32,000 nucleotides of DNA. Origin: Verrucomicrobiota bacterium (lineage in GTDB: Bacteria > Verrucomicrobiota > Verrucomicrobiia > Chthoniobacterales > UBA6821). Position 1 is the stretch's first letter; every line of letters begins with the position of its first letter. Position numbers and translations under genes: made by a program. The DNA lies in contig WBXG01000003.1 in assembly GCA_008932965.1 (NCBI GenBank), positions 19,193 through 51,192 of the forward strand. Reading direction: 5' to 3'. The notes under the pieces are model-generated. The model was not told the DNA's origin, did not search any database, and was given only the letters and a program-made list of their open reading frames with translations. Shown one piece after another: positions 1 to 32,000 of this stretch.

Positions 1-59
1 CGTTTACTTAGCGAATACGAGCGAACATTATCTTCTTACACCTACTTGAATTTTTCCTA

Positions 60-1160
60 ATGAAACACTCTCCTCTCGAACCAGCACACCGTGAAGCTGG
101 TGGACGTATGATTGATTTTGCAGGGTGGTCCATGCCCGTTTACTACACAAGCATTAAGGAGGAGCACGAAGCAGTACGCTCCAGTGCTGGTATTTTTGAT
201 GTATCGCACATGGGGGAAGTTTTTGTATCTGGTGAACAAGCTTCCCAGTGGCTTGAGACCCTCTTTACCAATCGTGTTGGAAAATTAGCTGTGGGACGTG
301 GGCAGTACACAATAATGCTCAATCATGAGGGAGGGGTCATTGATGATCTCATTCTCTATAGAACCAAGGAAAACGAATTTTTCTTTGTGATCAATGCAGC
401 TCGGCTTGAAGAGGATGTTACCTGGTTAAACAAAGAGCTCCCCCACGAGGGAGCACTCATTGTGGAAAACAAAAGTGAAATGCTAGCAGCCTTTGCATTG
501 CAGGGGCCAAAGGCTGAGGAAATCCTCACCAAAGTACTTCCAGATTTCAAGCCTCTGAAACGAAATGAAATTGCTCCTATTGCTGGTTATCAATCAGCTT
601 TGATAGCACGTACTGGATATACTGGCGAAGATGGCTTTGAAATTTTTGTAACTAAGGAGGATGGACTCACCCTGTGGCAATCCTTTGTAGCTGCTGGAGC
701 CAAGCCCTGTGGCCTTGGAGCACGGGATACCTTACGCCTTGAGATGGGCTACCCACTGAATGGTTCCGATCTTTCAATGGAGCGAACACCGCTTGAAGCA
801 GGTCTTGAAAAATTTGTAGCCCTCCATGACCCCCTCAAGGGAGAGTTCATTGGTCGTGCAGTATTAAAACAGCAGTCTGCTTTAGGAGTTACCCAACGAC
901 TCACCCCTCTCCAACTATGTGAAGAGGGCCCACCTCTTCGTTCTCATTATCAGATTTATTCTGGAGAAGAGCTGCTTGGAGAAATTTCAAGCGGTGCTTT
1001 TTCTCCCTCTCTAGGAAAAGGAATTGCCATGGCTTATCTCCCAATCGAGTTCACTAAGTTAGAAACATTTTTGGAAATCGATATCCGCGGAAAGCGTTAC
1101 AAAGCCGTGGTGACGACCTTACCCTTTTATAAGAAGATTTCTCCTAGCTCAAAAGTTTAG
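60..1160 (+). CDS. gcvT: Aminomethyltransferase, glycine cleavage system T protein
   Basis: 366-aa ORF. N-terminal EAGGRMIDFAGWSMPVYY and AGIFDVSHMGE motifs and full-length GcvT-like layout. Confidence 0.93.
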   Translation: MKHSPLEPAHREAGGRMIDFAGWSMPVYYTSIKEEHEAVRSSAGIFDVSHMGEVFVSGEQASQWLETLFTNRVGKLAVGRGQYTIMLNHEGGVIDDLILYRTKENEFFFVINAARLEEDVTWLNKELPHEGALIVENKSEMLAAFALQGPKAEEILTKVLPDFKPLKRNEIAPIAGYQSALIARTGYTGEDGFEIFVTKEDGLTLWQSFVAAGAKPCGLGARDTLRLEMGYPLNGSDLSMERTPLEAGLEKFVALHDPLKGEFIGRAVLKQQSALGVTQRLTPLQLCEEGPPLRSHYQIYSGEELLGEISSGAFSPSLGKGIAMAYLPIEFTKLETFLEIDIRGKRYKAVVTTLPFYKKISPSSKV

Positions 1161-1202
1161 TTCATGAAATTCCAAAGGGCATGATAGAAGCGCTTGAATA
1201 CA

Positions 1203-2024
1203 CTAATGCTCTTTTTTTACTTTCAATCCCAAAAAATCTCGTACGCAAACATCAGTACGAAACGAAAAAGAGATTGGCTTTGTATCAGCCCATAAACCGG
1301 ATGAGGAGCCTCCATCGAGGTTCAAGGCTCGTGTAAGGAATTTTGTTGTTAGTCCAGGAATAGGGGTAGAGCGAAGAGTAAAAAGAATTTGAGCGGCCTC
1401 AGCAAGAGTCACTGGTGAGATAACACCCATCATCCATACCCCCTGTCCATTCGTTGCTAAAAAAGTTCGGTACGCCTTTTTTGTTGATTCCAAGCCAATG
1501 ACTGGATGCCCATGATCAAAAAGGAAGGGGCCTGCTTGAAGCACTTCAGTAGCATCAGGAGGAATAGGTTCTCCAGTGCGAAGCAGACTCATCCCATGAG
1601 GTGTGTTGACAAAGAGTCCACTGAGAATACCTGCATGCTGTAATGGATGGATCATTGTTCCATGGTGCATTAGAAGTCCCAAAGGAGTCCCACTGAGCTG
1701 AAAATATCCACCGTTAACCCCAGCACTACACGAGGCCTCTCTGACTGCTTCTAAAAGCGATTTATTCTGTAATGGATAATCCATCACTAGCAGCGAAAAA
1801 TCTTTCTCCTGAAAAATAAGGGCATTCATTTCTACGTCTTCCTCTACTCCATTCTTAAAAGAAAAAGAGCGTAGTACAGCAGAAGGGTTGATTGTTCCAA
1901 ACTCTCGGTTGGAGAGTAGAGTCCATGTGGTTTCTGAAGTCGCTCCCAGTAAAGAACTCAAGGGAAGAAGAGCCAATAACAACCAGATGCGTAACAAAAA
2001 ACCCATAGTACAAAAGAGGTTCAA
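1203..2024 (-). CDS. Secreted phosphodiester glycosidase-family (DUF2233-like) protein
   Basis: 273-aa ORF with an N-terminal hydrophobic signal peptide (LLLALLPLSSLLGA) and a C-terminal NLDGGSSSGLW motif typical of that fold. The assignment rests on motif memory only. Confidence 0.5.
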   Translation of the reverse strand: MNLFCTMGFLLRIWLLLALLPLSSLLGATSETTWTLLSNREFGTINPSAVLRSFSFKNGVEEDVEMNALIFQEKDFSLLVMDYPLQNKSLLEAVREASCSAGVNGGYFQLSGTPLGLLMHHGTMIHPLQHAGILSGLFVNTPHGMSLLRTGEPIPPDATEVLQAGPFLFDHGHPVIGLESTKKAYRTFLATNGQGVWMMGVISPVTLAEAAQILFTLRSTPIPGLTTKFLTRALNLDGGSSSGLWADTKPISFSFRTDVCVRDFLGLKVKKEH

Positions 2025-2033
2025 ATAAATAAC

Positions 2034-3626
2034 TTAGATTTCAACTTTGGGAGTAAAGTATTTTGCAATCGCCTCCACAAGCCCAGGAATATCATGCTCT
2101 TCGGCCTCCACGCTCACAGGCATCTCCAGTACTTGCATCACACTTGAGGTCACCGGACCAATACTTGCCGTAGCGCAGTTAGCAGGAAATGGGAATCCTC
2201 TTTTCTTTAGGAGTTCCTGAAAATGTTCTGCTGTTGAGCCGCTAGTAAAGGTGATCATATCGACTTTCTCTTCACAAAAACGTTGAAGCCCCCCACCTTC
2301 ATCATTGAGTTCGGGAAGAGTATCGTAAACAGGAACGTCATCGACAATGGCTCCAAGATCTTCAAGAGCTATTGCTAATAATTCTCGAGCTCCGCTAGCC
2401 CGAGGTAATAGAATACGCAGATTTTCTACATTCACTTTTTTCAGCTCCTCGAGTAAGGATTCTGCCACAAATTGAGGAGGAATCAGGTCTACTGAAAAAC
2501 GATACTCTTCTATTTTTTTTGCAGTTCCCGGACCAATGGCTGCAATACGCGCTGCTCCTAATGAACGAGCATCATGATGGTGGAGATAAAAGGCTTCAAA
2601 AAAAGAAGTCACTCCATTAGGGCTTGTAAAGACAATCCAATCATACTGATGGGCAGCAGTAACAGCCTCAGCAAAGGCTTCTCGTTCCTCTTTCTTTTGA
2701 ATCGCTTCTATACGAATGGTAGGAAGTTCAAAGGCATCAGCACCGAGCTCGCGTAAGAGCTTAACCAATTCACTAGCTTTATCGCGAGTACGAGTGACAG
2801 CAATACAACGTCCAAAAAGGGGACGTGTCTCAAACCAGTTCAGTTTTTTTCGAAGAGAAACAACCTCCCCAAAAACAGCAATGCAGGGAGCTGAAAATTG
2901 CTTTTCCTGAGCAATAGAAGCAATTGTTTCAAGCGTTCCGGTAATGGTCTTGTGACGGCCTGTTGTAGCCCATCGGACAAGGGCTACAGGAGTTGTTGAT
3001 TCCATTCCTGCAGCAATCAAGGAATGCGTAATCGAACTCAATCGTTCAACACCCATGAGCATGACTTTGGTTCCAGGAGCTGTCGCTAGGGAGTGATAAT
3101 TTAAGGATGAGGCCTCTTTGGAGGGATCTTCATGACCAGTAAAAATCGTGAGTTGAGAATTATTACTGCGATGGGTAACCGGAATGCCAGCATAAGCAAG
3201 TCCCCCAATGGCAGAGGTAACCCCAGGGACAATTTCAAAACGTAGAGAGGCATGTGCTAAGGCTTCAGCCTCCTCTCCACCACGACCAAAGAGAAAAGGA
3301 TCTCCTCCCTTAAGACGTACAACTCGGTGACCTTCTTGTGTCTTTTTCACAAGCAACTCATTAATTTCTTGCTGAGGTAGAGCATGTTTTTTTGCACTCT
3401 TGCCAACGTAGATTTTTTCTGCGTTGGGAGGAACATGACGAAGAAGCTCTTTGTTACAAAGATAGTCATAAAGAACAACCTCAGCACGCGAGAGACATTC
3501 TTTTCCACGAAGAGTGAGGAGCCCAGGATCACCAGGACCTGCCCCCACTAGATAACAAATACCATCATGCTTTTGGGGAGGTTTTATTTTTCTTTTGGAG
3601 TTAGGAGAAGTTGATTTTTGATTCAT
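2034..3626 (-). CDS. cobA: Bifunctional uroporphyrinogen-III C-methyltransferase / uroporphyrinogen-III synthase (CobA-HemD fusion)
   Basis: 530-aa ORF. The N-terminal half has SUMT motifs VGAGPGDPGLLTLRG and LKGGDPFLFGRGGEE. The C-terminal ~250 aa has HemD-like FTSPNGV and FTSGSTA motifs. The start overlaps the hemC stop (ATGA at 3623-3626). Confidence 0.88.
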   Translation of the reverse strand: MNQKSTSPNSKRKIKPPQKHDGICYLVGAGPGDPGLLTLRGKECLSRAEVVLYDYLCNKELLRHVPPNAEKIYVGKSAKKHALPQQEINELLVKKTQEGHRVVRLKGGDPFLFGRGGEEAEALAHASLRFEIVPGVTSAIGGLAYAGIPVTHRSNNSQLTIFTGHEDPSKEASSLNYHSLATAPGTKVMLMGVERLSSITHSLIAAGMESTTPVALVRWATTGRHKTITGTLETIASIAQEKQFSAPCIAVFGEVVSLRKKLNWFETRPLFGRCIAVTRTRDKASELVKLLRELGADAFELPTIRIEAIQKKEEREAFAEAVTAAHQYDWIVFTSPNGVTSFFEAFYLHHHDARSLGAARIAAIGPGTAKKIEEYRFSVDLIPPQFVAESLLEELKKVNVENLRILLPRASGARELLAIALEDLGAIVDDVPVYDTLPELNDEGGGLQRFCEEKVDMITFTSGSTAEHFQELLKKRGFPFPANCATASIGPVTSSVMQVLEMPVSVEAEEHDIPGLVEAIAKYFTPKVEI

Positions 3627-4606
3627 AGAGTATTAGAGCCCTGGAAAGCTATTTTATCACCGAGCTGTAGTGCCACAAGGAGAGCCACCTCTTCTGGAGT
3701 CTTGCCAGTGGCCTCTCCTTTGCGAGCTGGAGCTCCTGCGGATGAGAAATAGATTCCTTTAAGATGAAGGTGATCTGATGTTGAATCAAGCGTTGCTAAA
3801 GCCCCCAGAGCCATATGACACCCCCCTCCTAAGTAATGAAGTAATAGACGTTCTGCAGTAACACAACGATCCGTCTTTTCATCATGGAGTGCAGCTGCAT
3901 AGGCCGCAGCAGAGGAGGAACTCTCTTCAGCACGTGTCTCAATAGCGATGGCCCCCTGTCCTGGAGCAGGGAGCATCATCCCAAGCTCAGCAACAAAAAG
4001 TCTGGTCTGATCAAAAATAAAATCTCCCTGACCCTCACTTATTTTTAAATCATATCCAAGCCGCTCCAGCCCTGCGCGGGCAAGCACCAAGCCGTCGAGA
4101 GGATAGTGAGATTGATTCATAGCAAGTTTGCGCAATCGTGTTGGAACATTACCTCGTAGTGTCATAAAAGAAAGATCAGTGCGTTGGTTTTTTAAAATTT
4201 CAGTACGACGAGGGCTGCTTGTTCCAAGAACCCCGTTCAAGGGTAATGCTGCAAGCCCGCCCGGCCGGAGTGTTATGAGTAAATCACTACTGCTAGCCCG
4301 TGGAAGAATCGCAGCAAGTTTGAGTCCAGAAGGGATGATCACAGGAAGATCTTTGAGGCTATGGACTGCATAATCGATTTCATGCAAAAGCAATGCCTCT
4401 TCTAGCTGACGAGTAAAAAGGCCGCTCGATTCGGATGTCGGTTGATGAATAGCCATTTTAGGATGGGCATCCCCTACTGTGGTAATGATTTTTTGTTCTA
4501 ACTGGAGATTGGGATGCACCCCTTGCAACAGAGTGGAAAAAAGCATTGTCTGAGCCCGTGCCAGAGCACTTCCACGAGTTCCAATATAAAAAGATGTGGG
4601 TACCAT
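3623..4606 (-). CDS. hemC: Hydroxymethylbilane synthase (porphobilinogen deaminase)
   Basis: 327-aa ORF with IGTRGSALARAQ, HSLKDLP, GTSSPRR and the cofactor-cysteine region GGGCHMALGA. Confidence 0.92.
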   Translation of the reverse strand: MVPTSFYIGTRGSALARAQTMLFSTLLQGVHPNLQLEQKIITTVGDAHPKMAIHQPTSESSGLFTRQLEEALLLHEIDYAVHSLKDLPVIIPSGLKLAAILPRASSSDLLITLRPGGLAALPLNGVLGTSSPRRTEILKNQRTDLSFMTLRGNVPTRLRKLAMNQSHYPLDGLVLARAGLERLGYDLKISEGQGDFIFDQTRLFVAELGMMLPAPGQGAIAIETRAEESSSSAAAYAAALHDEKTDRCVTAERLLLHYLGGGCHMALGALATLDSTSDHLHLKGIYFSSAGAPARKGEATGKTPEEVALLVALQLGDKIAFQGSNTL

Positions 4607-4624
4607 GATAAAAAAATTCTTTTT

Positions 4625-5650
4625 TTAGTGAGCTTGCTGAAAGAGTGTTTTATTTTTCATACAACGAAGAAATTCTCTCACATTTTCCTCAATGAGTGAT
4701 TCACAACGGACCACTTCTTGGCGGCGAACCTCGATCGATTCAGAAGCAATTTTTTGAAGACTATCGATATCATAGAGAAAGACTCCCTCCATCTTGTTAA
4801 TCGATGGCTCCGCATCTCGTGGCACTGCTAAGTCGATGATAAAGAGGGGGCGTCCTTGACGTTGTTTTAAAAGTGGCTTGAGTTTCTCAACAGTGAGAAT
4901 GGCATGAGGTGCTCCAGTCGCGCTAATAATGATATCCACATCGAGTATATTTTTATCCCAATGATCAAAGTGAAGGGCCATACCTCCCATTTCAGCGGCT
5001 AAGGCAACCGCTTTATCGTAATGACGATTAGAGACGATAAGGCTCCTCACTCCCCGAGATTGAAGACTACGTGCCGTTCGTTCGCTAATCTCTCCTGCTC
5101 CTAAAATCATCACACGACACTGTTCTAATTTTCCAAAGATTTTCTCTGCAAGCTGGACGGCAACCGATCCAACTGAAGAGGCTCCACGAGTAATGTTTGT
5201 TTCTGTACGCACATGTTTTGTAACACGAAAGGTATGTTGAAAAAGACGATGTAGCGTATGGGTGGTCATATCTCTTTTGGCAGAGAATGAGTAGGCATTT
5301 TTCACTTGTCCAAAAATCTCTGTCTCTCCAATAACCATGGAATCAAGACCGCTAGCAACCCTGAAGAGGTGTCGAACGGCATCTGGAGTTGAGTAATGAT
5401 AAAGAGGAATATCCATTCCTGTTTGTTCCTGAAGAATAGAACGACACCCACCTAGTGCCTGAAGGGGGCACAAGGTTGAAGCATAAAACTCAACTCGATT
5501 ACACGTTGAGAGAACGACAGCTCCAAAAACACCCTCAATAGAGTGGATTTGACGTAGTAATTTTTCCATCTCATCATCACTCACAGCCAAGCGTTCTCTT
5601 ATTTCAAGAGAAGTCGTTTTATAATTGAGACCTGCACAGAAGATATTCAT
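4625..5650 (-). CDS. hemA: Glutamyl-tRNA reductase (short form, 341 aa)
   Basis: GLNYKTTSLEIRE N-terminus, catalytic-cysteine motif LSTCNRVEFY and NADPH-binding ILGAGEISE. The start overlaps the stop of the upstream CcsA-family gene (ATGA at 5647-5650). Confidence 0.9.
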   Translation of the reverse strand: MNIFCAGLNYKTTSLEIRERLAVSDDEMEKLLRQIHSIEGVFGAVVLSTCNRVEFYASTLCPLQALGGCRSILQEQTGMDIPLYHYSTPDAVRHLFRVASGLDSMVIGETEIFGQVKNAYSFSAKRDMTTHTLHRLFQHTFRVTKHVRTETNITRGASSVGSVAVQLAEKIFGKLEQCRVMILGAGEISERTARSLQSRGVRSLIVSNRHYDKAVALAAEMGGMALHFDHWDKNILDVDIIISATGAPHAILTVEKLKPLLKQRQGRPLFIIDLAVPRDAEPSINKMEGVFLYDIDSLQKIASESIEVRRQEVVRCESLIEENVREFLRCMKNKTLFQQAH

Positions 5651-6435
5651 CTAACGGCAAGATCAGAGAGATAGCGGATGAGTGGGAGAATCATGAGTGC
5701 ACAAAAGAAAATAAAAATTGCGAAGAAAGCAAAACGATGTCCGGATAATCGATTTTTTTGATTTAAAATAAGAATGAGTGAGTAGGCTCCCCAAAGAAGA
5801 AGAGAGACCCCAAATTTCGTTCCTGAAATGGAGCGGGAACCTATCCATCCTGCTGCAAAACTCACTGTAAGCAAAATCAATCCCATCCAAAGCAACCGAA
5901 TAGTCGCCTCTTCTAAAATACGTATTGGGGGAAGATGATGAAAAATAGGATCGGGATGTTGTGACTTAAGTTGTCTCTCTTGGAAAAGAAACATTATTCC
6001 TGAAATAGAACCTAATCCAAAGGCTCCAAAGGCTACGAGCGACACAGCAGCATGCGCTTCAATCCACGGATTCATGGGCATCATGGAGGTTATCTTTTCG
6101 GCAGGCAAAAGAAGTGCCATCGATTGAAGTCCAAGAATAAGCGGTGCCGTGAAAGTGCCCATGAGCGAAATACGATAGGTGGTTCCAATCACGAGATAAA
6201 AAACACCAATAGCCCAACTCAAAAAAATGATAATCTCAGGAAGCGTTCGAATCGGACATGCCTGATCAATTTTTCCCTGTTGTATTAAAAAACAACTTTG
6301 AGCAATGACCCCAAGGGCGATAGTGATCACGTTAAAACGCCCTGCACGAAATTCACCGGAGCGAAAACTAACAACTGCTGAACAACAACTTAAAAAATAG
6401 AATAAAGTCGATGCTAACAGGGGGAGATGATTCAT
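5647..6435 (-). CDS. HemX-like cytochrome c assembly (CcsA-family) membrane protein
   Basis: 262-aa polytopic membrane ORF immediately upstream of, and overlapping, hemA. Position and topology match the hemAXCD-type HemX of Firmicutes. It lacks the strong WGxxWxWD signature seen in the CcsA at 26002-27618. Confidence 0.65.
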   Translation of the reverse strand: MNHLPLLASTLFYFLSCCSAVVSFRSGEFRAGRFNVITIALGVIAQSCFLIQQGKIDQACPIRTLPEIIIFLSWAIGVFYLVIGTTYRISLMGTFTAPLILGLQSMALLLPAEKITSMMPMNPWIEAHAAVSLVAFGAFGLGSISGIMFLFQERQLKSQHPDPIFHHLPPIRILEEATIRLLWMGLILLTVSFAAGWIGSRSISGTKFGVSLLLWGAYSLILILNQKNRLSGHRFAFFAIFIFFCALMILPLIRYLSDLAVR

Positions 6436-6504
6436 AGGTTCAGTATTTTATCGCAGAAGTGATATTGACTCAAATGCAAACTCCTAGAAGAAGCAAATAA
6501 GGGG

Positions 6505-6758
6505 TTAACCCGCATATTTCATACTGGTTCGTCGTGAGGCGCCGCGAATCCAGATGCAGACACCACCGGCGGTCGGGAGACTGCGGTGGAGACTGCCCTG
6601 AAAGGGCGAGACGAGCGGGAGCAAGCGAGTCAACGAAGGTGATGGATTGCGACGACGGCTGTATGTCTCATACTGCCCGAGGAGCAATTCGAAGCTGACG
6701 CAGTATCCATCAGGTTTTCGCAAGCCGCAGCAGAATCGGTATGAAATAGGCGGGTTAA
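6505..6758 (+). mobile_element. MITE-like repeat, copy A (long variant, 254 bp)
   Basis: Ends TTAACCCGCATATTTCATAC (6505-6524) and GTATGAAATAGGCGGGTTAA (6739-6758) are inverted repeats. Central stem GGATTGC 6644-6650 / GCAATTC 6684-6690. Homologous to copies at 13139, 17244, 23673, 27664 and 31856. Carries extra GC-rich internal sequence, approximately 6545-6640, that the shorter copies lack. Confidence 0.9.
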
Positions 6759-6790
6759 CTCTTTTTGATCGTTTGATGAGAACGCTTCTA

Positions 6791-8152
6791 TTAGGGATCT
6801 GGAACAACCTTTCTTGCTTTTTCAGATGCACGTATGACATCACGGTAGTAAAAAGCAGAAGATTTTAATTTTCTTTGGAAAGTTTTTTCATCCATTGTTG
6901 CCAATCCGAATTTGGGAACATATCCGTAGTGCCACTCATAGTTATCCGCTAGTGACCAAATGAAGTACCCTTTGACATCGTATCCTTCTTCACGTGTTTT
7001 TTGAAGCTGTGCAATGTGGTCATGAAGATATTCAATCCTCTTTTGCTCATTTAAAGTGGCTATTCCATTTTCTGTAATCATCATCGGTTTATCATAGCGC
7101 TTTCCAATTTGACGAATCAGTTTCCCAAGAGCTGGTGGATCAATATGCCATCCCATCATGGTAAAATGAGTTCCACGATGACTTCCTTGAGTTAACATGC
7201 TCAGAGGACCGGCTATCTGACTGTAATAATAATTAAATCCAATGATATCACAGACGTCGTAGATTTTATCAAGATGATCAAACGCATTGTGCTCAACCGT
7301 GTTGTATATCATCCCACCAGGATCAAGTGGACCATGATACCAGTAAGGAATAGCCTCTATGCTTACAATTTTCGCATCTGGTTGGATTTCTTTAATACGA
7401 GCAGCAGCATCACGGAAAAAGTCAGCACTAACAGCAATGGCTTGTTTATAACCTTGAAAATCTAAAGTGTGATTGGGGGGCCATAAGCCCACGATGTAAG
7501 CAGTTAAAATTTGACCATTGGGTTCATTTTGAGGCGCGTAATAAGTGGCATAGGGAGCCATCTCCTGGACCATTCTAGAAACATAGCGATTCCAATGTGA
7601 GCGTGCTAAAGGATTCAACCAATTTGTATTTGCACCATTTTTTTTGTCCACCAACCAAGAAGGAAACGTAAAATGCCAGAGACAGACGTAGGGCTCAATC
7701 CCAGCTTCCTTGAGCTTCCGTACCATCGCAACATAGCGATGAATTGCTTCCTCGTTGTACTCCCCCGGACGAGGTTCAACACGGGCCCATTCAATACTAA
7801 AACGATAGGAATTAACCCCAATTTTTTTGAGTGCTTTAAGATCCTTATCAAAATGAGACCAGCTGTAGAGTGCGTTACCAACAGGAGGAGCTTTCTTATC
7901 TTGAACCAAAATATCCCAATCACGCTCAAAATATTCTTTTGTTCCCGATTTTTTAGAACGATCCTCATACTGCAAACTACTCGTTGAGATCCCCCAGGCA
8001 AAAGGGTGATAGCCACTATTTTTTGCAGCTTGATGCCTTGGTGCTTTATCAAGAGGTCCTAAAGGGTGCAATGCACAACCGGTAAGAAAAAATAAAATCA
8101 CTAATACTGAAAAAAAATAACATCGCATCGGTTTGGTTTTTAGAAATGTCAT
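6791..8152 (-). CDS. Glycoside hydrolase family 1 protein (beta-glucosidase-like) with lipoprotein-type signal peptide
   Basis: GH1 acid/base motif APQNEPNG and nucleophile motif MITENGIA. N-terminal LVILFFLTGC lipobox-like signal. The longest ORF extends to 8188, but the ATG at 8152 avoids overlap with the upstream gene (stop at 8160). Confidence 0.85.
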   Translation of the reverse strand: MTFLKTKPMRCYFFSVLVILFFLTGCALHPLGPLDKAPRHQAAKNSGYHPFAWGISTSSLQYEDRSKKSGTKEYFERDWDILVQDKKAPPVGNALYSWSHFDKDLKALKKIGVNSYRFSIEWARVEPRPGEYNEEAIHRYVAMVRKLKEAGIEPYVCLWHFTFPSWLVDKKNGANTNWLNPLARSHWNRYVSRMVQEMAPYATYYAPQNEPNGQILTAYIVGLWPPNHTLDFQGYKQAIAVSADFFRDAAARIKEIQPDAKIVSIEAIPYWYHGPLDPGGMIYNTVEHNAFDHLDKIYDVCDIIGFNYYYSQIAGPLSMLTQGSHRGTHFTMMGWHIDPPALGKLIRQIGKRYDKPMMITENGIATLNEQKRIEYLHDHIAQLQKTREEGYDVKGYFIWSLADNYEWHYGYVPKFGLATMDEKTFQRKLKSSAFYYRDVIRASEKARKVVPDP

Positions 8153-8159
8153 CTCTGTT

Positions 8160-9053
8160 TTAGTTGGAAGAGGAGATGTAGGGAACAACCTTTAATTGAT
8201 TCGCTCCATCACGGTAAAAACCGTAAAATCCTGGAAGCTTACCAAACCAATCCATCATAGATGTCTGAAGGAAATCATGATGCTGTAGCTCCCTGTTTTT
8301 TTTCAATACTCCATTTTTATTTCGAATTTGATCAAAAGGTAATGTGAGTTTTTGATATTCGGCATCATTCAAACGAGCCTTGGCAAGCCGCTCTGGATCA
8401 TAAATGGAAATCCACCATGCCCCGAATGAGTCAGATTCGGTAGGCGGCTTAATTTTAAAAATAAATTTTCCTGCACGTTTCTCTTCCCCCTTGAGGTTAA
8501 GACTATAAAAGGTAGCAAGTGCTGAACGTGAAGAAATATAACCTGCCAAAAATTCTCGTGCGAGTTCTTGAAACTTTTCTAGCCGCTCTCCCCGTGCATA
8601 GCTACCAAGCTCAACGCAGGCAGGATCCTTAGGATTTCCATAAACATTCATCTCTCCATGATTGTTCACTTGAAAGGAGAGATAAGGGACATTTTTTAAA
8701 TACCCTTCATCGATCCTGGTAGCCGGTATCTGAAAAAAAGATTTTACCATATCATTACACCTTAGGTCTTGAACCATCATTCGCCAAGGAGGAGCCTTAT
8801 CTGGGTCCACAAGATCAGCAAAGTAGACCATGCTTTTATCAGCATCATTGATACGTTGCACGGAGGCTTTATTAATAATTCGTTCTCCTAAGGACTGCTG
8901 GAGGATAATTTCTTTGGCATTACTTTTAATGATTAATCCTTCATAGCGTGTCCCATCTTTCATAATCACTAAATCAGGTAAAAGGCGGTCTAATCCATAA
9001 GAAATTCCAAAACAGGTATTCAAAAAGAGTAGTAATAAAATTATTTGCTTCAT
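8160..9053 (-). CDS. Secreted hypothetical protein
   Basis: 297-aa ORF with a signal peptide (MKQIILLLLFLNTCFG). No recognisable motif. Lies 7 nt upstream of the GH1 gene on the same strand. Confidence 0.6.
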   Translation of the reverse strand: MKQIILLLLFLNTCFGISYGLDRLLPDLVIMKDGTRYEGLIIKSNAKEIILQQSLGERIINKASVQRINDADKSMVYFADLVDPDKAPPWRMMVQDLRCNDMVKSFFQIPATRIDEGYLKNVPYLSFQVNNHGEMNVYGNPKDPACVELGSYARGERLEKFQELAREFLAGYISSRSALATFYSLNLKGEEKRAGKFIFKIKPPTESDSFGAWWISIYDPERLAKARLNDAEYQKLTLPFDQIRNKNGVLKKNRELQHHDFLQTSMMDWFGKLPGFYGFYRDGANQLKVVPYISSSN

Positions 9054-9121
9054 ATGTGATGACTTCCTTAGTTACTAGTAGTTGACTTTCATATCAAGCA
9101 TCCATCTTCACTACGAGACCA

Positions 9122-10441
9122 ATGTTAAGAATTCTCTTTTGCTTCCTCACTCTTGTTTTTTTTAGTAGCTGTGTTACTGCACCAGGCCATTATCACACAC
9201 CTGCTAACAAAGTTGTCCTGAAGCCACTTCCCAAGGAACCATTCTGGTGGGGCATCTCTACTGCTTCTTTTCAAAATGAAGATCGCGGCTATCCACGTAA
9301 CTCATCATGGTATTTTAAAACTGATTGGGATCGTTATGCCGAGGAGGGCTTAGTACCGCCGCGCGGAGATGATGCAGTTTTTTCTTGGAGTGAGTTTGAT
9401 CGAGATATAGCGGCAGCAAAAAAACTCGGAGTGAATCATTTTCGTTTCGGTATTGAATGGGCTCGTATTGAACCCCATCCAGGAGTGATTAATCATGAGG
9501 CCTTGAACCAGTACGTCTCCATGGCACGCCGTCTCAAGGCCAATGGTATTGAACCCATTGTCACTCTCTGGCACTTTACTTTTCCAGATTGGCTTTATGA
9601 TGGAAAAAAGAAAAACCAATCTAACTTTTCGCATCCTGATGTTCAAAAAGCATGGCATGCTCACATGGAAAGAACCGTCCATGCCCTTGCTCCCTACGTA
9701 CAGATTTACGTTCCACAAAATGAACCCAATGGGGCCTTGCAACTTGGATGGATTGCTGGACATTGGCCACCAGGACTTCTGCTTCATCCTATGGGTTATA
9801 AAAAAGCGATGAATACTGCAGCCTCTATGTTTCGAGATGCCGCTGCAATCGTGAGAAAAGAACGTCCTGATGCCATCATTATGGGAATTTATTCACTCCC
9901 TGAATGCAGGCGTTCCTTCACTCATGACCCTACTGCCCTTATTTACAATATTTATCAACGACAAAACTACGACCACCTCGACAAGGTTGTTGATACCTGT
10001 GACATCATTGGTGTGAACTATTATTACTCCAAAAGCTCCAGTATTCGTGAACTCTTAGTACGTCCTATGGGAGAACGAAGTTCCGAGTACACCCAGATGG
10101 GCTGGGAAATTGTCCCTGAAGGACTTTATCGGACCCTCTGTTGTATTCGTGATCGCTATCACAAGCCTATTGTTGTTTCAGAAAATGGAATTGCCACTCA
10201 AAGCGCCCAGAAATCCATCTCTTTTTTTCGCAATCACATCGCTCAAATGCGGCGTGCTATCAATGACGGAGTCGATGTTCGAGGCTATTTTCCTTGGACA
10301 CTCGTTGATAACTACGAATGGACCGAAGGATGGCATGGACAGTTTGGGCTCTTTTCCTACGATAAAAAGACCCATGAGCGCCATATCACTCCACCAGGCA
10401 TTTGGCTCAGTCGCTTTATTAAGGCATATCCCGAGCCATAA
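9122..10441 (+). CDS. Glycoside hydrolase family 1 protein (paralog) with lipoprotein-type signal peptide
   Basis: VPQNEPNG and VVSENGIA catalytic motifs. N-terminal LTLVFFSSC signal. Aligns along its length with the 6791-8152 product (for example FGIEWARIEPHPG vs FSIEWARVEPRPG, and LWHFTFPDWL vs LWHFTFPSWL). Confidence 0.85.
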   Translation: MLRILFCFLTLVFFSSCVTAPGHYHTPANKVVLKPLPKEPFWWGISTASFQNEDRGYPRNSSWYFKTDWDRYAEEGLVPPRGDDAVFSWSEFDRDIAAAKKLGVNHFRFGIEWARIEPHPGVINHEALNQYVSMARRLKANGIEPIVTLWHFTFPDWLYDGKKKNQSNFSHPDVQKAWHAHMERTVHALAPYVQIYVPQNEPNGALQLGWIAGHWPPGLLLHPMGYKKAMNTAASMFRDAAAIVRKERPDAIIMGIYSLPECRRSFTHDPTALIYNIYQRQNYDHLDKVVDTCDIIGVNYYYSKSSSIRELLVRPMGERSSEYTQMGWEIVPEGLYRTLCCIRDRYHKPIVVSENGIATQSAQKSISFFRNHIAQMRRAINDGVDVRGYFPWTLVDNYEWTEGWHGQFGLFSYDKKTHERHITPPGIWLSRFIKAYPEP

Positions 10442-10449
10442 TTATCAGA

Positions 10450-10466
10450 GCATATTTCATACTGAT
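10450..10466. repeat. Short fragment of the repeat-family terminus
   Basis: GCATATTTCATACTGA is identical to the left-end motif of copies at 17244 and 21741. No matching partner end was found in this spacer. Confidence 0.4.
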
Positions 10467-10727
10467 TCTTAGTGAATCTCTGAGCAGCATAATGCAGTCA
10501 GAATAGTGCATGCTAATCATGGCAAGGAAGAAAGTGCCCCGCAATGCCGTTAAGGATGCTAAACCGTTCCATTAAGAAAAGGTGGATATCGCTAATCGAA
10601 ATGCTGAAGTCCAATAAAGGCATGTCATTATTTCGTCTAGTAGAGATTTCCGTAATGTTTTACATAGGTCCGGGAGCAATATATACCGGTATCTCGAACA
10701 CCGCAGGGCATAGAGATGCTAATGTAT

Positions 10728-13082
10728 CTACGATCTAACTTCAACACCTAATAGCTCCTGGAGCCGAACAATCAATCGATCACAGGCAGAAGTGACTTCT
10801 TGAGTAGTTAAGGTGCGATCCTCGTGTTGGAATGTTAATTGTAGTGTTACTGATTTTTTTTCTACTGCAATTTTCTCTCCAGTAGGATCCATAAAGATAT
10901 CAAGAGGGATGATCTTTTTAAGAAGTGGTTCTTGCGCTGCTTGGAGTTCTTTTTCAAGAAGTTCGTAGGGTACTAGCGTGTCCATTACCATTGCAAGATC
11001 ACGCGTGATGGTTGGAAGTTTTGAAAGCCCCTCCTCTTTTTTCCATGAATCACGTTCTGCGGCATGTTGAAGAGCAGTCACTTCGAGTTCAGCAACACTG
11101 AGAGAGTATTCCTGCCCTGTCACCGTGATTTTACGGGCCATTGCAGGAGCCATGAGTCCAATATATCCGCAGTATTGCCCATCACAAAAAACATCAAGCA
11201 TCCTAGCCATTATTGGGGGTAATGCTCGTACGGAAGGACGATAACTCATTTTTCCTGGAACTAAATGATCAAGGACTCCTTTTAAATCAAAGAGATCTAG
11301 CGAGCGCGGGACTTCTTCTCGCCAGGAAAGAGGGAGGGCGTTGCCGGTCATGATAAGGCCAATTAAGATCCGTTCTTCCTCTTTAGTGATATTGCCAAAA
11401 ACTTTTCCCATTTCAAACATGCGAACCGAATGTGCTCCCTGATAAAGATTATGCTTTACCACCTCTTGTAATCCGGAGATCAGGCCTGCTCTTAAAACCG
11501 ATTGTTGTTCCCCTAATGGATTACAAAGCCTCAGAGCCTCAGAGGAAGAGCTCTCTAGTGGAACTAAGGCACTGGTACGGGCTTCATAAAAACCACTAGC
11601 AATCAAACGCCGACGCAAAAGCATCATAAAATCATGGATCTTATCGGTTGGACTTGAAGGAACAGAAAAACTTAACGTACGAGCCTTGATCGATTCCAGC
11701 CCGTAGAGACGGGCGACTTCTTCGATGAGGTCGATTTCACGCGTGAGGTCGAGACGCCACGGAGGGATTTGCCACCCCGTGTCACAGGAAAAGAGTCCAA
11801 ATTTTTTTAATAGCAAAGAAATTTCTTCATCTTGAAGAGAAATTCCAAGCAGCTGACGACAACGATCGAAGCGAAAGAGGACCTCAGTTGGCAATAGCAT
11901 TTCTCCAGCGATGCTAACTTCATGAGATGCTACAGCGCCTGAAATTTCAATGATCATAGCAGTAGCACGTGCTGAAGCTTCTCTAGCATTATCTGCCTGA
12001 GAACCCCGTTCAAAACGATAGGAAGCATCGGTTGCTAATCCATGAGCACGAGCAGAAGCGCGAATCATGCTAGAATTAAAAACAGCACTTTCCAATAAAA
12101 TGGATTTTGTCTCTTTGGTAACGCTACTTTCAAGACCACCAATAATCCCTGCTAAGGCTTGAGCCCCCTTTTCATCGGCAATCACCAGATCAGAAGATCG
12201 TAGTAAATATGTTTTTCCATCGAGCAAGCTTATCTTTTCTCCCTCCGTTGCAAAACGAACCGTGAGTGCTCCTTGAATTTTATCAGCATCAAAAGCATGC
12301 AGCGGATGCCCCATTTCCATCATTACGTAATTTGTAACATCAACGATATTGTTGATACTTCTTAATCCAATCGCCTCAAGGCGTTGTTGTAACCATGAGG
12401 GGCTAGTCTTGACTGCAGTATTGGAAATAGAGCGTAAGCTATAGAAGGAACAAGCATGAGAATCTTCAATAGCAGCACGAGAACTCTCTTTTTTTACTAA
12501 TGGGAGTATCACCTCATTGCGAAAAAACTCCCCAGCTCCGAAAGCTGCAGCTTCACGAGCCACACCAACATGTCCTAACCAATCTGGACGATTTGGAGTG
12601 ATTTCTAACTCCAAAATTGTATCACTTGGAAACAGCGCGCCAAACTCAGTCCCAATAACGGTCTTAGGATCGAGAATATGAAGCCCTTCCCCCCCTTCTC
12701 CTAGCCCAAGTTCTTTTGCACTACACATCATTCCTTCACTCTCTACTCCGCGAAGCTTACCCACTTTAATTTTGATTCCACCTGGAAGAACCGCTCCCGG
12801 TAGGGCAAGGAGCACTTTATCTCCTACCTTGTAATTTTTAGCACCACACACAATCTGACGTGGAACTCCACTTCCCTCATCGACCTTACAGACACACAAG
12901 CGATCAGCATTAGGATGCTGTTCCGAAGAGAGAATCTGAACAACGATCACACTAGCAATGCTAGCTCCGGAGGTAGTGATCGACTTCACTTCGATTCCAG
13001 AGCGTGTTAACGTTTCTGCTAGCGCTTCTGCGGTTTGCGTTGTTTTAAGATAATCGTGGAGCCACGAGAGAGAGATTTTCAT
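10728..13082 (-). CDS. pheT: Phenylalanine--tRNA ligase beta subunit
   Basis: 784-aa ORF. N-terminal MKISLSWLHDYL and the tRNA-binding, B3/4, B5 and C-terminal anticodon-binding layout typical of PheT. Lies downstream of pheS. Confidence 0.95.
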   Translation of the reverse strand: MKISLSWLHDYLKTTQTAEALAETLTRSGIEVKSITTSGASIASVIVVQILSSEQHPNADRLCVCKVDEGSGVPRQIVCGAKNYKVGDKVLLALPGAVLPGGIKIKVGKLRGVESEGMMCSAKELGLGEGGEGLHILDPKTVIGTEFGALFPSDTILELEITPNRPDWLGHVGVAREAAAFGAGEFFRNEVILPLVKKESSRAAIEDSHACSFYSLRSISNTAVKTSPSWLQQRLEAIGLRSINNIVDVTNYVMMEMGHPLHAFDADKIQGALTVRFATEGEKISLLDGKTYLLRSSDLVIADEKGAQALAGIIGGLESSVTKETKSILLESAVFNSSMIRASARAHGLATDASYRFERGSQADNAREASARATAMIIEISGAVASHEVSIAGEMLLPTEVLFRFDRCRQLLGISLQDEEISLLLKKFGLFSCDTGWQIPPWRLDLTREIDLIEEVARLYGLESIKARTLSFSVPSSPTDKIHDFMMLLRRRLIASGFYEARTSALVPLESSSSEALRLCNPLGEQQSVLRAGLISGLQEVVKHNLYQGAHSVRMFEMGKVFGNITKEEERILIGLIMTGNALPLSWREEVPRSLDLFDLKGVLDHLVPGKMSYRPSVRALPPIMARMLDVFCDGQYCGYIGLMAPAMARKITVTGQEYSLSVAELEVTALQHAAERDSWKKEEGLSKLPTITRDLAMVMDTLVPYELLEKELQAAQEPLLKKIIPLDIFMDPTGEKIAVEKKSVTLQLTFQHEDRTLTTQEVTSACDRLIVRLQELLGVEVRS

Positions 13083-13138
13083 CAGAGAATGAATTATTGG
13101 ATTGTATAGTCAAATTACTTAGAAATTACATGAACGGG

Positions 13139-13299
13139 CTAACCCGAATATTTCATCCAGATCTACTACGGAAGCCGGGAAGCCAGATGGATGCTGGGCA
13201 GTATGAGCCCTACCGCCCCAATCACAATTCGAGAGCAACGTAGTAGCCATAGAGCGTTACACAAGTCGTAATAAATGGAGTATGAAATATTCGAGTTAA
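13139..13299 (+). mobile_element. MITE-like repeat, copy B (161 bp), in the pheS-pheT spacer
   Basis: Ends CTAACCCGAATATTTCAT and ATGAAATATTCGAGTTAA. The left arm CTACGGAAGCCGGGAAGCCAGATGGATGC is the reverse complement of the arm seen at 17037-17065. The core GCTGGGCAGTATGAGCCCTACC...ATCACAATTCGAGAGC is shared with copies F and G. Confidence 0.9.
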
Positions 13300-14366
13300 A
13301 ACTCCCCAGCAAATCGTTTTAAAAATCGAAGGTCATTTTCGCTGAGCATCCGAATATCAGAAATCCCAGTTAGGATCATGACAAGGCGCTCCAAGCCAAA
13401 TCCAAAGGCGAAGCCTGAAATCTTTTCAGGATCATAGGCCTGATCACTACGTTGTTGATTCACTGCCTCAAAAACGGAGGGATCGACCATACCGCAGCCA
13501 GCAAGCTCTAGCCATTTTTCCTCCTTGAGAAACTCAGCTTTGAAAGAAGCAGGAGTGCATTTTGAAGCTAAGAAAGCAGGCTTAACGCGCACATCGATTT
13601 CAAAGCTTGGCTCAGTAAAAGGGAAAAAATGCGGCCGAAAACGACATTCTGTCTCGGGTCCAAATAACTCACGAAAGAAAAACTCAGCCGTTCCTTTTAA
13701 ATCTCCAAGGGTAATGCCCTCTCCCACGCAGAGAACTTCCATTTGAGTGAATTGAGATAAATGGGTTGCATCAATTTCATCACGTCGGTAGGCCGCCCCA
13801 GGGGCTATGATACGCAAAGGTGGTGATGTTTGTTCCATCGCCCGAATCTGAACAGTGGAGGTATGCGTCCGTAGCAGGCGTCCATCAGGAAGATAAAAAG
13901 TATCTTGCTCCTGACGTGCAGGATGATCAGGCGGGGTATTGAGGGCATCAAAGCAATGCCACTCATCATCGATATCAGGTCCTTCAGCTATCGCAAAACC
14001 GAGACGACGAAAAATCTGTACGATACGATTGGTAAGAAGGGTGAGTGGATGTAGAGCCCCTTGCCATGAAGCTGTTCCTGGCAAGCTCGGATCCAGTGAC
14101 GCAAAGGAAGCTTCATCAGCTTGATCCAGGAGCATTTTTTCTTTAGCCTCAAGAACCTCGGTAAAGCTATTTCTCCATTGGTTTAGGAGTTGTCCTATCG
14201 CAGGTCGCTCCTCCTTGGAAAGAGTACGCATTTGCTCACTTAAGCAAGAAATAGCACCACTCTTTCCAAGATAATGAAGACGTACCTCTTTAAGCGCAGC
14301 AGCATCAGAAGCTGTTTTAATGGCAGCTAAGGAAGCATCTTGTTGTTGTTGAATCAAAGATTTCAC
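13296..14366 (-). CDS. pheS: Phenylalanine--tRNA ligase alpha subunit
   Basis: 356-aa ORF with a GTG start. Class II aaRS motifs (FRPHFFPFTEPS, GFAFGFGLERL) and a C-terminal NDLRFLKRF typical of PheS. The TAA stop (13296-13298) lies inside the terminal TTAA of repeat copy B. Confidence 0.95.
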   Translation of the reverse strand: MKSLIQQQQDASLAAIKTASDAAALKEVRLHYLGKSGAISCLSEQMRTLSKEERPAIGQLLNQWRNSFTEVLEAKEKMLLDQADEASFASLDPSLPGTASWQGALHPLTLLTNRIVQIFRRLGFAIAEGPDIDDEWHCFDALNTPPDHPARQEQDTFYLPDGRLLRTHTSTVQIRAMEQTSPPLRIIAPGAAYRRDEIDATHLSQFTQMEVLCVGEGITLGDLKGTAEFFFRELFGPETECRFRPHFFPFTEPSFEIDVRVKPAFLASKCTPASFKAEFLKEEKWLELAGCGMVDPSVFEAVNQQRSDQAYDPEKISGFAFGFGLERLVMILTGISDIRMLSENDLRFLKRFAGEF

Positions 14367-14458
14367 GCAAAAGCACGGTGATTGAAAAAGCTATTTTCAA
14401 CTTCTAGAAACTATTTTAGTGGTGGAGGCCGAGATGCTCACGCACTCTCTTCTCTCCA

Positions 14459-14830
14459 CTAGCTACTATGCTTTGCAGCTAATGATGCTTTCACCTTCGA
14501 AACAATCTCAAGAAATGTCTTTTCATCAGTAATAGCGATGTCGGAAAGAACTTTTCTATCGAGAAGAATATTGGCTGCCTTTAATCCTTCAATAAAGCGA
14601 TTGTAAGTCAAAGATTGGGCACGGACAGCAGCATTGAGACGTGTGATCCAAAGTGCACGAACATTACGTTTCCGCGTTTTACGATCACGGTAGGCCCAAT
14701 ATTTGGCTTTCATCCGTGCATCTTTAGCATAGCGGAACAATTTGGAACGGCGACCGCGATAACCAGCGGCTTCATCGATAACCCGCTTGCGGCGTGCGCG
14801 ACTAGCTGGTGAATTAGTGGCTCTAGGCAT
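14459..14830 (-). CDS. rplT: 50S ribosomal protein L20
   Basis: 123-aa basic ORF. MPRATNSPASRARRKRV... and the YRDRKxRKR motif typical of bL20. Confidence 0.95.
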   Translation of the reverse strand: MPRATNSPASRARRKRVIDEAAGYRGRRSKLFRYAKDARMKAKYWAYRDRKTRKRNVRALWITRLNAAVRAQSLTYNRFIEGLKAANILLDRKVLSDIAITDEKTFLEIVSKVKASLAAKHSS

Positions 14831-14838
14831 TGTATGTT

Positions 14839-14859
14839 CTCCTTGCTTTTAGCAAGGAG
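14839..14859 (-). promoter_or_regulatory. Stem-loop sequestering the rplT Shine-Dalgarno sequence
   Basis: Perfect 9-bp stem CTCCTTGCT (14839-14847) / AGCAAGGAG (14851-14859) with a 3-nt loop. On the mRNA strand the 3' arm contains AAGGAG 8 nt upstream of the rplT ATG. Confidence 0.4.
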
Positions 14860-15221
14860 CCTCGTCGAGCAGGCTGTTTGTTATTCATGATTCAGGAACT
14901 CACCTGCTCGGCTAGAATATTCAAAATGAACATTCAGATCCATGAATCGGTTTTATTTGTTTGGTTCCTTCGTCAGAAAGAACTGAACAAATGTTTAGGG
15001 ATTTAAAAGATTAAAGGTTTAGGTGATCTCATGTCATCTCAATTCTTCTAAAAAATGGAATTAAAATTTAAATCAGCATGTTGATTGTCTTAGAAAGACG
15101 CTGAGGCAAATGAAAAACAAGAAGTGGCAGCACTCAGCAATCAAGTGCACATGAAGTACTCGAGGAAGCGAGCACCGACACGACATAGTTTCTCGCTGCA
15201 TCAACAGAATTTATGAGGGAA

Positions 15222-15431
15222 TCAACCCCAGGGAAGGTTAAGCTTGATACGACTAACATCACAATCTTCAACGATTGCTGACTTGCCCATGTTACGTTTC
15301 AACTTAGAACTCTTACACTCCAATAAGTGACGACGACCAGCTTTAGAGCGCTTGACTTTCCCTGTTGCAGTGATTTTGAATCGCTTGGCAACAGACTTTT
15401 TAGTTTTACTACGGGCAATGGGTTTAGGCAT
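15222..15431 (-). CDS. rpmI: 50S ribosomal protein L35
   Basis: 69-aa highly basic ORF. MPKPIARSKTKKSVAKRFKITATGKVKR... is typical of bL35. Confidence 0.93.
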   Translation of the reverse strand: MPKPIARSKTKKSVAKRFKITATGKVKRSKAGRRHLLECKSSKLKRNMGKSAIVEDCDVSRIKLNLPWG

Positions 15432-15486
15432 GGGTCGGGAAATTTAACAAAGAGAGTTTATCCTGACAAGAGTTAAAATATTTTTT

Positions 15487-17043
15487 TTAATAGGCTATCT
15501 TGGGTTTAAATGTAGCCGCTTCTTTTGAAAGCAGATGACCTGTGACTTTACCAGGAGCCCCCAGGCTCTCTTGTACTACTTTTGATGATGGTGCGGTCGA
15601 TCCTACCGCTAGTGCCAGGGCTGCTAGTGTTGTAGAATAATCAGAGACAGCTGTTGCTAATTCTGATTGTGCTAAACTTAAATTACTTCCCGCCTCAGAA
15701 TAATCGGTCACATTTGCAAGTCCTGTTTCTGTTGCAGCACTAATAGAACGAAAGAATTCATTTGCTGATGCAACAAACCCTTCTGCGTACCCGACTCTCT
15801 CTGCAGCCGCAAGACTGTTATTATAAGCAGTCCAAACATCACGCGTTGTATCAAGTTGCGTCTCTCTTAATTTTTGTTCTGCCACTTTGTCCTCCTCTTG
15901 ACGACGCTTCATTTTAAAGACACGATCAAATCCATCAAAGAGATCCCAATGTGCCGTTACATAAGCACTTCCGTAGGGAACACCCACTCCATTAAAGTAG
16001 CCATTAGCAGTAGAGTTGGGTTGAAAGCCCTGATATCCAAACGTTGTATTAGCATATTGACTTTCTATTTTAATGGTTGGGAAAAAATCAGACATGGCTC
16101 TTTTTGTTGCTTCTTTACTGGCTTTAAGCTCCTGCACTCGTGCTGCAAGATCAGGACGCAAGCGGAGAGCTTCTTGAATCAGTTCATTGGCATCACCACG
16201 TAATTTTTTTGTGGAGGGAGGTTTTTCTGATTCCACAAACTCCAATGGACTATTTGCAGGAATGCCGACAGTGATACAGAGCTCTCCTAATGTATTGCGC
16301 ACAACGGCAATTGCGGACTCTACTTCATATTGAGATTCGAGAACACGTTTACGTGCTTTTAATTCCTCGGGGTCTGCAGTGAGTCCGGTAACTCTTTGAC
16401 GAACAATCATGTCACTTAATGTTTGAGTAAAAACAAGATTGGCTTCGGCTGCTTTTTTCTTCCAAAGGGCTGCTTCATATGAAAAATAATTTTTTTGAAC
16501 ATTAAAAATGACCTCTTGTAATGTACGTTGATAAGTAAGTCCTAGGGCGTGAAAAATTGCGATCGTACGCTGCACATCAGCATCCCTTCTCCCAAAATCA
16601 AGCAAGATATATTCCATGCTTAAAAAAACGGTAGCCTGAGTGCGATTTGCTCCGTTGGGTCCTGTTACAGGGATAAGATAGGATTGATCGTATCCCCCCA
16701 CAAAATCGGATCGTACCCAGGGATAATAAAGAGAACGAGCTTCCCCTACCGATGCAGAGGCTGCTTTGGCCTGACTCCATGCAGCCCGAGTCATAGGATT
16801 ATTTTTGAGAGCTAAATCAATAAGGCTTCCCAAGTGATACTTTTCATTAGGATGAAAAGCAGCAGCTAAGGCCGCTTCATGAGAAATAAAACTTTTATCT
16901 TTAGGAGAAGAAAATAAATTTTTGCCCGAGGGATCGATGACTTCTACCGCAAAGACAGGGGAAAAAAATGCCGCAACGATCAAAAGAAATAGGGATTTTT
17001 TATACCAATCACCTACGGAAGCTGGAATGCTCGAAGCATCCAT
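15487..17043 (-). CDS. TolC-like outer membrane efflux protein (OMF family)
   Basis: Two-repeat OEP architecture with long alpha-helical, coiled-coil-like segments. A signal peptide (KKSLFLLIVAAFFSPVFA) follows the ATG at 17043. The longest ORF starts at 17112. Both candidate starts lie in repeat-derived sequence. Confidence 0.8.
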   Translation of the reverse strand: MDASSIPASVGDWYKKSLFLLIVAAFFSPVFAVEVIDPSGKNLFSSPKDKSFISHEAALAAAFHPNEKYHLGSLIDLALKNNPMTRAAWSQAKAASASVGEARSLYYPWVRSDFVGGYDQSYLIPVTGPNGANRTQATVFLSMEYILLDFGRRDADVQRTIAIFHALGLTYQRTLQEVIFNVQKNYFSYEAALWKKKAAEANLVFTQTLSDMIVRQRVTGLTADPEELKARKRVLESQYEVESAIAVVRNTLGELCITVGIPANSPLEFVESEKPPSTKKLRGDANELIQEALRLRPDLAARVQELKASKEATKRAMSDFFPTIKIESQYANTTFGYQGFQPNSTANGYFNGVGVPYGSAYVTAHWDLFDGFDRVFKMKRRQEEDKVAEQKLRETQLDTTRDVWTAYNNSLAAAERVGYAEGFVASANEFFRSISAATETGLANVTDYSEAGSNLSLAQSELATAVSDYSTTLAALALAVGSTAPSSKVVQESLGAPGKVTGHLLSKEAATFKPKIAY

Positions 17044-17091
17044 CTGACTTCCCGGCTTCCGTAGGTAATCGCGATGAAATATCCGGGCTAG
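17012..17091 (+). repeat. Partial repeat-family copy C (right arm plus inner part of left arm)
   Basis: GCATCCATCTGACTTCCCGGCTTCCGTAGGTAATCGCGATGAAATATCCGGGCTAG matches the arm at 30884-30941 and the reverse complement of 13139-13190. There is an internal perfect 11-bp inverted repeat, 17012-17022 / 17055-17065. A further terminus fragment GAATATTTCATACT lies at 17102-17115. Confidence 0.75.
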
Positions 17092-17243
17092 AACAATGAG
17101 TGAATATTTCATACTTCTTGATTCATTAATGAGAGGTCATTGAAAGAGCGATGTGCTAGAAAAATATCAATTTTTTTGCCGGTTCTTTCAAGAGTGAACC
17201 ACCAGATAGACTTAAAACATAAAGGGATCCTTCTGTGGTAACA

Positions 17244-17359
17244 TTAGCCCGCATATTTCATACTGAAGTGTCATGAGGCGCCGTGCAAAGCTTATTAGGA
17301 CCAGGTACGTGAGCCTTCGCGACCTCCTCTTCATGATCAGTATGAAATAGCTAGTTTAA
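17244..17359. mobile_element. MITE-like repeat, copy D (minimal 116-bp form: two arms, no central core)
   Basis: Left end TTAGCCCGCATATTTCATACTGAAGTGTCATGAGGCGCC. The right end ...CCTCCTCTTCATGATCAGTATGAAATAGCTAGTTTAA is its imperfect inverted repeat. The reverse complement of the right arm resembles the left arms of copies at 23673 and 31856. Confidence 0.85.
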
Positions 17360-17493
17360 TCATGAAAATTTAAATTGGTCATCAAGCTAAATCTTATTTA
17401 CCCTTCAACTTCCACGACAGCTACTTTTAAATTGGTACCCCCTTAGAAAATCTATCAGTTTTTTTTCTGTATTCCCCCATTAAAACCATTCCC

Positions 17494-17724
17494 ATGTTAG
17501 CAATCATCAAATTTAGCGGAGATCCTCTGATTAATGTTGCCGGAGCTTATTTTCCTGCATGGCTCGCATGTATGTTCGTTGGTATCTTGGGAACCTGGTT
17601 TTTAGGAATCCTTTCCCATCGTTTGGAATGTTCTTCCGTTCTGGAACCCCACATAGTAATGATTCCTGCAATATTCAGTGCTATTACACTCTGGACCTGG
17701 CTTTTGTTTTTTGCAGCGCGATGA
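17494..17724 (+). CDS. Small two-TM membrane protein, AaeX/DUF1656-like by size and position
   Basis: 76-aa ORF with two hydrophobic helices. Its stop overlaps the start of the HlyD-family gene (ATGA at 17721-17724), as in aaeXAB-type operons. Confidence 0.5.
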   Translation: MLAIIKFSGDPLINVAGAYFPAWLACMFVGILGTWFLGILSHRLECSSVLEPHIVMIPAIFSAITLWTWLLFFAAR

Positions 17725-18893
17725 GTGAAGATTCCCAATCAACTCAACCAGCCTTATTGAGCACGACTCATTCGTGGAGCAATTTCCTATCACATCCGAA
17801 TATTATTCATTTTATTTTTCGAGCTATCATTCTTCTGACGGTGCTTATTGGTATCATCAAAGTGTGGGATAACATTCAAACTTTTCCTCGTACTGACGAT
17901 GCTGAAATTGTGGCAAATACAGTCGGTGTTGCTGCTCAAGTTGGAGGAACTATTGTGGAGCTTCATGTGGTGGATAATCAAAAAGTCAAACGAGGTGATC
18001 TTATTATGACCCTCGACTCACGCCCTTATGAAGCAGAGGCAGCACGCGCCAAAGCTAAATTAGAACTCGTCTGCAGTGAGGTCAAGGGACTCGAGCAGCA
18101 AATACATGCAGCCAAAGCCACATTGCGTGATCGAGAAGCACAAGCATCCTATGCTGTCATGCATTACGAACGATTAAAACCACTCCTAGAAGGTAACTTT
18201 GCTTCTGCCGATCAAGTTCAACAGGCCCAATCCTACGCAGAAAGCACCACTGCCTTAGTTCGTGAATCAGAAGCGCTCGTGGAGCAAGCTGTCTATAACC
18301 TGGCCGAAGTAAATGGAAAAAATACCCATATTGAAGAGGCCGAGGCAGAACTTTGGAATGCAGAACTTCATGTCTCTTACTGCAAGATTTATGCTTCCTG
18401 TGATGGCTATATTACAAATCTTAAGATTGCTCCTGGTTCCTATGCTGGAAAAGGGGAACAACTCTTTACTATTGTTGATTCAAGTATTTGGTATGTTCTT
18501 GCCAACTTTCGGGAAATTGACATTCATCATGTTAAAGAGGGCCAAAGCGCTCGAGTTTATTTAATGGCAAAACGTCACACTCCTATTTCTGGCATTGTCC
18601 AAGGAATTTCACGAGGAGTCTTTCCTTACGTTGGAGCCTCACGCAATACTGCGGGAGAAGGAGGCGTTCTTGCTGTGGTTCCCCCAACCTTTGATTTTAT
18701 TCAATTAGCAACACGTTTTCCTATTCGTATTGTGCTTCAAGAACAGGAGAAGGGCGATTTTCGCCTAGGGGGTAAGGCCTCAGTGATTATTGATACACGC
18801 ACAACCCCTTTTGGAAACCAATTGAAATTACTTCAGGAACCCGATTTTGTCCCTTTTGTCCCTCCACTTTTTAATAAAGAAAAGGAGCTATGA
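17721..18893 (+). CDS. HlyD/EmrA/AaeA-family membrane fusion (periplasmic adaptor) protein
   Basis: TDDAEIVANTVGVAAQVGGTIVELHVVDNQKVKRGDLIMTLD lipoyl-like motif, a coiled-coil segment and a beta-barrel C-terminus. The start is placed at the ATG at 17721 (MSEDSQ...), because the longer ORF from 17559 overlaps the preceding gene. Confidence 0.85.
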   Translation: MSEDSQSTQPALLSTTHSWSNFLSHPNIIHFIFRAIILLTVLIGIIKVWDNIQTFPRTDDAEIVANTVGVAAQVGGTIVELHVVDNQKVKRGDLIMTLDSRPYEAEAARAKAKLELVCSEVKGLEQQIHAAKATLRDREAQASYAVMHYERLKPLLEGNFASADQVQQAQSYAESTTALVRESEALVEQAVYNLAEVNGKNTHIEEAEAELWNAELHVSYCKIYASCDGYITNLKIAPGSYAGKGEQLFTIVDSSIWYVLANFREIDIHHVKEGQSARVYLMAKRHTPISGIVQGISRGVFPYVGASRNTAGEGGVLAVVPPTFDFIQLATRFPIRIVLQEQEKGDFRLGGKASVIIDTRTTPFGNQLKLLQEPDFVPFVPPLFNKEKEL

Positions 18894-19915
18894 GTTCACT
18901 CAAAGCAACAGTTAACAACGAGGCAACTACCTTCGCTCTCTCTGCTGCTTTTGGAACCTCTATTACCGTCTTCATTGTAGAAGCATTACATGTTCCTAAT
19001 GCTTACATTGCACTCAGCTTGTCGGCCTCCCTCTCGCTCCTGCCAGTCCCATCGTTTCAAGGTTTTCTTTTTCGTATAGGATCTGTCACTTTAGGAGTGA
19101 TTAGTGCTGTGCTACTGATGACGCTACTCTCAGAGTCACCTTGGGTTTATTTTTTCTTGATAGGGTTCATCAGTGCAGTTGGGTATATTTTTTTTTTAAA
19201 TCGTTTGGGTACAGGTACAGCATACGCATTTAGTGCTTATTTTGCAGCGATGTGTATTGAGGCCATTTTTGGCATTTCATCTAGCGATGTAGTCATGGAT
19301 GCTCTTCAATTATTATCTCAATCAATTATTCCAATCATCGTCACCTATGGAGTGGGTCTGATTTTACAAAGAACATTGATTGCCACAAATAATCCCTCCT
19401 TGCGCTCCCCTCTTGCTAGTGTCATTAGCATTGCTCTTGTTGTTTTCACCTCCATTATTGTCGCTCTTTCTATTAAGACAGGTGAATCTACCCGGCTTAT
19501 GATTGCTAGCATTGCTGGCATAACCAATCTAGAACTCGAGCGCTCTAAAGAAGCATTTGCAAAAAAAATGGTAGGGTATGTTTTGGGAGCAATAATTTCG
19601 ATTTCCTATATTGTCGCTTTTGTGGCATGGACCAATGATTTTGGCATTTATCTTCTTAGCCTAGGCTGCCTCTTTGGATTTTTTGAGTGGTTAGCTCACT
19701 ACTATGTTTCACAACAATTACTATTTCGTGCCATCAGCACCATGTTTTCTTACTCGGTGCTCATGCTACCTGCACCTGATAGTAACTTACATGTTAGCTT
19801 GGAGCGAGTTGTCTCGAGCTTGATTGGTTTTTCTATTTCAATTGCTATTTTTCTTCTCATGGAAGAAGCACAAAAAATAACCCAATTTATGATTCACCCC
19901 AAGAGACAGGAATGA
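18890..19915 (+). CDS. Polytopic inner-membrane protein, FUSC/ArAE-like (putative efflux component)
   Basis: 341-aa ORF with about 10 hydrophobic segments. Sits in the position of aaeB after the adaptor gene, with an ATGA overlap at 18890-18893. About half the length of AaeB. Family assignment is tentative. Confidence 0.45.
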   Translation: MSSLKATVNNEATTFALSAAFGTSITVFIVEALHVPNAYIALSLSASLSLLPVPSFQGFLFRIGSVTLGVISAVLLMTLLSESPWVYFFLIGFISAVGYIFFLNRLGTGTAYAFSAYFAAMCIEAIFGISSSDVVMDALQLLSQSIIPIIVTYGVGLILQRTLIATNNPSLRSPLASVISIALVVFTSIIVALSIKTGESTRLMIASIAGITNLELERSKEAFAKKMVGYVLGAIISISYIVAFVAWTNDFGIYLLSLGCLFGFFEWLAHYYVSQQLLFRAISTMFSYSVLMLPAPDSNLHVSLERVVSSLIGFSISIAIFLLMEEAQKITQFMIHPKRQE

Positions 19916-20982
19916 TCAGACTATTTTTTTTAAAAAGAAGAACTCCACCTTCTGTTCTTCAACTTTTTACAAGGCAGTTAGCTCTTCTGCTTGAAGCAGG
20001 ATTACCCCTTTTGCGTGCATTGGAAATTTTAGCACGACAAGAGCCTCATCCTTTTTTTAGGAAGACACTACTTGAGGTTATAAAAAACATCCAAAGCGGT
20101 AGCACCTTAAGTGAATCCTTAGAGTTGCACCCTCGTCTTTTTTCATCTTTGTATCTCACGATGATTCGAGCAGGAGAAATGAGTGCTATGCTTGGTACCG
20201 TCTTAAGTAGATTGGTCTCTTTCCAAGAGAAGATGCAAAAAATCAAAAATAAAATGAGCTCGATACTTGTATATCCAACTCTTGTATTCATGATGACACT
20301 GCTCACGGTCATTTTTCTAGTCACCTTCATTATTCCGAAATTTGAACTTGTTTTTTCTGAGGCATTAGAAGGAGGAACACTCCCGCCGCTCACCCATTGT
20401 GTACTCGAAGTAAGTCGTTATGGAGGGAGTCACTGTGAGCTCATTGCCTTGTTGATTGGAATCCTTTTTATAGCATTTAGAATTGCATGGATTTTAGAAT
20501 CTCCTCGTAGATTCCTAGATCGAGCTTTTTTATATTTTCCTCTCTTAGGGGAATTATTCAAAAAACATTTTATTGCCCAATGTTTTAATACCCTTGGGAC
20601 ATTAATGCTGCATCGTGTTCCCCCACTCGAAGCACTCCAGATCACTCAAACAATTTCGGATAATAGAGCCATTCAGGGTGCAATGAAGATGATCCATCAG
20701 AGCCTTCAAGCTGGTGATTCAATGATTTATCCACTCCAAGCCAGCAATCTTTTCCCACCGATGGTGATGAGCATGGTGGCTGTAGGTGAGGAAACTGGCC
20801 AGCTTCCTGAAATGCTCCTTCAGGTGGCAACCCTCTATGAACAAGAAGTTGATCATCGTACAACACAACTGATGGCTTTGATAGAACCTCTGCTCCTTCT
20901 CCTTCTTGCTTGTTTGGTAGGCACTGTTGTCATTGCTCTTTTTTTACCGCTCATGACAATGATTGGTAGCATGGGAGGATAA
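19912..20982 (+). CDS. Type II secretion / type IV pilus platform protein family (GspF/PilC-like), N-terminally short
   Basis: Two T2SSF-type repeats with LLEAGLPLLRALEIL and FPPMVMSMVAVGEETGQLPEML signatures. ATGA overlap with the preceding gene at 19912-19915. Confidence 0.85.
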   Translation: MIRLFFLKRRTPPSVLQLFTRQLALLLEAGLPLLRALEILARQEPHPFFRKTLLEVIKNIQSGSTLSESLELHPRLFSSLYLTMIRAGEMSAMLGTVLSRLVSFQEKMQKIKNKMSSILVYPTLVFMMTLLTVIFLVTFIIPKFELVFSEALEGGTLPPLTHCVLEVSRYGGSHCELIALLIGILFIAFRIAWILESPRRFLDRAFLYFPLLGELFKKHFIAQCFNTLGTLMLHRVPPLEALQITQTISDNRAIQGAMKMIHQSLQAGDSMIYPLQASNLFPPMVMSMVAVGEETGQLPEMLLQVATLYEQEVDHRTTQLMALIEPLLLLLLACLVGTVVIALFLPLMTMIGSMGG

Positions 20983-21023
20983 CGAGCACCAGAGGACGCA
21001 GCAATGCGGGGCACTAACTATTT

Positions 21024-21650
21024 TTAGAATGCTCTAGATAAGTTCTTCCAACCTCGAATTACCATCTGAGACCATGTCTCAAATTCTTCAATCTTTTCAA
21101 GTAGTTCCTCATACGTAAAGAATCCCAATTCAGCGATCGCTGCTTCCCTCGCTGATACATCCTCTGAAAGAAGAGCACAATGGTGGATCACTCCAAGATG
21201 AACTGCCCCGACAGGATTGGAATCATCATTTAGGAGAGCAATGGGTTTGATGGGAGTTGTGGAAAGAAAAGAAAGTAAATTCAACTCTTCTTGGAGCTCC
21301 CGCCGCAAGGCTCGCTCATAAGCTGCTGCATCGAAGTGGCTCCCTTCACTATCTTCATCGTTGATATGTCCTCCAATACCGAGAGAACGTTTTTTCAAAA
21401 GACGCTTCTCCCCAGAGCCACTCCCACGTTGATATTGAAGAATACGATCACCACAGGTAAGCACAATATAAGGAATAATCTGCTTAAAAGCAGGATCCTC
21501 TTCTGCCTTCGTCCGTGGTAAAAAAGAGTGATGAAGGGGATTTAAGAAAAGGGGCAAATAATCTTCAATGTTGGAATGAAGCCCCTGAAAGGAACCTAAC
21601 TGATCAAAAAGAGAACGAGGGATCACCAAAACTTTTTCTTGAGAACTCAT
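21024..21650 (-). CDS. NUDIX-fold protein with atypical Nudix-box spacing
   Basis: 208-aa ORF. GGHINDE...RRELQEELNL resembles GX5EX7REUXEEXGU but has a longer spacer. Confidence 0.45.
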   Translation of the reverse strand: MSSQEKVLVIPRSLFDQLGSFQGLHSNIEDYLPLFLNPLHHSFLPRTKAEEDPAFKQIIPYIVLTCGDRILQYQRGSGSGEKRLLKKRSLGIGGHINDEDSEGSHFDAAAYERALRRELQEELNLLSFLSTTPIKPIALLNDDSNPVGAVHLGVIHHCALLSEDVSAREAAIAELGFFTYEELLEKIEEFETWSQMVIRGWKNLSRAF

Positions 21651-21740
21651 AAATCGAGAAGCCTAATGATTAACTCATATTTGAAAAGTTTAAAAGAATA
21701 CCGATGCGAAATGCCCTGTTGCCTCATAAGTTTTGATACT

Positions 21741-21780
21741 CTAGCCCGCATATTTCATACTGAAGTGTCATGAGGCGCTA
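21741..21780. repeat. Truncated repeat-family copy E (left arm only)
   Basis: 21742-21778 is identical over 37 nt to 17245-17281 (TAGCCCGCATATTTCATACTGAAGTGTCATGAGGCGC). Similarity ends at CTAA (21778-21781), which contains the mutL stop codon. Confidence 0.85.
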
Positions 21781-23616
21781 ACACCGAAATTTTTGCTCTA
21801 TCTCTGCTTCTGAAAACTGAAGCATGGTTGGGCGTCCTGAAGGAGTAGCATAAGGAAATTCACATTTTATAAGATCGCCCAAGAGCATCATTGCAGTTGT
21901 CTCGTCATAGGCTATTTTTTGGGCCTTTGCGGTCATACGACTTATTGAACGAGCAAGGGCCTCTTCACTCATCCTGATTCCTTGAAGGACTGGATCTTTG
22001 GTTTTGGCCTCTTCACTTTGGATATCACTCATGAGCTCATGCACGAGCTGTGTTACTGGGACCTCTTTGAGCAATACTGGAATTGTGTCAATCTTGATAC
22101 TTTTACTAGCATGTCCTGTGGCTCCTTGTCCAAAAGCCTCAACTTCTAAACCTGCTTTTTCCAAAAAAGCCTGATGCGCCATGATCCAGGCACATTGAGA
22201 AGCCGAAACCTCAATGATTTCAGAAAGCAGAAGCTGTTGACGTTCCAACATCCCAGAAGCCAATGAGCCTTTCAACCTCTCATAGGTAATTCGTTCTAAT
22301 GCTGCACGCACCTCAACAAGAGTAAAACCATCCCCTTCCTCCAGCACAAAATAGCGCTCTGCGATTGATCCCACATAACGATATGGGGGGGGTTCACAAG
22401 AACCTGATCCCTGATGCTCCAAAAGTGCATCGGCAGAGGGCTGTTTATTTTGATCCTCTGTTTCAGGAGGAAAAGAGATATTTTTTTCTTGTACAAAAGT
22501 GGAACCATCTTCAACCAATGCAGGTTGAATCACAGGCAAAAAGGGGTGTACAGCATCAGATCTTACCATCGAATAGGGCCTGCCCATTTCTTGCAGTGGC
22601 AGAGGAGTGGTCACTCGAGCATAGTTTCCCATGACTTCTTGAGCAGCACGCAAGAGAGCTACCTTGATCTTTCCTGGCTCTTGAAAACGAACTTCTCGCT
22701 TCGCAGGATGCACATTACAATCGACTATCGCAGGGTCCATTTGAAAAAAAAGAACCGCCTGCGGATGGAGTCCTTTAGGCAAAATACCATCACAGGCTTC
22801 ACGCAACCCCATTGATAAAAGAGGACTACGCACCATGCGTCCATTGATAAAAAAAAGTTGTTGAGAGCGATCAGAACGGCCCTCCCCAGGTCGGGCTAAA
22901 AAACCATGAACGTTGATTTCCTCGACCTCGATGTGTTGGACTTCAGTCATACCTTGTAAAAAAGAGCTTCCATACAAATCACGTAAACGTACTGCTAATG
23001 AATTTGTAGCTGCTAAGCGAAATACCTCTCGTTCTTCATGGAGGCAGGTGAAGGCAATCTCGGGATGGGCAACAGCTAATATTTGAAGCTGTTCAAGAAG
23101 ATGTGCCGTCTCGGTCTTTTCACTTTTTAAAAATTTACGTCGTGCAGGGACATTATAAAAAAGATCCTTAACCTCAATCTGAGTGCCATAAGCTTGTCCA
23201 GAATCAGAAACACCGACGATTTTTCCTCCATCAACAATAACCTCAGTTCCAGCAAGAGAGTCCTCCGTACGAGGACGTGTGCTCAAACGAAAACGAGAAA
23301 CACTTGCAATACTGGGGACCGCTTCTCCTCGAAACCCAAGGGTTCCAATCACAGAGAGATCTTCTAGCGTTCGTATTTTACTCGTAGCATGACGTTCTAA
23401 CGATAAAAGAGCATCGGAGCGATCCATGCCACAACCATCATCGCTGATTCGAATCACTTTAAGGCCACCCTGAGCGAAGAGGACTTCAATACGTTGAGCT
23501 CCAGCATCAATGCTATTCTCAACAAGTTCTTTTAAGACCGAAGCAGGACGCTCAACAACTTCCCCAGCCGCTACCTGACTAGCTACAAGATCACTTAGAA
23601 GACGAATAGAACCCAT
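21778..23616 (-). CDS. mutL: DNA mismatch repair protein MutL
   Basis: GHKL ATPase N-terminus IRLLSDLVASQVAAGEVVERPASVLKELVENSIDAG, starting at the ATG at 23616. The longer TTG-initiated ORF to 23691 runs into repeat copy F. The C-terminal dimerisation domain is present. Confidence 0.9.
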   Translation of the reverse strand: MGSIRLLSDLVASQVAAGEVVERPASVLKELVENSIDAGAQRIEVLFAQGGLKVIRISDDGCGMDRSDALLSLERHATSKIRTLEDLSVIGTLGFRGEAVPSIASVSRFRLSTRPRTEDSLAGTEVIVDGGKIVGVSDSGQAYGTQIEVKDLFYNVPARRKFLKSEKTETAHLLEQLQILAVAHPEIAFTCLHEEREVFRLAATNSLAVRLRDLYGSSFLQGMTEVQHIEVEEINVHGFLARPGEGRSDRSQQLFFINGRMVRSPLLSMGLREACDGILPKGLHPQAVLFFQMDPAIVDCNVHPAKREVRFQEPGKIKVALLRAAQEVMGNYARVTTPLPLQEMGRPYSMVRSDAVHPFLPVIQPALVEDGSTFVQEKNISFPPETEDQNKQPSADALLEHQGSGSCEPPPYRYVGSIAERYFVLEEGDGFTLVEVRAALERITYERLKGSLASGMLERQQLLLSEIIEVSASQCAWIMAHQAFLEKAGLEVEAFGQGATGHASKSIKIDTIPVLLKEVPVTQLVHELMSDIQSEEAKTKDPVLQGIRMSEEALARSISRMTAKAQKIAYDETTAMMLLGDLIKCEFPYATPSGRPTMLQFSEAEIEQKFRC

Positions 23617-23672
23617 AAAGAGAAAGGGTAAAGCGTCAAGGTTAAAGCGTAAAGAGTTGTTTAAACTATCCG

Positions 23673-23857
23673 TTAGCCCGCCTATTTCCAACTAATTGTG
23701 ACGAGGAAGCCGCGAAGGCTGATGGGATAAGGCGAATGAAGGATTGTGATGCTGGGCTGTAGAAGTCCCTATCACCTCAATCACCATTCAAGACCAATGC
23801 AGTAACAATGAGCTTTCCACAAGCCGTAATAAATTTAGTATGAAATATGCGGGTTAA
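23673..23857 (+). mobile_element. MITE-like repeat, copy F (185 bp)
   Basis: Ends TTAGCCCGCCTATTTCC... and ...GTATGAAATATGCGGGTTAA. Central stem GGATTGTGAT 23741-23750 / ATCACCATTC 23780-23789. The right half is near-identical to copy G. Confidence 0.9.
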
Positions 23858-23886
23858 GTATTCACCATCTTTGAAACATAACAACA

Positions 23887-24237
23887 ATGATAGAAATCAC
23901 ACCAGAGGCTGCAAAACATATATGCCAACTTGTTGCAGAAAAAAAAAGTAATGAGTCCCAAGGCCTCCGTCTTGCCATCGAAAAAGGAGGGTGTGCTGGC
24001 CTTCAATATATCATGACGCTTGAAACGGCACACAAAGAGGACCTAATTATCACCCAAGAGGGAGCACTCATTTTTATAGATGCTCCGAGCGTTGCACAAC
24101 TTGACAATTGCATCCTTGGCTATGAGGAGGGATTAACAGGAAGTGGCTTTCGTATCCTTAATCCCCAAGCGGTTCGCAGCTGTGGTTGTGGCACTTCTTT
24201 TGAACCCAAAGAAAAAACTAGCAGAAGTCATGAATGA
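23887..24237 (+). CDS. HesB/IscA/ErpA-family iron-sulfur cluster insertion protein
   Basis: 116-aa ORF with GCAGLQY and the C-terminal CGCGTSF cysteine motif. Confidence 0.85.
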   Translation: MIEITPEAAKHICQLVAEKKSNESQGLRLAIEKGGCAGLQYIMTLETAHKEDLIITQEGALIFIDAPSVAQLDNCILGYEEGLTGSGFRILNPQAVRSCGCGTSFEPKEKTSRSHE

Positions 24238-24322
24238 TGAGTAAGAATCCGTCATGATCTTTGGCATTTAAAAAATATTTTCATCAGTGATTGATTATTT
24301 ATGATCTCTACTCGTTTGTTCC

Positions 24323-25966
24323 ATGTCCTTTAGGCATTATCGTAACTTCTCCTCTTCTGTCCAAAGACGTGCTTTGCCTCATGGAGTTGATAGTATATTT
24401 GGTTGGACAATTTTTATTTTTTTACTCATTGGATTTACCCTTTTTTGTTGGATGGGGAGTTTTTATATTTTTGGACATCCTGAAAAAGCGGGCAACTATC
24501 ATCTTCTTAAACGCCTGCACAAACTCGAGGAACCTCAACGCTTTCAGATTACTGCTGCACCGCGCGGAGAGTTTTTAAAACCATCGCAACTGTTAAAACG
24601 CTATGGAGTATTATCTCCCACCGATGTCAAACGACTTAACGAAACCCTTTTCCGTAATTTTCTTCGTAATTATCATCAAACAAAAGAACTTGTTCCCTAT
24701 GTGACTGGGACTTACAAGGTGCTTATGGTACTACCTCTCACAAAGAAAAATATTTTTTTTCCAGGAGTCGTGACTCTTCTACAGTCGATGGAAGAGCCTG
24801 AAGTTTTCTTAGAGCAAGTTTTTACAAGCAATCTTAACAATCTCCCAGCTTTAGAGGCCTCACTCTCTCAAGGCCAAGAAATAAAATTAGAGAAGCCACT
24901 GGATCTTTCAGCCATGATTTTTTTAGATCAGCTTCCTGAGGGACGCCTCAAGTTTACCACAATGCCACTCCTCTATGGGACCTATGGCACTCGAGAGAAT
25001 AGTAAAATCACATTTTCATTAGAGCCCCCTGAAAACCTTAATATTGAAGGAGGGCTTCCTATTCTCACTAGAAAACAATTAGAACCTCTAAATCATGTAC
25101 TCGATGTTGAAGCTCAAAAATTTAATTTCCTGGACTCAGATAAACCCTCCACCGCCGATACTAACTCCACACAGTCGGCAAATACCGCTCTTATACGAAT
25201 TACTGAAGAACAATCAACACCAATTACAGCCAAAGTTCCTCAGGTTATTCCAGGACAACCTCAACCCTCTTCCACGATTGTTAAAAAGCCTTCACAAGCC
25301 ATTAGCATTCCTAAAGCTATTCCGGTAAATGCTCCCCCAACCCTTCCTGCCATTGCTCTGAGCTCCAATACCCCTTCCAAAGTCTCTTCAGAGACACCTC
25401 CCGTTGCTATTTCCCTAGGTATTCCAGAAAAGCAGACAGTGACTCCTATTGCAACGATGGCTTCTCCCACCCCAGCCATCGCCTCTACTCCCACCCCTAC
25501 AGCCTTATCAACGCTAATTACTGCTCCCGATACAACACTCTCCTCCGAAAGTATCTCTTCACCAGTTACTCCTTTGACTACTCCTGTACCAATGAATGCC
25601 ACTAATAGTATGTGGCCACTCTACGAAGCAGGAAAAATGCCGCGGGGTCGGCTTCTGAGTCCTACAGAATTCTCTACGCTTGCAGAACAAGGATTCACCG
25701 GAGAACGTCTCTACTTAATAGGAGATTTTACAGTGACTGCATCAGGGGAGCACCGTGCAGTACTGCGTTATCGATTGCCATCCAGTGATCTTCCAATAGG
25801 TCGTATAGGAAAAATTAGAATCATTGTTGAATATCCTCCAGAAACGCGTCCTCCAGAAACGGGCACATCACTTTCTCAAGACCGCTTACATCCCCTCATG
25901 GTTACAGATGTGAAAAAAGAGAAAGAGGGAACAATGAATATTTATCTACGTTCCATCACAAAGTAG
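24323..25966 (+). CDS. Membrane-anchored hypothetical protein with a Pro/Thr/Ser-rich linker
   Basis: 547-aa ORF. Single N-terminal TM segment (IFGWTIFIFLLIGFTLFCWMGSFYIF). Low-complexity P/T/S/A segment, approximately residues 270-430. Structured N- and C-terminal regions. No motif recognised. Confidence 0.6.
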   Translation: MSFRHYRNFSSSVQRRALPHGVDSIFGWTIFIFLLIGFTLFCWMGSFYIFGHPEKAGNYHLLKRLHKLEEPQRFQITAAPRGEFLKPSQLLKRYGVLSPTDVKRLNETLFRNFLRNYHQTKELVPYVTGTYKVLMVLPLTKKNIFFPGVVTLLQSMEEPEVFLEQVFTSNLNNLPALEASLSQGQEIKLEKPLDLSAMIFLDQLPEGRLKFTTMPLLYGTYGTRENSKITFSLEPPENLNIEGGLPILTRKQLEPLNHVLDVEAQKFNFLDSDKPSTADTNSTQSANTALIRITEEQSTPITAKVPQVIPGQPQPSSTIVKKPSQAISIPKAIPVNAPPTLPAIALSSNTPSKVSSETPPVAISLGIPEKQTVTPIATMASPTPAIASTPTPTALSTLITAPDTTLSSESISSPVTPLTTPVPMNATNSMWPLYEAGKMPRGRLLSPTEFSTLAEQGFTGERLYLIGDFTVTASGEHRAVLRYRLPSSDLPIGRIGKIRIIVEYPPETRPPETGTSLSQDRLHPLMVTDVKKEKEGTMNIYLRSITK

Positions 25967-26001
25967 AGAGGAAGTAATTGTAGAAGCTTGATACCCTATT
26001 T

Positions 26002-27618
26002 TTATCGACGATAGCGTGCAATAAATGCTGTTACTAAAATAGCTACTTCCAAACCAGTAAAACCAAGCACTATAGGAAATCCTCCAGCCCCAAAACCGTA
26101 GCTGTGCAATCCTGCTCCCAAAACAAAGTTGACTCCGTACCATGCCATCAAAACGCTTAGAAAAGCCACGACAGAGCCGATAGCTAGACCAAAACCGCCC
26201 CATCGACCCGCAAGACGACCATGAAGTAAGAATAAATATCCAAGCAACGCGATGAGAGCCCACGTTTCTTTAGGATCCCAATCCCAAAAACGTCCCCATG
26301 AATAATTTGCCCAGACACCTCCTAAAATTGTACCAGTAGCAAGGAGCAAGATGCCGACTTGAAGTGTTCGGTAGAGATAGTTGTAAAGTGATGCTGCTAC
26401 TTTTTTATTTAAAATAATTCGAATCAAGGCTACATGGGCCACACCGAGTGATAGCGCAAAAGCAGCATAACTTAAGGTGATCGTGAGCACATGAATAGTT
26501 AACCAAAAATTATCTCGCAACACAGGAGTCAGAGGATGAATCGAGGGATCTAAAATCAGTGGTTGGCTATCGGCAAGAATCAACGATGCAAGGGCCACAG
26601 GAATAGCACCCAAAAGGAACACACCGGAGTGGTAGATTACTTCAAAGAGGAGAGCAAAAAAGACAGTTCCAAAAGCAACCCAAATTATTGATTCGTACAT
26701 GTTGGTTACTGGCGGACGTCCTGCTACAAGAACACGAAAGAGAAGTCCCATACATTGAATGAAGAATCCAGTCCCAGCAAAAAACCAACCCAGGCGGTAG
26801 AGGAGTAATTTTTTTCGAAAAAATAAAATAAGAACTCCAGAGAGTGAATACAAAATCCATGCAGCTTTGAAAGGATGTGTTTTTTGAAGTAGAACCTCTA
26901 GCTGCAGCTTCCAAGAGGGAACAGAGCTTGCTACCTGAAATAGGGCAAGGGCTTCTCGCAGTTGCAAAACTCCTTGATCAAAAATCATAGGATCAGCATT
27001 TTTCCATCCCTGCTCCATTAAATGAAATCCATTTTGAGCCATTGCAACATTGCTGGAGGTATCACTCTCTTCCCATTGAGATAGAGTCCCCCAACGTGCA
27101 ACATCGTTTTGACTATTAGGAACAATACGAAAAAGAGAGCCATTGCTCAGTTCTTCAAAAAGGGACAACCGCATTCCAATATCGGCAGCTTCCTTGAGAA
27201 CACCTTGAAGGCGCTTACGAGGATCACTCTTTCGTTCCTCAACGGCCTGAGCAATCATCTCCTGCAGCCCAGCATGATGAATTAACTTTTCATAACTAAA
27301 AAGAGATTGCTGTAATGGCAGTTCCAATATTTTTTTGAGTGGTGCGTAGGAAATATAAATAAGAGGTATCTGATTATATTTTTTTTCAGGTTCCATCCAA
27401 AAAGCAGTAATGATTTCTGAAGCCCCTTTTTTTCTACCTTCTACGACCAGTGCCGTTTTTCCAGATAAAAACCGAAGTGTTTCCTCAGCAAATACAAAGT
27501 AGGGTTTGCGACGACCACTTTCTTGCACAGGAAGTGTTTCAAGAGAGTTCGGAAGGGTTGTTAACGTGGCATGTACTAAAGAACTGCCTAGTAAAAAAAA
27601 GAGAAGAAAGCGATGCAT
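26002..27618 (-). CDS. ccsA: Cytochrome c biogenesis protein CcsA (System II) with a large N-terminal soluble extension
   Basis: Trp-rich heme-handling motif WANYSWGRFWDWDPKETWALI plus downstream conserved His-containing helices. Signal-like N-terminus MHRFLLFFLLGSSLVHA from the ATG at 27618. The longest ORF uses the GTG at 27636. Confidence 0.85.
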   Translation of the reverse strand: MHRFLLFFLLGSSLVHATLTTLPNSLETLPVQESGRRKPYFVFAEETLRFLSGKTALVVEGRKKGASEIITAFWMEPEKKYNQIPLIYISYAPLKKILELPLQQSLFSYEKLIHHAGLQEMIAQAVEERKSDPRKRLQGVLKEAADIGMRLSLFEELSNGSLFRIVPNSQNDVARWGTLSQWEESDTSSNVAMAQNGFHLMEQGWKNADPMIFDQGVLQLREALALFQVASSVPSWKLQLEVLLQKTHPFKAAWILYSLSGVLILFFRKKLLLYRLGWFFAGTGFFIQCMGLLFRVLVAGRPPVTNMYESIIWVAFGTVFFALLFEVIYHSGVFLLGAIPVALASLILADSQPLILDPSIHPLTPVLRDNFWLTIHVLTITLSYAAFALSLGVAHVALIRIILNKKVAASLYNYLYRTLQVGILLLATGTILGGVWANYSWGRFWDWDPKETWALIALLGYLFLLHGRLAGRWGGFGLAIGSVVAFLSVLMAWYGVNFVLGAGLHSYGFGAGGFPIVLGFTGLEVAILVTAFIARYRR

Positions 27619-27663
27619 GTGATGGGAGTATTTCACAAACCTTCCTTTTTAAAAAAGTCTTTT

Positions 27664-27828
27664 TACATATTTCGCCCACTTCAAGCAAAACTTTACTGCA
27701 AGACGCTCCAAGGATTGTGATGCCAGGCTGTATGAGTCCCTACCAACAAAATCACAATTCGAGACTAATGCAGTAATGATGAGCTTTCCACAAGCCATAA
27801 TAAATTTAGTATGAAATAGGCGGGTTAA
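27664..27828 (+). mobile_element. MITE-like repeat, copy G (left arm degenerate)
   Basis: 27710-27828 aligns closely with 23739-23857 (copy F), including the stem GGATTGTGAT 27712-27721 / ATCACAATTC 27751-27760 and the terminus GTATGAAATAGGCGGGTTAA. Upstream only a weak CATATTTC remnant (27666-27673) marks the left end. Confidence 0.8.
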
Positions 27829-27883
27829 CTCGTTTTTTAAACTACTGGCTTGATTAAAAATCTGTTACAGTGATCCCCTCACT

Positions 27884-28705
27884 ATGAACACTTTCTCTCC
27901 TGTCCATTTTTTCACTCAAAAACCATGGGTTAAAAAAACGTTTTTTTCTCCTTTTTTTCTCTACCTAGGACAAGTGGGACTCTTAGCACTAGAATCGTTT
28001 CATGCTATTTTCACTGGACGAATCCGACCTTTTTTAGTCGTGAAGCAATTAGTTGAGATCGGTTATGGATCCCAATTTGTCGTTATTGTTACAGGAGCAT
28101 TTACAGGGGCTGTATTTACTGCACAAATTTTCTACCAATTTTCAACATTAAGCATGAGTTCTGCTGTTGGACCTGTTGTTTGTGTCGCTCTTTTTCGAGA
28201 ACTAGGACCAGTACTTACGGGTCTGATGGTTGCTGGTCGTGTTGGCGCAGCCATGAGTGCTGAGATTGGAACAATGAAAGTCACCCAGCAGCTTGATGCC
28301 TTGCGCGCTCTTGCTGTTCATCCGATCGATTATTTGGTGGTCCCTCGTGTTGTGGCTATGCTCATTTCAATGCCACTCTTAGTTACTGAGTGTGTCTTCT
28401 TTGGTATTTTTTCCTCTTACTTCGTAGCAACAAGTCTTCTAGGAATTCCAAGCATCTATTTTTTACAAAACATCAAACGTTTCATCGATGGTCATAATCT
28501 TGTCATGTCACTTGCCAAGGGGTTTGTTTTTGCACTGATCATCGTCTTCATTAGTTGTCAGCAAGGTCTTACTACACGTGAAGGAGCTGTTGGGGTCGGC
28601 AAGGCAACAACACAAGCAGTAGTCATTTGCTCACTTTGCATCCTCATTGGTAATTTCTTTCTTACCATGGCTCTTAATATGTTTTTTCCTGCTGGATTAC
28701 GCTAA
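27884..28705 (+). CDS. mlaE: MlaE-family ABC transporter permease
   Basis: 273-aa polytopic ORF. The FRELGPVLTGLMVAGRVGAAMSAEIGTMKVTQQLDAL motif is characteristic of MlaE/YrbE/TGD1 permeases. Confidence 0.88.
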   Translation: MNTFSPVHFFTQKPWVKKTFFSPFFLYLGQVGLLALESFHAIFTGRIRPFLVVKQLVEIGYGSQFVVIVTGAFTGAVFTAQIFYQFSTLSMSSAVGPVVCVALFRELGPVLTGLMVAGRVGAAMSAEIGTMKVTQQLDALRALAVHPIDYLVVPRVVAMLISMPLLVTECVFFGIFSSYFVATSLLGIPSIYFLQNIKRFIDGHNLVMSLAKGFVFALIIVFISCQQGLTTREGAVGVGKATTQAVVICSLCILIGNFFLTMALNMFFPAGLR

Positions 28706-28718
28706 ACTCACCTCTTTT

Positions 28719-29486
28719 ATGAGCCCCTCTTCCCTATCCGTGCCCCCTATTATTGAAGTGCAGCATCTCCGGCAGCGCTTTGGCACTCAAGAAATTTTGC
28801 ATGGCATTTCCCTTTCAGTACAACGAGGTGAGACCTTAGTTCTTCTAGGTCGCAGCGGAGGAGGTAAAAGTGTTTTTTTAAGACATCTTATCGGTCTGAT
28901 TCGGCCTGCTTCTGGAAAAGTATTTATTGATGGTCAAGATATCTCCTTTCTTACGGAACGTCAGTTGGAGCCAGTTCGAAGAAAGATCGGGATGCTTTTT
29001 CAAGATGGAGCTCTCTTTGACTCCATGAATGTGTTTGAAAATGTCGCTTTTCCTTTGCGAGAACATGGAGAACGCAACGAACAGATTATTCAAGAAAAGG
29101 TCGCTCACGCCCTGGAGCTTGTTTGCCTTACCGGGCATGATCAAAAAATGCCGGTGAATCTTAGTGGAGGAATGCGCAAGAGAACAGCTCTAGCGCGCGC
29201 TGTGATCTCCCATCCAGCATGTATCCTCTACGATGAGCCAACAGCAGGACTCGATCCAATTGTTTCCGATACTATTAATCAACTTATCCGACGCCTACAA
29301 AAACAGCTCCAAGTGACTTCGGTTGTTGTCACCCATGATATGACGAGCGCCAATCATATCGCTGACCGTATTGCTTTAATGCACGAGGGAACGATTCATT
29401 TTTTTGGTACCCTTCAAGAATTCCATGCCTCTCATGACCCCCTTTTACTTGATTTCATTCATGGGCGCTCTCATGAAATCGATTAA
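28719..29486 (+). CDS. mlaF: MlaF-type ABC transporter ATP-binding protein
   Basis: Walker A GRSGGGKS, signature LSGGMRKR and Walker B ILYDEPTAGLD. The start is placed at the ATG at 28719, 14 nt after the mlaE stop. The longer ORF from 28647 overlaps mlaE. Confidence 0.9.
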   Translation: MSPSSLSVPPIIEVQHLRQRFGTQEILHGISLSVQRGETLVLLGRSGGGKSVFLRHLIGLIRPASGKVFIDGQDISFLTERQLEPVRRKIGMLFQDGALFDSMNVFENVAFPLREHGERNEQIIQEKVAHALELVCLTGHDQKMPVNLSGGMRKRTALARAVISHPACILYDEPTAGLDPIVSDTINQLIRRLQKQLQVTSVVVTHDMTSANHIADRIALMHEGTIHFFGTLQEFHASHDPLLLDFIHGRSHEID

Positions 29487-29538
29487 AAAATAGATTAGCA
29501 TCGCCCACCATTACTCTATGCATTAACATTTTAAATTT

Positions 29539-30285
29539 ATGGACTCCTCTAAAACTTCTACCCAAATTCGAGCTGGTATTTTTCTCTTTATAGGAATTGC
29601 CAGCATTTGCTCCCTCGTTCTGTACTTTGGCCGCTTTAGTGAATGGTCAGAAAATTATTATCCCATCACAGTAGAATACACGAATGCAAATGGCCTCCTC
29701 AAAGGTGCTGAAGTATTACTTGCTGGTGCTCATATTGGTAATGTGGCTATCGCACCGGAGGTTCTACCCAACATGCTTGGGGTCTCAGTTGGCTTGCGGA
29801 TTGATGCCAAGGTAAAAATTCCCAAAGAGAGTATCATCTCCATTGGAAGTTCAGGTCTTCTTGGAGATCGCTATGTTACAGTAACCATTCAAGAAGGAGC
29901 TAGCATGAATGACTGCATTGCACCAGGCGCTGTGATTCAAGGTCATCGAGAATCCAATATTGCCGATCTTCAACAACAAATAGGAGAAATCGTTCCAAAA
30001 ATAGATCGTGTTGTTAGCAACATCAGCTCCATTACGGATCATTTGAATAAAGATATTTTAAATAAAAAAGGAGTTGCTGAAATAGAAGAATCCCTCACCA
30101 ATATTCATGATGCCACAGCACAAATAGATAGCCTCTTGCATCAAACAGCAACGTTTCTTAACAAAGGAAATCAAGCAATGGATTCTGCTAAAGGAGCAGC
30201 TGATGACATGAAGGCTTTTTTAAATAATCTCCGCCGTCATGGAATTATTTTTTACCGTGATACAGCACAACAGGGTATGCCCTAA
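29539..30285 (+). CDS. mlaD: MlaD/MCE-domain protein
   Basis: 248-aa ORF with an N-terminal TM anchor, an MCE-like beta domain (GLLKGAEVLLAGAHIGNV) and a helical C-terminus. Position follows mlaEF. Confidence 0.8.
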   Translation: MDSSKTSTQIRAGIFLFIGIASICSLVLYFGRFSEWSENYYPITVEYTNANGLLKGAEVLLAGAHIGNVAIAPEVLPNMLGVSVGLRIDAKVKIPKESIISIGSSGLLGDRYVTVTIQEGASMNDCIAPGAVIQGHRESNIADLQQQIGEIVPKIDRVVSNISSITDHLNKDILNKKGVAEIEESLTNIHDATAQIDSLLHQTATFLNKGNQAMDSAKGAADDMKAFLNNLRRHGIIFYRDTAQQGMP

Positions 30286-30296
30286 AAAATGATTTC

Positions 30297-30881
30297 TTGA
30301 AACACGAAGTATCATTATCAATTTTAAAAATAACTATTACTCTTTTCATGATTCCTCACACATTGCTACTACTTTTATTATTAGAAATAGCGACTGTATC
30401 ACTCAGCGCAGCTGAGACAGCAACCTCAGCTATTCAGGCGCTCAGTGATTCAGGCCGACCTAACATGATGTCTGCAGTAGTAGAGATCAGGGGGGCTCAT
30501 GGAGAGCCACAACCCGAGGAATGGGTCATCATTTGCAATGATCCTACGGCACAAGGAGGAATCCGTGAATTAACGATCAAAGATCATCATATTATTTCCG
30601 AGCGAACACCTCTTTGTAGTTTTGAGGGTCAAGGGTCTTTACCGCAGCTTGACACTACTCGTATTACCATGGATTCCGGAACGATTTTTAAGGCTGCTAA
30701 TACCGAGGCAAAAAATCATCGTATTGGATTTGACGCTCTTACCTACACCATAAGAACGGACGCACTTACGGGCAAACCTCTTTGGATTGTACAACTTTAT
30801 AAAGCCGAGAAAAATGATGAACGGCTTGTTGGAACATTACAATTCTCTCCAGAAACGGGAGCTCTTATTAAGGGACTCTAA
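30297..30881 (+). CDS. Secreted hypothetical protein
   Basis: 194-aa ORF (TTG start at 30297, alternative ATG at 30348) with a hydrophobic N-terminus (LLLLLLLEIATVSLSA). No motif recognised. Its TAA stop lies in repeat copy H. Confidence 0.5.
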   Translation: MKHEVSLSILKITITLFMIPHTLLLLLLLEIATVSLSAAETATSAIQALSDSGRPNMMSAVVEIRGAHGEPQPEEWVIICNDPTAQGGIRELTIKDHHIISERTPLCSFEGQGSLPQLDTTRITMDSGTIFKAANTEAKNHRIGFDALTYTIRTDALTGKPLWIVQLYKAEKNDERLVGTLQFSPETGALIKGL

Positions 30882-30941
30882 TGCAGCATCCATCTAGCTT
30901 CCCGGCTTACGAGGGTGATCGGGATGAAATATCCGGGTTAA
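30878..30941 (+). repeat. Partial repeat-family copy H (right arm)
   Basis: CTAATGCAGCATCCATCTAGCTTCCCGGCTTACGAGGGTGATCGGGATGAAATATCCGGGTTAA aligns with 17037-17091 and with 31977-32000. Confidence 0.8.
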
Positions 30942-31837
30942 CTCTTGTCATCCTTGCTGCGGGAATGGGAAGTCGATATGGAAAATTGAAGCAACTTGAC
31001 CCTGTGGGACCAGATGGTGAAGCGCTCCTTGATTACTCCATTCATGATGCTGTACAAGCTGGTTTTGGAGAAATCGTTTTCGTAATTAGAAAAGAAATTG
31101 CACACCTCTTCGAGGACCATATTGCGAGTCGCTACGCAAAACAGTATCCAGGAATTACGATTCGTTTTGCTTTCCAAGAACTCAAGGATCTTCCAAAACC
31201 ATTTTCACTTTCTAGAATGCGCTCGAAACCTTGGGGTACGGGCCATGCTCTTCTTGCGGTGCGTCATTTGGTGACCTCAGCTTTTGTGGTTATTAATGCT
31301 GATGATTATTACGGCCCATCAGGTTATCTCCTCTTAAAAGATTTCTTATTACAACTCTCTCTCTCTATTTCAAATGGTGAACAGGATCAAAATAGGTATG
31401 CCATGGTTGCTTACTTGCTAAAAAACACGCTCAGCGAGCACGGTAAAGTCTCTCGAGGAGTTTGTAGGGCCACACAAGATTATTTCATGATTGATATTAC
31501 CGAACAGACCTCGATTCATAAAACAGCTGAAGGAATCGTCTCTGATAACAAAGAGGGTTCTAGCATCATGCTCACGGGTGAAGAATGGGTCTCGCTTAAT
31601 TTTTGGGGATTTACTCCAGCTATTTTTTCATTTTTGGAGAAGGAATTTACTGATTTTTTAACCTTCCATTTAGATGATCCAAAAGCGGAGTTTTATCTCC
31701 CTTCAGTTGTGAACAAAATGATTCATGAAAAAAGTGCTTCCGTAAAACTCCTTCCATCACAAGACCCGTGGTTTGGCCTTACGCATCCTTCGGATTTAGT
31801 GCATGTCAAGAATGCTCTCCTATCTCTGAGAAATTGA
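30881..31837 (+). CDS. Sugar-phosphate nucleotidyltransferase family protein
   Basis: 318-aa ORF with the N-terminal LVILAAGMGSRYGKLKQL glycine-rich NTP-binding motif. The first ~20 codons are repeat-derived. Confidence 0.75.
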   Translation: MQHPSSFPAYEGDRDEISGLTLVILAAGMGSRYGKLKQLDPVGPDGEALLDYSIHDAVQAGFGEIVFVIRKEIAHLFEDHIASRYAKQYPGITIRFAFQELKDLPKPFSLSRMRSKPWGTGHALLAVRHLVTSAFVVINADDYYGPSGYLLLKDFLLQLSLSISNGEQDQNRYAMVAYLLKNTLSEHGKVSRGVCRATQDYFMIDITEQTSIHKTAEGIVSDNKEGSSIMLTGEEWVSLNFWGFTPAIFSFLEKEFTDFLTFHLDDPKAEFYLPSVVNKMIHEKSASVKLLPSQDPWFGLTHPSDLVHVKNALLSLRN

Positions 31838-31855
31838 TCCGAAGAGATATGCGGG

Positions 31856-32000
31856 CTAGCCCGGATGTTTCATACTAATCGTGACGAGGAGGCCGCGAAG
31901 GCTGATGGGGTAAGGCAGGCGAGTATTTTGATGCAGGGCTGTATGTGTACATACTGCCCAAATCAAAATGGGAGTCTAACGCAGCATCCATCTGACTTCC
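31856..32000 (+). mobile_element. MITE-like repeat, copy I (cut by window end)
   Basis: Left end CTAGCCCGGATGTTTCATACTAATCGTGACGAGGAGGCCGCGAAGGCTGATGG resembles copy F. Central stem ATTTTGAT 31925-31932 / ATCAAAAT 31962-31969. The right arm begins CTAACGCAGCATCCATCTGACTTCC, as in copies C and H. Confidence 0.85.

Follow-up and report, generated by a model that had tools for sequence, protein, structure and literature searches.

Results

Repeat copies in the window

The window, i.e. the whole stretch of 32,000 nucleotides of Verrucomicrobiota DNA analyzed in this work, carries pheT, pheS and mutL, a GH1 glycosidase gene, a 6S RNA gene, and TolC-like and nucleotidyltransferase-like ORFs; it also carries the members of a repeat family for which an initial annotation, made from the sequence alone, had reported a series of related positions. 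The family is real: the 20-nt terminal motif TARCCCGNNTATTTCATACT, allowing up to 3 mismatches, gave 13 matches in the window and 0 in 100 dinucleotide-preserving shuffles, and a profile search based on 54 full-length copies (E6 of the window and 53 from other genomes) recovered 10 copies or fragments that represent 3.7% of the window (Table 1), with related sequence at all the positions reported. No copy was found by the profile search in positions 1-6500.

Table 1. Copies and fragments of the repeat family in the window
Copy	Position (strand)	Composition	Evidence or context
E1, long variant	6505..6758 (+)	TTAA 6505-6508, element 6509-6754, TTAA 6755-6758	
Decayed left-end remnant	10450..10501 (+)	consensus 4-55, CCC start absent	nhmmer E = 0.009; direct-repeat family
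E2	13139..13299 (+)	CTAA 13139-13142, element 13143-13295, TTAA 13296-13299	pheT-pheS spacer
E3, right-end fragment	16993..17091 (+)	consensus 121-176 at 17032-17087; CTAG 17088-17091	profile, repeats
Isolated 14-nt inverted-repeat core fragment	17102..17115 (+)	GAATATTTCATACT	direct repeat; no profile match beyond core
E4, rearranged, 116 bp	17244..17359 (+)	profile element 17248-17355	
E5, left-end fragment	21741..21778 (+)	CTAG + consensus 1-32 (profile 21745-21778)	
E6, canonical full length	23673..23857 (+)	TTAG, element 23677-23853 (consensus 1-176), TTAA	E = 2.5e-38
E7, 5'-truncated	27697..27828 (+)	consensus 50-176 (27697-27824) + TTAA 27825-27828	
E8, right-end fragment	30874..30941 (+)	consensus 113-176 (30874-30937) + TTAA 30938-30941	
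E9	31856..32000 (+)	CTAG + consensus 1-141 (31860-32000), cut by window end	E = 3.4e-39

E6 lies in the spacer between mutL and its divergent neighbor and has 69.5% identity with the family consensus; E7, whose left terminus is absent, shows 87% identity with E6 along 119 nt. In E1, consensus positions 1-51 and 49-176 are split by a 67-nt GC-rich internal insert (6561-6627); this long architecture recurs in locus L078 (4603-4865) and in L025, in the latter at the right end. E2 is internally shortened and its orientation is ambiguous (profile score 62.7 on the plus strand and 54.5 on the minus strand). E3 includes a degenerate partner (left) arm at 16993-17031, and is placed within the stretch that lengthens the TolC-like ORF at its 5' end, upstream of the likely signal peptide. 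In E4, TTAG is followed by consensus 1-68 as the left arm, next to which stands a second left arm, different in type and inverted (minus strand, consensus 6-47), before the closing TTAA; the first of these arms (17245-17281) is identical to E5 at 37/37 positions. The end of E5 coincides exactly with the mutL stop codon (reverse-complement TAG, 21778-21780), and in the syntenic locus L078 its place is occupied by two full-length copies (2217-2390 and 2442-2617). E8 occupies the point where two ORFs of the same strand meet, and its open frame lengthens the downstream one, which is nucleotidyltransferase-like, at the 5' end. The assignment of the remnant at 10450-10501, just downstream of the GH1 glycosidase gene and adjoining the 6S RNA gene, is backed by synteny, since L091 carries at the same place a full-length copy (3705-3884) and a partial copy.

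The copies had been described as richer in GC than their flanks, and this holds (42-58% versus 35-47% in the 100-nt flanks; 58% versus 40% for E1) with the sole exception of the remnant at 10450-10501 (38.5% versus 45.5%). Their almost exclusively intergenic location was also confirmed: all of them are between genes or at the extreme 5' or 3' edges of ORFs and none is inside a gene, a siting that is ascribed to selection against gene disruption. The copies run either way relative to the neighboring genes. In the profile search the window copies showed a one-sided orientation, which is not predicted by the model proposed below. Among the four end-to-end window copies only E1 keeps a perfect target-site duplication, and 6 of the 10 pieces are truncated or rearranged; given this decay, and that intact copies exist in relatives where the window has remnants, the family looks old in the window.

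Structure of the element and its distribution

The family consensus is an imperfect palindrome of 176 bp with 52% GC. Its terminal inverted repeat, CCCGNATATTTCATAC, shows a conservation of at least 90% at each end in 53 copies. The element proper (~176 bp) is delimited by inverted repeats of 16-17 bp, CCCGNATATTTCATAC...GTATGAAATATNCGGG. The interior consists of two diverged arms, roughly mutual reverse complements, and a conserved apex (GGCTGTATG..CATACTGCC). Size variants range from 60 to 290 bp, and no transposase is encoded.

Outside the window the termini numbered 311 and the inverted pairs 115, distributed over 99 loci of several metagenome-assembled genomes (MAGs), in agreement with the early view of a non-autonomous element of the MITE type that has multiplied. 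At least five Chthoniobacterales MAGs (42-44% GC) are rich in copies, and two of them provided the three loci that are syntenic with the window. A single close relative, L101, was found in metagenomes (MutL identity 69%); it is rearranged and gave no strain-level presence/absence polymorphism. Related genomes differ in the presence or absence of copies, as filled versus empty sites, and in L021 and L091 one copy is nested within another; when the flanks of the L021 insertion are rejoined they match other copies at up to 96%. In several cases copies recur in the same spacers of related species; the insertion points in these shared spacers are ~70 nt apart, which suggests independent insertions. 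The element is spreading through uncultured freshwater and soil Verrucomicrobia.

The initial annotation had also proposed that the element can fold on itself over its whole length. As DNA, the consensus folds far better than its shuffled versions (z = -6.9), and the claim also holds for E1 (6509-6754; z = -4.9), while it applies only weakly to E6 (23677-23853; z = -1.5) and E2 (13143-13295; z = -2.1). The fold of the consensus, the co-variation between both ends at the sub-terminal positions 17-25, and the presence of copies in divergent promoter regions and operon spacers, several of them recurrent in related species, would be expected for a structured non-coding RNA or a regulatory hairpin conserved by the host, whose mobility would be incidental or long extinct. 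We consider this improbable: the structure that RNAalifold retained was limited to the inverted repeat and a small helix at the apex (covariation term, -1.8 kcal/mol), and the arms are shuffled modules; moreover, E6 and E2 fold little better than shuffles, the recurrent copies in shared spacers appear to be independent insertions, copies are found in both directions relative to neighboring genes, and a full copy has no match in Rfam even at E <= 1, the only match in the window being the 6S RNA (10532-10712). Exaptation of individual copies of the mobile element may occur.

Target-site duplication

The sequence YTAR had been included in the inverted ends; it is instead a 4-bp target-site duplication that lies outside the inverted repeat, and the element proper begins at CCCG. 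The left and right flanking 4-mers are identical in 66 of 96 elements, and the non-palindromic identical pairs are direct in 15 cases (CTAA/CTAA 9, TTAG/TTAG 3, GTAG 1, GTAA 1, and ATAA 1) and inverted in none (no CTAA/TTAG). TTAA is the commonest target, followed by CTAG, and tandem copies have one YTAR in common. Empty sites had been suggested as the means of defining the true termini, and pheT provides one: in L054 the gene carries TTAA + 176 bp + TTAA, whereas pheT of the window is uninterrupted, and the gap is exactly 180 nt. For the inverted pairs of the 99 loci the TA-to-TA length has a sharp mode at 182 nt, which corresponds to 176 bp plus 3 nt from each YTAR.

A MITE of the Tc1/mariner-IS630 type, that duplicates only TA and whose inverted repeat starts, like that of Correia or Stowaway-like elements, with the R or Y beside TA, would account for the TA at every end and for the overlap of tandem copies by at least TA; the palindromic TTAA and CTAG, which are the majority, are compatible with both models. 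Nevertheless, the outer base equals the inner base of the opposite side in 75/96 and 82/96 elements, the non-palindromic 4-mers are exclusively direct, the gap at pheT equals 176 + 4 and not 178 + 2, and the full-length partners described below code for IS1380 and not IS630 transposases. This type was rejected as very unlikely given that the duplication is of 4 bp and not TA.

Full-length partners of the IS1380 family

No transposase is present in the window, as had been noted, since tblastn with a partner transposase gave no match. The suggested search for a complete insertion sequence bearing these termini was successful: insertion sequences of 1.7-2.1 kb carry them, flanked by CTAG or TTAG duplications and encode IS1380-family transposases. 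Three of them (L014 4913-6719, L086 126-1886 and L086 1900-4001) are bounded by CTAG + CCCGGATATTTCATAC-type ends, and further ends of this type are present in L182, L181 and L032. The proteins match Pfam PF13701 (DDE_Tnp_1_4; E = 1e-130 to 7.7e-130) and NCBIfam NF033539 (IS1380 family transposase; E = 1e-103 to 1.6e-103), in the first case above the curated cut-off and in the second also above the cut-off, and they are less than 49% identical to any transposase in the plasmid collection. An annotated IS1380-family copy from a Pseudomonas putida plasmid (L100) shows CTAG + CCCGCATTTCTCACAG at both ends. According to the ISfinder family description, IS1380 ends begin with CC and the duplication is of 4-5 bp; the element fits this description, with ends that start with CCCG and a duplication of 4 bp.

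The hosts of these partners are GC-rich (58-68%) Verrucomicrobiota, Sulfuricaulis and unbinned metagenome contigs. Most copies of the short element are in the low-GC Chthoniobacterales MAGs, and neither the window nor the loci fetched from those MAGs include an IS1380 transposase with these ends; presumably the genome of the window has, or once had, a matching transposase.

The initial annotation had used the term MITE/REP-like, of which the second half does not stand. REP/BIME-like palindromes maintained by a RAYT (an HUH tyrosine transposase) and not by a DDE transposase, or kept by the host for transcript stabilisation or termination, would likewise show palindromic symmetry, a GC content above that of their surroundings, a mostly intergenic location and a very high abundance. 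However, ~176 bp far exceeds the 20-40 bp by which REPs are defined (PMC3733652), the GTAG/CGTC head is absent, the copies show clear inverted ends with 4-bp duplications, in relatives they lie in frame within genes, the same ends bound IS1380 elements, and terminator-like and promoter-like sites are neither enriched nor coincident with the copies. REPs and BIMEs, in contrast, have no target duplication and are associated with an HUH transposase; with a DDE partner at hand both versions of this explanation, taken jointly, are highly improbable, and REP/BIME with RAYT was rejected.

Although the termini are the same as those of the full-length elements, the idea that the copies arose one by one, in place, through internal deletion of full-length IS1380 elements is very unlikely, as more than 50 copies from several genomes have a common 176-bp internal sequence and length, and the similarity with the insertion sequences ends ~19 nt inward at each terminus, so only the ends are common and an origin of the interior by deletion is unsupported.

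In-frame copies in genes of relatives

In the commonest form found in relatives, 176 + 4 = 180 nt correspond to 60 stop-free codons, and the consensus has one stop-free 60-codon frame on each strand. In eight cases, all of them in relatives, copies lie in frame within pheT, glnD, pyrF, a PBP1A-like gene and others, and encode peptides of the form LTRIFHTD...QYEI[CS]GL. The statement that the repeats encode no credible protein is valid for the window and needs correction for the family.

Discussion

We propose that the repeats are copies and remnants of a MITE with IS1380-type ends that is probably moved by an IS1380-family transposase, a reading to which we assign a probability of roughly 85%. 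A full-length insertion sequence with the same termini would provide the DDE transposase in trans; the enzyme would bind the ends of the MITE and place it into a YTAR tetranucleotide, which would thereby be duplicated on both sides. Mobilisation in trans, as well as the cutting and joining chemistry, we infer from sequence comparison. The elements are well under 600 bp, lack a transposase gene, have terminal inverted repeats and a 4-bp target-site duplication, and occur in several genomes as many dispersed, nested and tandem copies with filled and empty sites; their termini are common to an autonomous element that could supply the transposase.

The family appears to be undescribed, as the initial annotation had anticipated when it recognised no named family: besides Rfam, the plasmid and phage collections gave no blastn match, and no named match was found in the literature. 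It is an ordinary kind of element with some unusual habits. IS1380 is absent from a 2024 review of prokaryotic MITEs. Like Correia, ERIC, RUP, Nezha and Coxiella QMITE1/2, the elements are small, multi-copy and hairpin-forming, with inverted ends and duplications, mostly intergenic and sometimes fused to ORF ends, but they differ in termini, target (YTAR, 4 bp) and partner family. QMITE1 measures 300-400 bp and its repeats 2-3 nt; for QMITE2 the values are 150-190 bp and 7-11 nt, and it includes a GTAG REP (PMC5896051). Both were set apart by description, since neither these features nor the Coxiella host match the family. With IS1380-family insertion sequences such as IS1380 and ISEcp1 the MITE has in common the CC(CG) start, the 4-bp duplication (CTAG, TTAG) and the first 16-17 nt; in contrast, the window elements are about 10 times shorter, lack a transposase and resemble them only at the termini.

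The ends of piggyBac begin with TTAA|CCC, as in the MITE, and precise excision is a hallmark of piggyBac. Both also prefer TTAA as the 4-bp duplicated target, although for the MITE the target is relaxed to YTAR and the host is bacterial. IS1380 transposases serve as the prokaryotic outgroup of piggyBac (PMC10813416).

Rickettsia palindromic elements (RPEs) are palindromic, stop-free, and inserted in frame as peptides inside unrelated housekeeping genes (PMC10969869). Both RPEs and the MITE are palindromes of ~150-180 bp with a stop-free frame; the likeness is behavioral and membership is not claimed. In contrast to RPEs, the inverted ends of the MITE are clear, its target is duplicated and its transposase family is identified, its hosts are free-living Verrucomicrobia and not obligate intracellular bacteria, and the siting inside genes is limited to relatives, with no window copy inside a gene. 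We tentatively suggest, as a possibility that we hold at well below even odds, that the family could go beyond a passive MITE. It would then be a selfish element that tolerates coding sequence in the manner of RPEs, having entered essential genes (pheT, pyrF, glnD, PBP1A-like) of free-living Verrucomicrobia as an in-frame peptide; its movement would depend on an IS1380 transposase related to that of piggyBac and specific for TTAA/YTAR, and its excision might even be seamless, as for piggyBac. Provided that the open frame and the length are under selection, it would be the first system of this kind for which the transposase is identified, and, if true, one found outside obligate intracellular bacteria.

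Results

Copies of one element in the window and beyond

The 20-nt terminus TARCCCGNNTATTTCATACT has 13 matches in the window with up to three mismatches, and none in 100 dinucleotide-preserving shuffles; repeat detection found direct and inverted families with related sequence at every position listed in the initial annotation. An all-against-all comparison of the nine copies showed common termini and a few shared types of arm module, in both orientations. The copies were delimited with a profile built from 54 full-length copies, 53 of them from other genomes (Table). As had been described, they lie between ORFs or at ORF edges; they were also said to be richer in GC than their surroundings, which holds for all (42-58% against 35-47% in the 100-nt flanks) except the remnant at 10450-10501.

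Table. Coordinates of copies, insertion sequences and syntenic loci; L-numbers are loci fetched from other genomes and metagenomes, in their own coordinates (L054 is CAIWMF010000021.1).
Sequence	Positions	Feature	Location or detail	Source
Window	6509-6754	full-length copy	with internal insert	profile
Window	10450-10501	weak remnant		profile
Window	13143-13295	shortened copy		profile
Window	17032-17087	right-end fragment		profile
Window	17248-17355	rearranged copy	left arm and inverted left arm	profile
Window	21745-21778	left-end fragment		profile
Window	23677-23853	full-length copy		profile
Window	27697-27824	5'-truncated copy		profile
Window	30874-30937	right-end fragment		profile
Window	31860-32000	copy	cut by window end	profile
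L029	744-925	in-frame copy	TMEM260-like protein, flanking matched domain	Pfam
L033	289-551	in-frame copy, long variant, 89 residues	PBP1A-like, after transglycosylase domain	Pfam
L046	3868-4049	in-frame copy	GlnD, between HD and ACT domains	Pfam
L054	3793-3974	in-frame copy	PheT, between tRNA-binding and B3_4 domains	Pfam
L060	90-271	in-frame copy	no Pfam domain found in ORF	Pfam
L063	273-454	in-frame copy	PMT-type glycosyltransferase, flanking matched domain	Pfam
L087	4455-4636	in-frame copy	OMP decarboxylase, N-terminal to matched domain part (from profile position 18)	Pfam
L091	1173-1354	in-frame copy	no Pfam domain found in ORF	Pfam
L014	4913-6719	insertion sequence	Pedosphaerales MAG	
L086	126-1886	insertion sequence	contig binned to Sulfuricaulis	
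L086	1900-4001	insertion sequence	contig binned to Sulfuricaulis	
L091		syntenic locus	window 6864-10440	
L054		syntenic locus	window 10533-15984	
L078		syntenic locus	window 19598-23670	

The 54 aligned copies give a consensus of 176 bp and 52% GC, in which the apex, GGCTGTATG..CATACTGCC, is conserved and the termini strongly so. As single-stranded DNA it forms a single long, imperfect hairpin (-41.7 kcal/mol, z = -6.9), so that the fold-back proposed for whole elements holds for the consensus, while the window copy 23677-23853 hardly beats shuffles. The copies have a definite orientation, and their arms belong to a few diverged types in shuffled combinations; because of this shuffling, RNAalifold retained across 53 copies the terminal helix of the inverted repeat and a small apex helix and nothing else, which gives no grounds for positing a conserved RNA structure. 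Some copies are longer, about 254-265 bp, and contain a GC-rich internal insert; this long variant is shared by different species (window 6505-6758, L078 4603-4865, L025). Mini-versions of 60-115 bp were also found.

The terminus, scanned in one genome per species, was found in at least 98 stretches. Among the matches listed, nearly all sources are MAGs labelled Chthoniobacterales or Spartobacteria (Verrucomicrobiota), with many matches in one MAG labelled Phycisphaerales and some in a few other PVC-group MAGs. Copies thus exist outside the window, as a mobile family implied: 99 fetched loci, together with the window, hold 311 termini and 115 inverted pairs, with a sharp mode of element size at 182 nt from TA to TA. 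Profile counts per MAG were at least 63, 63, 27, 13 and 7, in fetched pieces chosen for containing a match. The Phycisphaerales-labelled MAG (CAZIUL01; L012, L018, L021, L022, L024, L039, L044 and others) has 54% GC and its own 172-bp subfamily; most of its copies share 90-96% identity and one lies within another, which suggests recent activity. The family crosses phyla within the PVC group unless this MAG is mislabelled.

Three loci share synteny and 67-84% nucleotide identity with the window, which therefore belongs to an uncultured Chthoniobacterales lineage related to them, with 43% GC. Downstream of mutL, L078 has two full copies where the window has a remnant, and downstream of the GH1 gene an intact copy in L091 stands against another remnant. 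The window copy 23677-23853 is 69.5% identical to the consensus (copies of relatives reach 89%), and only the copy at 6505-6758 has a perfect duplication in the window. Taken together, the family looks old and decaying in the window genome. Upstream of mutL, the window and L078 each carry a copy; since these differ in type and lie about 70 nt apart, they point to independent insertions into the same spacer.

A 37-nt stretch of left arm is 100% identical at 17245-17281 and 21742-21778, 4.5 kb apart, in a family otherwise diverged, which suggests a recent conversion, recombination or deletion event. All window copies that can be oriented score best on the + strand, independently of the direction of neighbouring genes (six clear calls, two weak, two ambiguous); of 8 copies in syntenic relatives, 6 are oriented as in the window, and elsewhere pairs of copies at the same locus are mixed. 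Cumulative GC skew declines steadily along the window. The one-sided orientation may be due to chance.

A 4-bp target-site duplication

The initial annotation had placed YTAR (TTAA, CTAG, TTAG or CTAA) within the inverted ends. In 66 of the 96 elements flanked by TA at each end, the tetranucleotide on the left recurs on the right; identical pairs that are non-palindromic are all direct (CTAA/CTAA 9, TTAG/TTAG 3, GTAG 1, GTAA 1, ATAA 1), and the inverted pattern CTAA/TTAG was found in none of the 96. Adjacent elements have one YTAR in common. In addition, pheT of L054 reads TTAA, 176 bp, TTAA where the window sequence is continuous (about 12522-12527), which leaves a gap of exactly 180 nt in the alignment. 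From the direct pairs, the common YTAR and the pheT gap, YTAR is a 4-bp target-site duplication and the element proper is CCCG...CGGG. A duplication of this length excludes a TA-duplicating IS630 or mariner-type element, and the family does not behave as a TA-duplicating MITE under the criteria applied.

Most candidates of an automated empty-site search were copies nested in other copies and were discarded, and the pairs L041/L017 and L078/window align well on one flank only. Nesting is seen in L021 and L091; once joined, the flanks in L021 reach matches of up to 96% to other copies, and the duplication there is imperfect (ATAG/CTTG). An exact-protein look-up with window 9122-10441 gave no match, and a second window protein led to L001 alone, a JGI metagenome contig that shows no polymorphism since it is 100% identical to window 16078-21157. 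A metagenome scan with MutL for strain variants yielded a single close relative (L101, 69% identical), which is rearranged on both sides and so gives no clean empty site.

IS1380-family insertion sequences with the same ends

Long-spaced terminus pairs were found 1.7-2.4 kb apart in four cases and 5.1 kb apart in one, and three of these are insertion sequences, the probable autonomous partners of the MITE; L086 347-1825 is an intact transposase ORF. All three are bordered by CTAG, end in CCCGGATATTTCATAC or a close variant, and have ORFs that match Pfam DDE_Tnp_1_4 (E = 1e-130) and the NCBIfam model "IS1380 family transposase" well above cut-offs. The pairs in L016 and L025 (2.4 kb and 5.1 kb), considered as composite transposons or insertion sequences, enclose ordinary genes between separate elements. 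In L086 (126-4001) two IS1380-family copies, both with CTAG duplications, follow one another head to tail at a distance of 13 nt; their transposases are 80% identical, and the binning of this 4-kb contig to a gammaproteobacterium (Sulfuricaulis) is doubtful.

This transposase subgroup is abundant in metagenomes, with at least 120 clusters at 75% identity or more, mostly on contigs of about 2 kb, and one cluster is named IS1380 family transposase [Opitutus sp.]. Contigs fetched for two clusters, together with L032, provided three further ends in which the same terminus adjoins CTAG or TTAG. A Pseudomonas putida plasmid carries an annotated member of the IS1380 family (48.7% protein identity) that has CTAG and CCCGCATTTCTCACAG at both ends. 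Because the plasmid copy and the metagenome ends carry them, the CTAG/YTAR duplication and the CCCG ends are properties of this IS1380-family branch. The ends and duplication of the MITE conform to the IS1380-family criteria, and it resembles the insertion sequences over no more than about 19 nt per end. The window lacks a transposase, as first reported, and no IS1380 transposase with CCCGNATATTTCATAC ends was seen in the fetched pieces of low-GC MAGs; this absence is the main gap in the argument for the partner.

Insertions in frame, and genes of the window

The consensus plus TTAA amounts to 180 nt, or 60 codons, with exactly one stop-free frame per strand, reading LTRIFHTD...QYEI[CS]GL. The commonest insert length is 180 nt, and 52 of 105 lengths are divisible by three, which is not proof of selection because the copies are not independent. 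In relatives, eight copies lie deep in long ORFs in the stop-free frame, one of the hosts being an ORF of 1194 residues. In pheT of L054 the insert adds 60 codons and the 849-codon ORF stays open; the window pheT (10728-13082, -) is the uninterrupted version. The statement that the copies encode no credible protein holds in the window but has to be corrected for the family, whose frame is coding-tolerant and in relatives lies in frame inside genes. About 43% of copies retain at least one open frame, near the neutral expectation by a rough estimate, and for this reason we do not claim selection on the frame of intergenic copies.

Two window ORFs are lengthened upstream of their likely true starts by the element's open frame: a TolC-like ORF (15487-17112, -) acquires about 35 residues before its signal peptide, and a nucleotidyltransferase-like ORF (30881-31837, +) about 20 residues ahead of the motif LVILAAGMGSR. 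Both starts are probably over-extended through MITE fragments; the gene call on L001 uses the extended TolC start. The left-end fragment ending at 21778 stops exactly at the mutL stop codon, and the pheT-pheS spacer holds one copy. Promoter- and terminator-like sites in the window are no more frequent than in shuffles, and none coincides with copies.

Rfam gave a single match in the window, a full-length 6S RNA gene (RF00013) at 10532-10712 (-; 55.4 bits); it has pheT on one side and the GH1 gene on the other, and the remnant 10450-10501 is about 30 nt away. In a related MAG, the GH1 gene is separated from the 6S/pheT side by about 6 kb of additional sequence that includes a very large ORF. 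Two divergent GH1-family beta-glucosidase paralogues (6791-8188, -; 9122-10441, +) flank a 297-residue ORF, and both score under the equivalog cut-off for BGL.

Discussion

The initial annotation read the family as MITE/REP-like; it agrees with a MITE in every criterion tested and does not agree with those of REP/RAYT. The initial interpretation is thus upheld after three corrections, which concern the part played by YTAR, the REP-like label and the coding-tolerant frame. The family had been assigned to no named family, and searches of Rfam, plasmids, phages and the literature gave none: one full copy had no Rfam match even at E <= 1, blastn against plasmid and phage collections found no similar DNA, and literature searches turned up neither a MITE derived from IS1380 nor one from Chthoniobacterales. 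The Coxiella QMITE, suggested by the 43% GC and the 6S RNA, does not fit in sizes, repeats or host (PMC5896051).

The family is not surprising in kind, but knowing it helps to annotate an uncultured clade, and its in-frame insertions and piggyBac-like target are a lead. An abundant repeat of widespread uncultured freshwater and soil Chthoniobacterales now has defined ends, a target and a probable transposase; genome assembly, binning and annotation gain from this, as copies artificially shift several ORF starts of the window upstream.

PiggyBac elements resemble this family in their ends, TTAA followed by CCC..., and in a 4-bp, TTAA-biased duplication. IS1380 transposases have served as a prokaryotic outgroup to piggyBac (PMC10813416). 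As its bacterial cousin, IS1380 probably joins the families that drive MITEs, and the TTAA/YTAR target strengthens the parallel. The in-gene, in-frame behaviour in relatives is like that described for the Rickettsia palindromic elements (PMC10969869). Insertions in frame within essential genes of these relatives provide, beside Rickettsia, a second natural system for how proteins tolerate selfish DNA, a question that is experimentally approachable here because the transposase is identifiable.

Follow-up and report, generated by a model that had tools for sequence, protein, structure and literature searches.

The window, i.e. the whole stretch of 32,000 nt that was analysed, stems from an uncultured freshwater verrucomicrobium and holds, among others, pheS and pheT, mutL, a gene for Fe-S cluster biosynthesis, a ccsB-like gene and a gene for 6S RNA. 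An ORF of 547 aa without a match in Pfam or NCBIfam lies between the Fe-S cluster biosynthesis gene and the ccsB-like gene. Scattered along the window are ten copies or fragments of a single repeat (Table 1), which add up to ~1.3 kb. This dense repeat, filling ~4% of the window, is now explained: it is a MITE (a miniature, non-coding and non-autonomous transposon) of the IS1380 type, with inverted ends of 19 nt. The ORFs that overlap the copies gave no match in Pfam, and the sole match of the window in Rfam 15 is the 6S RNA, away from the repeat. When the Rfam threshold was relaxed, two copies in tandem gave nothing but chance matches to miRNAs (19-20 bits).

Table 1. Copies and fragments of the MITE and neighbouring features, in coordinates of the 32,000-nt window
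Feature	Position	Strand	Description
Copy A	6506..6757	+	Complete long variant, 252 nt, both inverted ends, TTAA on each side
Extra module of Copy A	~6556-6634		~72 nt, in the left arm
Central stem-loop of Copy A	6644-6690		
Degenerate end fragment	10450..10500	uncertain	73% identity to the left end of Copy A; adjoins the 6S RNA gene
6S RNA gene	10532-10712	-	Rfam RF00013, 55.4 bits, full-length match
Copy B	13140..13298	+	159 nt, in the pheS-pheT intergenic spacer; mosaic
Copy C	16993..17090	+	Right arm with inverted end and a degenerate partner, short hairpin; without apical module
Copy D	17245..17358	+	114 nt; two arms joined, apex deleted
Copy E	21742..21778	+	37-nt left-end fragment, 100% identity to the left end of Copy D
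Copy F	23674..23856	+	183 nt, complete; mosaic, left and right arm from different subfamilies
Central stem of Copy F	23741-23789		Apical helix decayed
ORF of 547 aa	24323-25966	+	
Copy G	27683..27827	+	5'-truncated, without left inverted end; 3' half of apical helix decayed
Copy H	30806..30940	+	Right half with inverted end
Copy I	31857..32000	+	Member of the youngest subfamily; runs past the window end, extended to 174 nt via contig L148
Central two-helix stem-loop of Copy I	31925-31969		

A standard copy measures 182 nt. Complete copies, with inverted ends on both sides, range from 114 to 281 nt, which is within the size of bacterial MITEs (below ~400-500 bp); those of 252-281 nt are long variants whose left arm has an additional module. 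The five copies with a core (A, B, F, G and I) share one orientation in the window, which may be chance, as both orientations occur on other contigs of the same organism. Some flanks coincide with the ends of genes: pheS takes its TAA stop codon from the TTAA flank of Copy B (13296-13298), and Copy E, which is truncated, adjoins the stop codon of mutL (21778-21780). The degenerate end fragment is located just upstream of the 6S RNA gene. The YTAR target includes TAA or TAG and may thereby direct insertions toward gene ends.

The inverted ends read TARCCCGnnTATTTCATAC ... GTATGAAATAnnCGGGYTA, and for this 19-nt motif 13 occurrences were counted in the window where 0.09 are expected. Both the ends (CCCGnnTATTTCAT...) and the YTAR flanks match those of insertion sequences of the IS1380 family, the prokaryotic relatives of piggyBac, for which they have been used as outgroup (PMC10813416). 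YTAR was found at 32 of 38 flanks of the MITE copies, and only 6 of 19 copies have identical flanks on the two sides; the flanks are compatible with a 4-bp duplication as well as with a duplication of TA inside the YTAR target.

In other genomes, among them those of Opitutales and other Verrucomicrobiota, the same ends are found on full-length insertion sequences of 1.57-1.68 kb. One of these is an element of 1664 bp (L046, 1386-3049) with CTAA at both sides, whose transposase was assigned by Pfam to DDE_Tnp_1_4 (PF13701, E = 2.4e-153); Pfam confirmation applies to this element alone, and the other full-length elements were matched to it by tblastn. Eleven full-length elements, hand-picked from the candidate end pairs, all have YTAR flanks, with identical duplications in eight. 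The window copies thus resemble the IS1380 family in the terminal sequence CCCGGATATTTCAT... and in the YTAR/TTAA-like target. Unlike the full-length elements they have no transposase, they are 114-252 nt long, and their left and right halves are complementary over the whole length instead of over only ~28 nt. No cognate full-length IS1380 element or transposase was found in ~150 kb from the sample of the organism, so that mobilisation in trans is an assumption, and this absence counts against the explanation that we prefer below.

Further relatives were collected by several scans. Among the matches listed by a scan of a genome collection with a 17-nt end motif, a pattern length at which many matches are probably due to chance, were full-length IS1380 elements, related MITEs of two MAGs (Spartobacteria and Chthoniobacter) and, from several phyla, foldback MITE families that are unrelated but have the same ends. 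A metagenome scan with an arm motif yielded 27 contigs, several of which come from the window's own sample and are dense in copies. Near-identical members of the youngest subfamily (compared over the central 82 nt) are present on five other contigs (L125, L140, L145, L147 and L152). A covariance model of the central module brought no members beyond the Chthoniobacterales-type copies that had already been collected.

Complete copies are predicted to fold back into a single long, imperfect hairpin. The two ends pair with each other and make up its basal stem, which is followed by an asymmetric internal loop and, at the tip, by an apical module of two helices. The preliminary description had singled out a central stem-loop maintained by compensatory substitutions; that stem-loop is the apical module, the tip of a hairpin that spans the whole MITE, and not a free-standing structure. 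When all left arms were aligned to the reverse complements of all right arms, every left arm and every inverted right arm proved to be mutually homologous. The arms nevertheless have their own signatures (AAGGCrGGCGAg in the left arm, GAGTCTAACGCAGCA in the right arm), which form the conserved asymmetric internal loop between the basal stem and the apical module. Likewise, a T.T mismatch in the apical module is kept in nearly all copies. Unpaired asymmetries of this type are fixed across subfamilies, and the pairing is kept by change on two sides; in the youngest subfamily 67 of 88 positions are paired.

The extra module of the long variants (72-100 nt, CCACCGGCGG...GAGTCAACG) occupies one and the same site in the internal loop of the left arm in five copies of differing arm type, namely Copy A and the copies at L121 1468-1737, L124 1536-1816, L142 552-815 and L145 4430-4700, and it is predicted to fold by itself. 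Copies also occur head-to-tail with one common TTAA, or beside remnant ends (L145 4430-4880, L140 3067-3381 and window 31844-31875), an arrangement that suggests repeated insertion into a target site remade by an earlier copy.

The pairing of the arms could be traced exactly in the individual copies, and all eight arm sequences and positions that had been reported were correct. In Copy G, GGATTGTGAT (27712-27721) pairs with ATCACAATTC (27751-27760), giving ten pairs including one G.T. In Copy F, 23741-23750 pairs with 23780-23789 with one mismatch, in Copy I ATTTTGAT (31925-31932) with ATCAAAAT (31962-31969), and in Copy A GGATTGC (6644-6650) with GCAATTC (6684-6690). Folding of the copies on both strands, compared with shuffled sequences, gave a divided picture. 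Copy I stands out whichever strand is folded (z = -3.9 for + and -4.0 for -) and Copy A on the + strand (-2.7, against -0.9 on the - strand), whereas Copy G (-1.4 and +0.1) and Copy F (-0.95 and -0.2) do not. The pairing in G and F is real on inspection; thermodynamically it is not unusual, because the z-scores are near the shuffled level.

Compensatory changes in the stem, as proposed at the outset, are statistically supported across 23 distinct copies, and it is the fold rather than the sequence that is conserved. For the central module, 23 distinct central regions were aligned with MAFFT and the 19 pairs of the two-helix fold were counted: 84.9% of the cells are paired, compared with 77.7±1.1% when partners were shuffled (none of 500 shuffles as high) and 31-51% when partners were slid by 1-3 columns, and two-sided changes are found at 10 of the 19 pairs. 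One central pair, for example, is G-C in seven copies, U-A in seven and C-G in four, and another is U-A in ten, C-G in eight and U-G in three. For the whole hairpin (70 pairs, 18 copies) the paired fraction is 81.2%, compared with 77.1±0.6% after shuffling (again none of 500 as high) and 33-42% after sliding by 1-3 columns, and 29 of the 70 pairs are altered on both sides, a number matched by one of 500 shuffles. Since the pairing exceeds both the shuffled and the slid controls, in the central module and in the whole hairpin, the covariation is real, and the same pattern extends along the entire hairpin. Seven different outer-stem sequences, among which GGUGAUUUGGGUG/CACCCAAAUUACC of a related copy from a Pirellulales MAG, lead to the same predicted two-helix fold; as the copies have a common ancestry, only few compensatory events are independent, in the order of four to six stem types. 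We count this against the preferred explanation, and likewise that RNAalifold recovered the apical helix alone from the mixed alignment. With so clean a covariation, the repeat lends itself as a test case for whether hairpins of mobile repeats are kept for the spread of the element or for the host.

An inner helix (GGCTGTATG...CATACTGCC) was indeed found in copies A and I. Its presence had been taken to define two subfamilies, with B, F and G as the group that lacks it, and this division does not hold. The helix is the best conserved one of the family (90.8% paired in the central test and 92.5% in the whole-hairpin test), and F and G carry decayed versions of it; B keeps most of it. Moreover, a relative with the right-arm type of B, F and G (L135 3891-4068) has the inner helix in compensated form, as GTAGG/CCTAC, and consequently B, F and G do not constitute a helix-less subfamily. 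The inner helix is ancestral.

The two levels at which the changes can be read differ clearly. Matched changes distinguish subfamilies, whereas the pair states that are private to one copy comprise 70 of transversion type, 22 A.C, 18 G.T and only 16 that are still Watson-Crick. The mosaic copies, in turn, have broken outer stems: F combines the arms of two subfamilies, and B, which has an inverted right-type arm at the left (the inverted form of the right-arm type of C, H and I), is without a 5' arm in its outer stem. Copy D, with two arms but no apex, belongs to the mosaics as well. The proposal that the fold is under selection stands as far as element lineages are concerned; at individual loci, where the single-copy states mostly break pairs, such selection is not visible. 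Because matched changes separate the subfamilies and singletons mostly break pairs, we infer that selection acts on the source elements that multiply.

We consider the repeat an IS1380-type foldback MITE in which the pairing constraint probably serves the element's own spread. The constraint would then rest on the element lineages that go on multiplying and not on each inserted copy. Once inserted, copies would decay neutrally and recombine into mosaics. The foldback would form as a cruciform or in single-stranded DNA, and the fold could join the two ends for a transposase supplied in trans, such that only elements that keep the fold leave descendants. To our knowledge there is no experiment or known mechanism by which transposition in the IS1380 family requires a hairpin, which speaks against this explanation.

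A function of the hairpin as RNA for the host would place the selection differently. A stem-loop that is read through could stabilise, process or terminate neighbouring mRNAs, or yield a small RNA, and would be selected locus by locus. Such a function is suggested by the location of copies at gene ends and inside operons (e.g. pheS-pheT) and by similar roles that have been reported for Correia, ERIC and QMITE (PMC3184786, PMC5896051). In the central stem, 27 G.T stand against 7 A.C on the L-to-R strand; these derive from few events, and they could hint at a strand-specific, RNA-like constraint, which we count against the preferred explanation. Over the unbiased self-alignment, however, 128 G.T and 97 A.C show no clear strand signature, and the single-copy changes, mostly pair-breaking, have no wobble preference (18 G.T versus 22 A.C). 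A third count, of 138 G.T to 53 A.C on a structure derived with RNAfold, was discarded as biased by construction. Furthermore, the copies have no orientation bias with respect to incoming transcription (7 sense, 11 antisense), a scan for promoter- and terminator-like sites revealed no enrichment at the copies, F and G do not exceed shuffled sequences in folding strength, and the repeat has no match in Rfam. The counts fit RNA as well as single-stranded DNA or a cruciform as the folded molecule. There is no pointer to a strand-specific host RNA, and we regard this function as unlikely.

The homology of the arms raises another point, since the fold might not be selected at all. The two arms would then be old inverted copies of each other, and the matched changes would arise through template switching or short-patch gene conversion in the quasi-palindrome, together with recombination between copies. 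In line with this, all left arms and inverted right arms can be aligned as homologues, the mosaics show that arms recombine freely, and the missing strand signature suits a process at the level of DNA. Directly beside the covarying stems, however, the asymmetries (the T.T mismatch, GC versus TT and the loop motifs) persist in every subfamily, which argues against such correction of the arms because conversion tracts would tend to erase them. Nor is there a near-perfect palindrome, even in the youngest subfamily with its 67 paired positions out of 88, so that an unselected fold also appears improbable.

Finally, the arms could be symmetric binding sites that co-evolve with the transposase of each subfamily, in which case a hairpin is not needed. 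The inverted ends themselves covary trivially in this way, and the end-adjacent motifs TTCGTCGCGAG (left) and CGCAGCAGAA (right) recur, by reading, in elements from other phyla. Opposed to this, 65-90 nt separate the covarying central stem from either end, a single genus-level group contains at least seven stem sequences that are unrelated, and the conserved motifs are found in the unpaired loop and not in the stems. In the one full-length element examined in this respect (L046), the similarity of left and right end fades after ~28 nt. A protein-binding origin of the covariation is hence very unlikely.

Returning to the foldback MITE whose fold serves its own spread, a stronger version can be envisaged in which the foldback is the required, structure-specific substrate of the piggyBac-related transposases of the IS1380 family, and in which the enzyme or a host factor reads the folded strand or the cruciform. 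We give this version rather little chance. If it is true, MITE families of several phyla that have these ends in common would all keep a whole-length hairpin, a GTAY...RTAC tip and fixed loop motifs for this reason, and it would mean structure-dependent mobilisation in a DDE family that is thought to use ordinary duplex ends. The unrelated same-end MITE families originate from Gammaproteobacteria, Deltaproteobacteria, Endozoicomonas, Nitrosomonas, Rhodanobacteraceae, Hydrogenedentota and Pirellulales (contigs L014, L016/L066/L090, L053, L097/L103/L113, L116 and L119). Most of them are predicted to be single long hairpins (-64 to -127 kcal/mol), and many have a GTAY...RTAC-like tip.

The fold may have been inherited from the full-length relatives. 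In these a long leader hairpin is found between the left end and the start codon of the transposase, the 3' arm of which covers the ATG or GTG, and which looks like a conserved device for translational occlusion. Leader hairpins were seen in elements from several phyla (left ends of L017, L035, L037, L080, L095, L112, L022, L098, L107 and L046), and their sequences are mutually unrelated. The tip of the leader hairpin in L046 (GGTATGTAT...ATACATGTCC) resembles the apex of the MITE (CTGTATG...CATACTG). Deletion of the gene from a full-length element would leave an end, a hairpin and an end, and the fold of the MITE may therefore descend from the leader hairpin. Apart from the apex of L046, the leader hairpins and the MITE arms have no clear sequence in common, which counts against the preferred explanation.

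Conserved structure in repeated DNA is also known from integrons, in whose attC sites the structure and not the sequence is conserved; these sites have RYYYAAC and GTTRRRY core sites and belong to a cassette array with an integrase. By reading of the sequence, the copies in the window do not look like attC sites: their flanks are variable and do not match the core sites, and their neighbours are housekeeping genes (pheST, mutL, mlaE).

Compensatory change in mobile repeats is a signal that is already known from other bacterial repeats, and the MITE does not represent a new type of system. A close parallel is bcr1, which is found in the Bacillus cereus group and was summarised by Delihas 2011: a repeat of ~155 nt, mobile and non-coding, with 5-bp direct repeats, which is transcribed, is described as cruciform-like at the RNA level and is reported to keep its fold by compensatory base-pair changes; such changes have also been reported for stem-loops of the IS605 type (PMC3184786). 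Like bcr1, the MITE is mobile and non-coding, has a compensated fold and comprises many destabilised copies, and its flanks may likewise be short direct repeats. Unlike bcr1 it has IS1380-type ends and YTAR flanks, and it belongs to another host phylum and has no sequence relation to it. Hairpins over the whole length are usual among bacterial MITEs (PMC10969869). Correia, ERIC, Chunjie and QMITE1/2 are likewise non-coding elements of 100-400 nt with inverted ends, an intergenic or gene-end location and very stable predicted hairpins (PMC3184786, PMC5896051, PMC10969869), and Chunjie also occurs inside an operon, as does Copy B at its pheS-pheT site. They differ in their inverted ends, their duplications (9 bp in Chunjie, 2-4 bp in QMITE1 and 7-11 bp in QMITE2; PMC5896051, PMC10969869) and their parent insertion sequences. 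Our search of the accessible literature yielded no MITE derived from IS1380. The known bacterial MITEs gain a family of the IS1380 type.

The GC content of 43% in combination with MITE-like repeats had suggested QMITE1 of Coxiella burnetii, an element of 300-400 bp with a conserved IHF site (WATCAANNNNTTR), orthologues of which have been reported to be absent elsewhere (PMC5896051). It was ruled out on the verrucomicrobial host and the standard length of 182 nt, because exact protein matches are restricted to a Verrucomicrobiae MAG and metagenome contigs; the comparison relies on host and length as described, as the text of that paper does not include the QMITE1 sequence.

The PheS of the window is 100% identical to that of the Verrucomicrobiae MAG, the next matches (71-82%) being from Chthoniobacterales MAGs, and the host is accordingly a member of Verrucomicrobiae with Chthoniobacterales as nearest relatives. 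PheT has matches on JGI metagenome contigs only. Neither nhmmer nor a scan for the end motif detected the element at any place of the locus, the space between pheS and pheT included, in the relatives L153 and L154. Short-read contigs of the organism tend to stop inside or beside MITE copies (L148, which ends at 10826, L120, L149 and L150), from which it follows that the MITE fragments the assemblies of its lineage. In a related Chthoniobacterales MAG (L152) a degenerate copy is present between pheS and pheT (3207-3385), and the 220-aa ORF that has been called between these two genes (2884-3546) reads through it.

Follow-up and report, generated by a model that had tools for sequence, protein, structure and literature searches.

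At the boundary between a hypothetical gene and a putative nucleotidyltransferase gene in a Verrucomicrobiota genome, a fragment of a dispersed repeat (copy H) occupies the place where the start of a conserved enzyme gene would be expected. This raises the question of what the repeat has contributed to the gene. The first-pass annotation proposed that it supplies the stop codon of the upstream gene, the only usable start codon of the downstream gene and some 20 residues of the enzyme. We analysed the whole 32,000-nt stretch of DNA (the window) together with other loci (L numbers below); host relatives are labelled Chthoniobacterales bacterium, phylum Verrucomicrobiota. The features of the junction are the following.

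30348–30881, plus strand: upstream hypothetical gene, 177 aa as called (mechanical ORF from TTG 30297), stop codon TAA at 30879–30881
30872–30883, plus strand: junction zone GGGACTCTAATG, native gene 3′ end compared with element interior GGGAGTCTAACG, 10 of 12 positions identical; holds the TAA and the ATG
30875–30941, plus strand: copy H, solo right arm of the repeat, ending in the right terminal inverted repeat (TIR) ATGAAATATCCGGG and the target TTAA (30938–30941); nhmmer E=3.3e-14
30881–30940, plus strand: leader, nucleotidyltransferase codons 1–20 (MQHPSSFPAYEGDRDEISGL), read in the arm's only stop-free frame
30881–31837, plus strand: sugar-phosphate nucleotidyltransferase-like gene, 318 aa, native part from ACT 30941 (T21)

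The junction and the enzyme

Direct reading places CTAATG at 30878–30883, where the TAA (30879–30881) is the stop codon of the upstream ORF and the ATG (30881–30883) overlaps it by one base. This arrangement is exactly as first described, and so are the codons listed for the leader and the peptide MQHPSSFPAYEGDRDEISGL. In the list of ORFs, ATG 30881 opens a frame of 318 codons that runs from 30881 to 31837. No ATG, GTG or TTG is present in frame between 30884 and 30964, and the next in-frame ATG, at 30965, encodes the M of LAAGMGSRYG within the NTP-binding loop, which bears out the description of ATG 30881 as the only usable start ahead of that loop. Another ATG in copy H, at 30924, is out of frame and its reading terminates at TAA 30939 (in GGTTAAC). 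The remaining in-frame candidates are rare starts of translation table 11, namely ATA 30929 and, within strand β1, CTT 30944 and ATC 30950. With initiation at ATG 30881 the predicted N-terminal peptide is MQHPSSFPAYEGDR.

The TAATG overlap makes translational coupling between the two genes plausible. No convincing promoter or terminator was found in the intergenic junction and no promoter-like or ribosome-binding signal in copy H; folding of 30850–30970 likewise gave no indication of RNA structure (z=-0.63). The search of the window against Rfam returned a single match, a 6S RNA elsewhere, and the repeat itself was unmatched. Shine-Dalgarno sequences are mostly absent in the host genome (upstream regions of 15 called genes), suggesting that a new AUG would need little else to be used.

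By its sequence features, strand β1 followed by the loop (L)AAGxGSR(Y/L)G, the protein is a nucleotidyltransferase (PF00483/PF12804; 3pnn-like subgroup). Both Pfam families score above their cut-offs, PF12804 with 30.9 bits (cut-off 27) and PF00483 with 26.4 bits (cut-off 21.2). Strand β1 corresponds to residues 21–25 and the NTP-binding loop LAAGMGSRYG to 30953–30982, and G30, S31, R32, Y33 and G34 are invariant across 20 aligned homologs, the window protein included. No NCBIfam equivalog scored above its cut-off, and 'UTP-glucose-1-P uridylyltransferase' is a label of the source only.

A 180-nt MITE and its copies

As had been claimed, copy H is a genuine member of the repeat family and not a chance resemblance: a profile built from seven other right arms, with copy H left out, matches 30875–30941 (E=3.3e-14). 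Copy H is 86% identical over 56–57 nt to 17035–17090 and to the reverse complement of 13140–13196. About ten copies or fragments lie within the 32-kb window, including the following.

6503–6760, plus strand: element A, full, its interior enlarged by an insertion of ~70 nt; TIRs TTAACCCGCATATTTCATACT / AGTATGAAATAGGCGGGTTAA
13139–13299, plus strand: element C, with a left arm that corresponds to copy H in inverted orientation
16993–17091, minus strand: element D1, a short copy of hairpin type that overlaps a TolC-like gene (15487–17112, minus strand) at its 5′ end
17244–17359, plus strand: element D2, internally deleted (repeat comparison)
21741–21778, plus strand: element E, 37-nt solo left arm, 100% identical to the left arm of D2
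23672–23857, plus strand: element F, full, second subfamily (CCAATGCAG; repeat comparison and profile match)
27710–27828, plus strand: element G, right two-thirds (CTAATGCAG), upstream of mlaE
31856–32000, plus strand: element I, full 180 nt, CTAG-flanked, in the spacer ahead of icd; cut off by the end of the window, the remainder being taken from L088 10976–11159

Further copies are found in L085, L088, L089 and L092, and 16 in metagenome contigs. In eight distinct full examples the length from target to target is exactly 180 nt, 178 nt plus a duplicated TA, with TTAA or CTAG as targets, and all well-defined ends are YTAR (TTAA or CTAG). The TIR consensus is (A/G)CCCG(G/C)ATATTTCATAC, with TTAACCCGCATATTTCATACT / AGTATGAAATA(G/T)GCGGGTTAA as a pair and with inverted pairs I7, I8 and I17 (21/21). 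The flanks of the copy in L110, GACG-TA-[178 nt]-TA-ACATCA, fit a 2-nt TA duplication. Filled and empty sites were found twice. The site of element I is filled in the window and in L088 (...GGGCTAG[element]GGGCTAGATTC) and the orthologous CTAG is empty in L001 (...AGGCTAGATTC; L001 reads caggCTAGattc), with the caveat that, on the left, the empty site is flanked by sequence faintly resembling an element end and element I by a 13-nt repetition of its own right end. The second pair concerns the TTAA beside copy H, which is filled in L094 and L109 and empty in L001 and L095. Tandem copies with one common TTAA are seen in L106, and the element carries no transposase gene. With its TIRs, small size, dispersed copies, TA duplication and filled and empty sites, the repeat is a non-autonomous cut-and-paste element, a MITE. 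Judged from its target site, IS630/Tc1-mariner is the candidate superfamily. In the literature searched, neither a description of this repeat nor a described Verrucomicrobia MITE was found.

The right arm has a single stop-free frame. In 7 of the 8 distinct full copies, frame 0 is open across all 60 codons, the other two frames containing 2–8 stops; by chance, Monte Carlo simulation gives ~4.4 open copies of 8, the copies not being independent. We do not claim selection on the peptide encoded by this frame: substitutions lack codon periodicity (0.123/0.143/0.117), and with copies that are not independent the surplus of open ones falls short of significance.

Several copies touch genes. The TTAA at the right end of element C includes the stop codon of a minus-strand ORF (13296–14366), and element E adjoins the stop codon of mutL (21778–21780, minus strand). 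Such overlaps with gene ends are to be expected: the TTAA and CTAG targets contain stop codons, and tolerance of deletions ends at the gene boundary. Other copies are read in frame within ORFs. The TolC-like gene reads D1 in the equivalent frame (..IPASVGDWYKKS..); its in-frame ATGs ahead of the hydrophobic signal core occur only within D1, and the signal-peptide starts of its orthologs are unrelated. Among metagenome contigs, L110 has a full 60-codon copy in frame in the linker of a 1248-aa deacetylase-GT2 ORF, and L114 has an arm inside a 616-aa ORF. Together with copy H and L094/L109 (see below), these are the in-frame copies, and function of the host protein is supported for copy H only.

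Ancestral state and selection on the fused gene

Relatives share the syntenic block mlaE-mlaF-mlaD-hypothetical-nucleotidyltransferase-icd, of which the upstream hypothetical gene is the fourth member; L092 has the block without it. Among element-free syntenic orthologs, a spacer of 46–150 nt separates the hypothetical gene from the nucleotidyltransferase gene. In L093 (59% identity) the upstream gene ends with ...GALIKGL TGA TGA, followed by a 46-nt spacer and ATG ACT CTC ATC, giving MTLIILAAG. L086 (63% identity) has TAA TGA TGA, a spacer of ~70 nt and a proximal ATG AAT AAA CTC ACT CTT, giving MNKLTLV, and the 130–150 nt spacers of L084 and L085 contain other upstream ATGs. The repeat profile gave no significant match at the junctions of L084, L085, L086 and L093, the best being E=1.7 (L085 2998–3018). 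Most aligned homologs begin M-x-(L)TLV(I/V)LAAG. Moreover, for at least 80 distant loci (42–48% identity, among the matches listed) the alignment starts at about query residue 21, and the solved homolog PDB 3pnn also aligns from residue 21 (E=6.8e-74). The starts of orthologs, distant loci and 3pnn indicate that the 20-residue leader is derived and that the native gene began 1–4 codons before T21. Thus, the comparison of N-termini that the first-pass annotation had proposed as a check shows different, short N-termini in repeat-free orthologs (L093 MTLIIL; L086 MNKLTLV). Neither of the two outcomes that it had named as contrary to its proposal was found, namely repeat-less orthologs with the same 20 residues or an untranslated pseudogene.

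We also considered whether L084, L085, L086 and L092 retain decayed remnants of the same insertion, an idea prompted by upstream ATG regions TTTTCTNATGAARCAAC that faintly resemble CTAATGCAGCA. It was not supported, since nhmmer gave only the E=1.7 match in L085 and nothing in L084 or L086.

The fused arrangement is shared by descent. L001, whose enzyme is 80% identical at the protein level and of the same length, has the same arm in the same place with the same TAATG. L095, L094 and L109, like L001, match the window exactly in CTCTAATGCAGCATCCA and ATGAAATATCCGGGTTAACTCT; all four, as well as the window species, have an intact nucleotidyltransferase ORF. Contigs that carry the protein, and hence the junction, number at least 19 and come from different samples, projects and assemblers, which rules out an assembly artefact for the junction. 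Between the window and L001, the core (codons 21–318; 298 codons) has dN/dS 0.17 at dS = 0.65. The junction predates this species split, and both lineages have therefore kept the enzyme under purifying selection with the same 5′ end, which argues strongly against a dead gene. In the leader (codons 1–20), dN/dS is ~1.5, with 12 substitutions, all amino-acid-changing, and with no indel and no stop. Nucleotide constraint on the two perfectly conserved ends of the leader (17 + 22 nt) was by our estimate not significant, synonymous sites being so few. AlphaFold2 models the protein with mean pLDDT 87; residues 1–16 have pLDDT<50 and β1 is formed by residues 21–25, so that the leader is predicted to be a tolerated disordered tail ahead of β1. 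A functional nucleotidyltransferase with an element-derived leader and 5′ end is well supported by these comparisons.

In L094 and L109, assembled independently from strains close to L001, the layout is TAATG-arm1-TTAA-[full 180-nt element]-TTAA-gene, and a 378-aa ORF reads through the whole element. Thus, a full in-frame copy before β1 is tolerated, and the TTAA is the element boundary. The second arm of this layout has the lineage-specific substitutions of copy H, which fits gene conversion or ancestry. L094/L109 may represent either the ancestral tandem intermediate or a later re-insertion.

Origin of the TAATG, proposed history and precedents

Which bases of the junction came with the repeat can be judged from the orthologs. 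Whether or not the repeat is there, all of them share the ...KGL* end point of the upstream protein (C-terminus ...FSPETGALIKGL*, position conserved in L001, L084, L085, L086 and L093). The stop codon is thus at its ancestral position and need not have been supplied by the repeat. The ATG, likewise proposed to be element-derived, is probably native, the subfamily consensus at this site being ACG (CTAACG in most of the 16 metagenome copies). Copy I, the full copy of L094/L109 and most of the metagenome copies have AAAATG(G/T)GAGTCTAACGCAGCATCC in the element interior directly 5′ of the arm. Of the four element-free orthologs, three have T(G/A)ATG at the site; in L093 and L086 its TG starts a second stop codon, TGA. 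The native upstream ends are GGACTTTGATGA in L093, GGGTTGTAATGATGA in L086 and GGGACTGTGATGG in L085; by codon, they read GGACTT TGA TGA (L093), GGGTTG TAA TGA TGA (L086) and GGGACTG TGA TGG (L085). In copy H, which reads GGGACTCTAATG|CAGCATCC, the two positions that discriminate (C30876 and T30882) both show the native base. Hence, the TAA and the following TG are probably native and element DNA probably begins at ~30884, an assignment based on two nucleotides and on orthologs with 59–64% protein identity. What the element provides is probably the in-frame bridge and not the stop and start codons themselves. Of the proposed exaptation as a gene 5′ end, residues 2–20 and the initiation region do lie in repeat-derived DNA, whereas the ATG itself probably does not. 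The near-identity of the gene end and the element interior over 12 nt suggests a microhomology deletion, with its breakpoint probably within this zone. A native ATG predicts an element-free outgroup in which the upstream gene ends with ...GGGACTCTAATGA.

We consider it likely that a MITE insertion followed by a deletion joined the TAATG in frame to the enzyme through an element-encoded leader. In an ancestor of the window species and its sister species, a 180-nt MITE would have inserted at TTA|ACT, at about codons 3–4 of a sugar-phosphate nucleotidyltransferase gene. With a length that is a multiple of three and one stop-free frame, the element may have landed in that frame, so that the gene stayed open; in-frame insertion of this kind is illustrated by the L094/L109 strains and by the L110 copy. 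A deletion between GGGACTCTAATG at the upstream gene end and GGGAGTCTAACG in the element interior would then have cost the gene its native spacer and start codon, and the element its left two-thirds. The TAATG, a native stop codon plus TG, would thereby have become linked to β1 via 19 element-encoded codons, and the enzyme would be made with a disordered 20-residue leader free of sequence constraint. Initiation could be direct or could follow termination and reinitiation at the TAATG. An intermediate with both the native spacer and a full element was not found among the loci examined.

Alternatively, in line with the first-pass annotation, everything from 30872 onward, TAA and ATG included, would be of element origin, the ATG having arisen from ACG or from an ATG variant and the match to native sequence being coincidental. 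In favour of this, nhmmer aligns copy H to the arm profile already from 30875, and a minority of copies have ATG at this site, namely copies F and G of the window (CCAATGCAG, CTAATGCAG) and L099 (CTAATGA). However, such an origin requires two changes from the consensus of copy H's own subfamily, G>C at 30876 and C>T at 30882, each recreating the native base of element-free orthologs, and the upstream protein ends exactly at its ancestral residue. Furthermore, the second arm in L094/L109, which is not fused to a gene end, reads CTAACG. We regard an origin of the whole junction in the element as unlikely.

Use of ATG 30881 has to be weighed against initiation at a rare non-canonical codon near β1. 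The best such candidate is ATA 30929, which would give MSGLTLV... and an N-terminus of ancestral length, CTT 30944 and ATC 30950 being less likely; the 48 nt after the TAATG would then be an untranslated leader that is open by chance. The lack of amino-acid constraint on the central codons of the leader (dN/dS ~1.5, with 8 of 8 changed codons non-synonymous) is in line with this, as are the start of the ancestral protein 1–4 residues before TLV and the 180 nt added between TAATG and gene in L094/L109 without apparent harm; the absence of stops and indels in 60 nt is itself weak evidence for translation of the leader. However, in the bacteria that have been studied ATA, ATC and CTT initiate translation very poorly, and a start at CTT or ATC would truncate β1. 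Moreover, the five lineages do not differ in the TAATG or in the first 17 nt, and there is no indel in the 60 nt at dS 0.65. We therefore judge a rare start codon to be quite improbable, and, as ATA 30929 also lies within the element arm, the start would still be element-derived. Lack of a canonical start near the motif, of a Shine-Dalgarno sequence and of a promoter-like site between the genes might also be expected of a decapitated gene that survives as an untranslated pseudogene or relic. Against this, the core evolves at dN/dS 0.17 over 298 codons, the residues invariant in 20 homologs, this protein among them, are all present, the ORF is intact in five lineages (window, L001, L095, L094 and L109) and the AlphaFold2 model is confident (mean pLDDT 87). 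Most genes of the host genome lack a Shine-Dalgarno sequence anyway, and a pseudogene is extremely unlikely.

The preferred reading, insertion and deletion with initiation at ATG 30881, has precedents in kind. The review of Delihas (2011) describes in-frame fusions of repeats to ORFs, 5′ extensions among them (BOX/RUP/SPRITE, BRE) (PMC3184786). As in those cases, a small dispersed repeat with an open frame extends the 5′ end of a coding region (PMC3184786). In contrast to them, copy H replaces the native start of a conserved enzyme and persists across a species split (dS 0.65), and the MITE is unrelated to the element families of the reviewed fusions and is undescribed as far as the literature was searched. 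The fusion of a repeat to a gene 5′ end is therefore not categorically new; what is new is the MITE family, the replacement of a start and the evidence of persistence.

Other known repeats share particular traits with this one. The RPE found in Rickettsia genes (Ogata et al. 2000, cited in PMC3184786), as described there, similarly has a length that is a multiple of three, a stop-free frame and in-frame copies in protein genes (here L110 and L094/L109); compared by that description, the present MITE differs in having TIRs, a TA/YTAR duplication and mostly intergenic copies. According to the summary in the same review, MIRU are repeats of 40–100 bp, often in tandem, with a small ORF of their own between two genes (Supply et al. 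1997, PMC3184786). Like MIRU as summarized, copy H is an intercistronic repeat in an operon, in the translational-coupling geometry in which repeat ends overlap the stop and start codons of the neighbours; unlike them, it is one partial arm that overlaps the upstream stop only and is fused into the downstream gene. [quoted passage not shown] These too are dispersed repeats, and REP2 delivers expression signals to downstream genes (PMC3184786), whereas copy H contributes coding sequence, has no promoter-like or ribosome-binding signal and has an ATG that is probably native. In form, the present MITE resembles Nezha of Anabaena/Nostoc, a short TIR element with a TA-centred palindromic target (CTAG/TTAA) and filled and empty sites (PMC3184786). 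ORF fusions have been reported for Anabaena MITEs (PMC3184786). Nezha is an IS630/Tc1-mariner-derived MITE, whereas the superfamily of the present MITE is judged by target site only.

The likeness to RPE allows a broader, tentative reading, which we would not call probable. The family would be a 180-nt, frame-open, TA-targeting MITE of uncultured Chthoniobacterales-like Verrucomicrobiota that has repeatedly been built into proteins, the start codon at the present junction having come from the native TAA and TG via a microhomology deletion. Candidates for such use may be the N-terminus of the enzyme, the n-region of the TolC signal peptide, the deacetylase-glycosyltransferase linker and the internal segment of a large protein.

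Whether fusions of repeats to ORFs are stable or transient was left open by the review (PMC3184786). The present locus bears on this question, as the fusion survived a species split while the enzyme was under purifying selection. It would be a datable case of a gene that outlived the loss of its own start codon, bridged in frame by a mobile-element fragment to a fortuitous ATG. Furthermore, it draws attention to an undescribed MITE family that is densely spread in uncultured Verrucomicrobiota and whose copies repeatedly overlap the ends of genes. Gene callers will annotate N-terminal extensions of 20–80 residues, as in the 318- and 378-aa versions of this enzyme, that are transposon sequence outside the enzyme fold.

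Element DNA within protein-coding frames

The contribution of the element to protein-coding sequence is not confined to copy H, the solo right arm that encodes codons 1–20 of the nucleotidyltransferase. In the window, the minus-strand gene for a TolC-family outer-membrane protein reads through D1, which is a short, hairpin-type member of this element family, and in other genomes and metagenome contigs element DNA also lies in open frames:

Window 15487-17112, minus strand: TolC-family outer-membrane gene, reading through element D1 (16993-17091)
L094 3998-4241: arm1, TTAA, complete 180-nt element and TTAA, in frame 5' of the nucleotidyltransferase
L109 717-960, reverse strand: the same arrangement, arm1, TTAA, complete 180-nt element and TTAA, in frame 5' of the nucleotidyltransferase
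L110 7362-7545, reverse strand: complete 180-nt element copy, in frame, with TA duplication, 60 codons and no stop
L114 1285-1341, reverse strand: right arm (containing TQHPSIFPASAGDRDEISGL), in frame, within an ORF spanning 616 codons or more and with no assigned function

The only in-frame ATGs of the TolC-like gene 5' of the hydrophobic signal core LFLLIVAAFF are at 17112 and ~17044 (ATG GAT GCT), all in element DNA. The positively charged n-region of this protein, WYKKS, corresponds to a decayed terminal repeat, read in the frame equivalent to that of copy H, and the signal-peptide starts of the orthologs P0127–P0131 are unrelated to that of the window gene.

In L094 and L109, strains close to the sister species L001, the nucleotidyltransferase preceded by arm1 and the full element is annotated as a 378-aa protein. 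Arm1 carries CTAATG, whereas arm2 has CTAACG; the two arms differ at just 3–5 of 64 nt and have lineage-specific substitutions in common. Either the element re-inserted at this TTAA, or the tandem may be ancestral. The complete copy in L110 is placed between a membrane/deacetylase part and a GT2 glycosyltransferase domain in an open frame of 1248 codons, and resembles an insertion in a protein gene of the type of the Rickettsia palindromic elements (RPE).

The spacer upstream of the nucleotidyltransferase

Relatives with an element-free nucleotidyltransferase junction carry other structures downstream of the hypothetical gene:

L084 263-300: GC-rich hairpin directly 3' of the upstream gene's stop, GAGGCTGCACTGCAGCCTC
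L085 2850-2870: GC-rich hairpin in the same position, GCTCTTGCTACACAAGAGC
L085 2890-2985: long palindrome (gggtcaatccggcctattggca ... tgccaataggccggattgacc), different from and unrelated to the element

The post-stop hairpin may be a terminator or attenuator; the window lineage, whose upstream gene and nucleotidyltransferase now overlap, has lost it. The L085 palindrome fills the spacer between these two genes, where repeats seem to land recurrently.

Element ends, flanks and neighbouring genes

Further element sequences in the window abut stop codons or lie near other genes (a solo arm and a neighbouring RNA gene are listed):

Window 21741-21780: solo left arm, 37 nt, 100% identical to 17245-17281, ending exactly at the mutL stop codon
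Window 10532-10712, minus strand: 6S (SsrS) RNA gene (Rfam RF00013, 55.4 bits, E=1.3e-08)

The mutL stop occupies 21778-21780 (CTA as written on the plus strand), and the right-end target TTAA of element C (13296-13299) includes the stop codon, TAA, with which the minus-strand ORF 13296..14366 ends. To the left of element I, the flanking sequence ATATGCGGGCTAG (31844-31859) repeats the terminal 13 nt at the right end of the element itself (compared with L088 11147-11159); in L001 the 'empty' site is ATTCAGGCTAG. These sequences suggest an isolated end fragment beside a complete copy, as in L094, and a recurrent mechanism.

Two assemblies of one species (L089 19064-20957 and L088 19071-20957) part downstream of an element copy at ~18996-19074. 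Past this point one assembly continues with genes for an amino-acid permease and a topoisomerase, the other with dnaB and rplI; the cause may be a rearrangement at the repeat or a misassembly there. A 26-nt element left-end fragment (10450-10475) lies ~60 nt away from the 6S RNA gene.
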